The notes below the pieces were generated by a model. The model did not search any database. It had not been told where the DNA came from and saw only the letters and a program-made list of their open reading frames with translations. Of a stretch of DNA of 64,000 nucleotides, positions 1 to 64,000 are shown piece by piece. Made by a program: the position numbers and the translations under genes. Each line of letters starts with the position of its first letter. Within the stretch, counting starts at the first letter, position 1. This stretch comes from Blastocatellia bacterium. Lineage in GTDB: Bacteria; Acidobacteriota; Blastocatellia; UBA7656. The stretch lies in the NCBI GenBank assembly GCA_963765495.1, contig CAVXWP010000007.1:768001-832000 (forward strand). Direction: 5' to 3'.

Positions 1-1
1 G

Positions 2-907
2 TTTCATCCGGCGATAAGCGTGCTGGAAAAAACGGTGGCGCTCGATCCTAACTTTGCGCTGGCGTGGGCGCATCTTGGCAGGGCCTATAACGCCTACGCC
101 AGTTTCAATTTTGGCGGGCGAAACGAGTATCTGAAGGCGCAGGCGGCCTATGAGCAGGCGCTTACACTTGATGCCGAGCAGGAAGAGGCGATCATCTATA
201 TGGCCAACACCCTGACCGATACGAATCGGGTAGAGGAATCCACGGCCATGCTGAGACGTCTGGTTGAGACCTCTCCGAATCTGGCCGAGGCCAGATGGGA
301 GTTGGGTTACGCTTACAGGTTTGCGGGATTGCTGGAGGAATCCATAGCCGAATGCGAGCGCGCCCGCCTGCTTGACCCGGAAGTCAAGATGACCAGTTCG
401 GCCTTCAACAGCTATCTTTATACGGGACAGTACGAGAAATTCATACGGAGCCTGCCCACAAGAGACGATATTGCCTTTGTCATGTTTTATCGGGGATTTG
501 GGAACTTCTATTTGAATAACCGGGAACAGGCCGCTGCGGATTTTGACCGGGCCTATGATCTGAAACCCGATCTTTACACGCAGATAGGAAAGGCCCTCAG
601 CTATAACATAAAGGGCAGAAAAGCCGACGCGCTCGACCTGTTACACAATACCGAGCAGGGAATCGCGACAAGCGGCGTGGGCGATGCCGAGGCGATATAC
701 AAAGTGGCGCAAGGATATGCCGTTTTAGGAGATAAAGAATCGGCCCTTCGAGTCTTGAAACAGAGCATCGAGCAGGGCTTTTTTTGCTATTCGTATTTCA
801 TCAACGACCCCTTGCTTGAAAACCTTCGGAGCGCACCCGAATTCGCTTCGCTCATGGACCTGGCGCGCGCGCGGCACGAAGCGTTTCGGCGCAGGTTTTT
901 TGAATGA
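2..907 (+). CDS. TPR-repeat protein, C-terminal part (5'-truncated by the window); paralog of the downstream wHTH-TolB-like-TPR protein
   Basis: Frame is open from the window edge. TPR motifs (ALDPNFALAWAHLGRAY, SPNLAEARWELGYAY). C-terminus ARARHEAFRRRFFE nearly matches the next gene's ARARHEKFKRRFF. Confidence 0.85.
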   Translation, partial: FHPAISVLEKTVALDPNFALAWAHLGRAYNAYASFNFGGRNEYLKAQAAYEQALTLDAEQEEAIIYMANTLTDTNRVEESTAMLRRLVETSPNLAEARWELGYAYRFAGLLEESIAECERARLLDPEVKMTSSAFNSYLYTGQYEKFIRSLPTRDDIAFVMFYRGFGNFYLNNREQAAADFDRAYDLKPDLYTQIGKALSYNIKGRKADALDLLHNTEQGIATSGVGDAEAIYKVAQGYAVLGDKESALRVLKQSIEQGFFCYSYFINDPLLENLRSAPEFASLMDLARARHEAFRRRFFE

Positions 908-1194
908 TGAACTGATGTTATGTAGCTCCTCGATCCCTGAGGGTTCGAAGTAAGTTAGCCGGAGCGGGGGCCATCTTTGCGGGAGCCAGGGGCCGGGGGC
1001 CTGTGATCTGCGCCCCGGAGGGGCGCGGCCATTGCATAATCTCGGTGATGATTTCGCCTCGCACTACATACGAGCGTCTGTGGATAAAAATTAAAGACCG
1101 GAAGCAATCAGTTTACATCTATCCAAAATCGCTTATCTTGCCCCGCCCTGATCGGAAAAATCTTACGGCGACAGACTTAACGTAATGGCGTATT

Positions 1195-3159
1195 ATGAAA
1201 GCCGGAATGATCCGCCAACAGAAACATCTCTACACCTTCGGCCCCTTTACTCTGGATGAAGCTGAGCGCGTGCTGATGTGCGCCGACGAGCCTGTCGCGC
1301 TCACGCCAAAGGCCCTTGAGACGCTGCTCGTGCTCGTAAAGACTCCAGGCCAGGTCCACGAGAAAGAGGACCTGTTAAGCAGGATATGGCCCGATACCTT
1401 TGTCGAAGAAGCAAACCTCGCGGTGAATATCTCTACTCTCAGAAAAGTTCTGGGCGAGACGCCGGAGGGCAGCCAGTACATCGAGACCGTTCCCCGGCGA
1501 GGATATCGCTTTGCGGCCGAGGTGAAAAAATCAAGCGTCGAATCGAATGCCTCGCCCGCGCAGGCCGAAAAACCTGTCGGGCAGATCGAGGCCGACACCG
1601 TGCCGGACTCACTTGCTCCCGCTTTTGTCAAAGAGAGAATTGATTCCGGCGGGGAGGGTTTTTCGGCCCGGGGCGGGAATCGAAAACGGGTAGCGGCAGC
1701 AATCCTTGCGGCGCTGCTTTTGACGGCTGCTTTTGTCGCTTACCTGAGTTCATCAAAGACAAAGGTGCGCGACCCTTCTCAACCGAGACGACTTGCCGTC
1801 CTGCCGTTTCAAAATCAGAGACCGGATGCCGATACCGATTTTCTCGGCCTCGCTCTGGCCGATACGATAATAACGAAACTCGGCTATGTAGGCTCGCTCG
1901 TCGTCCGCCCCTCATCTTATGTGCAGAAATACGCCAACAAGGATGTCGATCCGGTTGAGACGGCAAAAGAACTGGATGTGGACACGCTGTTGATGGGGAC
2001 CTATTTCAAGGATGGGCCCGATTTGAGAATCACCCCGCAACTCATAGATGTTACGACCGGCGATCAACTGTGGGGCGACACCATAGATGTCAAATATGAG
2101 AACCTGCTCTCATTGCAAGACATCGTAGCGCGGCAGGTAATCAAGGGGCTGGACCTTAAGCTCACGCCCGACGAAGACGAACAACTCGCTCTCGATCATC
2201 CACAGAACCCGCAGGCGTATGAATCCTATTTGATGGGGCGTTATCTGCTGTCAACGCAGAAGCACAAGACGGCCATAGAGATGCTGCAAAAATCGGTTGA
2301 GCTTGATCCCGGTTATTATCTTGCGTGGGCTTATCTCGGCCGCGCCTATAGCATCAGCGCCCTGCAATATTTCGGCGGTCGGGAGGATTATCTGAAAGCG
2401 CAGGCCGATTACGAGCAATCCTTGGATATAAATCCCGGTCAGATCGAAACGCGTGTCTTTATGGCTATTCTTTACACCGAAACCGGGCACGTCGAAGAAG
2501 CCGTCGCAATGCTCAGAGAAGTGGTCAAGAAGAACCCCAATATCGCGGCGGTTCACTGGCAGTTGAGCTATGCTTATCGCTACAGCGGGATGCTCAAAGA
2601 GTCTATAGAAGAAGGCAGGCTCGCTCGCTCGCTCGACCCCGGGCTCACATCTCATCAATTCAACAGCTATTTTTACGCGGGCGATTATGATGGATTTCTA
2701 AACAGCCTGCCGACAAGAGAAGATGATTACGTTCTTTTCTACAGAGGGCTGGGATATTACTACAAGAGAGACAAAATACACGCGGCGGCGGCCTTTGATC
2801 GCGCATACGAGTTGAATCGGTCAACGGTAATAACTCGGATAGGCAGGGCGTTCAGCCTCTCAATTGCAGGCGACAACCGCAAGGGAAGCGAATTGCTGAA
2901 AGCCACCGAGGCCGAACTTGAACGAGGCGGAGTGGCTGATGGAGAAATCACTTACAAGGTGGCGCAAGGGTATGCCGCGCTGGGTGACAATGCTTCGGCT
3001 GTTCGCGCCCTGCGCCGCAGCGTCGAGGAAGGATTTTTTTGCTATCCGTATCTTGTCAGCGATCCCCTGACCGAAAACCTGCGCGGCCTGCCGGAATACG
3101 CCGCCACGATAGAGATTGCCCGCGCCCGACACGAGAAATTCAAGCGCAGATTCTTTTGA
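1195..3159 (+). CDS. CadC/OmpR-type winged-helix membrane-anchored regulator with TolB-like domain and TPR repeats
   Basis: N-terminal trans_reg_C motifs (YTFGPFTLD, LTPKALETL, WPDTFVEEANLAVNISTLRKVLG, IETVPRRGYRF), one TM helix, RLAVLPFQN TolB-like motif, several TPRs. Confidence 0.88.
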   Translation: MKAGMIRQQKHLYTFGPFTLDEAERVLMCADEPVALTPKALETLLVLVKTPGQVHEKEDLLSRIWPDTFVEEANLAVNISTLRKVLGETPEGSQYIETVPRRGYRFAAEVKKSSVESNASPAQAEKPVGQIEADTVPDSLAPAFVKERIDSGGEGFSARGGNRKRVAAAILAALLLTAAFVAYLSSSKTKVRDPSQPRRLAVLPFQNQRPDADTDFLGLALADTIITKLGYVGSLVVRPSSYVQKYANKDVDPVETAKELDVDTLLMGTYFKDGPDLRITPQLIDVTTGDQLWGDTIDVKYENLLSLQDIVARQVIKGLDLKLTPDEDEQLALDHPQNPQAYESYLMGRYLLSTQKHKTAIEMLQKSVELDPGYYLAWAYLGRAYSISALQYFGGREDYLKAQADYEQSLDINPGQIETRVFMAILYTETGHVEEAVAMLREVVKKNPNIAAVHWQLSYAYRYSGMLKESIEEGRLARSLDPGLTSHQFNSYFYAGDYDGFLNSLPTREDDYVLFYRGLGYYYKRDKIHAAAAFDRAYELNRSTVITRIGRAFSLSIAGDNRKGSELLKATEAELERGGVADGEITYKVAQGYAALGDNASAVRALRRSVEEGFFCYPYLVSDPLTENLRGLPEYAATIEIARARHEKFKRRFF

Positions 3160-3424
3160 GACAACCGGCGGCCCGGATACCGGATCATCCAGAATCGGAT
3201 TGAATTTGGAGGGATTGGCGTATAAACCGCCAATCCTCCTTAAATCTGCCCTGCAATCAAATGGAATATGGTCTGACACTCAAGGACAGGCGCAGGTGTT
3301 ATTGCCCGTGTCCGAGTCCTTTATTTTGAAGATTGCAGACTTCTCCTGCGACTGTATTTGAAGGATCGCGCTCCCTTTTTGCTTGCAGCTATTGAAAGTG
3401 GCTGAAACTCTTACTCCGTTTGAG

Positions 3425-3964
3425 TCAGCCTCCGATAATAAACTCGGCTATATCTCCGGCAGAGATAAGCCCGCGCGTGTAAACCGGGCAGGTCTTTTCG
3501 CTGTACTGGCTTTCAAACAACTCGTCGCATAGATGATCTATGTCGCGCTGGAACTCTTCATCGGTAGAGCGAAACCCGTCAGCAGTCAGAGGGTGGGTGA
3601 TCGGGAGGCGAACGAGCAGGTCATAGCTTTTCATCCACGAGCGACAGAATAAACCGAGCGATTCCGGCTCTTCTCCGGTTGCGCCAAAAAGCCTGATGTA
3701 ATAGGCGTAATTGTCCAGCACCGAGCGATCACATACCAGAACGTCTGCGCGCGGCGATTTTTCTATCTCCAATTGAATTTGCCGCGTGATTATCCAGATG
3801 AATGCCTCGCGCGTGGCCCTCTCGTTTAGCGGGAAAGGACACTCGCGGGCGATCTCCGTCAGCAACTCAACTGTTTTACCCCTGCGCTTGAGCGCCCCGG
3901 CAAGCTCGTATGCTATGGTCGTTTTGTTTACTCCGTGCGTCCCGACAAGGGCCAGCTTTAACAA
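3425..3964 (-). CDS. NadR/AAA_28-type P-loop ATPase/kinase
   Basis: Walker-A-like GTHGVNKTT, CDRSVLD motif, DGFRS motif; TTG start with GAGGAGG SD. Confidence 0.75.
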   Translation of the reverse strand: MLKLALVGTHGVNKTTIAYELAGALKRRGKTVELLTEIARECPFPLNERATREAFIWIITRQIQLEIEKSPRADVLVCDRSVLDNYAYYIRLFGATGEEPESLGLFCRSWMKSYDLLVRLPITHPLTADGFRSTDEEFQRDIDHLCDELFESQYSEKTCPVYTRGLISAGDIAEFIIGG

Positions 3965-4098
3965 ATCTCTTCCTCCTCTACACCTGGCGGCTAAGACCAG
4001 CTAAAAGTTGTAACGCGATTTCTGGGAATGCGCTACCTCTTGATGTTGATTTTGCCGACGGAGTAGTATGCCACAACAACAGAGATCGGAGATCGGAA

Positions 4099-4983
4099 AT
4101 GATCGAGCGTGAAGAGGGGGTTCGGGTGGTCGCCAACCGCCCTGACAGTTCACAAGAAAACGGGCGCACGGGCATAGTTCTGTCGGCTGGGTATTTCGGT
4201 TTTTTTGCCCACGCGGGTTTCATGCTTGCAATCGAAGAACTCGGATTGGATTACGCGGCGATTGCCGGTTCGAGCGCGGGAGCGATAGTGGCGGCGCTTC
4301 ACGCCTCCGGGGTCCCGGCTTCGGAGATTATAGACCATCTGCTTTCGGTGCGAAGAGAGGATTTCTGGGACAGCACAGGGTTTGGCGGCATCTTGCGAGC
4401 GCTCATCAGGCGCGGGCGCGGGTGGACAGGTTTGCTCAGAGGCGATCTGTTTGAAGAGATGATAAGAGACCGGCTCCGCGCGCAAACATTCGAAGCGTGC
4501 CCTCGCTCGCTTTACCTCACTGCCTTTAATCTGACCACGGGGCAGGACGAGACTTTTCATTCCGGCACAATCGCAGACAAGGTGCGCGCCTCTTGCAGCT
4601 ACCCTTTCCTGATGTCGCCCAAAAAGATAAACGGCTCCGATTACTGGGACGGTGGCTTTCTGGCCAAGATACCTGTCGAGGCGCTCGTGGAGGCGGAACG
4701 ACCCGAGCGGTTGCTGATTCATTATCTGCCCACACAGAAAGAAACAAAGAGTTTTGCCGAGCGCAAATGGTCGGCTGTCGGATTGCTTGAGACGGCCCTG
4801 ATTGCAGCGCGCAGCGAAATAGAAACCCATCGCCTTGAGCGCCTGAGCGCGTTCAAGGATATAATCATCTGGGTAGAGCCGGTGGTTCCACGGGCCGGGC
4901 CAAACGATTTGTCGGCTGGCCGCGCAGCGGTCGAGGCGGCTTATCATCACGCGCTCGATACTCTTTCACATCTGAAAGTCTGA
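4099..4983 (+). CDS. Patatin-like phospholipase
   Basis: GSSAG nucleophile elbow and WDGG catalytic Asp motif; start placed at ATG 4099 (GGAG upstream) rather than 3910. Confidence 0.85.
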   Translation: MIEREEGVRVVANRPDSSQENGRTGIVLSAGYFGFFAHAGFMLAIEELGLDYAAIAGSSAGAIVAALHASGVPASEIIDHLLSVRREDFWDSTGFGGILRALIRRGRGWTGLLRGDLFEEMIRDRLRAQTFEACPRSLYLTAFNLTTGQDETFHSGTIADKVRASCSYPFLMSPKKINGSDYWDGGFLAKIPVEALVEAERPERLLIHYLPTQKETKSFAERKWSAVGLLETALIAARSEIETHRLERLSAFKDIIIWVEPVVPRAGPNDLSAGRAAVEAAYHHALDTLSHLKV

Positions 4984-5102
4984 TGCGTTCAATGATGCGT
5001 GATTCGTGATACGTGATTTGACAGGACGGTAACCTGGCTTAAACAGACCTCCTGTCTGATATTCACTCGTCACTCTTCACGCATCACTATCCACGCATCA
5101 CG
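4981..5102. repeat. Heptamer-arm inverted element (TGATGCG / TCACGCA family)
   Basis: Left arm TGATGCG-TGATTCG-TGATACG, right arm TCACTCG/TCACGCA repeats; begins at the patatin TGA stop. Confidence 0.8.
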
Positions 5103-5143
5103 TTTGGAAGCCACTGTCGCGGATGGGGTCAAAAATTTCTACC

Positions 5144-5173
5144 TTGTGAAACGCTGTCGCGGCTGGTTATAAT
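5144..5173 (+). promoter_or_regulatory. Possible sigma-70 promoter for the NHL gene
   Basis: TTGTGA-N18-TATAAT, about 260 nt upstream of the ATG. Confidence 0.4.
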
Positions 5174-5432
5174 TTCCAGTCGCCGTCTCTCAGGGCGTAA
5201 TAGATGAAGAGGGAGGGGCTTGCGGGTCCTGCCTGAAGGTCTTAATAGATTTAAAATTGCAAGGTTTTGGCTCATGACTCTTCCATGTCATGAAACAATT
5301 TACGAACAGGTGGGGTAGTACGGGTTTCAGCTGGCAGCTTATGACTCAGTGGAGCAATGAATCGAATAAATGCGCGCGGAATGCTCCGAGCCGGTCCGGG
5401 TTGCGGCTATGCAGTTAAGGAGAAATCAGAAA

Positions 5433-7688
5433 ATGAGGAAACTGGTCGCATATCTATTGACAGTGAGCCTGGCTTTATTTGGATCATTCCTGCTCGCTAC
5501 ATCGAATCAAACGAGCGTTCACGCGCAGGAGGCTGCGCCCGAACTCAACCGGATAGGGCCTGACACCATTGCCGCAGGCAGCCCTACATTTACCATCCGC
5601 CTCAAGGGAGCCAACTTCGCGGATGGAGCAACTGTACTGCTCGACGACGCGGCGCTTGACTCGTCGCGCACTTCGTCCAAGGGCAAGGTGCTTCTTGCCG
5701 ATATTGATGAGTCGGTAATTGCAAACCCCGGAACTCATACGATACAGGCGGTCAACCCTGATGGTATGCGCTCGGCAACTCTTACGCTTACAGTGGTTGA
5801 GCCGGACCCCGATATCGAATTTCAGCTCGAAGGCAACGCTGCCGAAGAAGACCTTGGCTTTGGTCTGGTAGTAGGGGCGAAGGGCGATGGTTTCAATGAG
5901 AATACGGCCGTCTTGATCTACGGCTCGGAATCCCCGAATATCGCCATAAACTCAAAAAACAGTCTCGATTTCGAGTTTTCGGGCGATTTTCTAAAAGACC
6001 CCGCTCGTGTTCCCGTAATGGCGCGCAATCGGGGCGGACGATATTCAAAAGCCGATATTTTCTTTGTCGTTCCGGCTCCGGCCATATTGCGTGTAATAGA
6101 CCCGGATTCGGTTGAGGTGGGAACCGAGGATTTCGACCTCACGATACGCGGCGATAATTTCAAAGACAATGCCCAGATTGTAATCAACGGCGAAGTGATC
6201 CCCACAACTACGCAGAAGGCAGGACGGCTCGAAGCAATTGTTCCGGGCCGGTTCAGAGAGCAACCCGGCGAATTGATTGTCCGCATTGTACAGGACGGCG
6301 TTCAATCCAGAGATGCGATTCTGCTTGTGGCTCCGACTAACGATCCTTTTATTACTTCGCTTGCTCCCGCGGTAATCCGTCAGGGAGAGAAGAAACCCAG
6401 GGTCAACATTACAGGCGCAAACTTCGGCAATAAGGTCACCGTTCTGCTTGATGGAGAGGAGGCCAACGTCAAACAATCCACGCGTAGAACGCTGGTCGTC
6501 GCCGTAGACCCTGTTGTGAATGACGTTGGTGTTCACACTCTACAGGTCATAGACGAGAACGGAGTGGTATCGGAAATCGTCTCATTCAGGGTCGTAGCTG
6601 ATGTAGCGGTAACTACGCTTGCCGGGGCCAAACGCGATGGCTTCAATAACGGCGAAACCTGCGTAACCACCGAAGAGGCGCTCTTTAGGCGACCGAGGCG
6701 GCTGGCCTTTGGCCCGGACGGGTTGCTCTATGTTACGGATCAACAAAATCACGCTATTCGAACCATAGACTTCAACGCCGATCAGGTCTGCACGCTCGTG
6801 GGGACCGGCTTTCCCGGTTACAGCGACTCGAATAATACGGCCGGGTTCGAACCGTCACTTTCCTATCCCAACGGAGTGGTGGTCGCAGACGACGGCACTG
6901 TATATGTCAGCGAGAACGGCAACAACGTGATACGCCGCATCCGCAGAAACGGCGACGACACCGTTACGGTCGATACATTCGCGGGCGAAAATCAGGATGT
7001 GACTCAAAAGGATCGGCAGAAGGAACTCAACGCAACGCTTAAGGGTGTCAGCGGATTCCGCGACGGCGACCCGCTGGATGCGGCGTTCCGCAAACCCGAT
7101 GATATGGTGATCGCCCCCGACGGATCATTGTATGTGGCTGACTCGCTAAACCACGCGATAAGAAGAATAAGTCTCCAGGGCAATAACACCGTAGTCGAAA
7201 CCATAGCCGGTAACGGCGTCCCCGGCTTTGCCGACGGAGTGGGCACAGCCGCGCGACTCAATACGCCGACGGGGCTTGCGCTCTCGCTTGACGGGACTCG
7301 ATTGTTCGTAGCCGATACGGGCAACCGCCGCATCCGAGCCATAGACCTGGTAAACGGCAATGTCTCTACCTTTGCCGGAAGCGGCAATAACGGAGGCGAT
7401 AACGGCTCTCCGGGGCAGGCCACGTTCCAGGACCCCATAGGTATTGCGGTCGACTCGGATGGAACTCTTTATGTCAGTGAATTCAGCGCCAATCGCATAC
7501 GCCGGATTGATCCGCAGGGCAATGTAAGCTCTCTTGCGGGGACCGGCAAATCGAAGAAACTCAAAGATGGAGCCGGTTCAAAGGCCACCTTCAACGGGCC
7601 GAGAGGTCTAGCCATAGATCGGGCAAACGGCATACTGTATGTCGCCGATTACGAGAACTTTCGCATTCGAGCAATAACGCTGCGATAA
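5433..7688 (+). CDS. Secreted IPT/TIG-repeat + NHL-repeat (beta-propeller) protein
   Basis: Signal peptide MRKLVAYLLTVSLALF with AAGGAG SD; several IPT-like units (ITSLAP..., GANF/GDNF); repeated NHL motifs (F..P.GLA...LYVAD..N..IR.I). Confidence 0.85.
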   Translation: MRKLVAYLLTVSLALFGSFLLATSNQTSVHAQEAAPELNRIGPDTIAAGSPTFTIRLKGANFADGATVLLDDAALDSSRTSSKGKVLLADIDESVIANPGTHTIQAVNPDGMRSATLTLTVVEPDPDIEFQLEGNAAEEDLGFGLVVGAKGDGFNENTAVLIYGSESPNIAINSKNSLDFEFSGDFLKDPARVPVMARNRGGRYSKADIFFVVPAPAILRVIDPDSVEVGTEDFDLTIRGDNFKDNAQIVINGEVIPTTTQKAGRLEAIVPGRFREQPGELIVRIVQDGVQSRDAILLVAPTNDPFITSLAPAVIRQGEKKPRVNITGANFGNKVTVLLDGEEANVKQSTRRTLVVAVDPVVNDVGVHTLQVIDENGVVSEIVSFRVVADVAVTTLAGAKRDGFNNGETCVTTEEALFRRPRRLAFGPDGLLYVTDQQNHAIRTIDFNADQVCTLVGTGFPGYSDSNNTAGFEPSLSYPNGVVVADDGTVYVSENGNNVIRRIRRNGDDTVTVDTFAGENQDVTQKDRQKELNATLKGVSGFRDGDPLDAAFRKPDDMVIAPDGSLYVADSLNHAIRRISLQGNNTVVETIAGNGVPGFADGVGTAARLNTPTGLALSLDGTRLFVADTGNRRIRAIDLVNGNVSTFAGSGNNGGDNGSPGQATFQDPIGIAVDSDGTLYVSEFSANRIRRIDPQGNVSSLAGTGKSKKLKDGAGSKATFNGPRGLAIDRANGILYVADYENFRIRAITLR

Positions 7689-7712
7689 TGAGTGGTTGGG
7701 AAGATAAGCTTT

Positions 7713-7748
7713 ATGGGCCGGGCTTTGTGCGCGGCCCATTCTCTTTCT
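7713..7748. terminator. Hairpin between convergent NHL and infA genes (probable terminator)
   Basis: ATGGGCCG...CGGCCCAT stem followed by a T-rich tract. Confidence 0.6.
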
Positions 7749-7790
7749 GGAGGTCCGTTTGTAGCGTCGAGTCGGTACTTTGAAACTCTG

Positions 7791-8012
7791 TTAGCTGCGA
7801 TGCCGATAGGTAATGCGCCCCTTGGTCAGGTCGTAAGGTGATAATTCCACAGTAACCCTGTCACCCGCCAGGACCTTGATGAAGTTTTTTCGCATCTTGC
7901 CCGATAGATGCGCCAGTATCTCGTGACCTTCGCCTATCTGCACTCGAAACGTGGCGTTTGGAAGAGACTCGACCACGACGCCTTCAACGGGGATCATATC
8001 GTCTTTCGGAAT
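7791..8012 (-). CDS. infA: Translation initiation factor IF-1
   Basis: Canonical IF-1 sequence ([16 protein letters not shown]...[37 protein letters not shown]). Start tentatively ATT at 8012 (MPKDDMI...); alternative ATG at 7997. Confidence 0.95.
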
Positions 8013-8387
8013 AGTAACACCCCCTTCTATTAATGGACTTTCTTAGATGACCTCAGGCCATCCGTGCGCCATGTCCTAAAGAATAGCGCAACACTTTAAT
8101 GGAGTCTATCGGCGAAGCCCAGAACTGAGCAATTGGCTGCCAGGTGGTAAGCCGTCTCGCCCTCAAGGCTATTCAGTTTTTGACCTGTGAACATCCGGCG
8201 TCAGTTGCATTAAAGGTTAATTTGAAGGAGAGGTAGGTTGAAACAGGTCGGGACGGACGCGATGAAATACCGTCACGCGGCTCCCCTTTTCAACAAGGGA
8301 TTTAACCACGCGCGGGCCTATAAACTGCGTGCCCCCTAGGATCAAATTCTGCAAGAGTTGCTCCCCCTCAATGCACGAGAAAACTTT

Positions 8388-8470
8388 GACAGGATCAACA
8401 AGATTAACAGGATTTACCGAGAACTCCGCTGAATTTTTTATAATTCTGCAAGCCCCGTCAAAAAATTCTG
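8388..8470. repeat. Degenerate 9-mer (ACAGGATTA-like) inverted repeat element
   Basis: TTGACAGGATCAACAAGATTAACAGGATTT with a weak inverted partner (AATTCTG...CCCGTCAA). Confidence 0.45.
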
Positions 8471-8497
8471 ACCCTAACTATAATAATACAAAATAAA

Positions 8498-8527
8498 TTT
8501 GACATTAATAGACTCATATTTTATGAT
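8498..8527 (+). promoter_or_regulatory. Sigma-70 promoter of the dnaJ-clpB unit with overlapping HAIR-like (HspR) inverted repeat
   Basis: TTGACA-N17-TATGAT; TTTGACA-N7-ACTCATA resembles the HAIR consensus CTTGAGT-N7-ACTCAAG. Confidence 0.65.
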
Positions 8528-8589
8528 CTTAGTGTTGCAGATTTCGTGGTAAGGAAAGAAATTCGGAAATTAGAGCGGAAATAGCCTTA

Positions 8590-9609
8590 ATGCCGGTCAA
8601 GTATAAAGATTATTACGAGATTCTGGGTGTCAAGCGCGAGGCGACTGAGGATCAGGTCAGGCAGGCTTTTCGGAGGCTTGCGCGCAAGTATCACCCGGAT
8701 GTGAATCCGGGCAATAACGCCGCCGAGGAGAAATTCAAAGAGATAAACGAAGCTTATGAGGTGCTTTCGGATGCGGATAAGCGCAGGCGATTTGACCGGC
8801 TCGGGGCGGATTGGAAGAACGGGGCGGATTTTACGCCTCCGCCCGGCTGGAGCCACATCAACATAGATTTTAACGGACGGAGCGAGCCTGCAAGCGGCGG
8901 CATCTTCAGCGATTTTTTTGAGTCACTTTTTGGAGGCGGTCGTCAGTCGCGGCAGGGCGAGGATCGAAGGTCAGGTAGAAACAAAGGGCAGGATGTTGAA
9001 ACAGAGATGGCAATCTCGCTTGAGGAGGCCCACCGGGGAGGGATTCACAGGATTACGCTTCAAGGGGGGCGGGCCTGTAGCGCGTGCAAAGGCACGGGGA
9101 ATGCAAACGGAGTAGTCTGTCCGGATTGTCGGGGTGCGGGACACGTATTGCGCCCCAAGACGATAGACGTAAACATCCCGCCGGGGGCGCGCGAAGGGGC
9201 TGTTATAAAAGTCCCCAGACAGGGGCATCGCGGTCCTACCGGGGGCGCGTCCGGTGATTTATACATAAAGCTGAGGATCAATCCTCACTCTGTTTTCACC
9301 GTGTCTGGTGACGACATCACCGCCGAAATCCCTGTCGCGCCCTGGGAGGCGGTGCTTGGAAGCCGTATAGAAGTCCCCACTATCGAGGGGAAAATAGAGA
9401 TGAAGATACCGGCAGGGTCGCAAGGCGGGCAACGGATGCGGCTCAGAGGACAGGGATTGAACAGGCGCGTGGGAGGGCGCGGCGATCAATACGTAAAGCT
9501 CAGGATCATAGTGCCCACAAGCCCTACGGAAAAAGAGAAACGTCTCTTTCAAGAGATGGCGGAAACGACTCGTTTCAATCCGCGCAGTGGGTGGAGGGGT
9601 GACACGTGA
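8590..9609 (+). CDS. DnaJ/CbpA-family J-domain co-chaperone with a two-motif zinc finger
   Basis: YKDYYEILGV...YHPDVN J-domain, FSDFFESLFGG, two CxxCxGxG motifs, DnaJ C-terminal domain (APWEAVLG...VPT). Confidence 0.92.
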   Translation: MPVKYKDYYEILGVKREATEDQVRQAFRRLARKYHPDVNPGNNAAEEKFKEINEAYEVLSDADKRRRFDRLGADWKNGADFTPPPGWSHINIDFNGRSEPASGGIFSDFFESLFGGGRQSRQGEDRRSGRNKGQDVETEMAISLEEAHRGGIHRITLQGGRACSACKGTGNANGVVCPDCRGAGHVLRPKTIDVNIPPGAREGAVIKVPRQGHRGPTGGASGDLYIKLRINPHSVFTVSGDDITAEIPVAPWEAVLGSRIEVPTIEGKIEMKIPAGSQGGQRMRLRGQGLNRRVGGRGDQYVKLRIIVPTSPTEKEKRLFQEMAETTRFNPRSGWRGDT

Positions 9610-9716
9610 TGCGCTCGATGATGCGTGATAGGTGATTGGTGACTTTCAGGCGGGTCACCTGTTAAAGGGATATTGCAAGATTGCTAAATCACGCATCACG
9701 CATCATCGAGCGTGTC
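9601..9716. repeat. Heptamer-arm inverted element (TGATGCG family)
   Basis: CGCTCGATGATGCGTGAT ... ATCACGCATCATCGAGCG inverted arms; contains the dnaJ TGA stop. Confidence 0.85.
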
Positions 9717-9737
9717 AACCGGGAGGTAAAAGAACAG

Positions 9738-12338
9738 ATGGATATAAATCGTTTTACTGAGAAGGCACAGGAGGCTGTTCGCTCTGCTCAAACGCTGGCC
9801 ACGAGGTACAGCAATCAGCAGATCGAGGTAGAGCATCTCTTGCTTGCGCTGCTTGAACAACCGGGTGGACTTGTCCCCTCGGTGCTCACAAGAGCGGGCG
9901 TCAATGTAGAGCCTCTCATGCAGGCCATTGAAACCGAAATCAACCGATTCCCAAAGGTCGGCGGGCCGAGCGGGCCTGTGGATCAGGTCTATATTACTGC
10001 CCGGCTGAACAAGACCTTTGTGCGGGCCGAAGATGAGGCCAAAAAACTCACTGACGAATACATAAGCGTAGAGCATTTATTGCTGGCGATCATAGATGAA
10101 GGCGGCCCGGCCTCGCGCGCGCTAAAGACGGCGGGGGCGACACGCGACCGCATAATGAAGGCGCTGGTCGAGGTTCGAGGCCATCAGCGTGTGACCTCGC
10201 AAAACCCCGAGGCGACTTATCAAGCTCTGGAGCGTTACGGACGTGATCTGACAAGAATGGCCGCCAAGGGTAAACTCGACCCCGTAATTGGTCGCGACGA
10301 CGAAATACGGCGCGTCATCCAGGTGCTTTCGCGCCGCACAAAGAATAACCCCGTGCTGATAGGCGAGCCTGGCGTAGGCAAGACCGCTATAGTAGAGGGC
10401 CTTGCGCAACGGATCATTCGCGGCGACGTGCCTGAAAGTCTCAAGGACAAAAAGATAGTGGCGCTCGATATGGGCGCGCTCGTGGCCGGGGCAAAGTATC
10501 GCGGCGAGTTCGAGGAACGACTCAAGGCTGTGCTGAAAGAGATTCAGGAATCCGAAGGCGAGTATCTTCTCTTTATTGATGAGATGCACACCATTGTAGG
10601 CGCAGGGGCGGCCGAAGGCGCTATGGATGCTTCAAACCTGCTGAAGCCCATGCTCGCGCGGGGCGAACTGCATTGCATAGGCGCTACCACGCTCAGTGAA
10701 TATCGCAAGCACGTCGAGAAAGACGCGGCGCTTGAACGCCGTTTCCAGCCCGTGCTGGTCGATCAGCCTACGGTTGAAGACACAATCTCGATTCTCAGAG
10801 GACTGCGCGAACGTTATGAAGTCCATCACGGCGTACGCATAAAAGACGCGGCGCTTGTGGCGGCGGCTGTGCTTTCGAACAGATATATCACGGATCGGTT
10901 TTTGCCCGACAAGGCCATTGACCTTGTCGATGAGGCGGCAGCCAAGCTCCGCACCGAGATTGATTCGATGCCTGCCGAGTTGGATGAGAGCCTGCGCCGC
11001 ATTATGCAGCTTGAGATCGAGCGCGAAGCGCTCAAGAAAGAGACCGATACCGCATCGAAAGAACGTCTGAGCAAGCTCGAAAAAGAGCTTGCCAATCTGA
11101 GGGCCAACGCCGATCAGCTAAAGGCACAATGGCAGGCCGAAAAGGAAGAGGTGCAGAAGGTCCGCGCCATACGCGAAGAGATCGAGCAGACCCGCGTGGC
11201 GATAGAGCAGGCCGAGCGCGAGTATGATCTCAATCGCGCCGCCGAACTCCGTTACGGCAAGCTCAATCAGCTTGAGAAGCAGTTAATTGAGTACGAAGAG
11301 GCTCACGACAAACAGGCGGGTCGCACTCGTCTGCTCAAGGAAGAGGTTGATGAAGAGGACATAGCCGAGGTGGTCAGCCGATGGACGGGTGTGCCCGTGT
11401 CGAAGTTGCTCGAAGGCGAGCTTCAAAAGCTGCTATCGCTCGAAGAGCACCTGCATCGCCGCGTGATCGGACAGGATGAGGCTGTCAGCGCGGTCAGTGA
11501 CGCCGTCATACGCGCCCGTTCGGGACTCAAAGACCCGAATCGCCCGATAGGTTCATTCATCTTTCTGGGGCCTACGGGGGTGGGCAAGACCGAACTTGCG
11601 CGCGCGCTCGCGGAATTTCTTTTCGACGACGAGCACGCGATGATCCGCATAGACATGTCCGAGTATCAGGAGAAGCACACCGTAGCCCGACTGATAGGCG
11701 CGCCTCCGGGATATGTAGGCTATGAGGAAGGCGGGCAATTGACGGAAGCCGTCAGGCGACGTCCCTATTCGGTCCTGCTTTTTGACGAGATAGAAAAAGC
11801 TCACCACGATGTATTCAACGTGCTGCTTCAGATACTCGACGACGGCAGGCTGACGGATGGGCAGGGACGGATCGTGAATTTCAAAAACGCGATCATCATC
11901 ATGACATCGAATATCGGAAGCCACCTGATACTCGATTACAGCGGGCAGATGGAAGGCGAGCGATACGAACAGATGAAGGCGAGCGTGCTCGATGCGCTGC
12001 GTCATCATTTCAGACCCGAGTTCCTCAACCGGGTGGATGAGATCATAGTCTTCCACTCGCTCACGGAAGAAGACCTGAAGCAGATCGTAGAGATTCAGCT
12101 TGCGCGGTTGCGCTCCCGGCTTTCGGAGCGAAGAATAACTCTGGAGTTGAGCGAAGAGGCGAAGGCGCACATCGCACGAGCGGGTTACGATCCCGTTTAT
12201 GGAGCGCGCCCGTTGAAGCGCGCCATTCAGCGCGAGATCGAAACGCCTCTGTCGCGTCTGATACTGAAAGGCGATGTCAAAGACAACTCCGTCATGAAGA
12301 TTGACATGAAGGATGGCGCAGTAACTTTTGAGGGATGA
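9738..12338 (+). CDS. clpB: ATP-dependent disaggregase ClpB
   Basis: Two AAA+ modules ([16 protein letters not shown]), coiled-coil middle domain, [13 protein letters not shown] and [13 protein letters not shown]; start MDINRFT with GGGAGG SD. Confidence 0.97.
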
Positions 12339-12496
12339 AATAAGGGATGAGGGATGAGGGATGAAGGATGAAAAGGACTCTGAGGGATTATTCTGATAAA
12401 GAGCATGCTGGTTTTAATCAAGCAATTGCGCAAAACTCTTTTTCATCCCTCATCCCTCATCCCTCATCCCTCCTGAGTCCTTCATCCTTCATCCTT
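12331..12496. repeat. Heptamer-arm inverted element (GGATGAG / CTCATCC family)
   Basis: (GGGATGA)n left arm, (TCATCCC)n right arm; contains the clpB TGA stop. Confidence 0.9.
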
Positions 12497-12700
12497 TCTT
12501 TGGTATGATATTGGCACTGACGTTTGACAAAAGAAAGACGAACGGACGCTTACCTTGATGATGGAGAACCCATCGTGCTTAAAGAGTTCTTCCCAAATGA
12601 GGATGGACCTTTACAACCTGGACGCGCACAGGTCAGATCAATAGACCCGCCGCCCGGACGCAGGCGCTATGCAGGCAAATCTGGCGGGTAATTAAGGAGG

Positions 12701-13849
12701 ATGGGCAAAATAATGATCTCTTACGAAAACATACGCCATTTACAACAATTTCCATCCGGTCCCGATTCTCAGGTGCTCTCTTTATATGTGAATGTGGACC
12801 AGTCAGAGGCGGCCAACCTCAATCGCGGTTTTGAGACGGTGGTTGAAAATCTGTTTCGCCGTATGGGGGAAGATATAACTTCGAGCGGGAGCGACAGACA
12901 TAGACTCGATATCGAGTGCAAGCGTGTGCTTGAATTTCTCAAAGACTACACGCCGAAAGGAGTGGGACTGGTCGTATTCAGCGACTCGAAACACGATTTA
13001 TGGTGGCAGAGGGATTTGCAGGTAAATGTGGAGACCGAAGGCCGATGGTCTCCGCAGCCCTGGGTCAGGCCCCTGCTCGAGCTTCTGGAAGATCACGATC
13101 ATTTCGGCGTCGTGCTGATCGACAAACAGCACGCGAAGATTCTCACGGTTGACGCGACCGGAATCAATCAGCACGCCGATATACAGTCGGATGTGCCGAA
13201 TAAACACGCGACCACGGGCACTGATCATATCTGGTCGCAAACTCAGATGGACCGCGACCACACCAAACACATCAAGTGGTACGCGAAGCGCGTGGCCGAT
13301 GAGCTTGCCGCCGTAGTTGACGGCAATAAAATCACTCGTTTGGTCATAGGCGGTCCCGTCGAGGCGACTACGATATTCACGGGTGAGTTGCCCCGGCGGT
13401 TTCAGCAGATGATCATAGATACGATCTCGATTCCAATCGATGCCGGACACGAACGTCTTTCAAACGAATTACGAGCCATTCAGGAGAGGGCCGAACACGC
13501 CGATGAGTTCAAGCTGGTCGAATCCATGATCACGTCGGCTCATAAGGGCGACCGCGCGGTGCTTGGAATCTCAGAGACTCTTTCGTCCATCCAGGAGGGA
13601 AGAGTTCATGTAATGGTAGTCGCCAGAGAGTATCACGCGCAGGGCAAAGAGTGTGATAACTGTCGCGTGCTTACGGCAGACGGATTGGAGAAATGCTCTT
13701 TTTGCGGTGGAAAACTCGAACCGGCTCCCGACCTAATCAACCGGGCGTCTCACAAAGTATTAGATCAAGGTGGAAGGGTGCAGATTGTTTCAGGCGCGGC
13801 TGCCGACAGGCTCTCAGAGGCTGGCGTCGGCGCCGTGTTAAGATTCTAA
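12701..13849 (+). CDS. Bacterial archaeo-eukaryotic release factor 1-like protein (baeRF1/VLRF1-like, eRF1 domains 2-3, Zn ribbon)
   Basis: VLSLY N-terminus, RPLLELL...GVVLID core, VPNKH...WSQ loop where aRF1 has VPGKH.KGGQS, eRF1-domain-3 tail (AVLG...EGRV...CDNC...CSFC...GVGAVLRF). Start may be ATG 12713. Confidence 0.8.
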   Translation: MGKIMISYENIRHLQQFPSGPDSQVLSLYVNVDQSEAANLNRGFETVVENLFRRMGEDITSSGSDRHRLDIECKRVLEFLKDYTPKGVGLVVFSDSKHDLWWQRDLQVNVETEGRWSPQPWVRPLLELLEDHDHFGVVLIDKQHAKILTVDATGINQHADIQSDVPNKHATTGTDHIWSQTQMDRDHTKHIKWYAKRVADELAAVVDGNKITRLVIGGPVEATTIFTGELPRRFQQMIIDTISIPIDAGHERLSNELRAIQERAEHADEFKLVESMITSAHKGDRAVLGISETLSSIQEGRVHVMVVAREYHAQGKECDNCRVLTADGLEKCSFCGGKLEPAPDLINRASHKVLDQGGRVQIVSGAAADRLSEAGVGAVLRF

Positions 13850-13853
13850 TTTA

Positions 13854-13916
13854 GGGGCCGGGGGTCGGGGGCCAGTTGCGAAATCAATCGCTCACCGGCC
13901 CCCGGCCCCCGGCCCC
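13854..13916. repeat. Heptamer-arm inverted element (GGGGCCR family), short
   Basis: GGGGCCG-GGGGTCG-GGGGCCA ... CCGGCCC-CCGGCCC-CCGGCCCC. Confidence 0.85.
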
Positions 13917-13926
13917 AGGAGAAAAT

Positions 13927-14553
13927 ATGGCATTGATACCGACGGTTGTTGAGACCTCTAACAGGGGCGAGCGGCATTACGACATTTACTCGAAGTTGCT
14001 TAGAGACCACATAATCTTTATCGGCACTCCGATCACCGAAGTCGTTGCCAACATCATCGTGGCCGAATTGCTCTTTCTTGAATCGGAAGACCCTGACCGC
14101 GACATATCGCTTTACATAAACAGCCCCGGAGGCTCGATAACGGCGGGTCTTGCTGTCTATGACACCATGCGATTTATCAGGCCCGACATCATGACGATCT
14201 GCATGGGGCAAGCCGCGTCTATGGCGGCCGTATTGCTTGCGTCGGGGACGAAGGGGAAGCGCTTTTCGCTGCCTCATTCGAGAATTCTCATACACCAGCC
14301 CTCTATGGAGGGGCTTGCCGGACAGGCGACTGACATCAATATCTATGCCGAAGAGATATTGCGAATGAGGAATCTGCTGTCACAGGTAATGGCCGATTCC
14401 ACCGGCCAGCCGTTCGAAAAGATTGACCGTGATGTGGAGCGCGATTTCATATTAAGCCCAACGGAGGCCGTCGAGTACGGTCTCATTGACACCGTGCTCT
14501 CGAAACGCGATCTCGACAAGGGCACGGAAATGGGAGCAGGAGCAAATGGATAA
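13927..14553 (+). CDS. clpP: ATP-dependent Clp protease proteolytic subunit
   Basis: IPTVVE...[16 protein letters not shown], catalytic Ser (GQAASM), His (IHQP), Asp (ERDF); AGGAG SD before ATG 13927. Confidence 0.95.
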
Positions 14554-14921
14554 TGGCAAGAAGTAGAAAGATATTTATCGAGCGACTCAGCAACGAGGTG
14601 TCTTATCGCCGCCCGAGCGGTCCGCTATGGCAGCCTGCCGCCGACATCTATCGATCCCCCGAAGGCTGGAAGATCAAATTCGATCTCGCGGGAGTCAAAC
14701 CCGAAGATGTGCAGGTGCTCATAGCAAATGACAACACGCTCATAGTGCGAGGCGTCAGGCGCGATTCGATAATGACGGAAGGTTGGAGCTATCATCAACT
14801 CGAAATCACCTACAGCCGGTTTGAGCGAGTCTTTAAGATACCCTGTGATCTTCCGCAGGCTGAGATACGAAACGAGTGCAGGGACGGCTGGTTTCTTCTG
14901 CACATTGATTGCAAAGGCTAG
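14553..14921 (+). CDS. Hsp20/alpha-crystallin small heat-shock protein
   Basis: WQPAADIY...DLAGVKPEDV...LIVRGVR...QLEITYSRFER...DGWF; ATG overlaps the clpP TAA (TAATG). Confidence 0.88.
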   Translation: MARSRKIFIERLSNEVSYRRPSGPLWQPAADIYRSPEGWKIKFDLAGVKPEDVQVLIANDNTLIVRGVRRDSIMTEGWSYHQLEITYSRFERVFKIPCDLPQAEIRNECRDGWFLLHIDCKG

Positions 14922-14975
14922 ACTTCAAACATGTCTCTTTTGGCCGATCAAGTCTGAGACCAGGGGAATACAAGG

Positions 14976-17381
14976 ATGACAGAGAATAAAACGTTGGAAT
15001 TACCGATATTACCGCTACGCAATACAGTGATATTTCCGTCCGGCATATCTCCACTGACCGTCGGACGACCGTTGTCGCTTGCCGCGGCCGAGGCGGCGCT
15101 CAATACGGAGGAGAAACTGCTCGGAGTGGTTGCGCAACGCGAGGATGGAGACGGAGAGCTTTCGCCGGCCAATCTTTATAAGATAGGCACGCTCGTTGTC
15201 ATAAACCGCATGATGCGCTCGCCGGGCGCTGAGAACGTCCTGCATCTGATCGTTCAGGGGCAGGAGCGCATACGAATAATAGGCTTTATCGAACAGGACC
15301 CTTACCTCAAGGCCACGGTCGAGATAATGCCGGAAGTGACCCGCGAAGAATCGCCCGAAGTCGAGGCGCTCCGCCGCAATATCAACGCGCTTGTGCAGAA
15401 GGCGCTCACGCTCCTGCCAAACGTGCCAAACGAGATAAGAAGCATAATTCTCGGGGCCGACGATTCGGTGCGGCTCTCCTATTTTCTGGCCTCGGTGCTT
15501 GAGCTTGAAACCGAGCAGGAGCAGGCCTTGCTCGAAGCCTCCACGGAGGGCGATTTGCTGCGGCTCATGCACACATACCTTGCCCGTGAAGTCGAGGTGC
15601 TCGATATTCGCAGCAAGATCGCCAATCAGGCGCAGGAAGAACTGGGCAAGACTCAGCGCGATTATATCCTGCGCGAGCAGATGAAGCAGATTCAAAAAGA
15701 GCTTGGCGAAACCGAACCCGAGCAGGCCGAAGCGGCCCTGATGCGCGAGCGCATAGAGAAGGCCGACCTGCCGGAAGACGTGCGCACCGAGGCCGAACGC
15801 GAATTGCGCAGGCTCGAACGCCTGCCCGCCGCCGCGCCAGATTATCACGTCATAAGAACCTATCTGGAATGGATACTCGATCTGCCGTGGAATGTGTCTA
15901 CCGAAGACACCCTCGATCTGAACCGCGCCCGCGAGGTGCTCGATGAAGACCACTATGATCTTGACGACATCAAGGAGCGGATACTCGAACACCTCGCCGT
16001 GATAAAACTCAACCCCGCGACAAAAGCACCGATCCTTTGTTTCGTAGGCCCGCCGGGCGTCGGCAAAACGAGTCTGGGGCAATCCGTTGCGCGATCTATG
16101 GGGCGCAAATTCGAACGCATGTCGCTTGGCGGCGTGCGCGACGAGGCCGAACTTCGCGGACATCGCCGGACTTACATCGGCGCTCTGCCCGGACGCATAG
16201 TTCAGGCGCTCAGGCGCGCGGGCGTCAACAACCCTGTGATGATGCTCGATGAAGTTGACAAGCTGGGAATGGATTTTCGTGGCGATCCCTCTTCGGCATT
16301 GCTTGAGATTCTGGACCCGGCTCAGAACTTCTCGTTCCGCGATCATTACCTCGACCTGCCGTTCGATCTGTCAAAGGTCTTCTTTATAGCGACGGCAAAC
16401 TCGCTGGCCCCGATACCTCCGGCCCTGCGCGACCGCATGGAGATCATAGGGCTTTCCGGCTACAGCGAAGAAGAGAAGCTTCACATCGCAAAGCGGTATC
16501 TGGTTCCGCGCCAGATAAAAGAATCTGGTCTCGGCGAAGAACAGCTTCACATCACCGATGAGGCGCTTCAGGCGCTGATCGCCCGTTACACTCGCGAGGC
16601 GGGCGTGCGGCAACTGGAGCGCACCGTTGGCCGTCTTGCCCGCAAGATCGCGCTCAAGGTCGCGCAGGAGAAGGGAGATGTGTTTACCATCACGCCTGAT
16701 GATCTTGAAGAGTATCTGGGGCACGAGAAGTTCTTCCACGAGATGGCGCGAGACATATTGCCGCCGGGCGTGGCTACCGGGCTTGCCGTGACCGATATGG
16801 GCGGCGAGGTGCTCTTTATCGAAGCCACGTTGCTGCCCGGCGCAAAGGGTCTGACGCTCACCGGGCAACTGGGCGAAGTGATGCAGGAATCGGCTAGAGC
16901 GGCTCACGCTTATCTCTGGTCGCACTCGAAAGAGCTTGGGTTCGACTGCATGCAATTTGACAAGAACGGCGTGCATCTGCACGTCCCGGCGGGCGCTATC
17001 CCGAAGGATGGTCCATCGGCAGGCGTAGCGATAGTCTCTGCGCTAGCCTCATTGTGCACGGGCCGCCCTGTCAGAAGCGATACGGCAATGACGGGCGAAA
17101 TCACTCTGAGCGGGCTGGTCTTTCCCGTAGGCGGAATCAAGGGCAAGGTGCTTGCCGCTCGCCGTGCAGGCATAAAACGTGTGATCCTGCCCAAGCGAAA
17201 CGAGCACGATCTGAAGGACATTCCCGAAGAGACCCTGCGCGACCTTGAGATACACTTCGTCGAGCGCATAAGTGATCTGTTGAAATTGACTCTCACCGAT
17301 GAAACACAGATGCCGAATCTGGTGAGCGGCGTGGAAGAGCCGGTTCCCGCCGGGAGCGAAGTCAGCTTCGACAGCCAATAA
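14976..17381 (+). CDS. lon: ATP-dependent Lon protease
   Basis: LPILPLRNTVIFP N-domain, GPPGVGKTS, RGHRRTYIGALPG, PKDGPSAG catalytic Ser and downstream Lys. Confidence 0.97.
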   Translation: MTENKTLELPILPLRNTVIFPSGISPLTVGRPLSLAAAEAALNTEEKLLGVVAQREDGDGELSPANLYKIGTLVVINRMMRSPGAENVLHLIVQGQERIRIIGFIEQDPYLKATVEIMPEVTREESPEVEALRRNINALVQKALTLLPNVPNEIRSIILGADDSVRLSYFLASVLELETEQEQALLEASTEGDLLRLMHTYLAREVEVLDIRSKIANQAQEELGKTQRDYILREQMKQIQKELGETEPEQAEAALMRERIEKADLPEDVRTEAERELRRLERLPAAAPDYHVIRTYLEWILDLPWNVSTEDTLDLNRAREVLDEDHYDLDDIKERILEHLAVIKLNPATKAPILCFVGPPGVGKTSLGQSVARSMGRKFERMSLGGVRDEAELRGHRRTYIGALPGRIVQALRRAGVNNPVMMLDEVDKLGMDFRGDPSSALLEILDPAQNFSFRDHYLDLPFDLSKVFFIATANSLAPIPPALRDRMEIIGLSGYSEEEKLHIAKRYLVPRQIKESGLGEEQLHITDEALQALIARYTREAGVRQLERTVGRLARKIALKVAQEKGDVFTITPDDLEEYLGHEKFFHEMARDILPPGVATGLAVTDMGGEVLFIEATLLPGAKGLTLTGQLGEVMQESARAAHAYLWSHSKELGFDCMQFDKNGVHLHVPAGAIPKDGPSAGVAIVSALASLCTGRPVRSDTAMTGEITLSGLVFPVGGIKGKVLAARRAGIKRVILPKRNEHDLKDIPEETLRDLEIHFVERISDLLKLTLTDETQMPNLVSGVEEPVPAGSEVSFDSQ

Positions 17382-17404
17382 ACTTTGGGCAAGCTTTGAT
17401 TGAT

Positions 17405-17434
17405 TGTAGGGCAGCCCTTGTGGCTGCCCTTACA
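17405..17434. terminator. GTAG-type REP-like palindrome / bidirectional terminator
   Basis: TGTAGGGCAGCC-CTTGT-GGCTGCCCTTACA between convergent lon and the phosphatase gene. Confidence 0.65.
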
Positions 17435-17444
17435 TTTGTATTGC

Positions 17445-19055
17445 TTATTCGACTGAAATGACTATGAGCGTGGCATCATCCTGGAAATGGCCGTCGCTGA
17501 AATCGGCGACGGCTGTCAGGATTTTATCTTGAAGCTCGGAGGCGCAAAGCTCTCTGTTTTTCAGGAGCAGGCTGATCAACCGATCCTCTCCAAACTCCTC
17601 ATCCTTTGAATTGATGGCCTCGGTCACGCCATCCGTATAAAGCATTATTCTGTCGCCTGAGCCCAGCTTTACTTCGGCCTGCTCATAAGTCCAGCCCGGC
17701 AGCGGCCCGAGCAGCGCGCCTCCCTCTTCAAGCCTCACGATTGACCCGTCGCGGCGAACCAGAATCGGCGCGTTGTGACCGGCATTTGTGTATACAAGCG
17801 ATCCCGCTTCGGAATCGAGCAGCGAATAAAAGAGAGTGATGAATCTATCCGAAGCCGTGTTGCTGCAAATGATTCGATTGACCTTTTCGCAAAGCTCGCG
17901 AGGCGCGGCCTCTGCCGATGCAAATGCCTTTACAGCGGCCTGTACGTTCGACATAAGCAGGGCAGCGGGCATGCCTTTGCCCGATACGTCTGCGACGGCA
18001 AGCGCCGCCTTTGTCTCGTTAAATTTCAGCACGTCATAATAATCTCCGCTCACGGAGCGCGCCGGAAGCCAGGAGCCCGAAATCTCGTATCCCCGGATTT
18101 GCGGAATGGTTCTGGGCAGCAACCCCTGCTGAATCTGACGGGCCTCTTGAAATTCCTGATCCTGTCCGCGCAATCGCAGGTTATCCATGCTGATGCCCAG
18201 CGCATCGCCTATCGCGGCCAGAAACTTCATGTCCTCTTCATCAAACGGTTCGTCGGTGATCTTGCTTCCCAGACTGATAAAGCCGAGCAACTCGCCTTTG
18301 AGCCTTATCGGAACAAGCATCTCGGCCAGGGCCCGCCGAAGCTTGTTCCTTTCATCTTCCGACAGATCGACCTCGCGCGCGTCAAAGATCGTCTCCATAT
18401 GTTTGAGCAGCAGGCACTCGGACGCGAATTTCAACCTGCCTACGATCTCGTCGGATAGCCCGACCGTTGAGGCGGCCTCGAATGCCTCGTTTGCGGTTGT
18501 GCGCGTAAAGACCACGACCGCGCGGCTTTGCAAGGCGCGCTGGATGTGCTCGGCAGCCATCTTGATCAGAACCTGTTGATCGGTGATTTCAAGCATCTCG
18601 CTTGAGAGCATCTTGCGCTCGGCCCTCAATCGCTGGCCCTTGCGCAGGGTCAGACCCTGTTCGATGTGCGTGCGTAGAATATTCAGGAGTCGAGCATTCT
18701 CCCACGGCTTTTGCACAAAGTCGCGCACGCCACGGCGCATAGCCTCTACGGCGAGATCAATCGTTCCCCACGCCGTCATGACTACTATGGGAAGAGAACT
18801 GTCGAGCGCCTGCACGCGGGAGAGCAGATCAAGCCCTTCCTGCCCCGATGTCGTATCGCGGGCATAATTTAGGTCCATAAGCAAAATATCGAAATGCCGC
18901 TCTTTCAACGCTTCAAGCACAGCCGAAGGCGAGGTTACGGTCTCGGTTTGAAACCCCTCGGATTTCAGCAGCAGATGAAGCGCCGCCAGCACATCCGGCT
19001 GGTCGTCGGCTATCAGTGTCCTCGGTCTAAAGAATTCGGTGCTGTTTACTGCCAT
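17445..19055 (-). CDS. Response regulator-GAF-SpoIIE/PP2C phosphatase (RsbU-like)
   Basis: REC (LIADDQ, LLMDLNY, QKPW), GAF-like middle, PP2C motifs (SGDYYD, ADVSGKG, NAGH, YTDGVTE, DDATL). Confidence 0.9.
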   Translation of the reverse strand: MAVNSTEFFRPRTLIADDQPDVLAALHLLLKSEGFQTETVTSPSAVLEALKERHFDILLMDLNYARDTTSGQEGLDLLSRVQALDSSLPIVVMTAWGTIDLAVEAMRRGVRDFVQKPWENARLLNILRTHIEQGLTLRKGQRLRAERKMLSSEMLEITDQQVLIKMAAEHIQRALQSRAVVVFTRTTANEAFEAASTVGLSDEIVGRLKFASECLLLKHMETIFDAREVDLSEDERNKLRRALAEMLVPIRLKGELLGFISLGSKITDEPFDEEDMKFLAAIGDALGISMDNLRLRGQDQEFQEARQIQQGLLPRTIPQIRGYEISGSWLPARSVSGDYYDVLKFNETKAALAVADVSGKGMPAALLMSNVQAAVKAFASAEAAPRELCEKVNRIICSNTASDRFITLFYSLLDSEAGSLVYTNAGHNAPILVRRDGSIVRLEEGGALLGPLPGWTYEQAEVKLGSGDRIMLYTDGVTEAINSKDEEFGEDRLISLLLKNRELCASELQDKILTAVADFSDGHFQDDATLIVISVE

Positions 19056-19074
19056 AGATTTGTTTCGCTTATCA

Positions 19075-19179
19075 GTGATGCGTGGTTCGTGATGCGTGAT
19101 CCGTGACTCTAATGCAATTAGCTGTTTACAGGTTCATCACTCGCCTCATAAATCACGCATCACGATTTACGCATCACGA
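19075..19179. repeat. Heptamer-arm inverted element (TGATGCG family)
   Basis: GTGATGC-GTGGTTC-GTGATGC-GTGATCC ... TCACGCA-TCACGAT-TTACGCA-TCACGAA. Confidence 0.85.
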
Positions 19180-19180
19180 A

Positions 19181-19795
19181 CTAACCTCCCATCACAACCT
19201 GGATAGGGGCGCTCAATTTCAAGGTGCCCCAGGAGACCCAAAGCGTCGCTTCTTTGGTGTTTCCCTTTGGAGCCGAGAGCAGGATAGTCAGTTTCTCTTC
19301 TTTCTGATCGGATTTCTCAATCGCCATCGGGACTTTGAATTCGATTGGGGCGCTGTCGATCTCGAATGCGTCCTTGTGCGCGTTTCGCGCCTTGACCGGG
19401 TCGATGAAGGCCAGGCTCCACGTCTTTCCATCTTCCGATCTGTAGAGGCCGAGATAGTAGATGCCCGGCGCGATATCTTTTCCGCCGATCTTCAACGCAA
19501 TGTTGGTATCCAGCACGGTCCAGAAATTGTTCCCCATCCGCCACGTCTTGCCGTTCGTCATGGCGTCGAACTTGGCTGTGTCTTCATAAGCCGTCTTCCA
19601 GGCAGGGCGACCATAATTGACGGCGAATTCGCCTGCGGCTCCATTTTTCTGCTGATCCCAATAGAGTATCCGGGTCGAACCCCGCTCGTCGGGAGCAGGG
19701 CTGGTAAACTCTGCGATGGGAGATTTCGCCTCCTGAGCCAGAATCGTTGATGCCAGACAAAACAGTATTGCAAGTGCCAGACTTGTTTTCTTCAT
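19181..19795 (-). CDS. Secreted DUF2911-like protein
   Basis: Signal peptide; VNYGRP...WRMGNN...APGIYYL pattern typical of DUF2911. Confidence 0.7.
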   Translation of the reverse strand: MKKTSLALAILFCLASTILAQEAKSPIAEFTSPAPDERGSTRILYWDQQKNGAAGEFAVNYGRPAWKTAYEDTAKFDAMTNGKTWRMGNNFWTVLDTNIALKIGGKDIAPGIYYLGLYRSEDGKTWSLAFIDPVKARNAHKDAFEIDSAPIEFKVPMAIEKSDQKEEKLTILLSAPKGNTKEATLWVSWGTLKLSAPIQVVMGG

Positions 19796-19840
19796 CTTCT
19801 TAATCCTTTCAGACGTGTATATCCCTGATCGGTTATTCGC

Positions 19841-20215
19841 TCAATGGGCCTTCCAGGTGAACCTGTAATTTCCAGTGGCGTTTTCCATAACGACTTCCAG
19901 GGTCCACACTCCGGCAAGCGGTTTCATCTCTCCCGTGTTGAGAGTGATATTGCCGCCAGTGCAATGCCCGTTTAGCCTCGCTTCGCCTTTCGGATCGCGC
20001 AGATACCATTCGACCGCGCCCGACCTCACCTTGCCTTTTACCTCTAACCGCGCGGTCATCATCGACTCCGCCACATCGAAAGTGTATTTCGCCGTATCGG
20101 TCTTATCCTGGAAACTATATGACTCTTCCTGATCGGCACGAGATTGCGAATAAACGCTCAAGGTTAATGCGCTCAACACCGCAAACAGGATAGCAGACTT
20201 ACAAACTCTTTTCAT
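19841..20215 (-). CDS. Hypothetical secreted protein
   Basis: Signal-peptide-like N-terminus (MKRVCKSAILFAVL), CAGGAG SD, beta-rich body. Confidence 0.7.
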   Translation of the reverse strand: MKRVCKSAILFAVLSALTLSVYSQSRADQEESYSFQDKTDTAKYTFDVAESMMTARLEVKGKVRSGAVEWYLRDPKGEARLNGHCTGGNITLNTGEMKPLAGVWTLEVVMENATGNYRFTWKAH

Positions 20216-20271
20216 GATGTTCTCCTGAGAGACTGGTTTTTGACCGAATGGCAATCTGTTGTCTGGCTCTT

Positions 20272-22686
20272 TCATTCATACCTGAGAGCTACCATCGGGT
20301 CTACTTTTGTTGCACGCCGCGCCGGGATATAACACGCCAAAAATGCTGCGAGAGCAAGGACCAGCGAGACGCCTGTAAATGTCAAAGGATCGGTCGCGCT
20401 CACGCCGAAAAGGAAGCTTGCCATCAGGCGGCTCAATAGAAGCGCGCCGCCGACCCCTATGACAAGACCGATCCCGGCCAGCACCATCCCCTGCCTCACG
20501 ACCAGTTTGACCACATCGCCTTTCTGAGCGCCCAGCGCCATGCGTATGCCTATTTCGTGCGTACGCTGGCTGACCGAGTAAGACATCACGCCGTAGATGC
20601 CCACGGCTGACAGGATCAATGCCACGGCGGCAAACAGGCTCAACAAAAGTGTGTTGAATCTGGGGCGGGCGACCGATTCGGAGAGTCGCTGATCCATAGT
20701 CTTGATCGAGGATACAGGCATATCTTTGTCGAGCGATTGAACCTGACTCCGCACGGCGGCTGCCATGTCGGACGGGCTGGCGGTCGTCCGCACAATCAGG
20801 CTGGTGCTTTGCCAGGGGGTCTGCGCGTATGGCGTATACATTTCAGGGCTTGGCTCGCTGTCGAGACCGGCGAATTTCACATCGCCTACGATGCCTACGA
20901 TCTCGCCTTTTGTGTCGTTGTACCCAATCGTCATGTGCTGGCCTATGGGGTCTTCATCGGGGAAAAATCGCTTCGCAAACGTATCGTTGATAATCATCGC
21001 GTTCGGCGCGCCCGTGACATCCTTTTCGGTGAAAGCGCGGCCCCGAAGCAGTGGGATTTTCATAGTCTGGAAATAATCGGTTCCCACCGTTCGCCACGCG
21101 GCAGAGGTTCGCTGCCCGGGAGAAGCGGGCGGGCGGCCTTCGACAGAAAACGAGAGGCTGAGATTCATCTGGCTGTAGGGCAGCGGGGTAATCAGCGTAG
21201 CCGATTCGACGCCGGGCAGTCCCCTTACCTTTTCGAGCAACTGATGAAAGTATGTTGTCTGGTTGATCATCTCCGGGTATTTGGAGTCGGGAAGTGAAAT
21301 GTCCATCGAGAGCAGGTTGTCCGGGCTGAACCCGGGTTTCGTGTGCTGCAATCTCAAAAAGCTCTTGATGAGCAGCCCCGACCCGATGAGCAGAATAAGC
21401 GCAAGAGCTATCTCGCACACGACAAACATGCTGAGCAATCGCTGGCGGCGAAAGCCTGCCGAACCGCCGCGCCCGCCGTCTTTCAGGGTTTCATTCAGAT
21501 CGGGTTTGGACGCCTGCAATGCAGGGGCAAGACCGAATATCAACCCCGTGAGCAGAGATATGCCGAATGTAAAGACGAGCACACGCCCGTCAAGCCTCAT
21601 CTCGCTTAACCGGGGGATGTCTTCGGGAATTATGGAGGTGAGAATGTCTACGCCCCACAGGGCGAGCAGCAGCCCTATCGAGCCACCAACCAGAGCCAGT
21701 ATCAGGCTTTCCGTGAGAAATTGCCTTATGAGCCGCAAGCGCCGGGCTCCGAGCGCGGTGCGAATCGCCACCTCTTTCTGCCGGGCGGCGGCGCGTGCGA
21801 GCATCAGGTTAGCGACGTTTGCGCAGGCTATCAAAAGCACGAGCCCTACAGCGCCCAGAAGCATCAGAAGCGCGGGCTTGACATCGCCCACGATCTCGCT
21901 GTGAAGAGGCGCTACAAACGACAGGTGGCCGGTGTTTGTATCCGGGTATTGCTGTTCGAGTCGTCCGGCAACCGTAGTCATATCCGACTGTGCCTGTTCG
22001 ATTGTGACGCCCGGTTTCAACCTCGCAAGAAGTCTCAGGAAATGGCCGCCGCGAGTCAGATTATCAGGTTTGAAACTGAGCGGAACCCAAACTTGCGGGT
22101 CTTCATTTTCAACTATGAAATGAAACCCGTCCGGCAGGACGCCCGCTACGGTGTAAGGCTCGCCGTCAATCGTAAGCGACCGGCCGATCACATTGCTGTC
22201 GCCGCCGAACTGGCTCTGCCAGAATCGGTAGTCGAGAATGACGACGCGATGATTGCCCTGTTTCTCTTCCTCGGGCGTAAAGGTTCGTCCGAGAAGAGGC
22301 TTGACTCCAAGCAACTCGAAAATATCGGGCGAAGCATTCACGCCCGTAACGCGCTCGGGGTCACCGCCCGTAGCGAGATTGTAATTACCATAGTTGAATG
22401 CGACGACGTGGCTGAATACCTGGTTTTGCGCTCTCCAATCGATGAAATCGAGCGGGGTGACGGTGCCCCGGAGGAAGCCCCTCTGCGGGCGGCTTTCATA
22501 GACCATGACAAGCTGATCGGGAGAGTCGAAGGGCAGAGGCCGAAGCAGTACGGAATTGACCACGCTGAAGATCGCGCTGTTTGCGCCGATTCCCAGTGCC
22601 AGGGCCAGCACCGCAATCAGGGTGAAGCCCGGTTTCTTTAAAAGCATCCTGATGCCGTAGCGAATATCTTGCATTAAATTATCCAT
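20272..22686 (-). CDS. ADOP-family duplicated orphan ABC permease (MacB/FtsX-like)
   Basis: [17 protein letters not shown]...[54 protein letters not shown]. Confidence 0.92.
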   Translation of the reverse strand: MDNLMQDIRYGIRMLLKKPGFTLIAVLALALGIGANSAIFSVVNSVLLRPLPFDSPDQLVMVYESRPQRGFLRGTVTPLDFIDWRAQNQVFSHVVAFNYGNYNLATGGDPERVTGVNASPDIFELLGVKPLLGRTFTPEEEKQGNHRVVILDYRFWQSQFGGDSNVIGRSLTIDGEPYTVAGVLPDGFHFIVENEDPQVWVPLSFKPDNLTRGGHFLRLLARLKPGVTIEQAQSDMTTVAGRLEQQYPDTNTGHLSFVAPLHSEIVGDVKPALLMLLGAVGLVLLIACANVANLMLARAAARQKEVAIRTALGARRLRLIRQFLTESLILALVGGSIGLLLALWGVDILTSIIPEDIPRLSEMRLDGRVLVFTFGISLLTGLIFGLAPALQASKPDLNETLKDGGRGGSAGFRRQRLLSMFVVCEIALALILLIGSGLLIKSFLRLQHTKPGFSPDNLLSMDISLPDSKYPEMINQTTYFHQLLEKVRGLPGVESATLITPLPYSQMNLSLSFSVEGRPPASPGQRTSAAWRTVGTDYFQTMKIPLLRGRAFTEKDVTGAPNAMIINDTFAKRFFPDEDPIGQHMTIGYNDTKGEIVGIVGDVKFAGLDSEPSPEMYTPYAQTPWQSTSLIVRTTASPSDMAAAVRSQVQSLDKDMPVSSIKTMDQRLSESVARPRFNTLLLSLFAAVALILSAVGIYGVMSYSVSQRTHEIGIRMALGAQKGDVVKLVVRQGMVLAGIGLVIGVGGALLLSRLMASFLFGVSATDPLTFTGVSLVLALAAFLACYIPARRATKVDPMVALRYE

Positions 22687-22700
22687 AGCGTTCCTCAATT

Positions 22701-22717
22701 AGCCAAATGGCGTGCCA
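22701..22717 (-). promoter_or_regulatory. Sigma-54-like site (TGGCACG-N4-TTGGCT) upstream of ADOP permease 1
   Basis: Perfect -24 TGGCACG, variant -12; the same motif recurs at 33101-33117. Confidence 0.5.
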
Positions 22718-22813
22718 TTATAAAGCACCTGCTAAGTATATGAATTTTCGTGAATCGCCCTCAACAGCTTGTTCGTTTTTGGGAAAGTCCGTTGCCGGAA
22801 ATGACCATTCGCG

Positions 22814-22843
22814 TTGACAATAATGACCTGGTTCATTACTGTC
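22814..22843 (+). promoter_or_regulatory. Sigma-70 promoter overlapped by a palindromic operator (TetR-like)
   Basis: TTGACA-N17-TACTGT; palindrome GACAATAATGA-N6-TCATTACTGTC (10/11 match). Confidence 0.7.
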
Positions 22844-22889
22844 TCAAAAACCTGGAACACGGTCAACGAGCGTTGAAAGGCATATTGGG

Positions 22890-24488
22890 ATGCAACCGAT
22901 CAAATCGCACATCAATCCGCAATCGGATACCTACAGGGCCAACTATGACGCGAATCTCGAAAGCATTGCTCGGCTCAAATCGGAGCTTGCCCGTTCGACC
23001 GGAGGAGGCGGAGAGAAGTACATCAAGCGGCACCTGGCAAGAGGAAAACTCCTGCCTCGCGAGCGAATCGAGATGCTGCTTGATGAAGGCTCTTATTTTC
23101 TTGAGATCGCGCCGCTTGCGGGCATAGGCATGGAAAACGAATTCGTCGGCGCGGGCGTGGTCGGCGGCATCGGGCTCGTAAGCGGGCGCGAGTGCATCAT
23201 CATTGCCAACGAGGCTACCGTCAAAGGCGGGGCCGTGAGCGAAATAGGCCAGATCAAAAACCGCCGCCTTTCGGATATAGGATCGGAAAACCATCTGCCG
23301 GGCGTCTCGCTCGTGGAATCGGCGGGGGCAGACCTGCCCGTACAGAGCAAGATATTCGTACCCGGCGGCAGAGGTTTTCGCGAGATAACCCGCCGCTCGA
23401 AAGAGCGTATCCCAAGCATCTCGGTCGTGTTCGGAAATTCGACCGCTGGCGGGGCCTATCTGCCGGGAATGAGCGATTACGTCATCATGGTAAAGCGCCA
23501 GGCCCAGGTATTTCTGGGCGGGCCGCCTCTTGTCAAAATGGCTACGGGCGAGATCGTTGACGAAGAGACGCTTGGCGGTGCCGAGATGCATTCGCGTATT
23601 TCCGGCCTGTCCGATTACCTCGCCGAAGACGAACTTGACGCCATCAGGATGGCTCGCGACATCATAGATCACTTCGAATCAAAGCCGATGTCCGGTTTGG
23701 ACGCGGCGAGCGTGGAAGCGCCTCTTTACAGGGTGGATGAATTGTTGGGAATCGCATCGTCCGATGTTCGCGTGCCGTTTGAGGTGCGCGAAGTGATTGC
23801 CCGAATCGTTGACGGATCGAGATTCGACGAGTTCAAGGCAAATTACGGCACTACGCTTGTCACGGGGTTTGCCCGTATTCACGGCCATCGGGTCGGGATA
23901 CTCGGAAACAACGGCGTGTTGATTTCAGAGTCGGCAAACAAGGGCGCGCAGTTTATTCAGCTTTGCAATCAGCAAAACATTCCTTTGATCTTTCTGCAAA
24001 ACATCACGGGCTTTATGGTAGGCCGCGCCTATGAAGAACAGGGCATAATACGAAACGGGGCCAAGCTCATAAACGCCGTGTCGAATTCGACCGTGCCCGC
24101 GATCACCATAATGATAGGCAGTTCTTACGGGGCAGGGAATTATGCCATGTGCGGGCGCGCATACGAGCCGAGATTTCTTTTCACCTGGCCCAATCACCGC
24201 ATAGCCGTAATGGGGGCCGGGCAACTCTCGGGCGTTATGGAGATCATAAAACGCGAAGCCGCCGCCCGACAGGGCCTGCCCGTCGATGAGGCTCAAATGC
24301 TTGCGATGAAGAAACATCTCGAATACCAGATCGAAGGCGAATCCGATCCTTACTTTGCCACCGCGAGACTATGGGATGATGGGATAATTGATCCGCGCGA
24401 TACGCGCACCATCCTTGCGATCTGTCTATCTGCGGTTCGAAACCGTTCGGTCGAAGGCACTATGGAATGGGGCGTCTTCAGGCACTGA
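22890..24488 (+). CDS. Acyl-CoA carboxylase carboxyltransferase (beta) subunit, methylcrotonyl/geranyl-CoA carboxylase type
   Basis: [70 protein letters not shown]. Confidence 0.92.
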
Positions 24489-24490
24489 CA

Positions 24491-24573
24491 GTGATTCGTG
24501 ATTCGTGGCCTTCGGCAAAGTTTTTTTACAGGTCTATTGCCTGTCGTACGAATCACGAATCACGAATTACGAA
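24491..24573. repeat. Heptamer-arm inverted element (TGATTCG variant)
   Basis: GTGATTC-GTGATTC-GTGG ... ACGAATC-ACGAATC-ACGAATT-ACGAA. Confidence 0.8.
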
Positions 24574-24577
24574 CCAG

Positions 24578-26557
24578 ATGAAACACTTCGATAAAATCCT
24601 GATCGCCAATCGCGGAGAAATCGCCCTGCGCGTCATGCGTACCTGCCGCGCTCTGGGCATCGCCTCCGTAGCCGTTTACTCGGATGCCGACGCCCGCTCG
24701 CCTCACGCGCGGTTTGCCGATGAGGCCGCCCGCATAGGGGTGTCTGCGAGCGCCGCGTCTTATTTGAATATCGAAAAGATCATCGAGGCCGCGAAAAAGA
24801 CGGGCGCGGAAGCGATTCATCCGGGCTACGGGTTTCTTTCCGAGAATGCCGATTTCGCCGATGCCTGCGCGAGCGCCGGTATAGTATTCATAGGCCCTGC
24901 CTCTGATGCGATTCGCAAGATGGGTCTGAAAAGCGCGGCCAGAAGACTGGTGGCCGAAGCGGGCGTTCCAATCGTCCCCGGCTATGACGGCGAAGATCAG
25001 AGCCTTGAGACTTTGCGCGACGGGATTTTTCGCGCAGGGCTCCCGGTATTGATAAAAGCCTCGGCGGGAGGCGGTGGCCGGGGCATGCGTGTGGTCCGCG
25101 ATGCGGGTGAAATACAAGACGCCATACAATCGGCAAGGCGCGAAGCTGAAAAGGCATTCGGTGACGGCTCGCTCCTGGTCGAAAAATATATCGAGCAGGC
25201 GCGTCACATCGAGTTCCAGATTCTGGGCGACGAGTACGGCAATTTGATTCACCTCTTTGAGCGCGACTGCTCTATTCAAAGGCGTCACCAGAAGATTATC
25301 GAAGAGAGCCCCTCGCCTGTGATGACTGCTGAGTTAAGAGAAGAGATGGGAAGGATGGCTGTCGAAGTCGGGCGCGCAATAAATTATTCGAATGCCGGAA
25401 CGGTTGAATTTATCCTCGCGCCTTCTGGAGAGTTTTACTTTATCGAGGTCAATACCCGTTTGCAGGTCGAGCATCCTGTGACCGAGATGATAACCGGGCT
25501 TGATCTTGTGCGGCTGCAAATCGAGATCAGTGAAGGCAGGCGTCTTGAGATTGCGCAGGAAGATATCAAATCAAACGGTCACGCCATCGAAGCCAGGCTC
25601 TATGCCGAAGACCCCGACAACGGTTTTCTGCCCTCGACGGGGAAAATCCATTCCTGGGAATCCCCTTCGTTTATCGAAGGATTGCGGCTGGATTCAGGCA
25701 TCGAACAGGGAACCGAAATCGGCATCCATTATGACCCGATGCTTGCAAAACTGATCGCGCACGCGCCGGATCGAATAACGGCGCTCAGAAAGCTCGGCTA
25801 CGGATTGAAGAGATTATCAATCCAGGGCGTCGAGACTAACCGGAATTTCCTGATTCGCCTGCTCGAACATGAGGCCTTTCGCCGGGGAGAGTATCACACC
25901 GCCTTTATCGAGGATCATCAGACGGAATTGATCGGCAAGAAGGACGCGGGCCGTGATATGGTCGCGGCCATAGCGGTGGCGCTGTATCTGCAAGAGAGCA
26001 GACAAACAAAGAGCGCTTTACTTTCGCGCATCCCTGCCAACTATCGCAACAATCCTTTCCGCGCCCCGTCGGTAAAGTTGCAGGCGGGCGGTGAAGCGTT
26101 TGATGTTCTCTACCGCGAGGTTGAGGGCAAGAGGTTTGAGGTCAACTGCCGGGATTCGCAATTTCAAGTCGAGGTGTTATTCTTTCAGCCGGGGAGCATT
26201 CGCCTCTCAATTGACGGCATTCAGCGATTGTTTCAAATCGCGCAGGCGGGCAATCGTTTCTTTGTTCACTCGTCTGTGGGCTCGCAGACGGTGACGCGTC
26301 TTGAAAGGTATCCGAAGCGCGAGGGCGTTTCCGATAAGGAAGTCGCAAGCGCCCCGATGCCCGGCAGAATATTGAAGATTTTGATAACCGAAGGCCAGCA
26401 GGTCGCCGAAGGAGATGCCTTGATCGTACTCGAAGCGATGAAGATGGAACAGACCATCAAGGCCGCGAGAAACGGTAAGGTCGAAGCGATTCTTGTCGGG
26501 GAAGGCGACGTAGTTTCCCCGGGCGAGATGCTGCTTCAAATAACTTCGCACGAATAG
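24578..26557 (+). CDS. Biotin carboxylase / biotin carrier (alpha) subunit
   Basis: [56 protein letters not shown] biotinylation motif. Confidence 0.95.
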
Positions 26558-26585
26558 ATTTCAGGCAATCATTGGAGGAAAAGTA

Positions 26586-27758
26586 ATGTCACAGGCAAAG
26601 TTACAACCTACCGAACCCGAGTACCCGTATTTCACCGAAGAGCACGCAATGTTTCGCGAGACGGTGAAAAAATTCTGTCAGGCAGAGATCGCGCCGCACA
26701 CGGAAGAATGGGACGAGGCCGGGATATTTCCTAAAGAATTATTCAAGAAAGCAGGCGATCTCGGGTTTTTCGGAATCAGGCTGGACCCGCGATGGGGAGG
26801 GCTCGGGTTGGACTGGTGGGCGACCGCCGCTTATCTGGAAGGTCTCTCTTATGCAAACAACGGTGGTGTGACTATGGCGCTGATGGTCCAATCAGACATC
26901 ACGCTTCCGGTGCTTGCCGAGCTTGGCACCGACGAACAAAACGAAGAGTTTCTCAAACCCGCGATAGCAGGCGACCGCGTTGCCGCGCTCGGCATCAGCG
27001 AGCCGGGCGGCGGCTCGGATGTAGGCGCGCTCAAGACCCGCGCCCGCGAGGAAGGCGACGAACTTGTCATCTCAGGTCAGAAGCTCTGGATAACAAACGG
27101 GACGAGAGCCGACTTTATGATTCTCGCCGTTCGCACGGGCGAAGAGAGATACAAAGGCATTTCGATGGTGCTCTTCCCGACCGATGTGAAGGGATTTTCA
27201 GTAGGCAAGAAGCTGAAGAAAGTAGGCAACCTCTCTTCCGACACGGCGGAGCTTTTCTTCGACAACGCAAGAATTCCAAGGCGTTACGTTTTAGGAGAGA
27301 TAGGCAAAGGCTTTTACTACACGATGCACAATTTCCAGGGCGAGCGGCTGGCGTCGGCGCTGGGTGCGGTCGCGGCGATGGAACGCGCTATGGAGTATGC
27401 AATCGCTTACGGCAAAGAGCGCAAGGCGTTCGGCCAGCCGATAGGCGAATTTCAGGTGTGGCGACACCGCTTCGCCGAGCATCTGACCAGCATCGAAGCG
27501 GCGAAATGGCTGACCTATCGCGCGGTGGACCTTTTAAATCACGGTCAGCGCGCCGTACGCGAAATCACTATGGCCAAGCTCTACACGAGCGAATTATCTC
27601 AGCGAGTGATGTACGATTGCATGCAGATTTTCGGCGGATTCGGCTACACCACGGAATACCCCATCAGCCGGTTCTGGCGCGATGTGCGGTTGCACACAAT
27701 CGGCGCGGGCGCGTCTGAAATAATGAAAGAGATACTTGTGAAAGAAGAGAAGCTGTAA
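26586..27758 (+). CDS. Acyl-CoA dehydrogenase
   Basis: [53 protein letters not shown]. Confidence 0.93.
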
Positions 27759-27868
27759 GGCGTGAGGCAAGTGATGCAAGATAAAAGAGGGGGGCATTTC
27801 AGGCAGAATATGGACATGTTGATCGGTATTTTCGCTGACTTCACGCCTCACGCCTCACGCCTCACGCG
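27759..27868. repeat. Heptamer-arm inverted element (TGAGGCG / CCTCACG variant)
   Basis: GCGTGAGGCAAGTGATGC ... TCACGCC-TCACGCC-TCACGCC-TCACGCG between convergent stop codons. Confidence 0.75.
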
Positions 27869-27873
27869 TCTAC

Positions 27874-30348
27874 CTATTCATAGCGGAGCGCGACCATCGG
27901 GTCCACCTTTGTGGCTCGGCGAGCCGGAATGTAACTGGCCACAAGAGCAACCGTCCCAAGCAATAATGATACGCCGATAAAGGTCGCCCGGTCGGTCGTG
28001 GTCACATCGTAGAGCTGGCTTGCGAGGATGCGGCTCATCACCGAAGCCAGCGCCAGTCCCATCGTCAGACCTCCGGCGGTTAAGAGAATCCCCTCGCCCA
28101 TGACCATCTTTATCACATCTCGTTTCTGTGCGCCGAGCGCCATGCGAATCCCTATTTCACGGGTGCGGCCCGCGACCCCCTGAGTCATTACGCCGTAAAT
28201 GCCTATTGCCGAGAGCAGCAACGCAAGCCCCGCAAAGACGGCCAGCAGAAACGCGCTGAACCTCGTCTTTGATGTCGCGTCACCTATTCGGTCTTCCATA
28301 GTTCGGATGTCGTAGGTGGGCACGTTCTTGTCGAGCGCAAAAACTGCCTGACGCACCGATGCGATCATCCCTGCGGGATCGCCTTCGGTTCGGGCTATGA
28401 CGAAGTTGGGCGATTCGGTGGGTTGCAGATAAGGCAGATAAATTTCGGGCTCTGCCGATTCATCAGCCTTGCCGTATTTTACATCGCCCGCGATCCCGAC
28501 TATCTCTGCAAACTCGTTTTGTTCCCACCCGACGCTCAGCCATATCTGTTTCCCTACGGGGTCAATGCCAGCCCAGTATCTGTGCGCCGCCGTCTCGTTG
28601 ATAATGGCTACCCGAGGGCTTCCTTCCCGGTCCTGACCGTTAAAGCTTCTGCCTTTGAGCAGAGGGATTTTGAGCGTCTTGAAGTAATCAGCGCCTACGG
28701 CGTGGACACCTGTCGTCAGCCTGCTGCCGTCATCGGCCTGATCCTTTAGCTTTAGAATTGCCTTTGCGGAGTTGCTCGACAGCGGCGTGGAAGAGGCCAG
28801 GGTGGCCGATTGTATGCCGGGTATCGTTTGCACGCGTGTGAGCAGTTGTTCGTAAAGCGTGTCGGGAGTCTTCTTTGGAAGCTGAATTTTCAAGGTCAGC
28901 AGGTTGGCAGGCTCAAATCCGATGGGGAGGGCGTGCAGACGGGCAAAGCTTTTTATCATCAACCCCGCGCCGATCAAAAGCACAACGGCAAGCGCGAGTT
29001 CTGTGACGATAAGAAGATTCTTAAGGTTGAGGCGGCGAAACCTGCCGGGTGTTTTCGATAAGCCGGGCACTCCCTCTTTCAAGGAATCGCTGACGCCTGT
29101 CTTTGAGGCTTGCAGAGCGGGCGCGATGCCAAATATGAGGCCCGTCACAACCGACAGCAGGAGGTTGAATACAAGAACCTGAGAATCGATTTTGGCGGCG
29201 CTGAAATCAACTGCCTGTAACGGAATGCCGCTGATGGTCAAGTTACTTGCGGGCTTGAAGGCGCTCAGAATTTCAACGCCCCAAAGAGCTATGAGTAAAC
29301 CCGCGAGGCCGCCTGCAAGGGCGAGCACCATGCTTTCGGTCAACAACTGGCGGATCAGGCGCGCGCGACTTGCGCCGAGAGCGAGGCGAATGGCGATCTC
29401 CTTTCTGCGAGATACGCCCCTCGACATCAACAGGCTCGCGATATTCAGGCACGCTATCAGCAGCACAAATCCGACCGCGCCAAAGAGTATCAGGATAGAT
29501 TTTCTGATCGCGGGATCAATCTTCGCCTCACTGAAGGCGACTACGCGGAGGTGCTCAGGTTCAGGGGCCGGTCCCCACGCGGCAGGCCACGGCACGGCTT
29601 CATCAATCTTCTGTTCGACCGTGCCCATCGCGGCCTGAGCCTGAGCCTGTGTGACGCCCGGCTTGAGACGCGCTATGACTTCGTGCCACGACGCGAAGGG
29701 AGACGAAAGCCGCTTTGCAAACGTCAGCGCCGGAGCCATCATCATTGGAACCCAGACTTCGGCTTCATTGGATTGGCCCTTGAATCCTTTTGGCATAACA
29801 CCGACGATTGTGAACGGCACTTTGTTAAGACTGATATTCTGGCCCAGCACGCCGGGATTGCCGCCAAATCTTCGCTGCCAGAGCCCGTATCCGATAAGGG
29901 CGACCGCGCTCGCGCCCGGCGTTTGATCTTCCTCGGGTGTGAAAACGCGTCCGGCGGAGGGGCTTATACCGAGCACAGGGAAATAGTCGGCAGAGACGAT
30001 CTCTGTCTGTAATCGCTCCGGGTCTTCGGTATCTGTGAGCGGGAAATTCTGATCGCTGAAGGCAGCCACCTGCTCGAATATCTCGTTTTGATCACGCAGG
30101 GCTTCGTACTTTGGATAAGACCAGGGAAGGGACTGGCCGGGCACCTCTGCGCTGGTTCTTTCAATCATCATCAACCGCGCGGGCTCCTTATAAGGCAGCG
30201 GCTTGAGAAGCGCGGCGTTTACTACGCTGAATATGGATGAATTGGCTCCTATTCCGAGCGCGAGCGAAATAACGGCCACCACGGTAAAACCGGGACTGGC
30301 CCCAAGCATCCGCAATCCATAACGAAGGTCTTGCCAGAGTGTTTGCAT
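27874..30348 (-). CDS. ADOP-family duplicated orphan ABC permease
   Basis: MQTLWQDLRYGLRML..., same ADOP motifs, C-terminal DPMVALRYE. Confidence 0.92.
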   Translation of the reverse strand: MQTLWQDLRYGLRMLGASPGFTVVAVISLALGIGANSSIFSVVNAALLKPLPYKEPARLMMIERTSAEVPGQSLPWSYPKYEALRDQNEIFEQVAAFSDQNFPLTDTEDPERLQTEIVSADYFPVLGISPSAGRVFTPEEDQTPGASAVALIGYGLWQRRFGGNPGVLGQNISLNKVPFTIVGVMPKGFKGQSNEAEVWVPMMMAPALTFAKRLSSPFASWHEVIARLKPGVTQAQAQAAMGTVEQKIDEAVPWPAAWGPAPEPEHLRVVAFSEAKIDPAIRKSILILFGAVGFVLLIACLNIASLLMSRGVSRRKEIAIRLALGASRARLIRQLLTESMVLALAGGLAGLLIALWGVEILSAFKPASNLTISGIPLQAVDFSAAKIDSQVLVFNLLLSVVTGLIFGIAPALQASKTGVSDSLKEGVPGLSKTPGRFRRLNLKNLLIVTELALAVVLLIGAGLMIKSFARLHALPIGFEPANLLTLKIQLPKKTPDTLYEQLLTRVQTIPGIQSATLASSTPLSSNSAKAILKLKDQADDGSRLTTGVHAVGADYFKTLKIPLLKGRSFNGQDREGSPRVAIINETAAHRYWAGIDPVGKQIWLSVGWEQNEFAEIVGIAGDVKYGKADESAEPEIYLPYLQPTESPNFVIARTEGDPAGMIASVRQAVFALDKNVPTYDIRTMEDRIGDATSKTRFSAFLLAVFAGLALLLSAIGIYGVMTQGVAGRTREIGIRMALGAQKRDVIKMVMGEGILLTAGGLTMGLALASVMSRILASQLYDVTTTDRATFIGVSLLLGTVALVASYIPARRATKVDPMVALRYE

Positions 30349-30361
30349 GGTACCCCCTTTA

Positions 30362-30577
30362 TTTAGTTTTGAGTTTTGAGTTTTGAGTTTTGAATTTTGA
30401 GTAGGCATGTAGAAGTAATCCGGCAAATTGTGCTGAAGCGAGCAAGCCAGAGGCAAGAAGCCGAATGCGTATATGAATAGGTGGTTCCCGACTCCGGCAC
30501 TTTTACCGAAAACTCAAAACTCAAAACTCAAAACTCAAAACTCAAAACTCAAAATTCAAAACTCAAAACTCAAAACT
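30362..30577. repeat. Heptamer-arm inverted element (TTTTGAG / CTCAAAA family)
   Basis: About 5 TTTTGAG units and about 10 AAAACTC units flanking a spacer of roughly 105 nt. Confidence 0.92.
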
Positions 30578-30593
30578 CCCCGCTCATTACTTC

Positions 30594-33035
30594 CTACTCA
30601 TAGCGTAGCGCGACCATAGGGTCTACGCGGGTGGCGCGGCGAGCGGGGATGTAACTTGCTAGCAGCGCCGCTATTGCGAGCAGAACGGATACGCTCGCAA
30701 AGGTAAGGAAGTCTGTAGCGCTGACTTCGTAAAGCAAATCGGAAAGCAGACGTGTAAGGGCAAATGAGGCGGCAAGACCTGCTGCGATCCCCGCGAGCGC
30801 AAGCATCAACCCCTGGCCGACTACAAGTTTCAGCACATCCGTGGTCTTTGCGCCGAGCGCCATTCGTATGCCTATTTCGTGGGTCCGCTGAGTGACCGAG
30901 TAAGACATCACACCGTAAATCCCCACAAGCGCAAGCCCCAGCGCGAGGGTTGCAAACAGCCCCAGCAGCAACGTGTTGAATCGCCTCTGCGAGATGGAAT
31001 CCGACAGGTATTGATTCATAGTCATTGCTTCATCAATAGGCTGGTCTTTATCAATGGATTGTATCTCGCTTCGCACCGCAGAAAGCATGCTCTCGGAATC
31101 CGTGTGAGTGCGTATGGCGAGCGTCAGCGAAGGTTTTGGGCGCTGGAGATAAGGGAGATATATTTCAGGCTCGGCCTTTTCATCCAGGCTCGCATGCCTG
31201 ATGTCTGAAACTACGCCGACGATTGAATACCATTGATTGGTCTTCGCGTCCCACGACACGCGTTTGCCGATAGGGTCTTCATCACGGAAAAACAGCCGCG
31301 CAAGGGATTGATTGATTATGGCTACGCCAGCCGCTTTTTCATTATCCATATCGGTGAAATCGCGCCCCTTGATAAAACTGATCCCCATTGTGGAGAAGTA
31401 ATCGGGGCTGATGGCTCGGTTGCCCGCCATCATCTTTTCGTCCGGGGGTGGCGCGGGACGCCCTTCTATATCGAACCCCGACGTAGACATCCCGCCGCTC
31501 AAGGGCAGTTCACTCGTCGCGCCGACAGCTTCTACGCCGGGCAATGCCCTGACCTTGTTTATCGCTTCCTGAAAGAAGCCCGCGATCTGATGCTTTTCCG
31601 GGTATCTGGATTCGGAGAGAGAGAGATTGAGGGTAAGAATATTGTCGGTCCTGAATCCGGGATCGACCTGTTGCAGACGGATGAAACTCCTGAGCATCAG
31701 CCCCGCGCCTACGAGCAGGAGAAGCGACAGCGCGATTTCCGTAGTCACGAGTATGCTGCGTATGCGATTGTTGCGAAGGCTTGAGGTCGCGCCCCTCGCT
31801 CCGTCCTTTAGCACTTCGGTCAGATTTGGCTTTGAAGCCTGTAGCGCAGGAACAAGGCCGAAAATCAATCCGGTGGCAACCGACACGGCGAAAGTGAAGA
31901 GCAGCACCCATCTATCAAGCCCTATTTCGTTTAACCGGGGAATATCCTGCGGGCCGATTGCGGCCAGCCCGTCAACCGCCCACATGGCCAGAAGCAATCC
32001 GAGGCCGCCGCCTGTCAGGGAAAGCAGCAGGCTTTCGGTCAGCAACTGGCGAATCAATCGGAGCCTCCCCGCGCCCAGCGCCGTGCGTATCGCGATCTCT
32101 TTATGACGGGTTGCCGCGCGGGCAAGTAACAGATTGGCTACATTCGTACAGGCAATCAGCAGCACAAATCCGACCGCGCTCAAAAGCACCATCAGGGCTG
32201 GCCGTATGTAGGCTACTGCCTGCTCGTGAAGCGGTAACAGGCGGCTTTCGATAGCGGTGTTTTCATCCGGGTATTGCTGTTCCAGACGGCTCTCGATAGC
32301 GGCCATCTCGGCTCGCGCCTCTTCCAGCGTGACCCCGGCTTTGAGACGGCCTATGGCGAAAGAAGAGTGAGAGCCGCGAGGTGTCTCGCTCAGGGCCGGC
32401 GCTATCGGAACCCAGAAATCGGATGCCTGGTTGACGGTCTTTCCGGCATAAGTAAAGACGGCTGGGAACCGAAACGATTGTGGCATGATGCCGATTATCG
32501 TGTAGCTTTCGTCATCGAGCGTAATGGGTTGGCCCAACACGTTCGGGTCGGAACCGAAGTGCCTCTGCCACATGCGGTAACTCAAGACCACCACGCGCTC
32601 TGCGCCGGGTTTGTCTTCTGCCACGCCGAAAACCCTGCCTGAAAGCGGCTGAGTCTCAAGCATGGGAAAGAGGCTTGCGGAGACGCGAGTGCCGCTTACA
32701 CGTTCAGGCTCTCCGATACCCGTGAGCGTGAAATCATCGGTCCGAAATGCCGCCAGTTCTTCAAAGACATGATTTTGGTCAACCCAGTCGGCGAAGTTGG
32801 CATAAGAGATGGGCATCTCGGGGTAGCCTCTTTGCGGGCTCTGTTCCATCACGGCTATCAGTCGGTCGGGGTTGTTGTAGGGCAAAGGGCGCAGCAGCAC
32901 CGTGTTGATAACGCTGAAGATAGCGCTGTTGGCTCCTATGCCTATAGCAAGCGCAAGCACCGCGATGACGGTGAAGCCGGGTTTTTTTAGCAGCATCCGA
33001 AAACTGTATCGAAGGTCTTTAAGTAGCGTATCCAT
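30594..33035 (-). CDS. ADOP-family duplicated orphan ABC permease
   Basis: [22 protein letters not shown]..., C-terminal [14 protein letters not shown]. Confidence 0.92.
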
Positions 33036-33100
33036 AATCTTGTTACACTCTCTTTTAGCTTTCCCCATCCCCGGGCAGGGCTATTGCTTCTAGATTTGCC

Positions 33101-33117
33101 AGCCAATTACCGTGCCA
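33101..33117 (-). promoter_or_regulatory. Sigma-54-like site upstream of ADOP permease 3
   Basis: TGGCACGGTAATTGGCT, same architecture as 22701-22717. Confidence 0.55.
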
Positions 33118-33443
33118 TAGACGCGCTTGCGCCGGGAGGTGCTGAAATTTTCTCGATTGAGCAGAGATTTAACGAGACAGGTGTGATTAACTCTAAAGAT
33201 TACAACGCATTCCAGCCGCCCAGGGAAGCGGGTGGAATTACCTGAAACTCCGAACGGGCAGGCGATTGAAGCCCCCTTATCGTTGCCCATCGGTTTTGTT
33301 GTTCGCTATTGGGAATGCCGCTTTTCAAAATCGGAGAGCGGCATGTAAAAGAGAAGCCTTGCGGTTTTTAGAATTTTCTAATCTAAATCGCAATGCACAA
33401 AATCGGTATAAATGAAATTCCAAAGTAGCGTAAGCGAAAATAG

Positions 33444-33481
33444 GCCACGGATGACGCGGATGCGACGGATCTACGCGGATC
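33444..33481. repeat. 9-mer tandem repeat (CGGAT core), single arm
   Basis: CCACGGATG-ACGCGGATG-CGACGGATC-TACGCGGATC. Confidence 0.6.
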
Positions 33482-33522
33482 TGAGAATATATGACCTAAT
33501 CCACTGTGGAGTGATTTAGCAA

Positions 33523-34548
33523 TTATTGTTTGTCGCCGCCTTTCAGATATTTGTCGTACCACTCGATTGCCATATCGGTTGATTCTTTACGTTTAATGCC
33601 GTAGATGTCGTAGTGTTTGATGCCGGGAAAGACATAGTATTTAGCCGGGACGCGATCTTTGACCCGTTCATAGACAAGTTTGCCGTTGAGATTTATATCG
33701 AGCAATTCTTCTTTCTCGGCATCCATGATCAGGATGGGGGCCGTCAGTTTGGAAGCAAACTCGACCGGACGATAGCTCAACATGCGTGAGACATAGGGCG
33801 TTCCGCGAAGGTTGGGAAACTTATCCACGCCCTGCGGCACGGGATTCAAATCGCCTTCTCCGCGAGCGCGTTCTATCGCTTCACGATGCGCTCTTTCCGC
33901 GCCTCCGGGATAGAGCGGAGATTGGCCTATGAGGCTTGAATCCATCGAGGCTACCTGACTGACGACGCACTTGACCCGGCTGTCTTGTGCGGCAACATAG
34001 AGGACGTGCCCTCCGCCGTAGCTTGACCCCCAGAGGCCGATTCGTTGAGGGTCTACGCCGGGCTCGCCTTCGATAAAGCTGATGGCATTCACAATATCTT
34101 CGGCCTGATCGAACGGGTCCACAAGCTCGCGAATTGCCTGAGCGCGAACCGTAACTTCTCCCTTTTCATCCGGTTTTGGCATCGGCCCTCTGATAACGAG
34201 GCGGCTGTCGCTGTCGCCCCATCCGCGATAATCGAAGGTCAGGACCACATAGCCGTGCGAAGCGAATTGCCGCGCATAGGCCGCGTTCAGGTGCGACCGC
34301 ACGCCGCCCCATCCGTGACATAATATGATGGCCGGCAATTTCGAACCGGGCTTCATATCCTTTGGATAAAACAGGTCGCCTGAAAGCCGGGTCCCATCGC
34401 TCCAGATATTGACCGGCTTTGTGGCGACGGTTGATAGTAAGGAATCATCTGTCGCCTGTTGCCCTTGAGCCCTCGGCGCGCCTGTTGTTAAAAGCATCGT
34501 CAGGCCGACAATAGCAGTCATCATCACGCGGCTTATATCTTTCTTCAT
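33523..34548 (-). CDS. Secreted alpha/beta hydrolase (S15/AXE1-like)
   Basis: Signal peptide; HGWGG, FDYRGWGDS, GSSYGG nucleophile motif, C-terminal His (KHYDIY). Confidence 0.85.
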   Translation of the reverse strand: MKKDISRVMMTAIVGLTMLLTTGAPRAQGQQATDDSLLSTVATKPVNIWSDGTRLSGDLFYPKDMKPGSKLPAIILCHGWGGVRSHLNAAYARQFASHGYVVLTFDYRGWGDSDSRLVIRGPMPKPDEKGEVTVRAQAIRELVDPFDQAEDIVNAISFIEGEPGVDPQRIGLWGSSYGGGHVLYVAAQDSRVKCVVSQVASMDSSLIGQSPLYPGGAERAHREAIERARGEGDLNPVPQGVDKFPNLRGTPYVSRMLSYRPVEFASKLTAPILIMDAEKEELLDINLNGKLVYERVKDRVPAKYYVFPGIKHYDIYGIKRKESTDMAIEWYDKYLKGGDKQ

Positions 34549-34645
34549 GGCTTTGCTCCTATGGTCCCTGTAAAAAACGCGGACCTGAAAGTCAGGATTA
34601 TATTGCGCACGGCGAGCAGGGAACCGGCTTCACTCAATCCTCGCT

Positions 34646-35059
34646 TTACTCAATCTTCACCTTGAGCTTATATCCGGCGTTGCCTCGCGTTCCCCCGACT
34701 ACGATCAGGTAGTCGCCCGTCGCGGGCAACTTGCCGCTCCAGCGGGTAGCGTCTTCTTCCTCGCCCGCCCCTTCGAGCGTCTCTTTGTTGCCTGGTTTGT
34801 ATATCTGAAACACCGCGTTGTCTTCAAGCGAAGTTATACTGACGGTCATTTTCTGCCCGGCCCGCGCGCCAAGCACGTACTCATCGCGGTCTCCGCGCAC
34901 TACCGCGCCTTCCACGGTTGCCGAATTGCTGCCGCGCGCGAATCGGAGCTTTTTGTGCAGTCCCTCTGCTGCGCCGCTGATAGTAGCCAGCAAAAGAACT
35001 ATCATGAGGGCTTCAAATCCTGAAATGATCTTTATATTCCTTATCATAACTGATCTCAT
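34646..35059 (-). CDS. Secreted hypothetical protein with PPC-like beta-sandwich
   Basis: FARG..SATVEG...YVLGARAGQ.M.V...W.GKLP.TGDY.I.V pattern; ATGA overlap with the upstream gene. Confidence 0.7.
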   Translation of the reverse strand: MRSVMIRNIKIISGFEALMIVLLLATISGAAEGLHKKLRFARGSNSATVEGAVVRGDRDEYVLGARAGQKMTVSITSLEDNAVFQIYKPGNKETLEGAGEEEDATRWSGKLPATGDYLIVVGGTRGNAGYKLKVKIE

Positions 35060-36192
35060 TTTCTGACCTTTTCCAGTTTGTATTCGAGCATCTTCTCCTC
35101 CTCATCAAAGAGGAAGAGAATATGTAGATCATAAGTAGAGAAGCGGTTTCGCTCGATAGACGGGATCGTCGCGTAGACCAGTCTTTGCGTGACCGGCTCC
35201 GGGCTTTCTTCCTCGCGCACTTCGCGCTCAAAATAATCCGAATGCGAGATGCCCTGCGAATCCAGAAATCTGATGACCTGTTCGACGGTTGAGCCTGTGG
35301 GAAGCTCGGTATCTATCAGTTTCTTGACCTCACTGATCTTTAATTTGTTTGGCTCCCCTTTGAGTTTTGGAATGCTGTATTTCTTCAGCCGCTTCCAGAC
35401 AAGCACCATGCTGCCGTCTTCGTATTGTCTTACGACTCGAAAGGCCACAAGGATATTCGATCCTTCAAACTGGAGCCAGGCGAGCGTATCGGGGCGGATA
35501 TAGATAAGGCCCGAAAGGGGATTTATAAAAAACTCTCGCTTATAGACGACAGACCTTAAAACGTAGGTCGAATTGAGGCGCGCAGGTTGCGCGTTTCTGT
35601 AGGCGAAATTGCCCGTTTTGAAGCCTTCGCTATTCTTTTTCTTCTGTGCAAGTGAATCAGCGAACAGGGCGGGAGGATTGAAATCGGATAGGAATTCAAC
35701 GCCGGGGCTTGTCGGCGTTACGGAGTCAAGCGGCACGTCGCCGATATTTGTGAGAATGCCAAACCCCCTACTTATAAACCCGGTCACAAATACGCCGTTA
35801 TCTAACGCTATTTCAGACCACGGGCCAAATTTCTGTGTCTTTTCGGAAAAGGAATAAAATGCCCCGCCTCCTAATAACGGCAAGATGGTATCCGGGTCTC
35901 TGTTGACCGCGACGGTTCTGGAAAATTCATACTTGCCTTTTGGCAGCAGCCGAATTATGCCGGTATTATCCTGGCGAAGGAATTCCGCGAAGGCGGCTTT
36001 ATCTTCGGGCAGAGGGGTCAGGAGTTGCTTCTGGGCCTCGGTCATCTTCTTGTCATAAAAACTCGGTCTGCGCCCGGTTTGGATGTTCGGGTTGGAGACC
36101 GACCCCGGACGTAGCTGCCCGAAGAGGAACGGAGATATAAAAAGAACCAGCGATAGCAGGGCTGCCATTTTCGTGAAAACGCATTTCGCCAT
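35056..36192 (-). CDS. Hypothetical secreted protein
   Basis: 378-aa ORF with a signal-like N-terminus, in an operon-like run. Confidence 0.7.
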   Translation of the reverse strand: MAKCVFTKMAALLSLVLFISPFLFGQLRPGSVSNPNIQTGRRPSFYDKKMTEAQKQLLTPLPEDKAAFAEFLRQDNTGIIRLLPKGKYEFSRTVAVNRDPDTILPLLGGGAFYSFSEKTQKFGPWSEIALDNGVFVTGFISRGFGILTNIGDVPLDSVTPTSPGVEFLSDFNPPALFADSLAQKKKNSEGFKTGNFAYRNAQPARLNSTYVLRSVVYKREFFINPLSGLIYIRPDTLAWLQFEGSNILVAFRVVRQYEDGSMVLVWKRLKKYSIPKLKGEPNKLKISEVKKLIDTELPTGSTVEQVIRFLDSQGISHSDYFEREVREEESPEPVTQRLVYATIPSIERNRFSTYDLHILFLFDEEEKMLEYKLEKVRK

Positions 36193-36312
36193 GATGAAAC
36201 CCTCGATTCATAAATAATAATGTGTGTTCGGGCCGGGTCAAATATCCGGCAAAGATCAGGGCAGATGAAAGCGCTCGCAGATGATAACGGAGTATCATCT
36301 GAGGGCAAAGGG

Positions 36313-37305
36313 CTAAGGTTTCTTGTTCTCCTTGATGTATTTCTGAAGTTTTTCTTTCTCGGCGTAATCAGGTTTCTTTGATAAAAACTGCTCATATTCG
36401 GCAGCGGCGCGGTCTTTCAATCCGGCAGCGTTATAAAGCGCTGCCAGTCGCAAATGGACTTCGGCCATGCCTAGCGGGTCGAGCCTTATTGCCTCGTTGA
36501 GATAGCCCACTGCTTTCGATCCCTTCTTGATCTGGAGGTAGGATTCGCCAAGCAGGTAATTGGCCTCCACCGATTTTGGTTCCTGTTTTACCGCCCGGTC
36601 CAGAATCTCGATAGCGCCTTCGTATTGCTTCTGTGACATCCGCACCTTCCCGATGTTGAGCATGGCCAGAAGAAAATCGGGCTTCTGCTCGAGGGCGCTC
36701 TGATAAGCCTTTTCCGAATCCGAATATTTCTTCTGCTTAAAATAGGCCGTACCGAGTTCTGACCATGCCTCGTAATCCTTTGCATCGGCGGCCACTATCT
36801 GCTTGAACAGAGAGATTGCCTGCGCATCATCTTTCGCGCGGCTGGCATCCTGAGCCTTAGTGTACAGGGTCTGGTTTGCCGGTGTTCGCTTGTAATATTC
36901 AACTCCGGCGGGAGCGCGATTTGCGTGCCATTCAAGAGCTATATCGCGGCGGGTGTCGGCCAGATCACGCGGAGACACTACCAGGCTCATACGCCCGATT
37001 TCGCGATTATCGGCTTCGACAGCTATATCGTACTGACCTGCTCCGAGGTTTATAAACCTGTAACGCCCGTGGTTGGTGATAGCCTGACGAGTTATGAACC
37101 GGCCGTCTTCTGTGTAGAGGATAATGTAATAAGTTTGCGGCGCGGTGTTGTCGGCCTGGCTTTCATCAATCGTCAGATCGCCGAATATTATGTGCGATCC
37201 GCCCTGCGCCCCGGTCCCAAGTGTACCGGCGTCGGCATTCTGATTCTGGCCTGCCGAGAACGCACCTGTGATCAAGCAGAGACAGAGTAGAAGTGATCGT
37301 TTCAT
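36313..37305 (-). CDS. Secreted carboxypeptidase-regulatory-like domain + TPR protein
   Basis: Signal peptide, GRYRFINLGAGQYDIAVE motif, multiple TPRs. Confidence 0.82.
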   Translation of the reverse strand: MKRSLLLCLCLITGAFSAGQNQNADAGTLGTGAQGGSHIIFGDLTIDESQADNTAPQTYYIILYTEDGRFITRQAITNHGRYRFINLGAGQYDIAVEADNREIGRMSLVVSPRDLADTRRDIALEWHANRAPAGVEYYKRTPANQTLYTKAQDASRAKDDAQAISLFKQIVAADAKDYEAWSELGTAYFKQKKYSDSEKAYQSALEQKPDFLLAMLNIGKVRMSQKQYEGAIEILDRAVKQEPKSVEANYLLGESYLQIKKGSKAVGYLNEAIRLDPLGMAEVHLRLAALYNAAGLKDRAAAEYEQFLSKKPDYAEKEKLQKYIKENKKP

Positions 37306-37407
37306 GTGGCGATATTATCATGAGTTGATCGGTCGGCAAAACTAACCGGTTTCGGTTTATCGAAACATTGAGATCAAGAGTCAGAGCCGATTATTTCCCC
37401 GGAAAAG

Positions 37408-37472
37408 AGCTTTACGTGCTTTGCGCCTTTGCATAAGTCTATTTCTCGCAAAGACGCAGGACACGCAAAGCT
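37408..37472. repeat. CTTTGCG / CGCAAAG inverted repeat element
   Basis: AGCTTTACGTGCTTTGCGCCTTTGC ... CGCAAAGACGCAGGACACGCAAAGCT. Confidence 0.6.
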
Positions 37473-37529
37473 CCTTTATAAAGCAACCGGTTGTTTCCTA
37501 CGATCTCGGCATGTCAATTTGCGAAGAAT

Positions 37530-38048
37530 TCACACCACGGTTTTCCTGTGCGCAAGCAACCTGAGTAACCCGTTGACTGCCAGATGAAGCAGCAGGTAAA
37601 CGATCAATGCTACGATGTAGGAGAGCCTTAACTGCATAGGCCCGCTCGACGGGTCGTGCACAAGACCTCGGAAAGGCGCGATCAGAGGCGAGGCAAGCAT
37701 ATCCACAAATTGCTTGAAGGCGTTTGAATCTCGGGCTCCTATAAGGTCAAGCACGATATCGAGACCTATGATTCCATAGATCAGATAAAAGAGATAATCA
37801 ATATACTGCGAAACGCGGGCCACCCCCCTGGCTCGCTCGATTTCGGTTTCGGTTTCGACCACCTCTTTTACGGCCTTATGTTTGAATCGTTCAGCAACAG
37901 CATCTGCCTGCTCTTGCTCGACAGGGTCCAGACGGTCTGCGCTGCGCACTATCTCCTGGTGCACTTCGTTACGGACTGCGCCCTTAACGGCTTCGTGCTG
38001 AGAAATTTTGCGGGCCTCGTCCACCGCCAGCTTTTCGTCTTCGATCAT
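37530..38048 (-). CDS. YggT-family membrane protein
   Basis: Two or three C-terminal TM helices with SPLIAPFRGL motif; start MIEDEK with AAGGTG SD. Confidence 0.75.
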   Translation of the reverse strand: MIEDEKLAVDEARKISQHEAVKGAVRNEVHQEIVRSADRLDPVEQEQADAVAERFKHKAVKEVVETETEIERARGVARVSQYIDYLFYLIYGIIGLDIVLDLIGARDSNAFKQFVDMLASPLIAPFRGLVHDPSSGPMQLRLSYIVALIVYLLLHLAVNGLLRLLAHRKTVV

Positions 38049-38065
38049 ATCTTCACCTTTACCCG

Positions 38066-38344
38066 TCAAGAATACCTGCTTCTTGTAAACAGGCTGATTA
38101 TGGCCACGAAAATGGCCGAGCCGATAATTGACCAGATGATTGGAAACCTCTGGCCTCCTATGTTGACCGCAAAGATTTCGGGCAATCCCAGCTTGCCGGC
38201 GAGCCATACGCCAAAGAGCGCGCCTATAAAACCCAGAGCTATTGATACGAGACAGCCTCCCCGGCTGAATCCTGCAATCGCCTGCCCGATTGCCCCGCAA
38301 ATCCCCGCTACAAACAGTAAAACTAAAAATGACAGAAGGGTCAT
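38066..38344 (-). CDS. GlsB/YeaQ/YmgE (transglycosylase-associated) membrane protein
   Basis: Gly-rich hydrophobic pattern (VAGICGAIG...GFIGALFG...SIIGSAIF); AGGAGAG SD. Confidence 0.82.
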   Translation of the reverse strand: MTLLSFLVLLFVAGICGAIGQAIAGFSRGGCLVSIALGFIGALFGVWLAGKLGLPEIFAVNIGGQRFPIIWSIIGSAIFVAIISLFTRSRYS

Positions 38345-38368
38345 TTCACTCTCTCCTTTCACCTGAAC

Positions 38369-38384
38369 TGCAAAGCAGATGCCA
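38369..38384 (-). promoter_or_regulatory. Sigma-54 promoter for the glsB-like/yggT pair
   Basis: TGGCATCTGCTTTGCA (GG-N10-GC). Confidence 0.7.
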
Positions 38385-38651
38385 TCCCTGATACCAAAAA
38401 CTTATTCTACTACTTTCAACCATTTACACGAGAGCCATCAAAAAAAATATCTAAAATCGAACAGGTTTGAATTCGTCCTTCGGCTCTTTTTCGTACAGGC
38501 GGGCAGGGTCGTTTCGCCTGTCATCAATAGGGGCAGGGACCAGAGCAATGCCGCAATATTACTTCGACATAAGCAACCTCTTTATTGCGGAGCCATGCAC
38601 CGCTTTTTCATAAGCTACTGGAAATACATATATTTACCGGGTCTGTATGTC

Positions 38652-38667
38652 TGGAACGGGCGTTGCA
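38652..38667 (+). promoter_or_regulatory. Sigma-54 promoter, divergent
   Basis: TGGAACGGGCGTTGCA (GG-N10-GC); predicted +1 near 38678. Confidence 0.65.
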
Positions 38668-38677
38668 ATCAATAGAG

Positions 38678-38850
38678 GTGAGCCGCAACCCAATCCGAAA
38701 GGTGAAAGTAGCGGCTCAATTCCAAAGACGATGAGAGTCGTTTCGGTCTAACACGCGCACCGTTCTGATAAGCGGCGTGGCGCTCAGGGGGTGGCCAAAG
38801 TCATTGCCGGGCGTCGCGTCGCGCAGAGCGGAAAATTTGAACCCCCGGAG
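38678..38850 (+). ncRNA. Candidate structured RNA / 5' leader
   Basis: TGAGCCGC/GCGGCTCA stem at the predicted +1, CC-GAAA-GG loop, AGACGAT-GAGA-GTCGTTT hairpin. Confidence 0.35.
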
Positions 38851-38856
38851 CGGATA

Positions 38857-39048
38857 TTGTTTGCGGCAATCATAGATGAGTCGGTGTGGCAATGTGGGTT
38901 GTTTGCGGTTCTGGTGATTTCATACGGGCTGGCGATTATGCTGGCGATAATTACTGTTTTGAGAAAGGACGCAAGACAGGAGAAAGTGTCAAAGCAGGCG
39001 AATACGTATCGACATCAGAGCGTTCACAACCGAGAGAGGTCGCGATAG
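38857..39048 (+). CDS. Putative small single-TM membrane protein (63 aa)
   Basis: GGAG 6 nt before TTG; hydrophobic GLFAVLVISYGLAIMLAIITVL followed by a basic tail. Confidence 0.45.
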   Translation: MFAAIIDESVWQCGLFAVLVISYGLAIMLAIITVLRKDARQEKVSKQANTYRHQSVHNRERSR

Positions 39049-39160
39049 CACCAGGTTTATTGATAGCGCCAGATTTATTTGAGAGTTGAGATTTCAAATC
39101 TAGGAGTTTCCCGGGAAGGGCCAAAAGGCGAGCGGCCCTATGGAGAGGAAACCCGGGGAT

Positions 39161-39264
39161 GAACGGCTGCGGGACGGGCAAGACCCGGACGGGCGCAAGA
39201 TGGAAGCAGAGACTCACGCGCCCAATCGGGTAGCCGAGAGACGCCTGCCCGCCCGCAGTCGTTC
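39161..39264 (+). ncRNA. Candidate rod-like structured RNA
   Basis: Nested stems 39161-39180/39246-39264, 39183-39188/39226-39231 and 39191-39196/39218-39223; G-U pairs favour the + strand. Confidence 0.4.
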
Positions 39265-39279
39265 CTATATCATCGTTTC

Positions 39280-40338
39280 CTACGGGGCCGCAGGGGCGAA
39301 ATAGCCCTTACGATGGCGCACCGTTAGGTCTTTGCGGTCCTTCACCTTTAATTGAATCGTGCGGAACGAGCCGTCGGTTGCCTCGTTTGTAGGCTGGTAA
39401 GCCAGTATGTACTGCGACCGCAAATCTTCATCTATCTGCGCGAATGCCCGGTCGAGGTCTTCTTCATTTCGCGGAAAGAAGGCCCGCCCGCCTGTCTCGG
39501 AGGCGATCTTTTTCAGATCCCCCTCATCAATCCCGTATGCGCGGTCCCCTATGCCTATGGAATAGACGATCACTTCATTTCGCCACGTGCGTTCGATGGC
39601 GTCGCGCATCTTCACCTGGCTGGAAGTGTCCTGCCCGTCGGTGATGAGGATTATCACGCGGCGTCCGGCCTCGCGTCTCAGTAAATCAGAGGCCGTCGCA
39701 TAGATCGAATCATACATTGCCGTCGAGCCTGCGCCCGAGTTGTTTATAGGCGGTGTTCCCCCTCCGCCAATCATCGCCACTGACGGGGCGCTGATTGCTA
39801 CGTCATCGAGAGCGCGATGGAGTTTTTCAACGTCTCCGGTCAGGTTCTGAACTAGCACGGATTCGTGCTCGAATGTGACCACGGCGGCTATGTCTTTGTT
39901 TGGGCGCAGCACTTTGCGAAAGAACCTCTGACCGGCAGCCTTTTCATAAGGCAGGGTATATTCCTGACTGCCGGAAATGTCTATCAACATCGCTATGGTG
40001 ATGGGCAGATCCGTCTGGCGCTCGAAGGAGAAGACCTGCTGTGGTTTGTTGTCTTCCATTATCTCGAGATCGTCTTTTGTAAGATCGTTGATATAGCGAT
40101 TCTTCTTATCGGTGACATTGAATGGAACAGTCACGAGTTGTGCGCCGAGTTTTAGAACCTGTCCGTCCTGTCCCGCATCGTCATCCTGCGCGGGATTTTC
40201 CTTGTCGGTCTTTTGTTGCCCGGTCGGGGATTTCGGTTTTTGTTGCTTTTCCTGTCCGGCGCTTGCGGTTGACACCACCTCGAGCGCCATCATGAAGATC
40301 AACACTATTGCGATTGAGTATGTCTTAATATGCTTCAT
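39280..40338 (-). CDS. Acidobacterial VWA-domain secreted protein
   Basis: LVTVPFNVTD, MIDAS DISGS...T...ITDGQD, ETGGRAF, QYILAY, RKGYFA. Confidence 0.9.
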   Translation of the reverse strand: MKHIKTYSIAIVLIFMMALEVVSTASAGQEKQQKPKSPTGQQKTDKENPAQDDDAGQDGQVLKLGAQLVTVPFNVTDKKNRYINDLTKDDLEIMEDNKPQQVFSFERQTDLPITIAMLIDISGSQEYTLPYEKAAGQRFFRKVLRPNKDIAAVVTFEHESVLVQNLTGDVEKLHRALDDVAISAPSVAMIGGGGTPPINNSGAGSTAMYDSIYATASDLLRREAGRRVIILITDGQDTSSQVKMRDAIERTWRNEVIVYSIGIGDRAYGIDEGDLKKIASETGGRAFFPRNEEDLDRAFAQIDEDLRSQYILAYQPTNEATDGSFRTIQLKVKDRKDLTVRHRKGYFAPAAP

Positions 40339-41405
40339 TTTTTTACTTCTTCTGTCGGCGCATAGTAGCCACGGCGATGAATTATGCGTAAATCTGGCCG
40401 ACCGTCGAGACGCAACTCGATGCGGCGGAATGAACCGTCGCGCGCCGTGTTTGTTGGTGAGTAAGCCAGTATGTATTGGCTCCGCATTTCGTTCTCTATC
40501 TGTCGAAAATCATCCAGCAAATCATCCGGGCCGTGCGGGAAGTATGCCCTTCCACCCGTTTCTGCGCTCAGTCTTCTGAGAATATCTTCGCGCACGCCTT
40601 CAAATCTGAAGCGGTCGCCTATGCCGATTGAGTATACGACAACGCCCGCGCGCCAGGCGCGGTCTATCGCCTCTTCAAGATTGCGACTGCTTGCGTTATC
40701 GACTCCGTCGGTCAGCAGGATTACGGCCCGCCTTGTGATCTCATCATCCGTACCGCTTGCCCGGGAAATGTCGTGGGCGAGGATTTCATCGGCTGTGATA
40801 TAGACGGCATCATAGAGCGCCGTGGCCTGCTTGCGCGTGGACGAGGGGCCAAAGCGGCGCGCATATTCGACATCGTCGAATGCCCGTTTGAGCGTGTCTG
40901 TGCGCGAGGTAAGCCCCTGCACAAGCTCTACGTCATCCTGAAATGTGAGTATCGCCGCAGAGTCTTTGCCGGGTCTTATGATCGAGCGCAAAAATTCGTT
41001 GGCGGCAGCCCGCTCCTGCGGAAAGGTATATTCCTGACTGCCGGAAAGGTCCAGGAGAATGGCTATATTGATAGGAAGCGTCGATTCGCGTTTAAAGGTG
41101 AATACCTCTTGAGGTTTGCCGTCTTCAAGCACCGACACCTCTTCCGGGCGGATGTCGCTGACTATGTGGTTATTGCGGTCCACCACGGTAAATAGCAGGT
41201 TGACGAGTTCCGTGCCGAGTTTCAACGGCTCTTCGTTTCCGGCTATGTCATCGTCTTTGTCGGACTGATCTTTGCCGGGGTTTTGCTTCTGTTGAGTCTT
41301 CGCATCCCCTCTGCGGTCTGATTTCTGCGCGGGTCTCGGTTTTTGCGCCGCCCCGGTCGAGGCCAGCAATGCTACTATCGCCAATGTCGCTATAGCGTTT
41401 CTCAT
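40335..41405 (-). CDS. Acidobacterial VWA-domain secreted protein
   Basis: DLSGS, TALYDA, LTDGVD, ETGGRAY, QYILAYSP, RRGYYA. Confidence 0.9.
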   Translation of the reverse strand: MRNAIATLAIVALLASTGAAQKPRPAQKSDRRGDAKTQQKQNPGKDQSDKDDDIAGNEEPLKLGTELVNLLFTVVDRNNHIVSDIRPEEVSVLEDGKPQEVFTFKRESTLPINIAILLDLSGSQEYTFPQERAAANEFLRSIIRPGKDSAAILTFQDDVELVQGLTSRTDTLKRAFDDVEYARRFGPSSTRKQATALYDAVYITADEILAHDISRASGTDDEITRRAVILLTDGVDNASSRNLEEAIDRAWRAGVVVYSIGIGDRFRFEGVREDILRRLSAETGGRAYFPHGPDDLLDDFRQIENEMRSQYILAYSPTNTARDGSFRRIELRLDGRPDLRIIHRRGYYAPTEEVKK

Positions 41406-41440
41406 ATATTGATCCGATCCTGTTACTGAAATTCAGGCAA

Positions 41441-42400
41441 TCAATAGGCGTATCCCTGCTTATAATGTAGACGCCCGTCAGCCGAGACAAGTTTTACTTT
41501 TATCTCGCGTTTCTTGCCGGTCTTGTCCTGATTCAGGGGCTCATAAAAAATGACGTATTCCTGTCTGAGGTCGCGCGCCACCTGCGAGAAGGCCCGGAAG
41601 AGTTCCAGTTTCTGAGAAGGCAAAAACGTCTGCCCTCCCGTGGCTTCGCAAAGCTCTCGAAGCTTTTTATCATCGGACGAATCGGTCGTTCCCGCATCTA
41701 TGCCCGTAAAATTCTTTGTGCTGATGCCGAATATAGTCACATCATACTGTTGCGCAAGGGCTATAGCCTCTTGCAGCGAATGCTCGCTGGCCGTGTCCTC
41801 GCCGTCGGAGAGCACGACAATAACGCGCCGGGCATCCGAATCATCAATGTTAGACATCTTCTCTTCGATCACGCGATAGATGCCGTCGTAGAGTTTGGTG
41901 TAGCCACCCGCCTTCAGTTTTCTGACCGCGCGAATGAGCAACTCCTGGTTATCGGTAAAATCCTGCTGCAACGATACCTCGGAATCAAAATTGGCAAGCA
42001 ATGCCTTATCTTTACGAACAATAGAAATGATGGTCGAGATGAAGTCTTCGGCAGCGTCTTTTTCAAGCGGCAGTTTAAGCTTTACGCTATTGCTTGTGTC
42101 CATCAGCACGCCCACGCGAAGCGGCAGTTTGGCCGGCGAGAGAAACTCTTCGATCTTCTGCTTTTTACCGTCTTCATAAACCTCGAAATTCGCCCGGGTC
42201 AGCCCTTTAACAAAGCCGTCTTTGACCTTGACCGTTACAGGCAAACGCACTTTTAATATGCCGATTTGCGTAACCTTTTCCTGTTCGGCCTGTGGTTTTT
42301 GCTGCCTGGTTTTATCGGTCTGTTTTTGCGCAACCCCAACCGCTCCAACCAACAGAACGATTGATGCAAGCGGAATTGCAAATACTGATGCACGTTTCAT
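41441..42400 (-). CDS. Acidobacterial VWA-domain secreted protein
   Basis: DTSNS, TKLYD, LSDGED, ATGG, KQGY. Confidence 0.88.
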   Translation of the reverse strand: MKRASVFAIPLASIVLLVGAVGVAQKQTDKTRQQKPQAEQEKVTQIGILKVRLPVTVKVKDGFVKGLTRANFEVYEDGKKQKIEEFLSPAKLPLRVGVLMDTSNSVKLKLPLEKDAAEDFISTIISIVRKDKALLANFDSEVSLQQDFTDNQELLIRAVRKLKAGGYTKLYDGIYRVIEEKMSNIDDSDARRVIVVLSDGEDTASEHSLQEAIALAQQYDVTIFGISTKNFTGIDAGTTDSSDDKKLRELCEATGGQTFLPSQKLELFRAFSQVARDLRQEYVIFYEPLNQDKTGKKREIKVKLVSADGRLHYKQGYAY

Positions 42401-42548
42401 AAGTTTTAAGGGAACCTCCGGCTACTCAGGTCTGATGTAATTGATATTTTTTACGATGCACGAGCAAAAAAAATTATAGAGGCCCGTTGGAAGGGGTGTC
42501 AATGAATGGCTTCATCGGTGAAAGGGTTAGGCGCGCTTTCAGCCCGCT

Positions 42549-43031
42549 TTAGCCTCGATCTTGTGGATCGGTGGACCTGTTCAATTGCCGGGTAGTGTGT
42601 TCGGTGACCGAAGGCGGCGGCGTGAGTTCGCCTGTTGTGCGTCGGGGAGACTCGGGTGCGCGCGGCTCGACGGGCATACTCCTGTGCGGCGTCGTGGGCA
42701 AAGACGGCTGCCCGTATCTGGAGGCTACGACCTCTGCCACGCCTTTGCCGAGCAGAGAAAACGCCGGGATGAGCATCCACACGCCCCACCATTCTTTTGA
42801 AATCCACAGCGCGATTGCGACTATCAAAAAGGCCAGGCCGACAAACGACTTGCTGATCCCGTTGGAGAGTCTGGAAGGACTGCCCTGCTCGAAATCTTTT
42901 TTTGAGTCGGGGTTGTCGGCTTCGGGCAACTGCCCGGACAATGCTTGCGGCACGAGGCTCAGGTTCGCCCCGCACGTGCGGCAGAACTTGGTCGTGTCGG
43001 TGTTTGATGATCCGCAGTTGGGGCAGTACAT
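42549..43031 (-). CDS. Zinc-ribbon membrane protein
   Basis: MYCPNCG...FCRTCG, two TM segments, [12 protein letters not shown] tail. Confidence 0.8.
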
Positions 43032-43077
43032 AATCCCTTCCTCTCTCCTTCGAAGCTTATAACTTTCAGTTGAGTTT

Positions 43078-44037
43078 TTAAAGCACTTTAACGTCCTGAC
43101 GAAGGTTGAACTCGACTTCTATATTCTGCCAGCAAGGAATCGCCACGCCATCTTTCGTCCCCGGAGTGAACTTCAGCTTCTTTGCGGCTTTGACGGCTTC
43201 TTCGTTTAACCCGTAGCCCGGACCTGACAGCATTAGCACATCGATCACCTCGCCGTTTTCATTTATAGATACGGCCAATCGGACGATGCCGCTTATATGT
43301 GCATTACGCGCCCTGTCCGTATATGAGGGGAAGGGCCTATTGACCGGGATCGGCGTCTTATAGGTCGCGTCTTTTTTCTCAGCCGAAAAGGCGACGAAAC
43401 TCCTGAACGCCTCGACCTGTTTTCGCAACTCGGCGACTCCCCCGTCGTCCGGGAACAATTGAAGCGCCTTTTCATAAGATTCCAATGCACGCGCATACTG
43501 CTCTTTTCTTTTATCGCCGCTCTCTTCGGGTTTGTATAAGAGACTGAGATCGCCTTTCAATTTGTAGGAAGGCGCATAGTTTGGATACTGCCCGATAGCT
43601 ATCTCCACCTCCTTGTTTGCTTCGGCGACGTCTCCGGTTTCGGCAAAAAGTTGCGCAAGCAGATAATGCGCCTCCGGATAATCCGCCTGAATCTTTATGG
43701 TCTTCTTAACATGCTCCAGAGCCTTTTCCAATTTTTCCTCGTGCCAGTAAATGCTTGCAAGCATCAGATGGGCCTGCGGCAAATCCTGCTCGATCTTCAA
43801 TGCCTGCTCGAACGCTTTCCGGGCCGATTTGAAATCTTTGTCTTTGTAAGCCTCCAATCCCTTTGAAAGAAATTGCGAGGCGGCCTCCTGTTTGGGCGCG
43901 TTCTGTTTGGGCGCGTTCTGTTTGGGCACGCCCAAACAGAAGGCCGCCTCACCGAGAGCAGGTGATAACGCGAACGCGAGACCTGCGATCAGCGCCATCG
44001 CGCACAGCTTGACCGTTTTGAAACCGCTGCCCATCAT
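43078..44037 (-). CDS. TPR + TonB C-terminal domain protein
   Basis: Signal region, TPRs, PSYTDRAR...GIVRL...[11 protein letters not shown]...FTPG TonB_C motif; 15-bp tandem repeat (PKQNA) at 43888-43927. Confidence 0.85.
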
Positions 44038-44040
44038 TGC

Positions 44041-45654
44041 TCAATTTCCCGCCATGTCGCTTGATCCGACAAAGATAATTTCCACGCGCCGGTTTAGCGC
44101 GCGCCCGGCCCTGGTCTTCTTTGTCGTGAGGGGCGCAGACGACCCGAGCGATTCTACTCGCATACTCGATGAAGGCACGCCGTATGCAGCTATGTAATCG
44201 GCCACGGCCTGCGCGCGTCCCAGGGCGAAATTTTCAGCCTCGACTCGCGGGTCGGAGTGGCCCTGGATGGCAAACTTGATGTTGGGATGCGCGCCAATCG
44301 CCTGGCCAAGCGATTCCATCTTGGATTTTACACGCAGGGCGAGCGATGTCTGGTTCGCTACAAAATAATTGTCGGGCAGCACTATTACAAAACCGTTCGC
44401 CGCAGGCTTCACCGTCATTATGCGCGAAAGCGTAGCCCGCAGGTCTTCAAATTCTCGGCGGCGCGTTGCTGCCTCTCTGCGTTCGGCCTCTTCCCGCTCC
44501 ATAGCCTCCACGCGAGAACTGACTTCACTCAACCTGGCCGTGGCCGATGAACTCTGATTCTGAAGGCTCACCACCTGCGCCCGCGCTTCGGCAAGGTCCC
44601 GGTTTTGCCGTTCAACCTGTTCGCGCAACTGATCGTTTTCGTTCTGAAGCTGGCGGATTTCTGCCCGCGCATCCGCCGCATCCCTCAGCGCGCGGCTCAG
44701 TTGCTCTTCGGAGTTTGCGCGCGACAATTCTGAGGCGCGCAATCGGGTCTGTGCCTCGTTCAGTTCGGATTGAAGATCGGTAGCGTTTTCCGTGGCGCGG
44801 CGAACCTCTTCGTCACGTCTGGCGATCTCGGCCCGGCGCGCTGCCGCTTCGGCGCGCTCTTCGGCGATGTCGCGCGTCTTTACCGAAAGCGAGATTGATT
44901 CGCGCGATATTCGCCCCACTTCGTGGACGCTGGCCCCGCCTCGGAAAGCCGTTTCGGCATCTTCAAGCCCACGCACGGCCGCTTTGTAATCGGCCGGGTC
45001 ATAGCGTTCGCCGTCTGCAAGCTTGGCGATCTGTACCGCCCTGCGCGCCTGTAAAAGCTCCATAGGCGTCTTGTTGTAATCGCGCTCGGCAAGCGTGGGC
45101 ACGGACGTATCGGTGTAGTATTTGCCCGAATCGCCGGTGAAAAATATCTCGCTTGCCTGCACCTCCACTTTGTTTGTGGCCGGGGTCAGGTTTTCGAGTA
45201 TGACCATTTGCGAAGGCAGTCTGACCAGATAATGCGGCTCGGCAGTCACTATCATTGCAAAGGTCTGATAAGAAGTGGCGGTCTTGAGCCGGGCCGACCC
45301 GCCCGACAGGCGAAACTCGCCAAGATTATCCACCTGCCCGGCTGGCGTTATCGCCCACAGCACGTATGTGTTGTAATCCGCGCCGAAATTATAAGCCGGT
45401 ATCAATTTCTCAACGGTGATGTCTATCTCGCTTGTGTTTCGCTTGCGCCATCGCTCTACCGTAGCTTCACCCTTGGCTTCGGGTCTGAGTCTGGTTCCGC
45501 CCAGTTGCACCTTTACCGGGTCTCGGAAGTAGGTGATCGCTATCGTTCTTCGGCGCACGTCGCCACCGGCTTGCGCACTGGCGATTGTGTTCACTGACAG
45601 CACGATAATTGCTGCGATCATCATGCCAGTTGAAAAAAACTGAGATCGTTTCAT
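44041..45654 (-). CDS. Coiled-coil OmpA-family peptidoglycan-binding protein
   Basis: Signal peptide, YVLWAITP/VTAEP N-domain, long coiled coil, GHSD...RAQAVADY...NRRVEI OmpA motif. Confidence 0.85.
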   Translation of the reverse strand: MKRSQFFSTGMMIAAIIVLSVNTIASAQAGGDVRRRTIAITYFRDPVKVQLGGTRLRPEAKGEATVERWRKRNTSEIDITVEKLIPAYNFGADYNTYVLWAITPAGQVDNLGEFRLSGGSARLKTATSYQTFAMIVTAEPHYLVRLPSQMVILENLTPATNKVEVQASEIFFTGDSGKYYTDTSVPTLAERDYNKTPMELLQARRAVQIAKLADGERYDPADYKAAVRGLEDAETAFRGGASVHEVGRISRESISLSVKTRDIAEERAEAAARRAEIARRDEEVRRATENATDLQSELNEAQTRLRASELSRANSEEQLSRALRDAADARAEIRQLQNENDQLREQVERQNRDLAEARAQVVSLQNQSSSATARLSEVSSRVEAMEREEAERREAATRRREFEDLRATLSRIMTVKPAANGFVIVLPDNYFVANQTSLALRVKSKMESLGQAIGAHPNIKFAIQGHSDPRVEAENFALGRAQAVADYIAAYGVPSSSMRVESLGSSAPLTTKKTRAGRALNRRVEIIFVGSSDMAGN

Positions 45655-45734
45655 AAGACTTTCCCCTCATTGTGTAAATTGGGCAAACCACATATCCTGC
45701 TCAACCGCAGCCCGCCCCTGTGCCTTTATGCTTA

Positions 45735-46415
45735 TTATTTCCAAACGCTGATAACGGCGCGAGGTTTCACCAAGTAGGATATTAACAAGGAGTGGTAGCC
45801 GCTTGCCAGGCAACGAGTCGCAATCGGTGGTCTTCGGGCCAGAAACGACCCGTTTACTCGGCAGGTGTCTTCATACTCTTGTTCATGCTCATCGAGACAT
45901 GCCGGACATATCGAGTGGCTGATTTCAGCGGCCGAGTGGTTTGACATATAAGCCTCCACGCCGTACCAGAACTTATCGTCATCGCGAATGCTCTTGCACC
46001 AGGCGCAAACGGGCAGAATCCCGCGCAGCACCTGAACATCGGCCTGCAAGGCCAGAATCCGCTCGGCGACCCTGAGCCTCGCTCTCACCTCGTCCGGGTC
46101 AAACGGCTTTGTCAGGTAATCGTCGGCTCCGGCTTCCATGCCTCCCAGATAATCTTTCTTATCAATTCTGGACGTGAGCAGAATAAAATAACAATACTCG
46201 CTGCGCGGCGAAGACCTTATCCTGCCGCAAAGCTCGGGGCCGTCAAGTCCCGGCATCATCCAGTCTGATATTATTATGCGGTAGTCACCCGATTGATATG
46301 TTTCCCAGGCCTCTTCGCCGTTGCCGCAAGAGGTTACGTTATGCCCCCATTTCTGCAATGTTCTGGTCAGCAACAGGCGCGAAACCGCATCATCTTCGGC
46401 GATCAAGATATTCAT
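45735..46415 (-). CDS. Response regulator with Cys/His C-terminal motif
   Basis: ILIAEDD, SDWMMP, GADDYLTKPF; C-terminal CAWCK...SHSICPAC. Confidence 0.88.
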   Translation of the reverse strand: MNILIAEDDAVSRLLLTRTLQKWGHNVTSCGNGEEAWETYQSGDYRIIISDWMMPGLDGPELCGRIRSSPRSEYCYFILLTSRIDKKDYLGGMEAGADDYLTKPFDPDEVRARLRVAERILALQADVQVLRGILPVCAWCKSIRDDDKFWYGVEAYMSNHSAAEISHSICPACLDEHEQEYEDTCRVNGSFLARRPPIATRCLASGYHSLLISYLVKPRAVISVWK

Positions 46416-46525
46416 ACCCGTACCTTTTTATTCGAGGGACAACTCGATAACCACTTCTTCAACCCGGGAGCAACCTTTGCAATGATTATATCTCACACCT
46501 GATCGAAGACAATACTTTCGTATTC

Positions 46526-46617
46526 TGATGCGTGAAGAGTGATGCGTGACTTTCAGGCCATCACCTTTTGACATGGATAGCTGATTTCATAAATCACGCA
46601 TCACGCATCACGCATCA
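46526..46617. repeat. Heptamer-arm inverted element (TGATGCG family)
   Basis: TGATGCG-TGAAGAG-TGATGCG ... (TCACGCA)3; spacer similar to that at 9638-9690. Confidence 0.88.
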
Positions 46618-46633
46618 GCCGCAAACCCCTCCC

Positions 46634-49600
46634 TCAGCAGGAGAGCACCTGGCTGAGCGTGGCTTTGATGTCGTCCAGATGAATAGGCTTGAAGAGGACT
46701 TCGTTTACAAGCTCGTGACGATGTTTCACGGTTTCAGGCGGCAGGGCGTATCCGGTTATCAGGACTATTTTTGTGTCGGGCCAACGGCGGCGAATCTCGC
46801 GCGCTACGGCCCATCCGTCCATCTCAGGCATTGCGAGGTCGGTGAATACCAGATCGAATTTCCCGGTTTCAAGCTTGGCCAGAGCTTCACTGCCGCTTGC
46901 CGCCTCTTCCGTGTAATGGCCGGTTGAATTGAGCATGCCTGCCATCGCTTCTCGCACTCGCTCGTCATCGTCAATGACCAGGATGCTGGCCGCTTCCAGG
47001 CTTGAGGTGCGGGCCTGCGCCATCTTTTTCAACGCGGCAGACCCTGTCGGAAGCGAGATTGCGAAAGTCGAACCACGACCCAGAACGCTTCTGACTTCGA
47101 ATCGTCCGCTGTGGCGCTCGATGATGCTGTAGCTCACGGCAAGTCCCAGCCCCATCCCCTTTGCGCCCTTCGTGGTGAAGAACGGCTCAAAGATGTGGCG
47201 GCGAACTTCCCGGTTCATTCCCACCCCGCTGTCTATAAAGCTCACCTTCACCAGCGAGTCTTTCGCCTCAGTAACGATACGCAGCCGCCCGCCCATAGGC
47301 ATCGCGTCGAGCGCGTTCAGAATCAGGTTGACGAATACCTCGCGCAACTCCGATGCCGACCCCAGAGCCGGGGGGACCTGCTTCAGATCGAGATCGACTT
47401 CGTAGTTGATGCCGCGAGCCTGCGCATCGTCTCTCCATCGAGCGCAGGTTAGCGTGGTCGAGTCCTGGATAAGCTGGTTGACATCAATCGAGCCATAAAC
47501 GGTCTGATCCTGTTGCAGGCCAAAGCCCTGTATGCGTTTGACGGTCTGCGCGCCGTCGAGCGCGGCGCTTTCGATAATCTCTAACCGCTGGATGGCACGT
47601 TCATCCTTGCAGTCACGCTTCATCAACTGGGCGTGGCCGAGCACGGCGGCCAGTATGTTGTTAAAGTTGTGCGCGACGCCTGATGCCAGCTGGCCAAGCG
47701 CCCTGAGCTTTTCGGCCTGCGCCGCTCGCTCGCTCGCAAGGCGATCTTCGGTTATATCGCGCGCTATCCCGAGCACGCTCGACACCCGCCCTTCATCGTA
47801 GATGGGCGTGTAGGTGACTAACAGCAGTCGTGCTTCGCCCTCTCTGGTCAGCCCTCGCATTTCGAATGTCTGCGCCTGTCCGGCGAGCACGCGCGCGAAT
47901 CGTTCAAGGGTTATATTTTTATCCTCAGGCGGTATGAACAGCCAGCAATGAGCGTTTGTCAACTCTTCACGAGAGTAGCCGGAAAGCGTAGTCAGTTGTT
48001 CGTTAAACCAGACAAGACGACCTTCGGGCACGACCGCAAAAATGGCGTCGTTTGCATGCTCTATGAGCTTCGCAAGAAATCCGCGCTGCTCGCGAGCCAC
48101 GGCTTCGGCGGCGCGCAACTCCGATAAATCACGCACTATGCAGACCGCGCCGAGCGAGTCTTTTTCCACCTGGCTTATCACGGGAGAAATAGTGACCAGA
48201 ACGGGCCGCGCCATGTGCTCGGGCACAAGCTCGAAGGTTATCGCTTTCCCCGTTTTTAATACCTTCGAGACCATGCATTCTTCGCCCTGTATTCCCTGCA
48301 TCAGAGTACAGCATCTGCGACCGAGTAATTCCTGTATGCTTGTTCCCTCAAGGTTTGCCGCCATCTTATTGACCCGCTTGAGCAGGCCCTGTTGATCGAA
48401 TATGAATATGCCGTCTGTGAGCGCGTCAAAGGTGGCTTCCCATTCGTGCTTGCCGTGAGAGACCTGCTCGAACAATTCGGCGCGCTCAAGCGCGATAAAG
48501 ACCTGATTTGCCGCCGCGCGCATGATCTCTACTTCATCATCGGTCCATTCGCGTGGTCCGTTCTCCATGGCGGCCGTGATCGTGAGGCGCGGAGCGCCCC
48601 TATAGAAGACTCCTACCGCCACGAGCGCGCGCATATTGAGCGGGCCGAACAGACGGTCGATGTATGGAGCAAAGCGCGGGTCGGCTTCAACATCGGCGCA
48701 GATGAGAGAGTCGGTCTCAAGCATCTTCCCGAGATCGGGATACCCATCTACCGAAATAGTCCCCACGGGTCTGGATGTCTCTCCACGGCTGTACTGGCAC
48801 TCGACCGCCCATGTCCCCGCCTTCTGATCGAGTCTGCCGATAAGCACCTTGTCGACCGAGAGATATTCGGCAAGCTTGCCGGCCACGAGCGGGAAAATCT
48901 CGCTCAGGCGGTTCGACTGGTTGATGCCGTGAATGATGTGGCTGATGAGTGCTTCGCGCTGGGCCGCCTGTCTGGTCTCTTCAAAGAGATGGCCGTGAGA
49001 GACGGCCACTTCTATCTGGGCGGTAATCAATTCGACCATAGCGATCTCGCAGACATTCCATTTGCGGAAACAGTCGGTCTGGACAATCGAGAGCGCGCCC
49101 CAGAATTGATCGTTGACGAATATCGGGCAGATGATTTCGGAAAGACTTATAGTCTCGACCTGCCAGGCGCGAACGGTCGCCGCCTGCTCGGGATACCGGG
49201 CGATAAAGGCAGGCACGTCGTCTATGATGAGTGTGCGGCGCGAATCGTCCAACTGGCGCATCAGGTAATCTCCGGCCTTTGCCGGAACGTTTTGCATCGA
49301 GAGAGCGGGATCGTCCACATACTCGGCGACAACTACCATCTCGTCGCCGGTCAGCTTGCGAAAATTTGTGCGGTTTGCCCCGAGTGCGCGACCGAGCTCC
49401 TGCACGGCTACCTTGAGCGCCTCCTGGAGATCGAGCGAGCGACGGATGGCCGATACTATCAGATTGACCTGAGTTGCCTGCTCGGCCGACTCTCTGGCCT
49501 TGCGGTAGAGTTCAGCCTGATAGAGCGCGACGGCTGTCTGTTCGGCCACGAGTCTGACAAGCGCAATCTCTTCTTCGGAAAAGCTCCTCGGCTCGTTGCA

Positions 49601-50596
49601 CTGCTCAAGGGCCAGGGCGGCGACCGTTTCGCCGTTATAGGCAACAGGGGCGAGCGCCAGCGCGCGCACGCCTATGCCTATGTTCAGGGCGCGCGCTTCC
49701 TGATGCTTCTCCTCCGTATCGGACAGGATTATCATCTCGCCCGCAAGAAACTGCTCTCTGTTAAGACCCGGTTCGATGATGAGGCTCGCGCCCAGCAGAC
49801 TCGGCACGAGAACGCTTGCGCGGTACTCGGCTCGCGCCGTCATAGAGGGAAATTCGTTCTGCTCGCTAAATCTGTTTTCTCCAAGCTCGGAGCGCGCATA
49901 GATGACCGTACGCGCTACGCCAAGCGCGGTCCCCGCGGCCTCGACTGCTACTTTGAGCACATCATCGACGCCGGTTGCCATCCTTATAGCGGTCAACAAC
50001 CTGTTGATCATCGCCTCGCGCTCGACGGCGATTCTGGTCATCTCTTTCAAGCGGGCCTGATGAATTGCCAGGCTCAGGGCCGAGGCTATTGCCTGCAAAC
50101 AATGTTTCTCTTGCTCAGAGAATCGTTTGCCCCTGGCCCTGTAGATTATCAGGGTCGCGACCGCCTTCGATTCGATTGATATGGGAGCGATCAGGATGGA
50201 CTTTATCTGCTGACCGGATGTTGAAGATTTCGTCAGGCCCGATAGAAAAGCGACCACCTTCGGATCCGATTCGGCATCGATTTCGATCAGGCGAGTTTGA
50301 TCGCTTATGCCCGAGGTAATCTCTTCCTCAACCGCCGCGAATGTGGCCCCGCTCGCCGTCGCCGTATTTGAAGAGTTATAAGCTGCTGCAAACCTCAACC
50401 TGTATTCACCGAGGCCGATAATGACCGCGCGAGTCGCGTCGAGATTGCGCCCGACCTCTTCCGCCGCAACTGAAAGCACATCTTTCAAATCAACGGATGT
50501 GGCAATACAGTTGTTGATCCGGTCTATCAGTGCCCAGTGTTTTGTCCGGTCATCACGTCCGACAAACAGATTTTCTTTTAAGGCAGAGATTCCCAT
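46634..50596 (-). CDS. Hybrid sensor histidine kinase (multiple GAF, 2 PAS, HisKA, HATPase, REC)
   Basis: Repeated GAF units, WEATFDA PAS, GVAHNFNN H-box, NLILNALDAM, DSGVGM, FFTTK, GLGL, C-terminal REC (TDLAMP). Confidence 0.92.
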   Translation of the reverse strand: MGISALKENLFVGRDDRTKHWALIDRINNCIATSVDLKDVLSVAAEEVGRNLDATRAVIIGLGEYRLRFAAAYNSSNTATASGATFAAVEEEITSGISDQTRLIEIDAESDPKVVAFLSGLTKSSTSGQQIKSILIAPISIESKAVATLIIYRARGKRFSEQEKHCLQAIASALSLAIHQARLKEMTRIAVEREAMINRLLTAIRMATGVDDVLKVAVEAAGTALGVARTVIYARSELGENRFSEQNEFPSMTARAEYRASVLVPSLLGASLIIEPGLNREQFLAGEMIILSDTEEKHQEARALNIGIGVRALALAPVAYNGETVAALALEQCNEPRSFSEEEIALVRLVAEQTAVALYQAELYRKARESAEQATQVNLIVSAIRRSLDLQEALKVAVQELGRALGANRTNFRKLTGDEMVVVAEYVDDPALSMQNVPAKAGDYLMRQLDDSRRTLIIDDVPAFIARYPEQAATVRAWQVETISLSEIICPIFVNDQFWGALSIVQTDCFRKWNVCEIAMVELITAQIEVAVSHGHLFEETRQAAQREALISHIIHGINQSNRLSEIFPLVAGKLAEYLSVDKVLIGRLDQKAGTWAVECQYSRGETSRPVGTISVDGYPDLGKMLETDSLICADVEADPRFAPYIDRLFGPLNMRALVAVGVFYRGAPRLTITAAMENGPREWTDDEVEIMRAAANQVFIALERAELFEQVSHGKHEWEATFDALTDGIFIFDQQGLLKRVNKMAANLEGTSIQELLGRRCCTLMQGIQGEECMVSKVLKTGKAITFELVPEHMARPVLVTISPVISQVEKDSLGAVCIVRDLSELRAAEAVAREQRGFLAKLIEHANDAIFAVVPEGRLVWFNEQLTTLSGYSREELTNAHCWLFIPPEDKNITLERFARVLAGQAQTFEMRGLTREGEARLLLVTYTPIYDEGRVSSVLGIARDITEDRLASERAAQAEKLRALGQLASGVAHNFNNILAAVLGHAQLMKRDCKDERAIQRLEIIESAALDGAQTVKRIQGFGLQQDQTVYGSIDVNQLIQDSTTLTCARWRDDAQARGINYEVDLDLKQVPPALGSASELREVFVNLILNALDAMPMGGRLRIVTEAKDSLVKVSFIDSGVGMNREVRRHIFEPFFTTKGAKGMGLGLAVSYSIIERHSGRFEVRSVLGRGSTFAISLPTGSAALKKMAQARTSSLEAASILVIDDDERVREAMAGMLNSTGHYTEEAASGSEALAKLETGKFDLVFTDLAMPEMDGWAVAREIRRRWPDTKIVLITGYALPPETVKHRHELVNEVLFKPIHLDDIKATLSQVLSC

Positions 50597-50604
50597 CTTT
50601 AGAA

Positions 50605-50732
50605 AGGGATGAGGGATGAGGGATGAGGGATGAAAAGGACTCTAGGGTTACGTTCCGATAAACTGGCTTGACCAATTACCGAAATGTTTCCCCACAATCC
50701 TTTTCATCCCTCATCCCTCATCCCCCATCCCT
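50605..50732. repeat. Heptamer-arm inverted element (GGATGAG family)
   Basis: (GGGATGA)4 ... (TCATCCC)n; inner GGATGAAAAGGACTCT shared with 12366-12381. Confidence 0.9.
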
Positions 50733-50737
50733 TCTCC

Positions 50738-51940
50738 TCATCGTGTCCAGTCGCCTGTTAAGCGAGAGCCTTCCATTGTGAGGCTGGAATAGCGAATATT
50801 GCGGCCGGTCGCGCGGTCTTGCATGACAAGACCCGGCTCGTTTGCCATCTCGCGTATCTCGCGCCATTGATCGAGGGGCACGGCGGTAAAGGCGCGGACT
50901 ACATCGGGGTCGAAATGTTTACCGGAGCAATTGAGAAGCTCCTCGGCGGCCGTATCAAACGGACGGCCCTTGCGATAAGGGCGGTCGGATGTGATCGCGT
51001 CTACCGCGTCGGCTACGGAAAATATGCGAGCGCCCAGGCAGATCAAATCGCCGTCGAGGCGGCTTGGATAGCCGCTGCCGTCGTAGCGTTCGTGGTGCTG
51101 GGCTACGATTTGCGTAGCGCCTTCAAGAAAATCTATACCGCGCAAAATCTGAGCGCCGTATTCAACGTGGCGGCGCATATATGTCCATTCGTCTTCGGTG
51201 AGCGCCCCGCGTTTTAGCAGGATCGCATCCGGCACCCCGATCTTGCCTATGTCGTGCAGGAGTGCTCCGTGCTCAAGCGTAATCAAATCCCGGTTCTTGA
51301 GCCCTATCTCTTTGCCCAGGCGCATGCAGTAAGCCACCACGCGCTCGGAATGTCCCTTCGTCTCGACATCGCGAGCTTCAAGCGCGGCGGCCAGCGAACG
51401 CATGGTTGCGCGATAATTGAGGTAGAGCTTCTCAAGCGTGGTATTCAAATTGACATTGGCCACGCTCAATTCCTGAGTGCGAAGACTGACAAGGTCTTCA
51501 AGATGTTGCTCGTATTGTTGATTGGCTTTTAGCACAGCCTGATGACGGAGGGCGCGCTGGACGGCTGTCTCTACATCCGATAAATTGAACGGCTTGGTCA
51601 CATAATCGAATGCGCCGCGCCGCATCGCTTCTATGGCGCTCTGGATGTTGAGATTCCCCGAAATCAGCACCACGACCGTTTCGCGGCTGCATTGCATGAT
51701 GTGTTCGAGCAGTTCCAGCCCGCTCATCCCCGGCATCATTATATCGGAGAGCACCAGGTCGTAGGTCTCTTCTTTCAGATACTCGATTGCTTCAACGGCG
51801 CTTGTGGCAGTCTTGCATTCGTAGTTTTCCGATAAGAGCGTGTGAAGGACCGAGAGTACGTTTGGCTCGTCGTCTATTATCAATATCTTGGCCGGCTTGT
51901 TTGGCCTGTAGATCAAAGAAGGTTCAATAGAATCAATCAT
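50738..51940 (-). CDS. REC + HD-GYP c-di-GMP phosphodiesterase (RpfG-like)
   Basis: REC, TKGHSERV, LHDIGKIG, HHERYDGSGYP, DRPYR, HFDP. Confidence 0.92.
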   Translation of the reverse strand: MIDSIEPSLIYRPNKPAKILIIDDEPNVLSVLHTLLSENYECKTATSAVEAIEYLKEETYDLVLSDIMMPGMSGLELLEHIMQCSRETVVVLISGNLNIQSAIEAMRRGAFDYVTKPFNLSDVETAVQRALRHQAVLKANQQYEQHLEDLVSLRTQELSVANVNLNTTLEKLYLNYRATMRSLAAALEARDVETKGHSERVVAYCMRLGKEIGLKNRDLITLEHGALLHDIGKIGVPDAILLKRGALTEDEWTYMRRHVEYGAQILRGIDFLEGATQIVAQHHERYDGSGYPSRLDGDLICLGARIFSVADAVDAITSDRPYRKGRPFDTAAEELLNCSGKHFDPDVVRAFTAVPLDQWREIREMANEPGLVMQDRATGRNIRYSSLTMEGSRLTGDWTR

Positions 51941-52188
51941 CGGCGTTTCCTTAGATTTTCATCTCAACGACCGACGCCCGAAAACTTCCCACGAGTGGCG
52001 GCGAGCTTCTGAGTCACACCAACTGCTGTAGGGCACAATCAAAACATCGGTACATCCTGAGAAAATCCGACAGAAAGCATTCAGTTATCAGAGGGGGACG
52101 GGCCGATATTAGTACATAGGCACTGCTTTTGCAACACTATTTTTCCGCTGACACTTACAGGCAGAAGACTTGTTTGCGGCGCTCTCTG

Positions 52189-54876
52189 TCACTCCGCGTA
52201 ATCGAGGAAGGTATGGATATTGGCATCACCCACTATGAAGATGTATTCCCGCGAGCCTATTCGAACCCTTGTCAAACCTTCGGGCTTCATCCTGGCATCG
52301 AGAGTTGCCACCTCGGAAGGAACCGAGTCGGCATTCGACTGATCCGCGCTGCCGTTCCATTCCCAGAGCCTGAAATCGGGCCTGCCCGAACTTGCCTTTG
52401 TCTGGCTCTCTGTCCCGCCCGATATCAGCAAAAATGATTTCAGGTGGCTGTCGTACTGTATGTCCCGGATGCCCGCTCCGGCAAGCGATAGCTTTATCAA
52501 GTGCGGCTCTGGAACTGTAATATTCTGGGCAGAGAAGGGCGCGCGCGGGTCTTTGATCTTGAGCGGAATGATCAGCGCATCGCCTTCTATAAGCGGCGAG
52601 CGCAACCCGAGCAGCAGTTGCTCGTGTGTGGGGTCGTAGGCAATCCCCTCGATATTGAGGCCGTCTTTAGCGCCCGGCTTATCGCCTATATCTTTCAATT
52701 CCGGCACATTGGCAAGCAGGAAATCGCGGAGGTTCGGTATGACCTCCGCCTGCCCTCGGATGGTCTGGCTTGCGGGATCAAAAGCGAATTGCACAATTGA
52801 GTTCTTATGCCCGAACTGAGGATCGGATTGAGAACCAACTATGTAAAAGTAGGTTCCGCTTGGAGTCGAGGTTATCGCCTCGGGGTCGGCCACCTCCACG
52901 CCCAGAGGAATTGGAACTATTGCGCCTACCTGATTGCCCGTCTCGTTGAGCTGCACCCAGTAGACCTTATCCCACGTCCCGTCAGAGATAAAAAGCACGC
53001 CGTCGGTTCCCGGAACCATCACGACGCCGGAAGGCTCGTATGTGCCGCCTTCAAAGGCCGCGCTCGCGCTCGCCTGATCTATTTTTATCTTGGCCTTGCC
53101 TTTCGAGTTTGTCGAGATCATTTGCTTGCCCGAATCCTGGCCCGAACGCATGGAACTGTTTACATATAGGGCCAGCAATACGGCAAGGACTACGCCAAGC
53201 ACCTGAGCGACTATTCGGCTGAGCCCACTGATGTAGGCGGCTTTGAGCCGATCATCCTTCTTCTTCTTCTTCTTCTTCTTTTCCGTATCGCCTTCGGCAA
53301 CAATCTCCGGGTCGGCCTGCAAAGGGATTGCCGCAAGAGGAGAAGCCGCCGGAGGCGGAGCGACGGGAGCGGGCGAAATATCAACGGGTGGGCTAGCGGG
53401 TGGCGCAGGCGGCGTGCCTCCGCTAACTGGCAATTGCGGCTGACCTGCCAGACCTGCGCGATGGCGCACCTCTTCGAGAGCTTCCTTTGAGAGTATCGCC
53501 GTCTGGTTCTCCGTCGTCTCGACAGGGTTGCGGAAGGTCAGGACCGTCTTGCCCAGTTGTACGGCGTCGCCGTGTCTGAGCGTGCGCGCATGTGTGCTCA
53601 ATTGTTCGCCGTTGACAAAGGTGCCGTTGCGGCTTCCCAGATCGACTATGCTGTACCCGCCGTCGCGCATGAGTATGACCGCGTGAGTGTTGCTGACGGT
53701 AGGATCGGTCAAAATAATGTGATTGTGCGGAGCCTTGCCAATCTCTACGTCGCTGTGCGTGATCGTGTATTCAAGCGTCTCGCCCGAAGGCAGGGCTCCG
53801 ATCAGTTTCGGCCCATAATGGCGGGCAATCTGCTCGGCGATTTCGGTTGAAGTGGCGATGCGCACATCCACGGGCAGCTTCATTTCGCGTTTTACGTTTT
53901 CGACCGCGTCCGTATTTGTAGGATCGGCCACGGCCAGAATCAACCGGCCCGCTTCCACAGCAACCGCCATCAAGCGATAGCGCGAGGCGAGAGGCGAAGG
54001 GAACTTTGCCGCAAGACTCTCTTCGATCTGCGCTCCCTTCAAATCAATGGTCGGTATTCGGAAAATGCGGCTCATAAAATCACGGAGCACCACTTCGTCG
54101 ACCAGCCGGTCTTCGACCAGCGCCTGATGAAGCCGTCGTCGCTTTGGGCTCTCTCCACGCAGCCGCTCTATCACGGCATCCGAAACAATCCCTTCGGCAA
54201 TGAGTGCGGAAGCAAGCGAATCTTCGCTCAGAGGAGGAGGCAGCACGCTCTGCAAATCGGCTGCTTCGATAGCGCCGGTCTCGCTGTGATCGCCGAGGCG
54301 AAATGTCACCTTTGACAAACCCATGCCTATCACATCGCCGTGCGCCAGTATGTGCGGTTCGTTTATCCGTTCGCCGTTGACGAAGGTGCCGTTGCGGCTT
54401 CCCACGTCTGTTACGCTATAGACGCTGCCTTCGAGGCGGATCAACGCGTGTGAGGTCGAAACTGCCGGGTCGGCTATCACTATGTCGTTGCGCGGCCCCT
54501 TGCCCATCTGGGTCTCAAGCCGTTCGATCTCGCGATCAAAGGCATCGCCCGAGGGAAGCAGCACCCGCAATATGGCCTTCTGCTCGGTCTTGCGATTTGG
54601 TTCCGTGGAATCGAATGTGATGTCGAGAGAATCAATGACGACCGTTGGTGTGGAGCGTCCTATAGGCTTTGATTCCCTGCCTGATGATCCTGTTTTAGGA
54701 GAAGAAGAGGGCGGTGACTGGTCGGACCTCGGGGCGGCAGATGGAGCCATCGCCGACGCACCGTTTTCGGTCTTTAATGATTCGTAGAAATTGCGCAGAT
54801 CATTACCGCAACGATAGCAAAACTGCTGTCGCTCTGATTTGATGGGTGATTTACATTGCGGGCACTCGAGTGTCAT
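52189..54876 (-). CDS. Zn-ribbon-FHA-T2SSE_N(MshEN-like)-FHA-TM-beta-propeller (DUF3616-like) protein
   Basis: CPQC...CYRC; two FHA domains (HA...D.GSRNGTFVNG); LAVADP T2SSE_N motif; poly-Lys then TM; EPSG/DPEAI/GLNIEG/LGLRSP/KPEG repeats. Confidence 0.82.
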   Translation of the reverse strand: MTLECPQCKSPIKSERQQFCYRCGNDLRNFYESLKTENGASAMAPSAAPRSDQSPPSSSPKTGSSGRESKPIGRSTPTVVIDSLDITFDSTEPNRKTEQKAILRVLLPSGDAFDREIERLETQMGKGPRNDIVIADPAVSTSHALIRLEGSVYSVTDVGSRNGTFVNGERINEPHILAHGDVIGMGLSKVTFRLGDHSETGAIEAADLQSVLPPPLSEDSLASALIAEGIVSDAVIERLRGESPKRRRLHQALVEDRLVDEVVLRDFMSRIFRIPTIDLKGAQIEESLAAKFPSPLASRYRLMAVAVEAGRLILAVADPTNTDAVENVKREMKLPVDVRIATSTEIAEQIARHYGPKLIGALPSGETLEYTITHSDVEIGKAPHNHIILTDPTVSNTHAVILMRDGGYSIVDLGSRNGTFVNGEQLSTHARTLRHGDAVQLGKTVLTFRNPVETTENQTAILSKEALEEVRHRAGLAGQPQLPVSGGTPPAPPASPPVDISPAPVAPPPAASPLAAIPLQADPEIVAEGDTEKKKKKKKKDDRLKAAYISGLSRIVAQVLGVVLAVLLALYVNSSMRSGQDSGKQMISTNSKGKAKIKIDQASASAAFEGGTYEPSGVVMVPGTDGVLFISDGTWDKVYWVQLNETGNQVGAIVPIPLGVEVADPEAITSTPSGTYFYIVGSQSDPQFGHKNSIVQFAFDPASQTIRGQAEVIPNLRDFLLANVPELKDIGDKPGAKDGLNIEGIAYDPTHEQLLLGLRSPLIEGDALIIPLKIKDPRAPFSAQNITVPEPHLIKLSLAGAGIRDIQYDSHLKSFLLISGGTESQTKASSGRPDFRLWEWNGSADQSNADSVPSEVATLDARMKPEGLTRVRIGSREYIFIVGDANIHTFLDYAE

Positions 54877-55098
54877 TTGAATGTTTCTGAACTATAAATT
54901 TAGAAAAATTAAGCTCGCTCCCAGGTTTTTTATACAGCATTGTTATGACCAGCTAAAATACCGCGCTATTATCAATTACAGTATTTGCCTTGTACCCGTC
55001 AACGCCCGATCCCACCTTATTATATAGGCCGCCTTAGCTATAGGCGGCAGTATACCGGCTCATTCTATCAAAAGCAAGAAAGCGCTCGAAAGTTTGTG

Positions 55099-55128
55099 TT
55101 TGACAGCCTCCGGGGGCAGGACTACAAT
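55099..55128 (+). promoter_or_regulatory. Sigma-70 promoter for tatA
   Basis: TTGACA-N18-TACAAT. Confidence 0.55.
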
Positions 55129-55164
55129 CACTTGTGATACTAACAATTTAAGGAGTTATAGCAT

Positions 55165-55401
55165 ATGGGTGGACTTGGATGGCCCGAGATGTTGATAATC
55201 ATACTGATCGTCGTGGTGCTTTTCGGTGCGCGGCGCATACCGGAAGTGGCCAAGGGGCTCGGTGAGGGAATACGCAGTTTCAAGACCGGGTTGCACGGCG
55301 ATGAGAGGCGAGAGATTGAAGATCGCAAATACAACGGCACGCGCCCGGCTGCCGATTCGGAAGAGGCAGAGCGAAGGGAAAGGAATCCCAGATCAGCCTG
55401 A
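55165..55401 (+). CDS. tatA: Twin-arginine translocase TatA/TatE subunit
   Basis: LGWPEMLIIILIVVVLFGARRIPEVAKGLGEGIRSFK; AAGGAG SD. Confidence 0.93.
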   Translation: MGGLGWPEMLIIILIVVVLFGARRIPEVAKGLGEGIRSFKTGLHGDERREIEDRKYNGTRPAADSEEAERRERNPRSA

Positions 55402-55533
55402 ACAATTTATTATAAAATTCTCTCCACAATTTAAGTCCGAAGAAATCAATAAATCAAAGCAATCCTGAAGGAAGCAGGGTAGATGCAGGTTTGCTCGCCT
55501 TCTCGATAATGCGCGCAACAATCTCGCTTACAA

Positions 55534-55941
55534 TCATTCGAACTCATCCGTAAGTGGCTGGCGTCCCGCAAACCCCGCATCTACTTCGTGCCACCAGTTT
55601 ATCTCGTCCTCTTCCGGTTTCCAGCAAAGATAGACGACGCGGCCCTGGCGCTCGTGTGGAAAGTCAACCAGCCCGGTTCGAAAATCCTTGACCAGGACTC
55701 CGATCATCTCCACCTCCTGGACGGCCTCGCTGAAGTTGACAAGGTGTTTCAGATACGTAGGCCCGAGCGGCGAGCCGCCGTTGAGTTCGGCATTCTCTCT
55801 GGCGCGGTCGAGTTCCACGCGCATGTCAAGCAGTGCCTCGCGCTCATTCGATACGCGGGTGAGCAGCTTTCGCAGCCTTGGGATGAGGCTGCGGGCCTCG
55901 CTCACTGTAAAGGTTCTTACTTCTTCCATTTCATCGTACAT
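55534..55941 (-). CDS. DUF2203-family protein
   Basis: FTVSEARSLIP...KD...GLVDFP...VYLCWK..E.I.WWH....GFAGRQP. Confidence 0.85.
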   Translation of the reverse strand: MYDEMEEVRTFTVSEARSLIPRLRKLLTRVSNEREALLDMRVELDRARENAELNGGSPLGPTYLKHLVNFSEAVQEVEMIGVLVKDFRTGLVDFPHERQGRVVYLCWKPEEDEINWWHEVDAGFAGRQPLTDEFE

Positions 55942-56005
55942 TGATGATTTACCTGTTCCAGACCATCGCTTTATGCTGCACCATCAGCTTACGCGTGGTC
56001 AAGTG

Positions 56006-56158
56006 ATGGGGGTCAGGGGCCGGGGGTCGGGGGCCGGTGATTAAATACATCGTATAGTAACTCGGTTGATCTTGCGTTGACTCTGTATCTCAAATCTCAA
56101 ATGAGCAGACCTTAAATCAATTTCTGGACCGGCCCCCGGCCCCCGACCCCCGGCCCCC
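56006..56158. repeat. Heptamer-arm inverted element (GGGGCCR family)
   Basis: GGGGTCA-GGGGCCG-GGGGTCG-GGGGCCG ... CCGGCCC arms; overlaps the GH3 3' end. Confidence 0.9.
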
Positions 56159-57901
56159 TCCAAGGGAATGGCCGATCTCGTAAAAGCCGGGTAGGTCTAT
56201 CGGCAGCTTGCCTTTGAACTCTATCTCGCCGAGGACGGCCCTGAGCGATGCCTCTTCGGCAGCCGGATAGTATTCGTATGCGAGAATATAAGTCGGCAAC
56301 TCGGGCACGAATGCTATCAGATAAGGGCTGCCGTAAAGCACAAAGACAAAGGGTTTCTCAATTGAAGATAAATATTTGAGCAAATCGATTTCGCCTTCGC
56401 TCACATCTATCGAGCCTTTGAAGGCCGAAATTCGAATAAATCCGTTTACGATTACTACATCGGCAAGCAGAGCGAGTTTTCTTATCAGATCAAGCTCGCG
56501 CGGCGCGGTTTGCTCCGTCACATAGACGTTTGTCGTGTTGGCGTGTCTCTGCTTCAAGCCCTCGTAAAATGTGCGGCCCGGCGCGCCGTCACTCCAGCCC
56601 GCGGCGTTGTCTACGATCGTTATAAAGAGGACTTTCTGCTCTTCTGTGAGTTTGAGCGGCAGCACGCTTTTTTTATCGCGCACAAGCGTAATGGCGTTTT
56701 CGATTATCTCTTGAGCCGTCTTTTGATGCTCGCTTGTGCCGAGCATACGGTCTATTTTGTTGATGTCGATCATTCTGTTTTTGTCGAGTCCGAGGCGCGC
56801 CTTGGCCGCCAGTATCCGGCGCACGGACTGATCTATTCGGGCAGTTGTGATCTCGCCCGTTTCGAGTGCGCGCTTTATGGCTGTAAATGTCTGCTCGACG
56901 GTTGGCGGATAGAGGATAATATCCGCACCGGCCTTGATGGCGCGGACGGCCGCCTCGCCTTCCGGGTAGTGGCTTGTTATGCCCTGCATAACCATCGCGT
57001 CCGTGAAGATCACGCCGTCGAATTTCAGATCTCCGCGCAATACCCCGGTCAGCATTTTGGGCGAAAGCGTCGCGGGCAGCCCTTCGGTTTCGATACGCGG
57101 CAGGGCGATGTGCGCGCTCATCACCCCACCGACACCTTCTTCGATGGCGGCTTGAAACGGCGGAAGTTCAATCCGGTCGAGCCGCGCGCGGTCTACGTCT
57201 ATCGCCGGAAGCTCAAGATGAGAATCCACGGAAGTGTCCCCGTGACCGGGGAAGTGCTTGGCCGTAGCCATAACGCCGGCCGATTGTGATCCGCGAATGT
57301 AGGCGCGGGCCATCTCGGAAACCCTCTGCGGGTCGCTGCCAAAGGAACGAATGTTTATGATCGGGTTACGCGCATTATTGTTTACGTCAACGACCGGATA
57401 AAAATTCACATTGATGCCGAGGGCGCGAGCCTCTTCGGCGGTGATGCGACCGGCCTGATATGCCATATCAGGGTTTGCGGTTGCGCCCATTGCCATGCCT
57501 CGCGGCAATCGAGTAGCGCCGAGATAGCGGATTCCGGCTCCGCCCTCGAAATCCGCCGTGATCAAGAGGGGCACTTTAGCCATCTCTTGCATATGATTTA
57601 TCAGGAGCGCGACCCCCGCCGGTTCGTGCCGCGTATTGACTTCGCCAAGCATGTGATAACCGCCTACGTGAAACTCGGTGATGTCGCGACGGATTTGCCG
57701 AAAAGTATCGGTATCTTGCGAAATGAACATTCCGACTACGGCAGGGATTATCAATTGCCCGATCTTCTCATCCACGCTCATGGAACGCAGCGTCTTTTCA
57801 ACCCACGGATCATCGGAGGACATTCGCTTATCTGTCGCGGGCAAATAAGCAAAAACATTTGAAGCGGTAATCATCAAGAACGCGAGCAGTATTCGTCTCA
57901 T
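56117..57901 (-). CDS. GH3 beta-N-acetylhexosaminidase (NagZ-like), secreted
   Basis: EKIGQL, ADFEGG, RSFG, KHFPGHGDT..DSH NagZ motif, FTDAM.M. Confidence 0.9.
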   Translation of the reverse strand: MRRILLAFLMITASNVFAYLPATDKRMSSDDPWVEKTLRSMSVDEKIGQLIIPAVVGMFISQDTDTFRQIRRDITEFHVGGYHMLGEVNTRHEPAGVALLINHMQEMAKVPLLITADFEGGAGIRYLGATRLPRGMAMGATANPDMAYQAGRITAEEARALGINVNFYPVVDVNNNARNPIINIRSFGSDPQRVSEMARAYIRGSQSAGVMATAKHFPGHGDTSVDSHLELPAIDVDRARLDRIELPPFQAAIEEGVGGVMSAHIALPRIETEGLPATLSPKMLTGVLRGDLKFDGVIFTDAMVMQGITSHYPEGEAAVRAIKAGADIILYPPTVEQTFTAIKRALETGEITTARIDQSVRRILAAKARLGLDKNRMIDINKIDRMLGTSEHQKTAQEIIENAITLVRDKKSVLPLKLTEEQKVLFITIVDNAAGWSDGAPGRTFYEGLKQRHANTTNVYVTEQTAPRELDLIRKLALLADVVIVNGFIRISAFKGSIDVSEGEIDLLKYLSSIEKPFVFVLYGSPYLIAFVPELPTYILAYEYYPAAEEASLRAVLGEIEFKGKLPIDLPGFYEIGHSLGGGRGSGAGGRSRN

Positions 57902-57913
57902 AAAAATCTTTCT

Positions 57914-58084
57914 TGGGGGCCAGGGGCCAGGGGCCGGGGGCCGGTTCAGAAATTGATTTCTCTTCTACTCATCAGAGATTTGAAAGCTCAAATCTCAAAT
58001 ACGAAACCTGCAAAAGATCGACCGACTTACTACTGACCAGTGACCACCGATCACCGGCCCCCGGCCCCCGGCCCCTGGCCCCCC
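57914..58084. repeat. Heptamer-arm inverted element (GGGGCCR family), inverted copy of 56006-56158
   Basis: GGGGGCCGGTTCAGAAATTGATTT matches the reverse complement of 56113-56136 at 23/24 positions. Confidence 0.9.
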
Positions 58085-59883
58085 ATCATGGCTTCTTCTC
58101 TGGGGGTCGGCGCATCCTCGGGTGTCTCCCAGCCTGCGCGACCCAGGTTCCATGTGATTGCGGTTCCGGCCAGTAATCCTACAACTATGAAAACGATCCC
58201 TTTGCTCATCTGGCCAAGTATCACCTCGCCTATGCCGAAAAGAAATGCGTAAACGAGCACGCAGCCAAGCAGCCAGTTTATGATGTTGGGTGTGAGCGGC
58301 TCCCCTTCGGCCACGCCGGATTCGGCAGCTACGTGCCGCCAGCCGCCGCCTCCCGGTCGCACTTTGCGATAGAAGGAGATCAGTTTTTCGCGCGGTTCGG
58401 GAGCGGTGGAAAACGTCACGATCACCCAGACCATCGTTGTGATCGCTACTGTAGCGACGAGCTTATAGGCGAAGAACAGATCGCCTGTCTGTGGGGCCTG
58501 CGGGTCGAGACCGAATAGCGGTGGGCCGAGCCTATCAAGGGTCACAGAGACTATCAGCGCCGATGCCATCGAAGAGATTTCCGACCATGCGTTCACGCGC
58601 CACCAGTACCAGCGCAGAATATACACAAGACCGGTTCCCGCGCCTATACTCAACAGCAGTTGCCAGGTGTCGCGGATGGATTCCAGGGTGAGCGAAAACA
58701 ACCCGGCTACGACGACGAGCAGTGCCGTCGCAAGCCGCGACACAAAGACATAATGGCCTTCGGTAGCGGATTTGTTTACAAAGCGGCGATAGAAATCATT
58801 TATCAAATAAGAACTGCCCCAGTTGAGTTGCGTCGCTATCGTAGACATATAAGCCGCCGCAAATGATGCCATCATCAATCCGAGCAGGCCGCGCGGCAGC
58901 ACATCGAGCATTATTCGAATAAATCCCGATTCTTTATCCGCAAGCGTGGGGTAGAGGACCACCGTGCACAGCGCCGTCACTATCCAGGGCCACGGCCTGA
59001 GCGCGTAATGGGCTACGTTGAACCAGAGCGTGGCAAGCAACCCGTGCTTCTCGTTCTTTGCCGAAAAGATGCGTTGCGCGACGTAGCCGCCGCCGCCCGG
59101 TTCCGCGCCCGGATACCACGACGCCCACCACTGCACTCCGAGGTAAACGGCGAAGGTTGCAGCGGGCAGCCACGGACTATCGAATCCGGGCCACAACCCC
59201 GTAGCCTTGTCCGCGCTCCCGAAATGTTCGCTCACTCCCGCGATCAGGCTGTCCATTCCGCCAACGCGCCGCACGCTGAAGACGGCCAGCACTATGCAAC
59301 CAAACATAGCTATGCAGAATTGCACCGCGTCGGTTACGACTACGCCCCAGAAACCTGAAATCACCACGTAGAGCGCGGTGATGCCGAGACAGAGAAAAGT
59401 AGCCTGCCACGCGTTTATACCGAGCGAGAGGTTGAGCACCTTGACCATAGCCAGAGTCACCCATCCCATGATGATGCAGTTTATCAACAGCCCGAGATAG
59501 ACCGCGCGAAAGCCGCGCAGGAAAGCGGCCGGTCGCCCGGCATAACGCAACTCCGTCAACTCAACATCGGTCATGACACCCGACCTGCGCCAGAGCCGCG
59601 AGAAGAGAAAAACCGTGAGCATTCCGCTCGCTACAAGATTCCACCAGAGCCAGTTTCCGGCCACGCCGTTACTGGCTACGAGCCCTGTGACGACAAGAGG
59701 CGTGTCGGCGGCAAAGGTGGTTGCCACCATCGAAGTCCCGGCAAGCCACCAGGGCATCGAGCGATCCGAAAGAAAAAACTCGTCGGTCGAGCGGCCCGCC
59801 CGCTTTGCATAATAAAGCCCTATTGCCAGCGACAGCCCGAAATAGGCTCCGATGATTGCCCAGTCAACAATTGTGAGTTTCAT
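58051..59883 (-). CDS. Sodium:solute symporter (SSS family)
   Basis: DEFFL..RSMPWWLAGTSMVATTFAADTPL, TDAVQF, AQRI, AAYMST, WYWWRVNA; many TM helices. Confidence 0.92.
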   Translation of the reverse strand: MKLTIVDWAIIGAYFGLSLAIGLYYAKRAGRSTDEFFLSDRSMPWWLAGTSMVATTFAADTPLVVTGLVASNGVAGNWLWWNLVASGMLTVFLFSRLWRRSGVMTDVELTELRYAGRPAAFLRGFRAVYLGLLINCIIMGWVTLAMVKVLNLSLGINAWQATFLCLGITALYVVISGFWGVVVTDAVQFCIAMFGCIVLAVFSVRRVGGMDSLIAGVSEHFGSADKATGLWPGFDSPWLPAATFAVYLGVQWWASWYPGAEPGGGGYVAQRIFSAKNEKHGLLATLWFNVAHYALRPWPWIVTALCTVVLYPTLADKESGFIRIMLDVLPRGLLGLMMASFAAAYMSTIATQLNWGSSYLINDFYRRFVNKSATEGHYVFVSRLATALLVVVAGLFSLTLESIRDTWQLLLSIGAGTGLVYILRWYWWRVNAWSEISSMASALIVSVTLDRLGPPLFGLDPQAPQTGDLFFAYKLVATVAITTMVWVIVTFSTAPEPREKLISFYRKVRPGGGGWRHVAAESGVAEGEPLTPNIINWLLGCVLVYAFLFGIGEVILGQMSKGIVFIVVGLLAGTAITWNLGRAGWETPEDAPTPREEAMMGGQGPGAGGR

Positions 59884-59902
59884 TCGATCTCCCTGAGCGA
59901 TT

Positions 59903-59991
59903 GCGTGATGAGTTGTGCGTATGCGTGAAGCGTGATTAGTGCAAATGACAATCAATTTATGGTAATCTGACCGCTCATTGAGCGCGCATCA
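59903..59991. repeat. Degenerate TGATGCG-family element
   Basis: GCGTGATGAG...GCGTATGCGTGAAGCGTGAT with a weak right arm (CGCATCATGC). Confidence 0.5.
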
Positions 59992-60076
59992 TGCTTTACG
60001 CAACACTGATGTATACTATCTTAGTCGGCGCTTGGCAATTCGACGACAGGCTTTGACTACTGTTTCAGAGGATTAG

Positions 60077-60673
60077 ATGATTAGAAAAATTATTGCAGGT
60101 CTTTCGATGACCGCGCTTCTGTTCAGTCTGAGTTGCGGCGGATCAAAAAACACAAACGCCCCGGCAAACGCCAATACAAACGTCGAGAGCGAGGACTACG
60201 GCGAGATAAACGACACCTGGATAGCCTGGAAAGTCAAAATGGCTCTGATAGCCGACACTCGCACAAGCGGGTTTGAGACCGATGTGGCTTCCAATGATGG
60301 CGCGGTAACGCTTAGCGGCAAAGTTGATGCCCCTGAAGCAAAGTCGGCAGCCGACGAGGTGGCAAAAGCTATCGAGGGCGTCAAGAGTGTGGATAATCAA
60401 CTTCAGGTCGTGCCGGAGGCAAAGCGAGTTCAGGTAGACGCAAAGGATGACAAGATCGTCGAGGCAATCGAAAAAATAACCGGCAATGATCCGAAACTCC
60501 AGAGCCTGACGCTGACTGCCGACAGCGATAACGGTGTGGTCACAATCAACGGAACGGTTGACACTCAGGAAGAACTGCTCGCCTACGCGCAGGCGGTGCG
60601 AAAGATTCCCGGAGTAAAAGCCGTAATAACGGCTCCCGTGATCGTCACTGGCGAGGATAAATCCGGGCAGTAG
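60077..60673 (+). CDS. Double BON-domain lipoprotein (OsmY-like)
   Basis: Lipobox LSC, two BON domains (GAVTLSG.V...GVKSVDNQL; GVVTINGTV...GVKAV). Confidence 0.9.
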   Translation: MIRKIIAGLSMTALLFSLSCGGSKNTNAPANANTNVESEDYGEINDTWIAWKVKMALIADTRTSGFETDVASNDGAVTLSGKVDAPEAKSAADEVAKAIEGVKSVDNQLQVVPEAKRVQVDAKDDKIVEAIEKITGNDPKLQSLTLTADSDNGVVTINGTVDTQEELLAYAQAVRKIPGVKAVITAPVIVTGEDKSGQ

Positions 60674-60790
60674 GCAGTAGGCAGTAACGGAGTTGGGTAC
60701 CACCTATTCATATGCTTATACCGTGCTCTCTTTAGAAGTAGTCGTCAATTCAGCATCAACTGCCTACTGCTTACTGCTTACTGCCTGCTG
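60666..60790. repeat. Heptamer-arm inverted element (GCAGTAG / CTACTGC family)
   Basis: (GGCAGTA)3 ... (ACTGCYT)4; contains the stop codons of both convergent genes. Confidence 0.9.
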
Positions 60791-61641
60791 CTCACTTCCA
60801 CTCTCTTTTGAGGCGCTCGTTTCTTTGAGGCGGATGCAGGACGGGCGTTTCGAGAAGTTTTCTTCGCAACGGTTTTTTGAGATGCCTTGATTATGCGCGG
60901 CTCGCAAACGCTCTGGCTGCGATTTATCGCCTGCCTGACGCTGCGGTAGCCGTATTTGCGCGGGTCAGCTTCAAAATGAGCCGGGTCGGCCAGTCCGTAC
61001 CGCCATTTGAAACCATTCTTCTGCATTATTTTTACTATTTGCCGACCACGCGGGGTCAGACGTTTTGCGCCTCGCGGCCCGGCCGCCACTCCCGATATGT
61101 CTACGGCAAATCCCGCTTCGTGAAGCGATTGGCCCGCTGGCAGCGCAGCATAAAGCCCCGGATGGCTTTGGCGGCACTTGCGGCTGCGAGAGCACCGATT
61201 CAACTGGGCCTGACGAGCCGATGACCGCCACGTGCTTGTAATGGTCGGCTTGATGCCTTTGCGTTTCATCTCGCGCAAGGCTGTGCTGTACTTCTTGTTG
61301 ATCGCCGGGCTGATATAACCCGGGCTCTTGCAAGGCGCGACCATTGCGCGAGCAGATTTTTTGGATGTCCTTCTGGCGTTCTTCGCCTGTCGGGCGCTGC
61401 ACTCGCCGCAACCTCTGTCAGTGGTTTGATTCTTTTTGGAGACCCGTGTTGATCGAGCCGCGTTCGCTTGTTTTTTCGCGTTCGCTTGTTTTTTCGCCGC
61501 AGACGTTGAGGAAACATTCCTTGACGCTGACCGGGTGGCCCGTGATCTATTCTGTGCGTTGTTGGAAGGTGATATGAAGAAGCTCGTCGCCAGAATCAGG
61601 AGAGAGATACCCACACACCGCCCTGCTGAATATGAAAGCAT
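60778..61641 (-). CDS. M15-family D-Ala-D-Ala peptidase, basic secreted protein
   Basis: STWRS..RQ, SLHEAGFAVDI, DPAHFE Zn motifs; 18-bp tandem duplication (KKQANA) at 61459-61497. Confidence 0.8.
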   Translation of the reverse strand: MLSYSAGRCVGISLLILATSFFISPSNNAQNRSRATRSASRNVSSTSAAKKQANAKKQANAARSTRVSKKNQTTDRGCGECSARQAKNARRTSKKSARAMVAPCKSPGYISPAINKKYSTALREMKRKGIKPTITSTWRSSARQAQLNRCSRSRKCRQSHPGLYAALPAGQSLHEAGFAVDISGVAAGPRGAKRLTPRGRQIVKIMQKNGFKWRYGLADPAHFEADPRKYGYRSVRQAINRSQSVCEPRIIKASQKTVAKKTSRNARPASASKKRAPQKRVEVSSRQ

Positions 61642-61800
61642 GGAGTTATTTTCCTTTGGGGCTTAAGCTGTAAACCGGAGGGGCTTTTTCAAGCATTCCG
61701 GAGGTTGAATCAACCCTGCTGAAGCAATTCCTGTCGAGCGGTCCAGAAACAGTATAACCCATCGGTCAAGGGCCGATTTGAGACCTGACCGTTGAGGATA

Positions 61801-61869
61801 GCCACGGCAGTCACAAAGACATAAAGACTCTTCATATTCTTTTCTCTGTGTCTTTGCGACTACGGTGGC
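61801..61869. repeat. CACAAAGAC-type palindromic element / possible terminator
   Basis: GCCACGGCAGTCACAAAGACA ... TGTCTTTGCGACTACGGTGGC, 7 nt from the SNase stop. Confidence 0.65.
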
Positions 61870-61875
61870 CGACTC

Positions 61876-62832
61876 TTACGGCGCTTTTAACACAGTCGAA
61901 GCGAAGCAACGGCCACAGGCTGTATAGCCGTCGGATTTTGCCTTTGACAGAGGGATAGAGGTCTTTTTCTTATCAAGATAGTCGCAACCGGATTTGTGAT
62001 ACATTCGGTCAGCCGACGAGACAAAAACCATAGGCTCAGACGGCGCGCTCGTCGTCGGGATGGCGGGAACATTTGGGCCAAGCTCAGACGGCATCATCGG
62101 TTGTAGCTTTCTCGATTTTGTTTCGTCGGGCGCAGGGCTGGTTGCCGCCGGTTGCGTCGAAGCCGTTGTAGAGGCGGCTCCGCCAAGTCCCCATACTCCG
62201 CGCATGCCCTGCATCGCGTCGCGCTCCATTGCGCGAAAATCTTCTACTGCCTGAAATTGATCGGCGACCTTAACAAAGGCATGCCCCAGTTTTATCATCT
62301 CGGCGTTAAAAAGAGTGCCGTCCCGCGTGTAGACATAAGCAAGCGTTTGCCCGGATTCATTCTTGTTGCCGGAAGCCGAAGTCACAGGGTCAAATTGAAG
62401 TCTGACCTCTTTGCCTTCGAGCGAACTCTTTGTAAAAGCCAGGGCGCTTGCTCCGTGCGCGGCGTAGATTTCGGTCGGAGTCTTACCGTCAGGGGTTTCA
62501 ATCCCTATCATACGGACCTGCCCTATACCCTCGACCTCTATCGTATCGGCGCGCAGCACACTGGTTACGCGCAGGAAATCGGTTGATTCGGGCTGAGAAG
62601 CGGTGGGAACGGCAGGAATTGCCGTCTGCTTCGTCCTTTCGGCCGAGGCCAGAGATGAGGCGGCTGCGGCCTCTCGTCCGGTCATGTATCTGGCGACCGC
62701 AAATCCGAAGGCGAAGCCCGCCACAAGCGCCAGCCCTATGTAAACAATGACATGGCGCTGGTCGATGCCAACCTGCCAGCGAGGTGTCTCCCACTCGTTT
62801 TGCTCGATCTGCTGTTCCTTGAACTCCAACAT
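61876..62832 (-). CDS. Membrane-anchored thermonuclease (SNase) with C-terminal Ada-like metal-binding motif
   Basis: TM helix, VRMIGIETP, LAYVY, N.EMIK.G.A, RGVW; C-terminal YH..GC...GYTAC..C. Confidence 0.82.
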   Translation of the reverse strand: MLEFKEQQIEQNEWETPRWQVGIDQRHVIVYIGLALVAGFAFGFAVARYMTGREAAAASSLASAERTKQTAIPAVPTASQPESTDFLRVTSVLRADTIEVEGIGQVRMIGIETPDGKTPTEIYAAHGASALAFTKSSLEGKEVRLQFDPVTSASGNKNESGQTLAYVYTRDGTLFNAEMIKLGHAFVKVADQFQAVEDFRAMERDAMQGMRGVWGLGGAASTTASTQPAATSPAPDETKSRKLQPMMPSELGPNVPAIPTTSAPSEPMVFVSSADRMYHKSGCDYLDKKKTSIPLSKAKSDGYTACGRCFASTVLKAP

Positions 62833-63311
62833 AATTTGTATCCGTTCGGGCCGGGCCCGGGCCTTTTAATCAAGTAGAAAATCCATCTCTTGCCTGTGGC
62901 AGGAAACTTCTCTGTTGGGAAAAACTCACGGCTGAAATTGTCTCACCAGCCGGCCAATGAGTCAATATCAAACCCCTCACGGGATGGTCTGATTCCAGCG
63001 CGTGCGGGGCGGTCTGGCTCTTTCCAGAGCAGGAGAATTAAAAAAATAGAAATATCCTTAGAAAAAAGGCGATTTTTCTTGATTAAAAGGTTGCAAGTTG
63101 CCCGGCTGGTGTAGTAATCTTCGCGTCGCGGATAACCCCCTGTTTTGCTGGCTCGAAAAGGGCGGCTAAAGCAGGGGCATCTTTTTGAGAGGCGATTAAA
63201 CGAGCATCTTGATGACTAATCGAATAGAGTACTCGTCATTCGCCTGACAGATTCTTATTGAATGTGCAGAAGCACAAGAGATCACAAAATTAAGGAGAGT
63301 AACGCAAGAAT

Positions 63312-63632
63312 ATGGCAACAGCAAAAGCAGGAAAAGCAACAAAGAAAATGACGAAAACGCAGTTGGCGGCAGAGCTTGCCGATACGACCGGCACAAATAA
63401 GAAGACGGCAGCGCAGTTCCTTGATTCCTTATGCGATATCGCTTACCGCGAGGCTAGAAAGAACGGCGAGTTTACGATTCCGGGCATCGGTAAACTGGTT
63501 AAACAACAACGCGCAGCTCGCACGGGACGCAATCCTAAAACGGGTGAGCCTATGAAGATACCAGCCAAGACCGTCGTGAAGTTCCGCATGGCGAAGGCTG
63601 CAAAGGAAGCCGTCCTGCCTGTCAAGAAGTAG
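63312..63632 (+). CDS. HU-family DNA-binding protein
   Basis: MTKTQL, IPGIGKL, RAARTGRNPKTGE.MKIPAKTVVKF; AAGGAG SD. Confidence 0.93.
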   Translation: MATAKAGKATKKMTKTQLAAELADTTGTNKKTAAQFLDSLCDIAYREARKNGEFTIPGIGKLVKQQRAARTGRNPKTGEPMKIPAKTVVKFRMAKAAKEAVLPVKK

Positions 63633-63805
63633 GTTCGGCCAAATAGGTCTGTCAGACGCGCTCAATCAGCCAGAAAAACGGCGAGCGCCGGCAGACAAAA
63701 GGGAAACAGTTATTATTGATGTGTCGCGGTGATCCGCACTGTTCAAGTACGGTCCAATTCACCCGATCAATAATTACCCGATCACCGCGATGCTTTAATC
63801 TCAAG

Positions 63806-63846
63806 AGCCGGCGCAGTCGTGATTCTGTGCCGGCTTCAATTTTTTG
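63806..63846 (+). terminator. Probable intrinsic terminator downstream of HU
   Basis: AGCCGGCGCAG/CTGTGCCGGCT stem followed by a T run. Confidence 0.55.
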
Positions 63847-64000
63847 AGATTATCTTTTAGAGCTTATCAGTCTGTGACTCGCTCATGAGATCTCGTCTTC
63901 GCGCGTCTTTCCATCAAGGCTACTTTCAAAATAGTCCAGATGATACGCACACCGGCGCGCAGGGAACCGCTCACGGTACCCGCAACTTTTGATTCACCCG

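Follow-up and report, generated by a model that had tools for sequence, protein, structure and literature searches.

The window, by which we mean the whole 64-kb stretch of DNA that was analysed, carries 14 repeat loci, all of which lie between protein-coding genes. According to a sequence-only reading, these were about 14 inverted elements with a period of 7. The description stood for 12 of them, which were clear pairs by automatic criteria (a TRF array and a reverse-complement partner not more than 250 nt away) and gave fold z values from -5.9 to -14.5 (100 shuffles each; Table 1). The two exceptions were the locus at 27759, which is weak, and that at 59903, which is doubtful and contained neither a TRF array nor a significant hairpin; the latter may be a decayed copy.

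Several of the elements were found to run into the neighbouring genes. The first unit of the element at 4981 provides, with its TGA, the stop codon of a patatin-like gene (3910-4983), and a GTGATGC unit of the element at 9601 contains the stop of the dnaJ-like gene (9607-9609). At 60666 the arms contain both stops, those of 60077-60673 (+) and 60778-61641 (-). The element at 13854 occupies the gap from the stop of a baeRF-family gene (13849) to the clpP ribosome-binding site (AGGAG, 13917). The weak locus at 27759 is flanked by convergent stops (27758 and 27874), and the right arm of the element at 30362 ends 15 nt from the stop of a gene at 30594-33068 (-). At 56006 the right arm is stop-free, and an ORF (56117-57901, -) reads through it. 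The spacer of the TGAGGGA element at 12329 is homologous to those of further TGAGGGA copies, with 82-86% identity across about 130 nt, and that of the TGAGTTT element at 30362 has a module of about 25 nt in common with TAGGCAG elements. A Pfam scan of 40 ORFs of the window detected no transposase domain, in agreement with the sequence-only reading, and no PF05635 ORF.

Table 1. Repeat loci of the window, with the starts of their period-7 TRF rows and the fold z values
Feature	Position	TRF rows	Arms and surroundings	Fold z
GTGANNN-family element	4981..5103	4993/5063	left arm about 4981-5019 (TGATGCG/TGATTCG/TGATACG), right arm 5063-5101	-6.7
GTGANNN-family element	9601..9712	9688	between dnaJ-like gene 8590-9609 and clpB	-6.5
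TGAGGGA-family element	12329..12496	12343/12443	left arm contains clpB stop, 12336-12338	-14.1
GGGGCCR-family element	13854..13916	13854/13895		-9.7
GTGANNN-family element	19071..19178	19075/19152	right arm ends 2 nt from stop of gene 19181-19795 (-)	-7.4
TGATTCG (GTGANNN-family) element	24491..24573	24491/24548	starts 2 nt past stop of carboxyltransferase gene 22890-24488	-5.9
Weak member	27759..27870	27841	clean right arm TCACGCC x3.9 (27841-27867), degenerate left arm	-2.4
TGAGTTT-family element	30362..30578	30365/30509	left arm x5.4, right arm x10, spacer 106 nt	-8.9
GTGANNN-family element	46526..46617	46526/46593	16 nt from stop of sensor kinase gene 46634-50596 (-)	-6.6
TGAGGGA-family element	50605..50732	50605/50704	between kinase gene start and stop (50738) of response-regulator/HD gene	-14.5
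GGGGCCR-family element	56006..56158	56008/56129	small nested GAGATTT-type hairpin (ATCTCAA x2.3, 56087-56102)	-8.1
GGGGCCR-family element	57914..58083	57916/58054	nested GAGATTT hairpin; ORF 58051-59955 (-) reads through right arm	-10.4
Doubtful locus	59903..59990		scattered GTGA-type words, divergent gene context	-0.4
TAGGCAG-family element	60666..60796	60666/60759	between convergent genes	-6.4
Solo G-rich arm	980..1001		GGGAGCC AGGGGCC GGGGGCC; partner not detectable	

The 7.3-Mb genome of this soil acidobacterium was found to hold about 600 heptamer-armed elements (602 in the spacer comparison). A period of 7 accounted for 1641 of the 4708 TRF rows genome-wide, the next being a period of 9 with 654. 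Merging left 1597 period-7 arrays, among which same-unit neighbours were inverted in 469 cases and direct in 4. When partners were sought by Smith-Waterman alignment, the reverse complement lay on the expected side for 1039 of 1522 G/C-skewed arrays and on the wrong side for 2 (controls that reached score 11 numbered 19 and 18 with a direct copy and 13 with a randomly chosen place). Hence, the pairing of arms goes well beyond what independent microsatellites would give. In all 469 inverted pairs, G exceeded C in the 5' arm. The arms had a median of 4.1 units, with 3-5 units in 808 of 938 arms and a peak at four, and the copy numbers of left and right arms were uncorrelated (r=0.09). Same-unit pairs with long gaps (250-4000 nt) were polar in 64 cases and reverse-polar in 56, so that most of them are adjacent elements rather than large cassettes.

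The genome contained seven or more unit families, and they share this architecture, the polarity and the position described below. One architecture with several arm sequences had been proposed from the window. The families included GTGANNN (291 elements), GGGGCCR (68), TAGGCAG (60), TGAGTTT (40), and RGATTTT (25). Each unit consists of an invariant core of 4-5 nt with 2-3 free positions. The spacers are family-specific and roughly 15-115 nt long. Clustering of the spacers, a check suggested along with the sequence-only reading, gave a positive result: 311 of the 602 elements had a spacer homologous to that of another element, mostly inside one arm family, and some spacers were 97-99% identical at unrelated loci. 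Copies with near-identical spacers differed in unit number and in unit variants. Whole elements, arms and spacer together, have thus been dispersed as copies, and the arms turn over much faster than the spacers.

Since half of the elements share family-specific spacers with unrelated loci, the arrays are not independent microsatellites. Slippage acting locus by locus would fit the variation of copy number between arms and between copies, but it is an extremely improbable source of the inverted excess, the strict polarity, the small shared set of units, the homologous spacers, and the peak at four units. G-quadruplex regulatory repeats, as proposed for the GGGAATC repeats of Xanthomonas, are a very unlikely explanation. 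The GGGGCCR arms have four-G runs, and G-quadruplexes formed in vitro with the Xanthomonas and Nostoc units, according to the available part of PMC4692102. However, GGGGCCR is the only family of the host with G-tracts fit for such structures, unlike the Xanthomonas unit, and the GTGANNN, TAGGCAG, TGAGTTT, and RGATTTT families follow identical rules of architecture, polarity and position without G-runs; rules shared by arms with and without such runs argue against G-quadruplexes as a general explanation.

The position of the elements relative to genes was narrowly defined. The median distance from stop codon to element was +1 nt (quartiles -4 and +7; n=675). An element abutted both stops in 84 of 132 convergent gene pairs and the upstream stop in 339 of 411 tandem pairs. 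Convergent gaps had a median of 110 nt with an element, compared with 94 nt without, and the residual after subtraction of the element was 1.5 nt; the elements replace normal intergenic content. At two junctions, different genera carried different units at one site, most genera having a hairpin there, and this change of unit could represent replacement in situ.

These observations lend some weight to an alternative, unlikely in our estimation, in which the elements are structural or regulatory hairpins that serve the host (3'-end stabilisers, operon insulators, processing or termination sites), being selected and renewed in place and not moved. In its favour, ordinary hairpins of the genome likewise had more G than C in the 5' arm (95 vs 34), so that the polarity may come from selective filtering of hairpins in general and need not be the mark of a mechanism. 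Moreover, Xanthomonas transcripts start and stop at such repeats above the control rate, as stated in the part of PMC4692102 at hand. No U-tract was found downstream of the hairpins, however: the next 12 nt contained on average 3.55 T, against 4.18 on the control side, and at least 6 T in 13.4% of the 411 tandem cases against 21.2%. The elements thus lack the U-tract of an intrinsic (Rho-independent) terminator. The orientation of the spacers was random relative to transcription (32:30, 22:13, 10:7, 10:7, 6:9), which also speaks against a host-serving hairpin, as do the identical spacers at unrelated loci, the copies found inside 14 genes and in 23S rRNA, and the scarcity or absence of elements in relatives without PF05635.

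PF05635, the S23p/Avd-like '23S rRNA intervening-sequence protein' family, is encoded by the larger versions of the elements. All four PF05635 genes of the genome are enclosed by polar heptamer arms, with four different units that belong to the families of the ORF-less elements, so that the ORF-less elements have the filled counterparts that had been looked for on the strength of the window. Of 31 PF05635 loci in the host and related genomes, 27 had flanking arms, 24 of them with a period of 7; in a set of 73 loci spread over many phyla, arms were present at 72, and the period was 7 at 69. The gene was co-oriented with its upstream neighbour in 37 cases and opposite in 2. One of the four host proteins, S23a, matched XCC0516, the pentameric S23p of structure 2GSC, with an E value of 2.6e-26. 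The inner sequences of the four resident cassettes showed no similarity to the spacers of the ORF-less minis (blastn-short, E<0.05), and hence the minis are not recognisable as deletion derivatives of these cassettes. No resident cassette had a unit matching the two largest mini families, GTGANNN and TAGGCAG, which nonetheless include spacers that are 97-98% identical. A keto-rich (G+T) 5' arm was considered as a broader rule of polarity; it fitted the units of some relatives and was rejected, as it failed for ordinary hairpins (62 vs 64) and for 4 of 27 cassettes.

The arms may alternatively be arrays of binding sites for an S23p/Avd-like pentamer, with a core of 4-5 nt every 7 nt, the minis being working sites in trans (RNA or DNA) of a system that is more protein-plus-sites than transposon. 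This seems rather unlikely to us. It would agree with the near-constant presence of own arms at PF05635 genes, with the invariant core and free positions of the units, and with about four units per arm. The arms were also no more complementary to their own partner than to same-family arms of other elements (0.582 vs 0.581; n=418), a weak test, since arms are alike within a family. In a comparison of six genomes, based on kin and on samples of 140-200 kb each, paired arms numbered 7-10 per 200 kb in relatives with 12-22 PF05635 genes and 0-2 in two that had no PF05635 gene. Against binding sites stand the largest families, for which the genome has no cassette with a matching unit, and the relative G020, which had 19 paired arms of period 8 in 200 kb and no PF05635 match.

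Each of the two 23S rRNA genes was found to contain an ORF-less TGAGTTT element (C7:682027-682119 and C7:380273-380365). It lies at the apex of the hairpin of helix 45, at about positions 1206-1226 of Rfam LSU, which is the classic site of intervening sequences (IVS). The corresponding sites of relatives were compared by DNA search. The site was empty by alignment in G002, G015, and G009 and by flank spacing in G020, G024, G027, and G029, and G025 had a different insert there. An element that is present in the host genome and absent in seven relatives was thus obtained by the empty-site comparison. Arms paired no more often than independent microsatellites, together with a lack of presence/absence polymorphism, would have spoken against the family; the arms are strongly paired, and helix 45 is polymorphic. 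A gene for RNase III is present in the host genome.

The sequence-only reading had drawn an analogy to REP/REPIN palindromes mobilised by RAYT, the Y1 transposase, and this did not hold up; we regard such an origin as very improbable. The elements are, like REP, BIME and REPIN sequences, dispersed intergenic palindromes near gene ends, with hundreds of copies, the TAGGCAG unit includes GTAG, and the genome has two Y1_Tnp matches. But neither Y1 gene had period-7 arrays within 1 kb, the one at C17 was flanked by a different, non-heptamer REP (GTAGGGGCAGGGC...), and most units lack GTAG. Unlike REP, BIME and REPIN sequences, the elements have arms of tandem heptamers, several unrelated unit families and no RAYT association; we know of no REPs built from tandem heptamers.

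Among known kinds, the 23S rRNA intervening sequence comes closest, along with the paired heptamer repeats described in Xanthomonas. By definition, IVS interrupt the 23S rRNA gene at helix 25 or helix 45. They occur with or without an S23p ORF in Coxiella burnetii, Leptospira, and Salmonella, and that of Coxiella has a 28-bp stem, carries an S23p ORF and is cleaved by RNase III (PMC4990558, in its available part). The host elements are similar in that a stem is formed by their inverted ends, the 28 bp of the Coxiella stem being equal to 4 x 7, and in that the PF05635/S23p ORF in the loop is optional. They differ in lying between protein-coding genes in the window, in numbering hundreds per genome and in having arms of tandem heptamers, a feature not reported for IVS in that part of PMC4990558.

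Paired GGGAATC heptamer repeats have been described in Xanthomonas campestris and X. axonopodis (Rehm et al. 2015, PMC4692102), with 70-75 convergent pairs, the G-rich strand first, most of them transcribed; this and what follows refer to the accessible sections of that paper. As in the host, the arrays have about four tandem 7-nt units, form convergent pairs and lie at or over stop codons, but Xanthomonas has one unit family and the host genome at least seven. Repeat #15 overlaps the start codon of XCC0516 (PMC4692102 supplement). The words 'intervening' and 'helix bundle' and the name XCC0516 do not occur in the main text, nor is any association with mobile elements stated there. The paired repeats of Xanthomonas are thus already published, and in the literature we found no paper that links paired heptamer repeats to S23p or IVS.

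Direct heptamer arrays are a different matter. Cyanobacterial STRR are tandem heptamers in intergenic DNA. The host, an acidobacterium, shares the tandem heptamers as such, and the HIP1 octamer GCGATCGC is rare in it (0-8 per contig). Like STRR and the TAACTGA repeats of Beggiatoaceae, the host repeats are abundant and intergenic, with units containing stop codons; unlike in those direct arrays, the inverted pair is the rule in the host (MacGregor 2015, PMC4679880; PMC4692102; both in part). The Beggiatoa genome has 169 direct sets and one inverted, and few of the Nostoc repeats are paired, as given in the same excerpts. With MITEs and Foldback elements the host family has in common the terminal inverted arms, the ORF-less and ORF-bearing versions and the many dispersed copies. 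Eukaryotic Foldback elements have inverted arms built from tandem subrepeats. Unlike in MITEs, the ORF-bearing versions encode PF05635 and not a transposase, and the minis share only arms with the cassettes. PF05635 resembles Avd of diversity-generating retroelements, S23a matching the pentameric 2GSC, but no reverse transcriptase, template repeat or variable repeat lies next to the cassettes (compared with the available portion of PMC10053308). The genome has eight reverse transcriptase matches, several at contig ends, and none of them adjoins a cassette.

Taken together, the loci of the window are probably ORF-less members of a genome-wide family, of about 600 copies, of IVS-type foldback cassettes. 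In each member, two arrays of about four 7-nt units face each other as inverted arms, G exceeds C in the 5' arm whichever strand is read, and in the larger members a PF05635 gene (S23p, an Avd homologue) replaces the spacer. The elements settle a few bases past stop codons and at the helix-45 apex of 23S rRNA. We infer selfish copy-and-insert DNA, for which S23p is a candidate accessory factor and not a demonstrated transposase. The tolerated sites would be those where a transcribed stem of 25-35 bp does little harm. Most 5' arms contain stop codons in all three frames, and these would end translation at the edge of the element. With the G-rich arm first, the C-rich arm would never be present as single-stranded RNA, and the loading of Rho would be avoided. 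RNase III probably cleaves the stem, by analogy with published rRNA intervening sequences, and about four units (28 bp) may represent a balance between a recognisable stem and the instability of long palindromes.

A further alternative, which we consider quite improbable, is that the arms are not copied with the element but are rebuilt or re-homogenised by a dedicated repeat-adding reaction, with an S23p/Avd-like pentamer as ruler or cofactor. To our knowledge, the single known partner of Avd is a reverse transcriptase. Repeat addition of this kind would account for the fixed period of 7 and the four or so units across phyla despite drift of the unit, the differences in number and variants between the two arms of one element, and the different arms on copies with identical spacers. 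It would also explain why the G-rich strand runs 5' to 3' into the element, like telomeric repeats on facing broken ends. If true, it would define a new kind of bacterial mobile element, transposase-free and with telomere-like end synthesis.

In the cassette-family reading that we prefer, three loose ends may be one, namely, the excess of heptamer repeats in bacteria, the origin of the intervening sequences by which 23S rRNA is fragmented, and the function of PF05635/S23p, a very widespread family. All forms are seen in one genome: the ORF-less copies in their families, four ORF-bearing cassettes, and insertions in both rRNA operons. The G-rich-first polarity, the four or so units per arm, the start near a stop codon, and the faster evolution of arms than of spacers are rules that any mechanism must meet. 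The elements also matter to annotation, since they provide stop codons, give proteins repeat-encoded tails and lead to false N-terminal extensions; heptamer-armed elements should be taken into account by gene callers and by CRISPR or repeat finders.

Some minor observations concern the ends of the elements. Direct repeats of at least 6 nt at the element ends, where the arm limits are fuzzy, were not in excess (own 0.040 vs permuted 0.032), nor did the outer flanks form a pre-existing stem in excess (4.00 vs 3.99). Heptamer elements nested within heptamer elements (LLRR) numbered 0 at TRF thresholds, and LLR or LRR runs only 8; where nesting is visible by eye, the inner arms are short or the repeats are of another type. 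Among public runs, no RNA run containing the stretch was listed. In a public DNA run of about 3x coverage, with short contigs, joints occurred only between the arms of different copies.

The heptamer elements of this Blastocatellia genome (G000) are dispersed copies that follow rules of polarity, length and position. The sequence-only reading had described 14 loci in the window (C7:768001-832000), each built of a tandem 7-mer, a spacer and the reverse-complement 7-mer in tandem. This architecture was borne out by Tandem Repeats Finder (TRF) and by direct reading of the window, and the unit sequences match those listed. Automatic criteria recovered 12 of the 14 loci, with fold z-scores of -5.9 to -14.5; of the other two, one has a single clean arm and one lacks an array (see table). 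No transposase was found in a Pfam scan of 40 ORFs in the window (heat-shock, transport and signalling genes), as had been stated. Perfect or nearly perfect tandem repeats of 15 and 18 nt also occur in the window, and are unrelated to the elements.

Positions of individual features in G000 (C7 to C17, contigs; window, position within the window)
Feature	Location	Observation
Heptamer locus	window 27759	right arm clean, left arm degenerate
Heptamer locus	window 59903	neither TRF array nor significant fold (z -0.4)
15- and 18-nt tandem repeats	window 43888-43927, 61459-61497, 39044-39079	
Right arms of GGGGCCR elements	window 56117-56158, 58051-58083	crossed by ORFs of a glycosyl hydrolase and a solute symporter
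Bacterial archaeo-eukaryotic release factor family 10 gene	window 12701-13849	clpB and clpP on either side; heptamer element on each flank
Remnant of ~130-aa ORF	window 12500-12700	promoter-like stretch and short 3' remnant
TGAGTTT elements in 23S rRNA genes	C7:682027-682119 and 380273-380365	
REP/RAYT system	C17:144209-144484, C7:112203-112547	
Second palindromic repeat (AAATAGGCCGGGACGG...)	C8:194436-194773, C9:271012-271381	lodged in heptamer-element spacers

Across the genome (7.30 Mb, 17 contigs), period 7 accounted for 1641 of 4708 TRF rows, the runner-up being period 9 with 654. When the 1597 merged period-7 arrays were compared with their neighbours, those of the same unit were inverted in 469 cases and direct in 4. 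In a local-alignment test, a reverse-complement partner within 250 nt was found for 1039 of 1522 G/C-skewed arrays, on a single side for all except 2; the direct-copy and random-place controls reached an equal score 13-19 times. Merging left 602 elements, with a median length of 104 nt and a median spacer of 45 nt. They belong to the families GTGANNN (291 elements), GGGGCCR (68), TGAGGGA (66), TAGGCAG (60), TGAGTTT (40), RGATTTT (25) and GAGATTT (8), and 44 have other units.

The 5' arm was richer in G than in C in 469 of 469 pairs, the 3' arm being its C-rich complement; since the element is symmetric, this polarity holds on both strands. Ordinary, non-heptamer hairpins of the genome showed the same lean, but more weakly (95 to 34, with 22 equal). 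The arms had a median of 4.1 units, 808 of 938 having 3-5, and the copy numbers of left and right arms were uncorrelated (r=0.09). An extreme asymmetry was seen before clpP in a related genome (L204, G003), where a TGATGCG/TGATCCG element has about 20 units on the right and 5 on the left. In each unit, 4-5 nt form an invariant core while 2-3 positions are free (e.g., GTGA-T-N-C, GGGG-N-C-N); the conservation of the core is inflated by the anchors used in phasing. Most units have no G-runs, which argues against G-quadruplex formation as the general explanation.

Scored on a rough, self-made gene map, 14 elements lay within genes, 411 at same-strand, 132 at convergent and 44 at divergent junctions, the whole-genome totals of such junctions being 3765, 746 and 740. 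Measured from the stop codon facing it, the edge of the element lay at a median of +1 nt (n=675; quartiles -4 and +7); by histogram sum, the stop codon lay within the delimited arm in 288 cases and 0-10 nt ahead of it in 259. Both stops were abutted in 84 of 132 convergent cases, and the upstream stop in 339 of 411 tandem cases. Every family behaved in this way, even GGGGCCR, whose unit has no stop codon. Convergent gaps that hold an element had a median of 110 nt, those that lack one 94 nt; subtraction of the element left 1.5 nt, which indicates that the element replaces the usual intergenic content. No U-tract was found 3' of the hairpin, so that an intrinsic terminator was rejected. In the window, two ORFs run through stop-free GGGGCCR right arms and terminate in the spacer, so that the repeat encodes their C-terminal tails.

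Spacer homology to another element's spacer was detected for 311 of the 602 elements. The links lay chiefly inside one arm family (TAGGCAG 467, GTGANNN 366, TGAGGGA 172), with cross-family links for TAGGCAG-GGGGCCR (70) and TAGGCAG-TGAGTTT (19). Three spacer pairs of 100% identity were excluded as assembly duplicates with identical flanks; contig C11 shares identical stretches, flanks included, with the ends of C7 and C10, indicating assembly redundancy. With the three pairs excluded, spacers 97-99% identical were still found at unrelated loci. The arms of these copies differ in unit number and variants, and hence evolve much faster than the spacers. Slippage alone is refuted by the pairing, the polarity and the shared spacers. 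Spacer orientation was random with respect to transcription; target duplications of at least 6 nt showed no excess at element ends, and no outer stem was found beyond them.

The REP/RAYT analogy drawn by the sequence-only reading did not hold: neither Y1 transposase gene lies near heptamer arrays, which argues against RAYT mobilisation, and the REP that flanks one of them is of another kind. The REP/RAYT system of the genome is separate from the elements, with a Y1 transposase gene flanked by GTAGGGGCAGGGC-type REPs; a doublet of this REP lies inside the spacer of one heptamer element.

Both 23S rRNA genes measure 3133 nt against a model of 2925 positions, and each carries a TGAGTTT element at a hairpin apex (model positions ~1206-1226). 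This is helix 45, the classic site of intervening sequences (IVS), and the element portion of the insert has about twenty further matches across the genome (72-78% identity). G002, G015 and G009 have a short version of this hairpin, closed by a small loop, and G020, G024, G027 and G029, judged by the spacing of flanking matches, have no insert. The IVS site is thus occupied by a copy in G000 and empty in these seven relatives, a clean filled/empty polymorphism. In a further relative, G025, the site is taken by another insert, similar in size and containing GAGATCT-like words. After clpB, 10 genomes showed heptamer arms in four (four different units), 8-mer arms in one, ordinary GC-rich hairpins in four (by eye) and nothing in one. 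The junction between the baeRF-family gene and clpP was resolved in G000 and 6 of 14 relatives fetched; six of these seven genomes had heptamer-armed elements, of four unit families, which take up all the space separating the stop codon from the ribosome-binding site. Relatives keep a conserved small ORF (~130 aa) downstream of clpB, ahead of the baeRF-family gene, of which G000 retains just a remnant.

ORF-bearing versions of the elements exist. All four genes of the genome matching PF05635 (S23p/Avd-like, "23S rRNA intervening-sequence protein") have a G-rich heptamer array on one side and a C-rich one on the other, the two arrays being 374-405 nt apart. The units of the four pairs all differ (GGGGCCA, TGAGTTT, TGAGGGA, GGATTTT/AGATTTT). 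Measured against the first of the proteins, identity is just 15-21%; one protein matches the structure of the pentameric XCC0516 of X. campestris (2GSC, E 2.6e-26). PF05635 was present in 24 of 30 relatives. Both flanks were available at 31 loci (4 resident, 27 in relatives), of which 27 had inverted arms. The period was 7 in 24 of them, 8 in two and 5 in one; G>C came first in 26 and not in the remaining one. Homologues of one paralog were then collected; they came from Acidobacteriota, Chloroflexota, Methylomirabilota, Armatimonadota, a cyanobacterium, Nitrospirota, Planctomycetota, Actinomycetota and Deltaproteobacteria, and 73 of 80 loci were analysed (six being cut off by contig ends and L059 omitted). 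Arms were present at 72 of the 73, G>C coming first in 72 and the left arm having period 7 in 69; units varied widely. The gene was co-oriented with its upstream neighbour in 37 cases, opposite in 2 and unclear in 34.

The inner sequences of the resident cassettes did not match the spacers of the ORF-less elements, which counts against a simple master-and-derivative picture. The two largest ORF-less families have no resident cassette; GTAGGCA- and GTGACGA-armed cassettes are present in relatives. In small DNA samples of related genomes, paired period-7 arms per 200 kb numbered 10, 10 and 7 in relatives with 22, 13 and 12 PF05635 genes, and 2 (in 140 kb) and 0 in two relatives without a match. 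G020, of the same order and without a PF05635 match, had 0 paired period-7 and 19 paired period-8 arms in 200 kb of its contig C1 (L155-L164). The period-8 arms, mostly C-rich first, may belong to a sister system whose ruler and partner are different ones.

We infer a selfish copy-and-insert spread, with S23p as a possible cofactor. The elements would be tolerated if their transcribed stem is harmless, owing to stop codons in all frames, the G-rich-first polarity and, probably, cleavage by RNase III. Arm length may be a compromise between the shortest workable stem and the instability of palindromes. This account presumes certain requirements of RNase III, of Rho and of palindrome stability.

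Similar features have been described elsewhere. In the portion of Rehm et al. 2015 (PMC4692102) covered here, GGGAATC arrays of Xanthomonas prefer four units, sit at stop codons, form 70-75 convergent pairs and are transcribed; in unit number, stop-codon placement and convergent pairing they resemble the G000 elements. That portion states no mobile-element association, and S23p is absent from the main text; the supplement lists a repeat overlapping the XCC0516 start codon. The corresponding part of Warrier et al. 2016 (PMC4990558) describes a Coxiella IVS with a 28-bp stem, an S23p ORF and RNase III cleavage, its origin and function given as unknown. No publication tying heptamer arms to S23p or IVS was found in the literature covered, subscription papers lying outside it. 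PF05635 resembles Avd, according to the part of PMC10053308 covered, and a figure legend in PMC10910872 places "23S rRNA IVP" among domains associated with CRISPR arrays; CRISPR-array finders might have picked up the tandem arms around PF05635 genes.

Follow-up and report, generated by a model that had tools for sequence, protein, structure and literature searches.

Described factors of related type

Factors of the Balon type are known from mycobacteria (Msmeg1130 and Rv2629) and from Psychrobacter urativorans (PDB 8v9j/8v9l, 8v9k and 8rd8; Helena-Bueno et al. 2024, PMC10901736). They have a three-domain aeRF1-like fold without NIKS and GGQ motifs. Balon binds EF-Tu(GDP) through a Cys-less beta-hairpin and contacts the decoding centre with an HP motif in its N domain. 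The genes are located in stress operons beside those for Hsp20, DnaK and DnaJ, and the main text of that report makes no mention of ClpB and ClpP. For the bacterial baeRF-1 families, linkage with HPF has been described and a Dom34-like relief of stalled ribosomes has been proposed (Burroughs and Aravind 2019, PMC6514570). The same authors singled out family 10 as possibly catalytic and noted its conserved Gln, described GGxSQ for VLRF-1 families and viewed the Balon hairpin as a possibly degenerate zinc ribbon; ClpB, Hsp20 and ClpP do not occur in the text under this accession. A precedent in concept is Hsp15 (HslR) of E. coli, which is heat-shock-induced, co-regulated with chaperones and acts on the ribosome (PMC9757039). 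However, it has an unrelated S4-domain fold and binds the 50S-peptidyl-tRNA complex instead of the A site of the 70S ribosome.

The locus analysed here, from a Blastocatellia bacterium, codes for a Balon-related factor in a heat-shock cluster found in soil Acidobacteria and extends this known pattern, but it is not a new system. As for Balon, the gene stands among stress genes, which in this case also include clpB, clpP and lon. The first-pass annotation knew of no characterised operon of such composition. This agrees with the main text of Helena-Bueno et al. (2024) as far as ClpB and ClpP are concerned, whereas Hsp20, DnaK and DnaJ beside Balon are already in print. We consider it fairly probable that the factor is produced under stress and parks ribosomes at the A site in a non-catalytic manner.

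Gene content and organisation of the locus

Positions refer to the window, the whole stretch of 64,000 nucleotides that was analysed. The first-pass annotation had listed six co-oriented genes (dnaJ, clpB, an aeRF1-like gene, clpP, hsp20 and lon, in this order) and a divergent infA, and every gene and strand was confirmed by Pfam. Two start positions were revised, for the factor from 12701 to 12713 and for clpP from 13876 to 13927. The gene infA, coding for IF-1 (7791-7997, minus strand; Pfam eIF-1a, E 4.3e-27), occurs twice in the genome, with the other copy at C7:667704.

All six cluster genes lie on the plus strand. The product of dnaJ (8590-9609) has a J domain with HPD and a DnaJ_C domain and is of the CbpA type without Zn finger, since the Zn-finger match falls under the Pfam cut-off. 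The disaggregase gene clpB (9681-12338) encodes two Walker A motifs, lacks the ClpP-docking IGF/LGF loop and is 86-88% identical across syntenic loci. The factor gene (12713-13849; 378 aa) starts with ATG 12713 downstream of an AAGGAGG sequence that is kept in 12/12 syntenic loci. The start of clpP (13927-14553) was set to ATG 13927, where the N-terminal residues MALIPTVVE are conserved across syntenic loci; the earlier TTG start at 13876 falls within a strong hairpin. The Ser-His catalytic motifs of ClpP are present. This clpP is a second copy in the genome; the one at C8:24.8 kb shares 66% identity with it and has a lon copy 1.5 kb downstream. The small heat-shock protein gene hsp20 (14553-14921; Pfam) overlaps clpP by 1 nt at the TAATG noted earlier. 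It is followed by lon (14976-17381; Pfam), with a Walker A motif and the Ser-Lys dyad. Three lon copies were found in the genome, and those of the cluster type share 80-87% identity within the family. A response-regulator-GAF-SpoIIE gene (17445-19055; Pfam) is convergent to the cluster. The six genes do not form a single tight unit: clpB and the factor gene are 374 nt apart, and this stretch holds a palindrome and a second promoter-like site.

Identity and structure of the factor

The reading frame first called at 12701-13849, annotated as an aRF1/eRF1-like protein, scored 101.3 bits against PF18854 (baeRF_family10; cut-off 27.1, E 7.3e-29), the best of six aeRF1-type families. A match to eRF1_2 was also obtained (32 bits, Pfam). 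The best PDB sequence match was Msmeg1130 over the full length, with E 1.7e-6 for the single protein and E 1.6e-37 for the family profile, at about 20% identity. P. urativorans Balon matched the family profile in the N domain only (E 2.8e-7). For the AF2 model (mean pLDDT 93.4), the best Foldseek match was ribosome-bound Msmeg1130 (TM 0.81), followed by P. urativorans Balon (TM 0.66-0.70) and the archaeal aRF1 4af1 (TM 0.55). Pfam, PDB sequence match and Foldseek thus uphold membership in the aeRF1 superfamily. The modelled architecture is aRF1-like, with an N domain, a middle domain of RNase-H fold and a Pelota-like C domain with an insert.

Assignment as a class-I release factor of the aRF1/eRF1 type was rejected, as the sequence contains neither GGQ nor NIKS; the NIKS segment of aRF1 aligns to an unconserved stretch of the factor family (profile alignment). 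The profile nevertheless aligns with aRF1 4af1 over the full length, including the C-domain Zn ribbon (E 5.7e-25). The host possesses bacterial release factors of its own. Vms1/ANKZF1 and VLRF-1 belong to the same superfamily, but a Vms1-like VLRF-1 identity was likewise dismissed: the acVLRF1 profile reached 22.6 bits, under the 27.1 cut-off (Pfam), the factor keeps N and C domains of the aRF1 type, and neither a VLRF-1 N-terminal extension nor a Cdc48-binding motif or other partner was evident.

Two points concern the comparison with Balon. A scan of the sequence of residues 1-120 for a putative counterpart of the Balon HP motif found no His-Pro dipeptide. The C domain carries a four-Cys Zn ribbon (C-x2-C-x12-C-x2-C), present in 110/129 family representatives, at the site of the Balon hairpin; the corresponding segment of Msmeg1130 is without Cys. 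The EF-Tu(GDP) mode of Balon may therefore not carry over to the factor. Based on these sequence and model comparisons, we assign it to baeRF-1 family 10, as a bacterial aeRF1 homolog with three domains that is related to Balon.

Promoters, repeats and hairpins

The promoter scan identified P1 (8499-8527, plus strand; TTGACA-17-TATGAT, 11/12 consensus positions) upstream of dnaJ. It is overlapped by the motif TTGACA-N8-CTCA[TG]AT-TTTA, which is present in 11/11 syntenic loci covering the region. With at most one mismatch, only three sites were found in the genome, all of them upstream of chaperone genes (dnaJ-clpB, an sHSP gene and dnaK-dnaJ-merR(hspR)); a null from the reversed genome covers only the threshold of up to two mismatches (27 hits versus 11). 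Regulons of the HspR/HAIR type control the heat shock response in Actinobacteria and Deinococcus, with the HAIR consensus CTTGAGT-N7-ACTCAAG. In this genome a merR gene follows dnaK-dnaJ as in such regulons, and the sequence cTTGACA-N7-ACTCA over the -35 region of chaperone promoters resembles this consensus. The cluster motif is HAIR-like rather than HAIR, with no match to the literal consensus within three mismatches in the cluster, and the pairing of regulator and operator is putative. A heat-shock repressor of the HspR type probably uses the motif as its operator.

The gap downstream of clpB contains a palindrome (12343-12471, unstranded) with 35-nt arms of GGGATGA heptamers (-71 kcal/mol, z -6.5). 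It is one copy of a genome-dispersed repeat, the 14-nt seed of which was found 321 times genome-wide, and in relatives the corresponding place is taken by heptamer palindromes of their own. It probably serves as a terminator or stabiliser hairpin. It is followed by P2, an extended -10 promoter-like site (TGGTATGAT; 12501-12509, plus strand). A counterpart, TGCTA[TA]CAT, precedes the small ORF c11 in 8/8 loci having this ORF, and in L155, a genome without the factor, a P2-type site stands upstream of clpP. Intact c11 encodes 103-120 aa between clpB and the factor in eight related loci. Here, a C-terminal remnant was detected (residues 74-110; 12524-12634, plus strand; tblastn 49% identity, E 5e-5). 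The c11 product has no Pfam match, and its nearest Atlas clusters are Acidobacteriota hypothetical proteins only.

The factor gene and clpP are separated by a 20-bp GC-rich hairpin of GGCCCCC heptamers (13854-13916, plus strand; -62.6 kcal/mol, z -7.5). It is without a U tract, and strong hairpins occur at the same place in most syntenic loci. Because it extends to the clpP ribosome-binding site, no space is left for a separate clpP promoter, and the factor gene and clpP-hsp20-lon would have to share transcripts. The motif of P1 is absent from P2 and from the region upstream of the factor; together with the strong palindrome between clpB and the factor gene, this leaves no sequence-level sign of heat induction of the factor.

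Proposed function

We propose that, in one Blastocatellia family, a heat-shock cluster that already existed received the factor gene and c11 between its clpB and clpP genes. The factor is probably transcribed from P2, which would then serve as the promoter of clpP-hsp20-lon, although read-through from the HspR-type dnaJ-clpB promoter may also contribute. Under proteotoxic or heat stress, it would be made along with the disaggregase, the holdase and the proteases; both its induction and its co-transcription are deduced from the sequence. Like Balon, it would then occupy the ribosomal A site, presumably without peptidyl-tRNA hydrolysis, so that translation is paused and ribosomes are shielded while ClpB, DnaJ and Hsp20 together with ClpP and Lon clear damaged protein. 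Should the factor be induced jointly with ClpB, ClpP, Hsp20 and Lon, a brake on translation and the clean-up of damaged protein would be combined in one transcription unit, and heat and proteotoxic stress would join cold, starvation and hypoxia as conditions of Balon-type hibernation.

The first-pass annotation had suggested that the factor may free or park stalled ribosomes. Parking is favoured by the nearest characterised relatives, which are Balon factors, whereas freeing as a shared role is disfavoured by the missing GGQ and by linked homologs without the Gln. Absence of catalysis is further suggested by Msmeg1130, a hibernation factor that has the aligned Gln.

The S-Q loop and a possible release activity

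An alternative that we regard as possible but unlikely is a catalytic release factor, which would enter heat-stalled 70S or 50S particles and hydrolyse or cleave peptidyl-tRNA with its S-Q loop, the chains being passed on to ClpP, Lon, ClpB and Hsp20. The middle-domain loop of the factor reads H165-ATTGTDHIWSQ176-TQMDR181. Q176 is kept in 90/129 and S175 in 93/129 family representatives, and the form H-x-TTG[TS]DHI[WM]SQ..M.R is present in 120/120 close homologs. The invariant G-x-D-H-x-x-S-Q loop distinguishes the factor from Balon, while the conserved Gln before a long helix is shared with family 10. The GG[W/x]SQ variant of this family (GG.SQ in 21/129 representatives) resembles the GGxSQ of archaeal and actinobacterial VLRF-1. 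The potential activity that Burroughs and Aravind (2019, PMC6514570) see in family 10, the full-length alignment with aRF1 including the Zn ribbon, and the two proteases encoded directly downstream also speak for release.

However, the clade of the factor has TTGTDHIWSQ in place of the GGWSQ of its family: Gly-Gly is lost, four residues are inserted before S-Q, and the Gln aligns two residues past that of the aRF1 GGQ. The AF2 model places S-Q within the initial turn of the long helix, away from a loop tip. Among the chaperone-linked homologs, neither the G...SQ loop nor the Zn ribbon is found in those of the L141 type, while L131 shows GGWAA and is devoid of a C domain. Msmeg1130 leaves the peptidyl-transferase centre inert in spite of its Gln aligned to Q176 (Helena-Bueno et al. 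2024, PMC10901736), and the acVLRF1 score below the cut-off adds to these objections. The invariant loop, on the other hand, would suit a chemical role just as it would RNA binding, which counts against the non-catalytic reading.

That family 10 represents an active, stop-codon-independent peptidyl-tRNA hydrolase, and for this reason keeps the ancestral aRF1 machinery in the form of a Zn-ribbon C domain (EF-Tu delivery) and a G...SQ loop, appears rather improbable to us. If it were true, heat-shock regulons would deploy the factor to strip nascent chains from heat-stalled ribosomes for ClpP, Lon, ClpB and Hsp20, comparable to Vms1-type release but operating in bacteria under heat stress, and distinct from Balon-type hibernation. 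A possible retained release activity is the point of interest in family 10, the baeRF-1 family closest to aRF1.

Distribution and linkage to chaperone and protease genes

Related Blastocatellia loci are syntenic in 11/11 cases. An ortholog of the factor was found in 30/36 genomes of the family (58-70% identity); in 17/18 genomes with both positions listed, it shares a contig with the cluster-type lon. The cluster occurs without the factor in 6/36 family genomes and 5/5 sister-family genomes; L146, L155, L149 and L150 are examples of such loci. Sister genomes without it show the order clpB-clpP-hsp20-lon or dnaJ-clpB-(clpP)-hsp20-lon, which indicates that the chaperone-protease cluster is older than the factor and argues against the earlier notion of a dedicated quality-control system built on it.

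Linkage was defined as a chaperone or protease gene on the same strand within 6 kb of a family-10 gene. It was observed in 12/41 Chloroflexota loci, in differing orders such as baeRF10-DnaJ-HtrA-MerR_2-sHSP-Lon and DnaJ-MerR-Rhomboid-baeRF10-ClpB, compared to 1.0% of positions drawn at random from this genome with a same-strand chaperone or protease neighbour. Among other Acidobacteriota loci, the value is 1/59; the neighbours there include an RND efflux operon, an HPF-domain protein and housekeeping genes. The expected linkage of homologs to proteostasis genes therefore recurs above chance in Chloroflexota but is not conserved across homologs. On the family tree, the linkage label changes at least 11 times, with at least five changes forced by strongly supported branches.

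These patterns also bear on a reading that we consider quite improbable, in which the position is a genomic accident at a permissive, repeat-rich spot and the factor is a general hibernation factor of stationary phase or starvation with no functional tie to the cluster. Its presence or absence within an otherwise conserved cluster, the heptamer palindromes on both sides of its gene, the different neighbours of 58 of the 59 other Acidobacteriota homologs and the four loci with the classic HPF linkage instead speak for such an accident. It is at odds with the recurrent Chloroflexota linkage in several gene orders, far over the null, with the retention of the factor and its invariant loop in most family genomes, and with the predicted sharing of transcripts with clpP-hsp20-lon. 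A non-catalytic rescue factor of the Pelota/Dom34 type, dissociating heat-stalled ribosomes with a GTPase and without storage, is very unlikely: the three-domain aeRF1/Pelota fold, significant Foldseek matches to Pelota structures and the Dom34-like option proposed for baeRF-1 (Burroughs and Aravind 2019, PMC6514570) are in its favour, but Pelota TM values are at most 0.42, much weaker than the Balon and aRF1 matches, and the cluster encodes no splitting ATPase or dedicated GTPase (Pfam).

For the favoured role in ribosome parking, natural variants offer ready comparisons, namely clusters with and without the factor and linked homologs that have or lack the Gln loop, the Zn ribbon or an entire C domain. 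In a second Blastocatellia lineage, the family-10 gene was found in the order dnaK-dnaJ-PsiE-MerR_2-AhpC-Trx-clpB-DUF308-baeRF10.

Gene organisation

The gene map of the first-pass annotation, with six co-oriented genes and a divergent infA (7791-7997, minus strand), was borne out by the ORF listing and Pfam. The genes on the plus strand are a CbpA-type dnaJ (8590-9609), clpB (9681-12338), the gene of an aeRF1-like protein, hereafter the factor (12701-13849 as first called), clpP (13876-14553 as first called), hsp20 (14553-14921, overlapping clpP by one base) and lon (14976-17381). A profile check, as had been suggested, placed the factor in baeRF_family10 (Pfam, 101 bits); weaker matches were obtained to baeRF families 2 and 12, eRF1_2, eRF1_3 and acVLRF1. 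Two gene starts were corrected. The factor starts at the ATG at 12713, the preceding AAGGAGG being kept in 12/12 syntenic loci, and is 378 aa long in the database copy, while clpP starts at the ATG at 13927, with MALIPTVVE kept across loci. Catalytic motifs were seen in ClpP and Lon and Walker A motifs in ClpB and Lon. A partnership of ClpB with ClpP in the cluster was rejected, as this ClpB has no IGF/LGF (ClpP-docking) loop.

By the names under which its homologs are recorded, the genome belongs to an acidobacterium of class Blastocatellia. It contains one aeRF1-like gene, and an HPF gene is present elsewhere. In total, it features three lon and four dnaJ-like genes plus additional sHSP genes. 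Since a second clpP is located 1.5 kb upstream of another lon copy, clpP and lon of the cluster are extra copies.

Transcription units and intergenic elements

The six cluster genes constitute two units. Unit 1 is preceded by a near-consensus promoter (P1, TTGACA-17-TATGAT) upstream of dnaJ. Over its -35 box and spacer, 11/11 syntenic loci covering the region share TTGACA-N8-CTCA[TG]AT-TTTA. In the form TTGACA-N8-CTCA-N2-TTTTA and with up to one mismatch, the motif was found at exactly three sites in the genome (8499-8523 in the window, C8:840260 and C7:722271 on its contigs), 37-107 nt upstream of chaperone genes, namely dnaJ of the cluster, an sHSP gene and dnaK. In the operon headed by dnaK, dnaJ comes next, along with a gene of the MerR family (C7:725.66-725.90 kb). 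With up to two mismatches, the only setting at which the reversed genome served as a null, 27 matches were obtained compared to 11 in the reversed genome. In the sister family, the motif is located upstream of clpB or grpE-clpB (L149, L150). It looks like a candidate operator of an HspR-type heat-shock regulon in Blastocatellia, and it resembles the HAIR consensus. In its literal form, the HAIR consensus yielded three matches at three mismatches, none in the cluster and not above chance; the CIRCE consensus had no match within the window.

Behind clpB, a palindrome (12343-12471) with 35-nt arms made of GGGATGA heptamers was found. It is a dispersed repeat, the 14-nt seed of which occurs 321 times genome-wide, and in relatives this position is taken by palindromes of other heptamers. 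The gap between factor and clpP (13854-13916) is occupied by a 20 bp GC hairpin of GGCCCCC heptamers (90 matches). In related genomes, the corresponding intergenic positions hold heptamers of a different sequence, and these heptamer-array palindromes appear to form a class of REP-like elements found throughout the lineage. A further heptamer palindrome lies at about 50606 (C7:818606). Rfam gave no family at gathering score over 7000-20000, the only signals being sub-threshold hairpin look-alikes on the two palindromes of this region.

In unit 2, an extended -10 site, TGGTATGAT at 12501-12509, lies 3' of the clpB palindrome and corresponds to TGCTA[TA]CAT in 8/8 relatives carrying the small ORF c11; a matching site was also found upstream of clpP in a factor-less genome. 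c11 is an acidic ORF of 103-120 aa, intact between this site and the factor gene in eight relatives (L004:9599-9931 and seven other loci) and missing or degenerate in L009, L010 and L013. The window retains a remnant of the last 37 codons only (12524-12634). No Pfam family was found for c11; its nearest Atlas clusters are exclusively Acidobacteriota hypothetical proteins, and the nearest named Atlas entry, DUF2750 at 0.87, is a lead only. Since the hairpin between factor and clpP reaches up to the clpP ribosome-binding site, transcription of clpP-hsp20-lon would have to pass through the factor gene.

Linkage of the factor gene to proteostasis genes

Orthologs of the factor (58-70% identity) were found in 30/36 genomes of the window's family and in 0/5 genomes of the sister family. 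Ortholog and cluster-type lon are located on the same contig in 17 of the 18 genomes for which both positions are listed. Synteny extends from the NHL-repeat gene to lon in all 11 MAG loci; in one of these, dnaJ and clpP are missing. The factor is absent from the arrangements dnaJ-clpB-clpP-hsp20-lon (L155) and dnaJ-clpB-hsp20-lon (L146) within the window's family and from clpB-clpP-hsp20-lon in the sister family (L149, L150). It is also absent from more distant families of the class, where five of the six loci fetched comprise hsp20-lon only and L151 lon only. The chaperone-protease cluster does not need the factor. As it occurs without the factor, either the factor and c11 joined an older heat-shock cluster or several losses took place.

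Outside this clade, a census was conducted by tblastn, independent of gene calls, and the factor ORF was pinned with an HMM. In other Acidobacteriota, 92 places were found in 90/401 genomes, of which 60 were sampled and 59 loci kept after removal of one duplicate; in Chloroflexota, 40 of 66 places (found in 62/301 genomes) plus L015 gave 41 loci. The sample is non-random, the places having been chosen by score and contig context. Linkage was defined as dnaJ, dnaK, clpB, clpP, hsp20, lon or merR on the same strand within 6 kb, which applies to 1.0% of random positions and strands in the window's genome. It was observed in 1/59 further Acidobacteriota and 12/41 Chloroflexota loci. The conserved linkage anticipated in the first-pass annotation thus breaks down in the one phylum and stands in the other, and from this opposite outcome we conclude that the link is recurrent but facultative. 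When the linkage label was mapped onto a maximum-likelihood tree of 112 proteins, computed quickly and with SH-aLRT support only, a minimum of 11 changes was required, and well-supported branches force at least 5 of these.

The sole linked case among these further Acidobacteriota, L049, reads dnaK-dnaJ-PsiE-MerR_2-AhpC-Trx-clpB-DUF308-baeRF10. Two operon types of Chloroflexota are, in Pfam terms, baeRF10-DnaJ-HtrA-MerR_2-sHSP-Lon-thioredoxin and DnaJ-MerR-Rhomboid-baeRF10-ClpB, the baeRF10 protein of the latter having no C domain. At L131:9461-10252 (also in G438 and G450), the gene of such a protein has a rhomboid protease gene on one side and clpB on the other; these two-domain family-10 proteins comprise 263-270 aa, with the loop GGWAA. 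In other loci of the phylum, three sHSP genes come directly 3' of the factor, or the factor is preceded by an HPF-domain gene along with either dnaK or an sHSP gene. In four Acidobacteriota loci, an HPF-domain protein is encoded directly upstream of the family-10 gene, a linkage reported by Burroughs and Aravind (PMC6514570). A 362-aa protein of Ribosomal_S30AE (HPF) and sigma-70 region 4/PhyR-like composition is encoded directly upstream of the family-10 genes of L080 (8265-9353), L084, L104 and L105. An RND efflux operon lies beside the family-10 gene in six to seven Acidobacteriota loci, and the remaining loci have housekeeping-gene neighbours.

Balon genes beside those of Hsp20, DnaK and DnaJ have already been published (PMC10901736). 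ClpB and ClpP are absent from the main texts of PMC6514570 and PMC10901736, although the supplements of the latter may list such neighbours. A literature search for Balon with ClpB, ClpP, Hsp20 or HspR found no paper naming Balon. This analysis adds the Chloroflexota operons, the factor-less natural variants, the promoter motif with its three sites and the two revised starts.

Sequence and fold of the factor

Searched against the PDB, the factor's sequence best matched the mycobacterial Balon homolog Msmeg1130, with an alignment over the full length. With a profile built from 51 family members, Msmeg1130 was matched at 1.6e-37, archaeal aRF1 (4af1) at 5.7e-25, mycobacterial Rv2629 at 4e-14 and Balon of P. 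urativorans at 2.8e-7, the last in the N domain only. The AlphaFold model (pLDDT 93.4) superposes best on ribosome-bound Msmeg1130 (TM 0.81), compared to 0.66-0.70 for P. urativorans Balon, about 0.55 for aRF1/eRF1 and weaker values for Pelota. The family comprises 2423 cluster representatives at E <= 1e-3.

Both NIKS and GGQ are absent from the factor. Ahead of the long helix, its loop has the sequence H-ATTGTDHIWSQ-TQMDR, and 120/120 close homologs share H-x-TTG[TS]DHI[WM]SQ..M.R. Among 129 representatives, the Ser is present in 93, the Gln in 90 and the following Arg in 118. Many family members read GGWSQ (GG.SQ in 21/129 representatives), while Gly-Gly has been lost from the loop in the factor's clade. 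The family Gln, Q176 in the factor, aligns two residues past the GGQ Gln of aRF1. The C domain features a four-Cys zinc ribbon (120/120 close homologs, 110/129 representatives), at the site where Balon has a Cys-less EF-Tu-binding hairpin (PMC10901736). aRF1 likewise carries a zinc ribbon at this insert site. Loop and C-domain insert thus set the factor apart from Balon as described in PMC10901736.

Proposed role of the factor

A catalytic release role is kept alive by the invariance of the loop and by a zinc ribbon resembling that of aRF1, and the conserved Gln of family 10 has already been published together with a possible hydrolase function (PMC6514570). However, both the G...SQ loop and the zinc ribbon are missing from chaperone-linked homologs of the L141 type, and in L131 the loop is GGWAA and there is no C domain. 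Because of these deviating sequences, catalysis cannot be what the chaperone-linked homologs have in common. In addition, a Gln aligned to Q176 occurs in Msmeg1130, for which a hibernation role with an inert peptidyl-transferase centre has been described (PMC10901736). Taken together with the loss of Gly-Gly, these points favour a non-catalytic, Balon-like reading, and we regard catalytic release as unlikely. Still less credence is given to a mere accident of the gene's position, and a Pelota-like splitting role is the most improbable.

Rather probably, the factor is a non-catalytic, Balon-like protein made alongside the clean-up machinery. It would sit in the A site, let fewer new chains arrive and shield the ribosomes.

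Flanking genes

The NHL-repeat/TIG protein encoded at 5370-7688 (plus strand, 772 aa) is syntenic with the cluster in 10/11 related loci, L009 starting inside clpB, and is just 51-57% identical across them. Convergent on lon, a response regulator-GAF-SpoIIE (PP2C phosphatase) gene was found at 17445-19055 (minus strand), homologs of which adjoin hsp20-lon or lon in the distant Blastocatellia loci L151 and L152. Its product may be a partner-switching regulator tied to lon.
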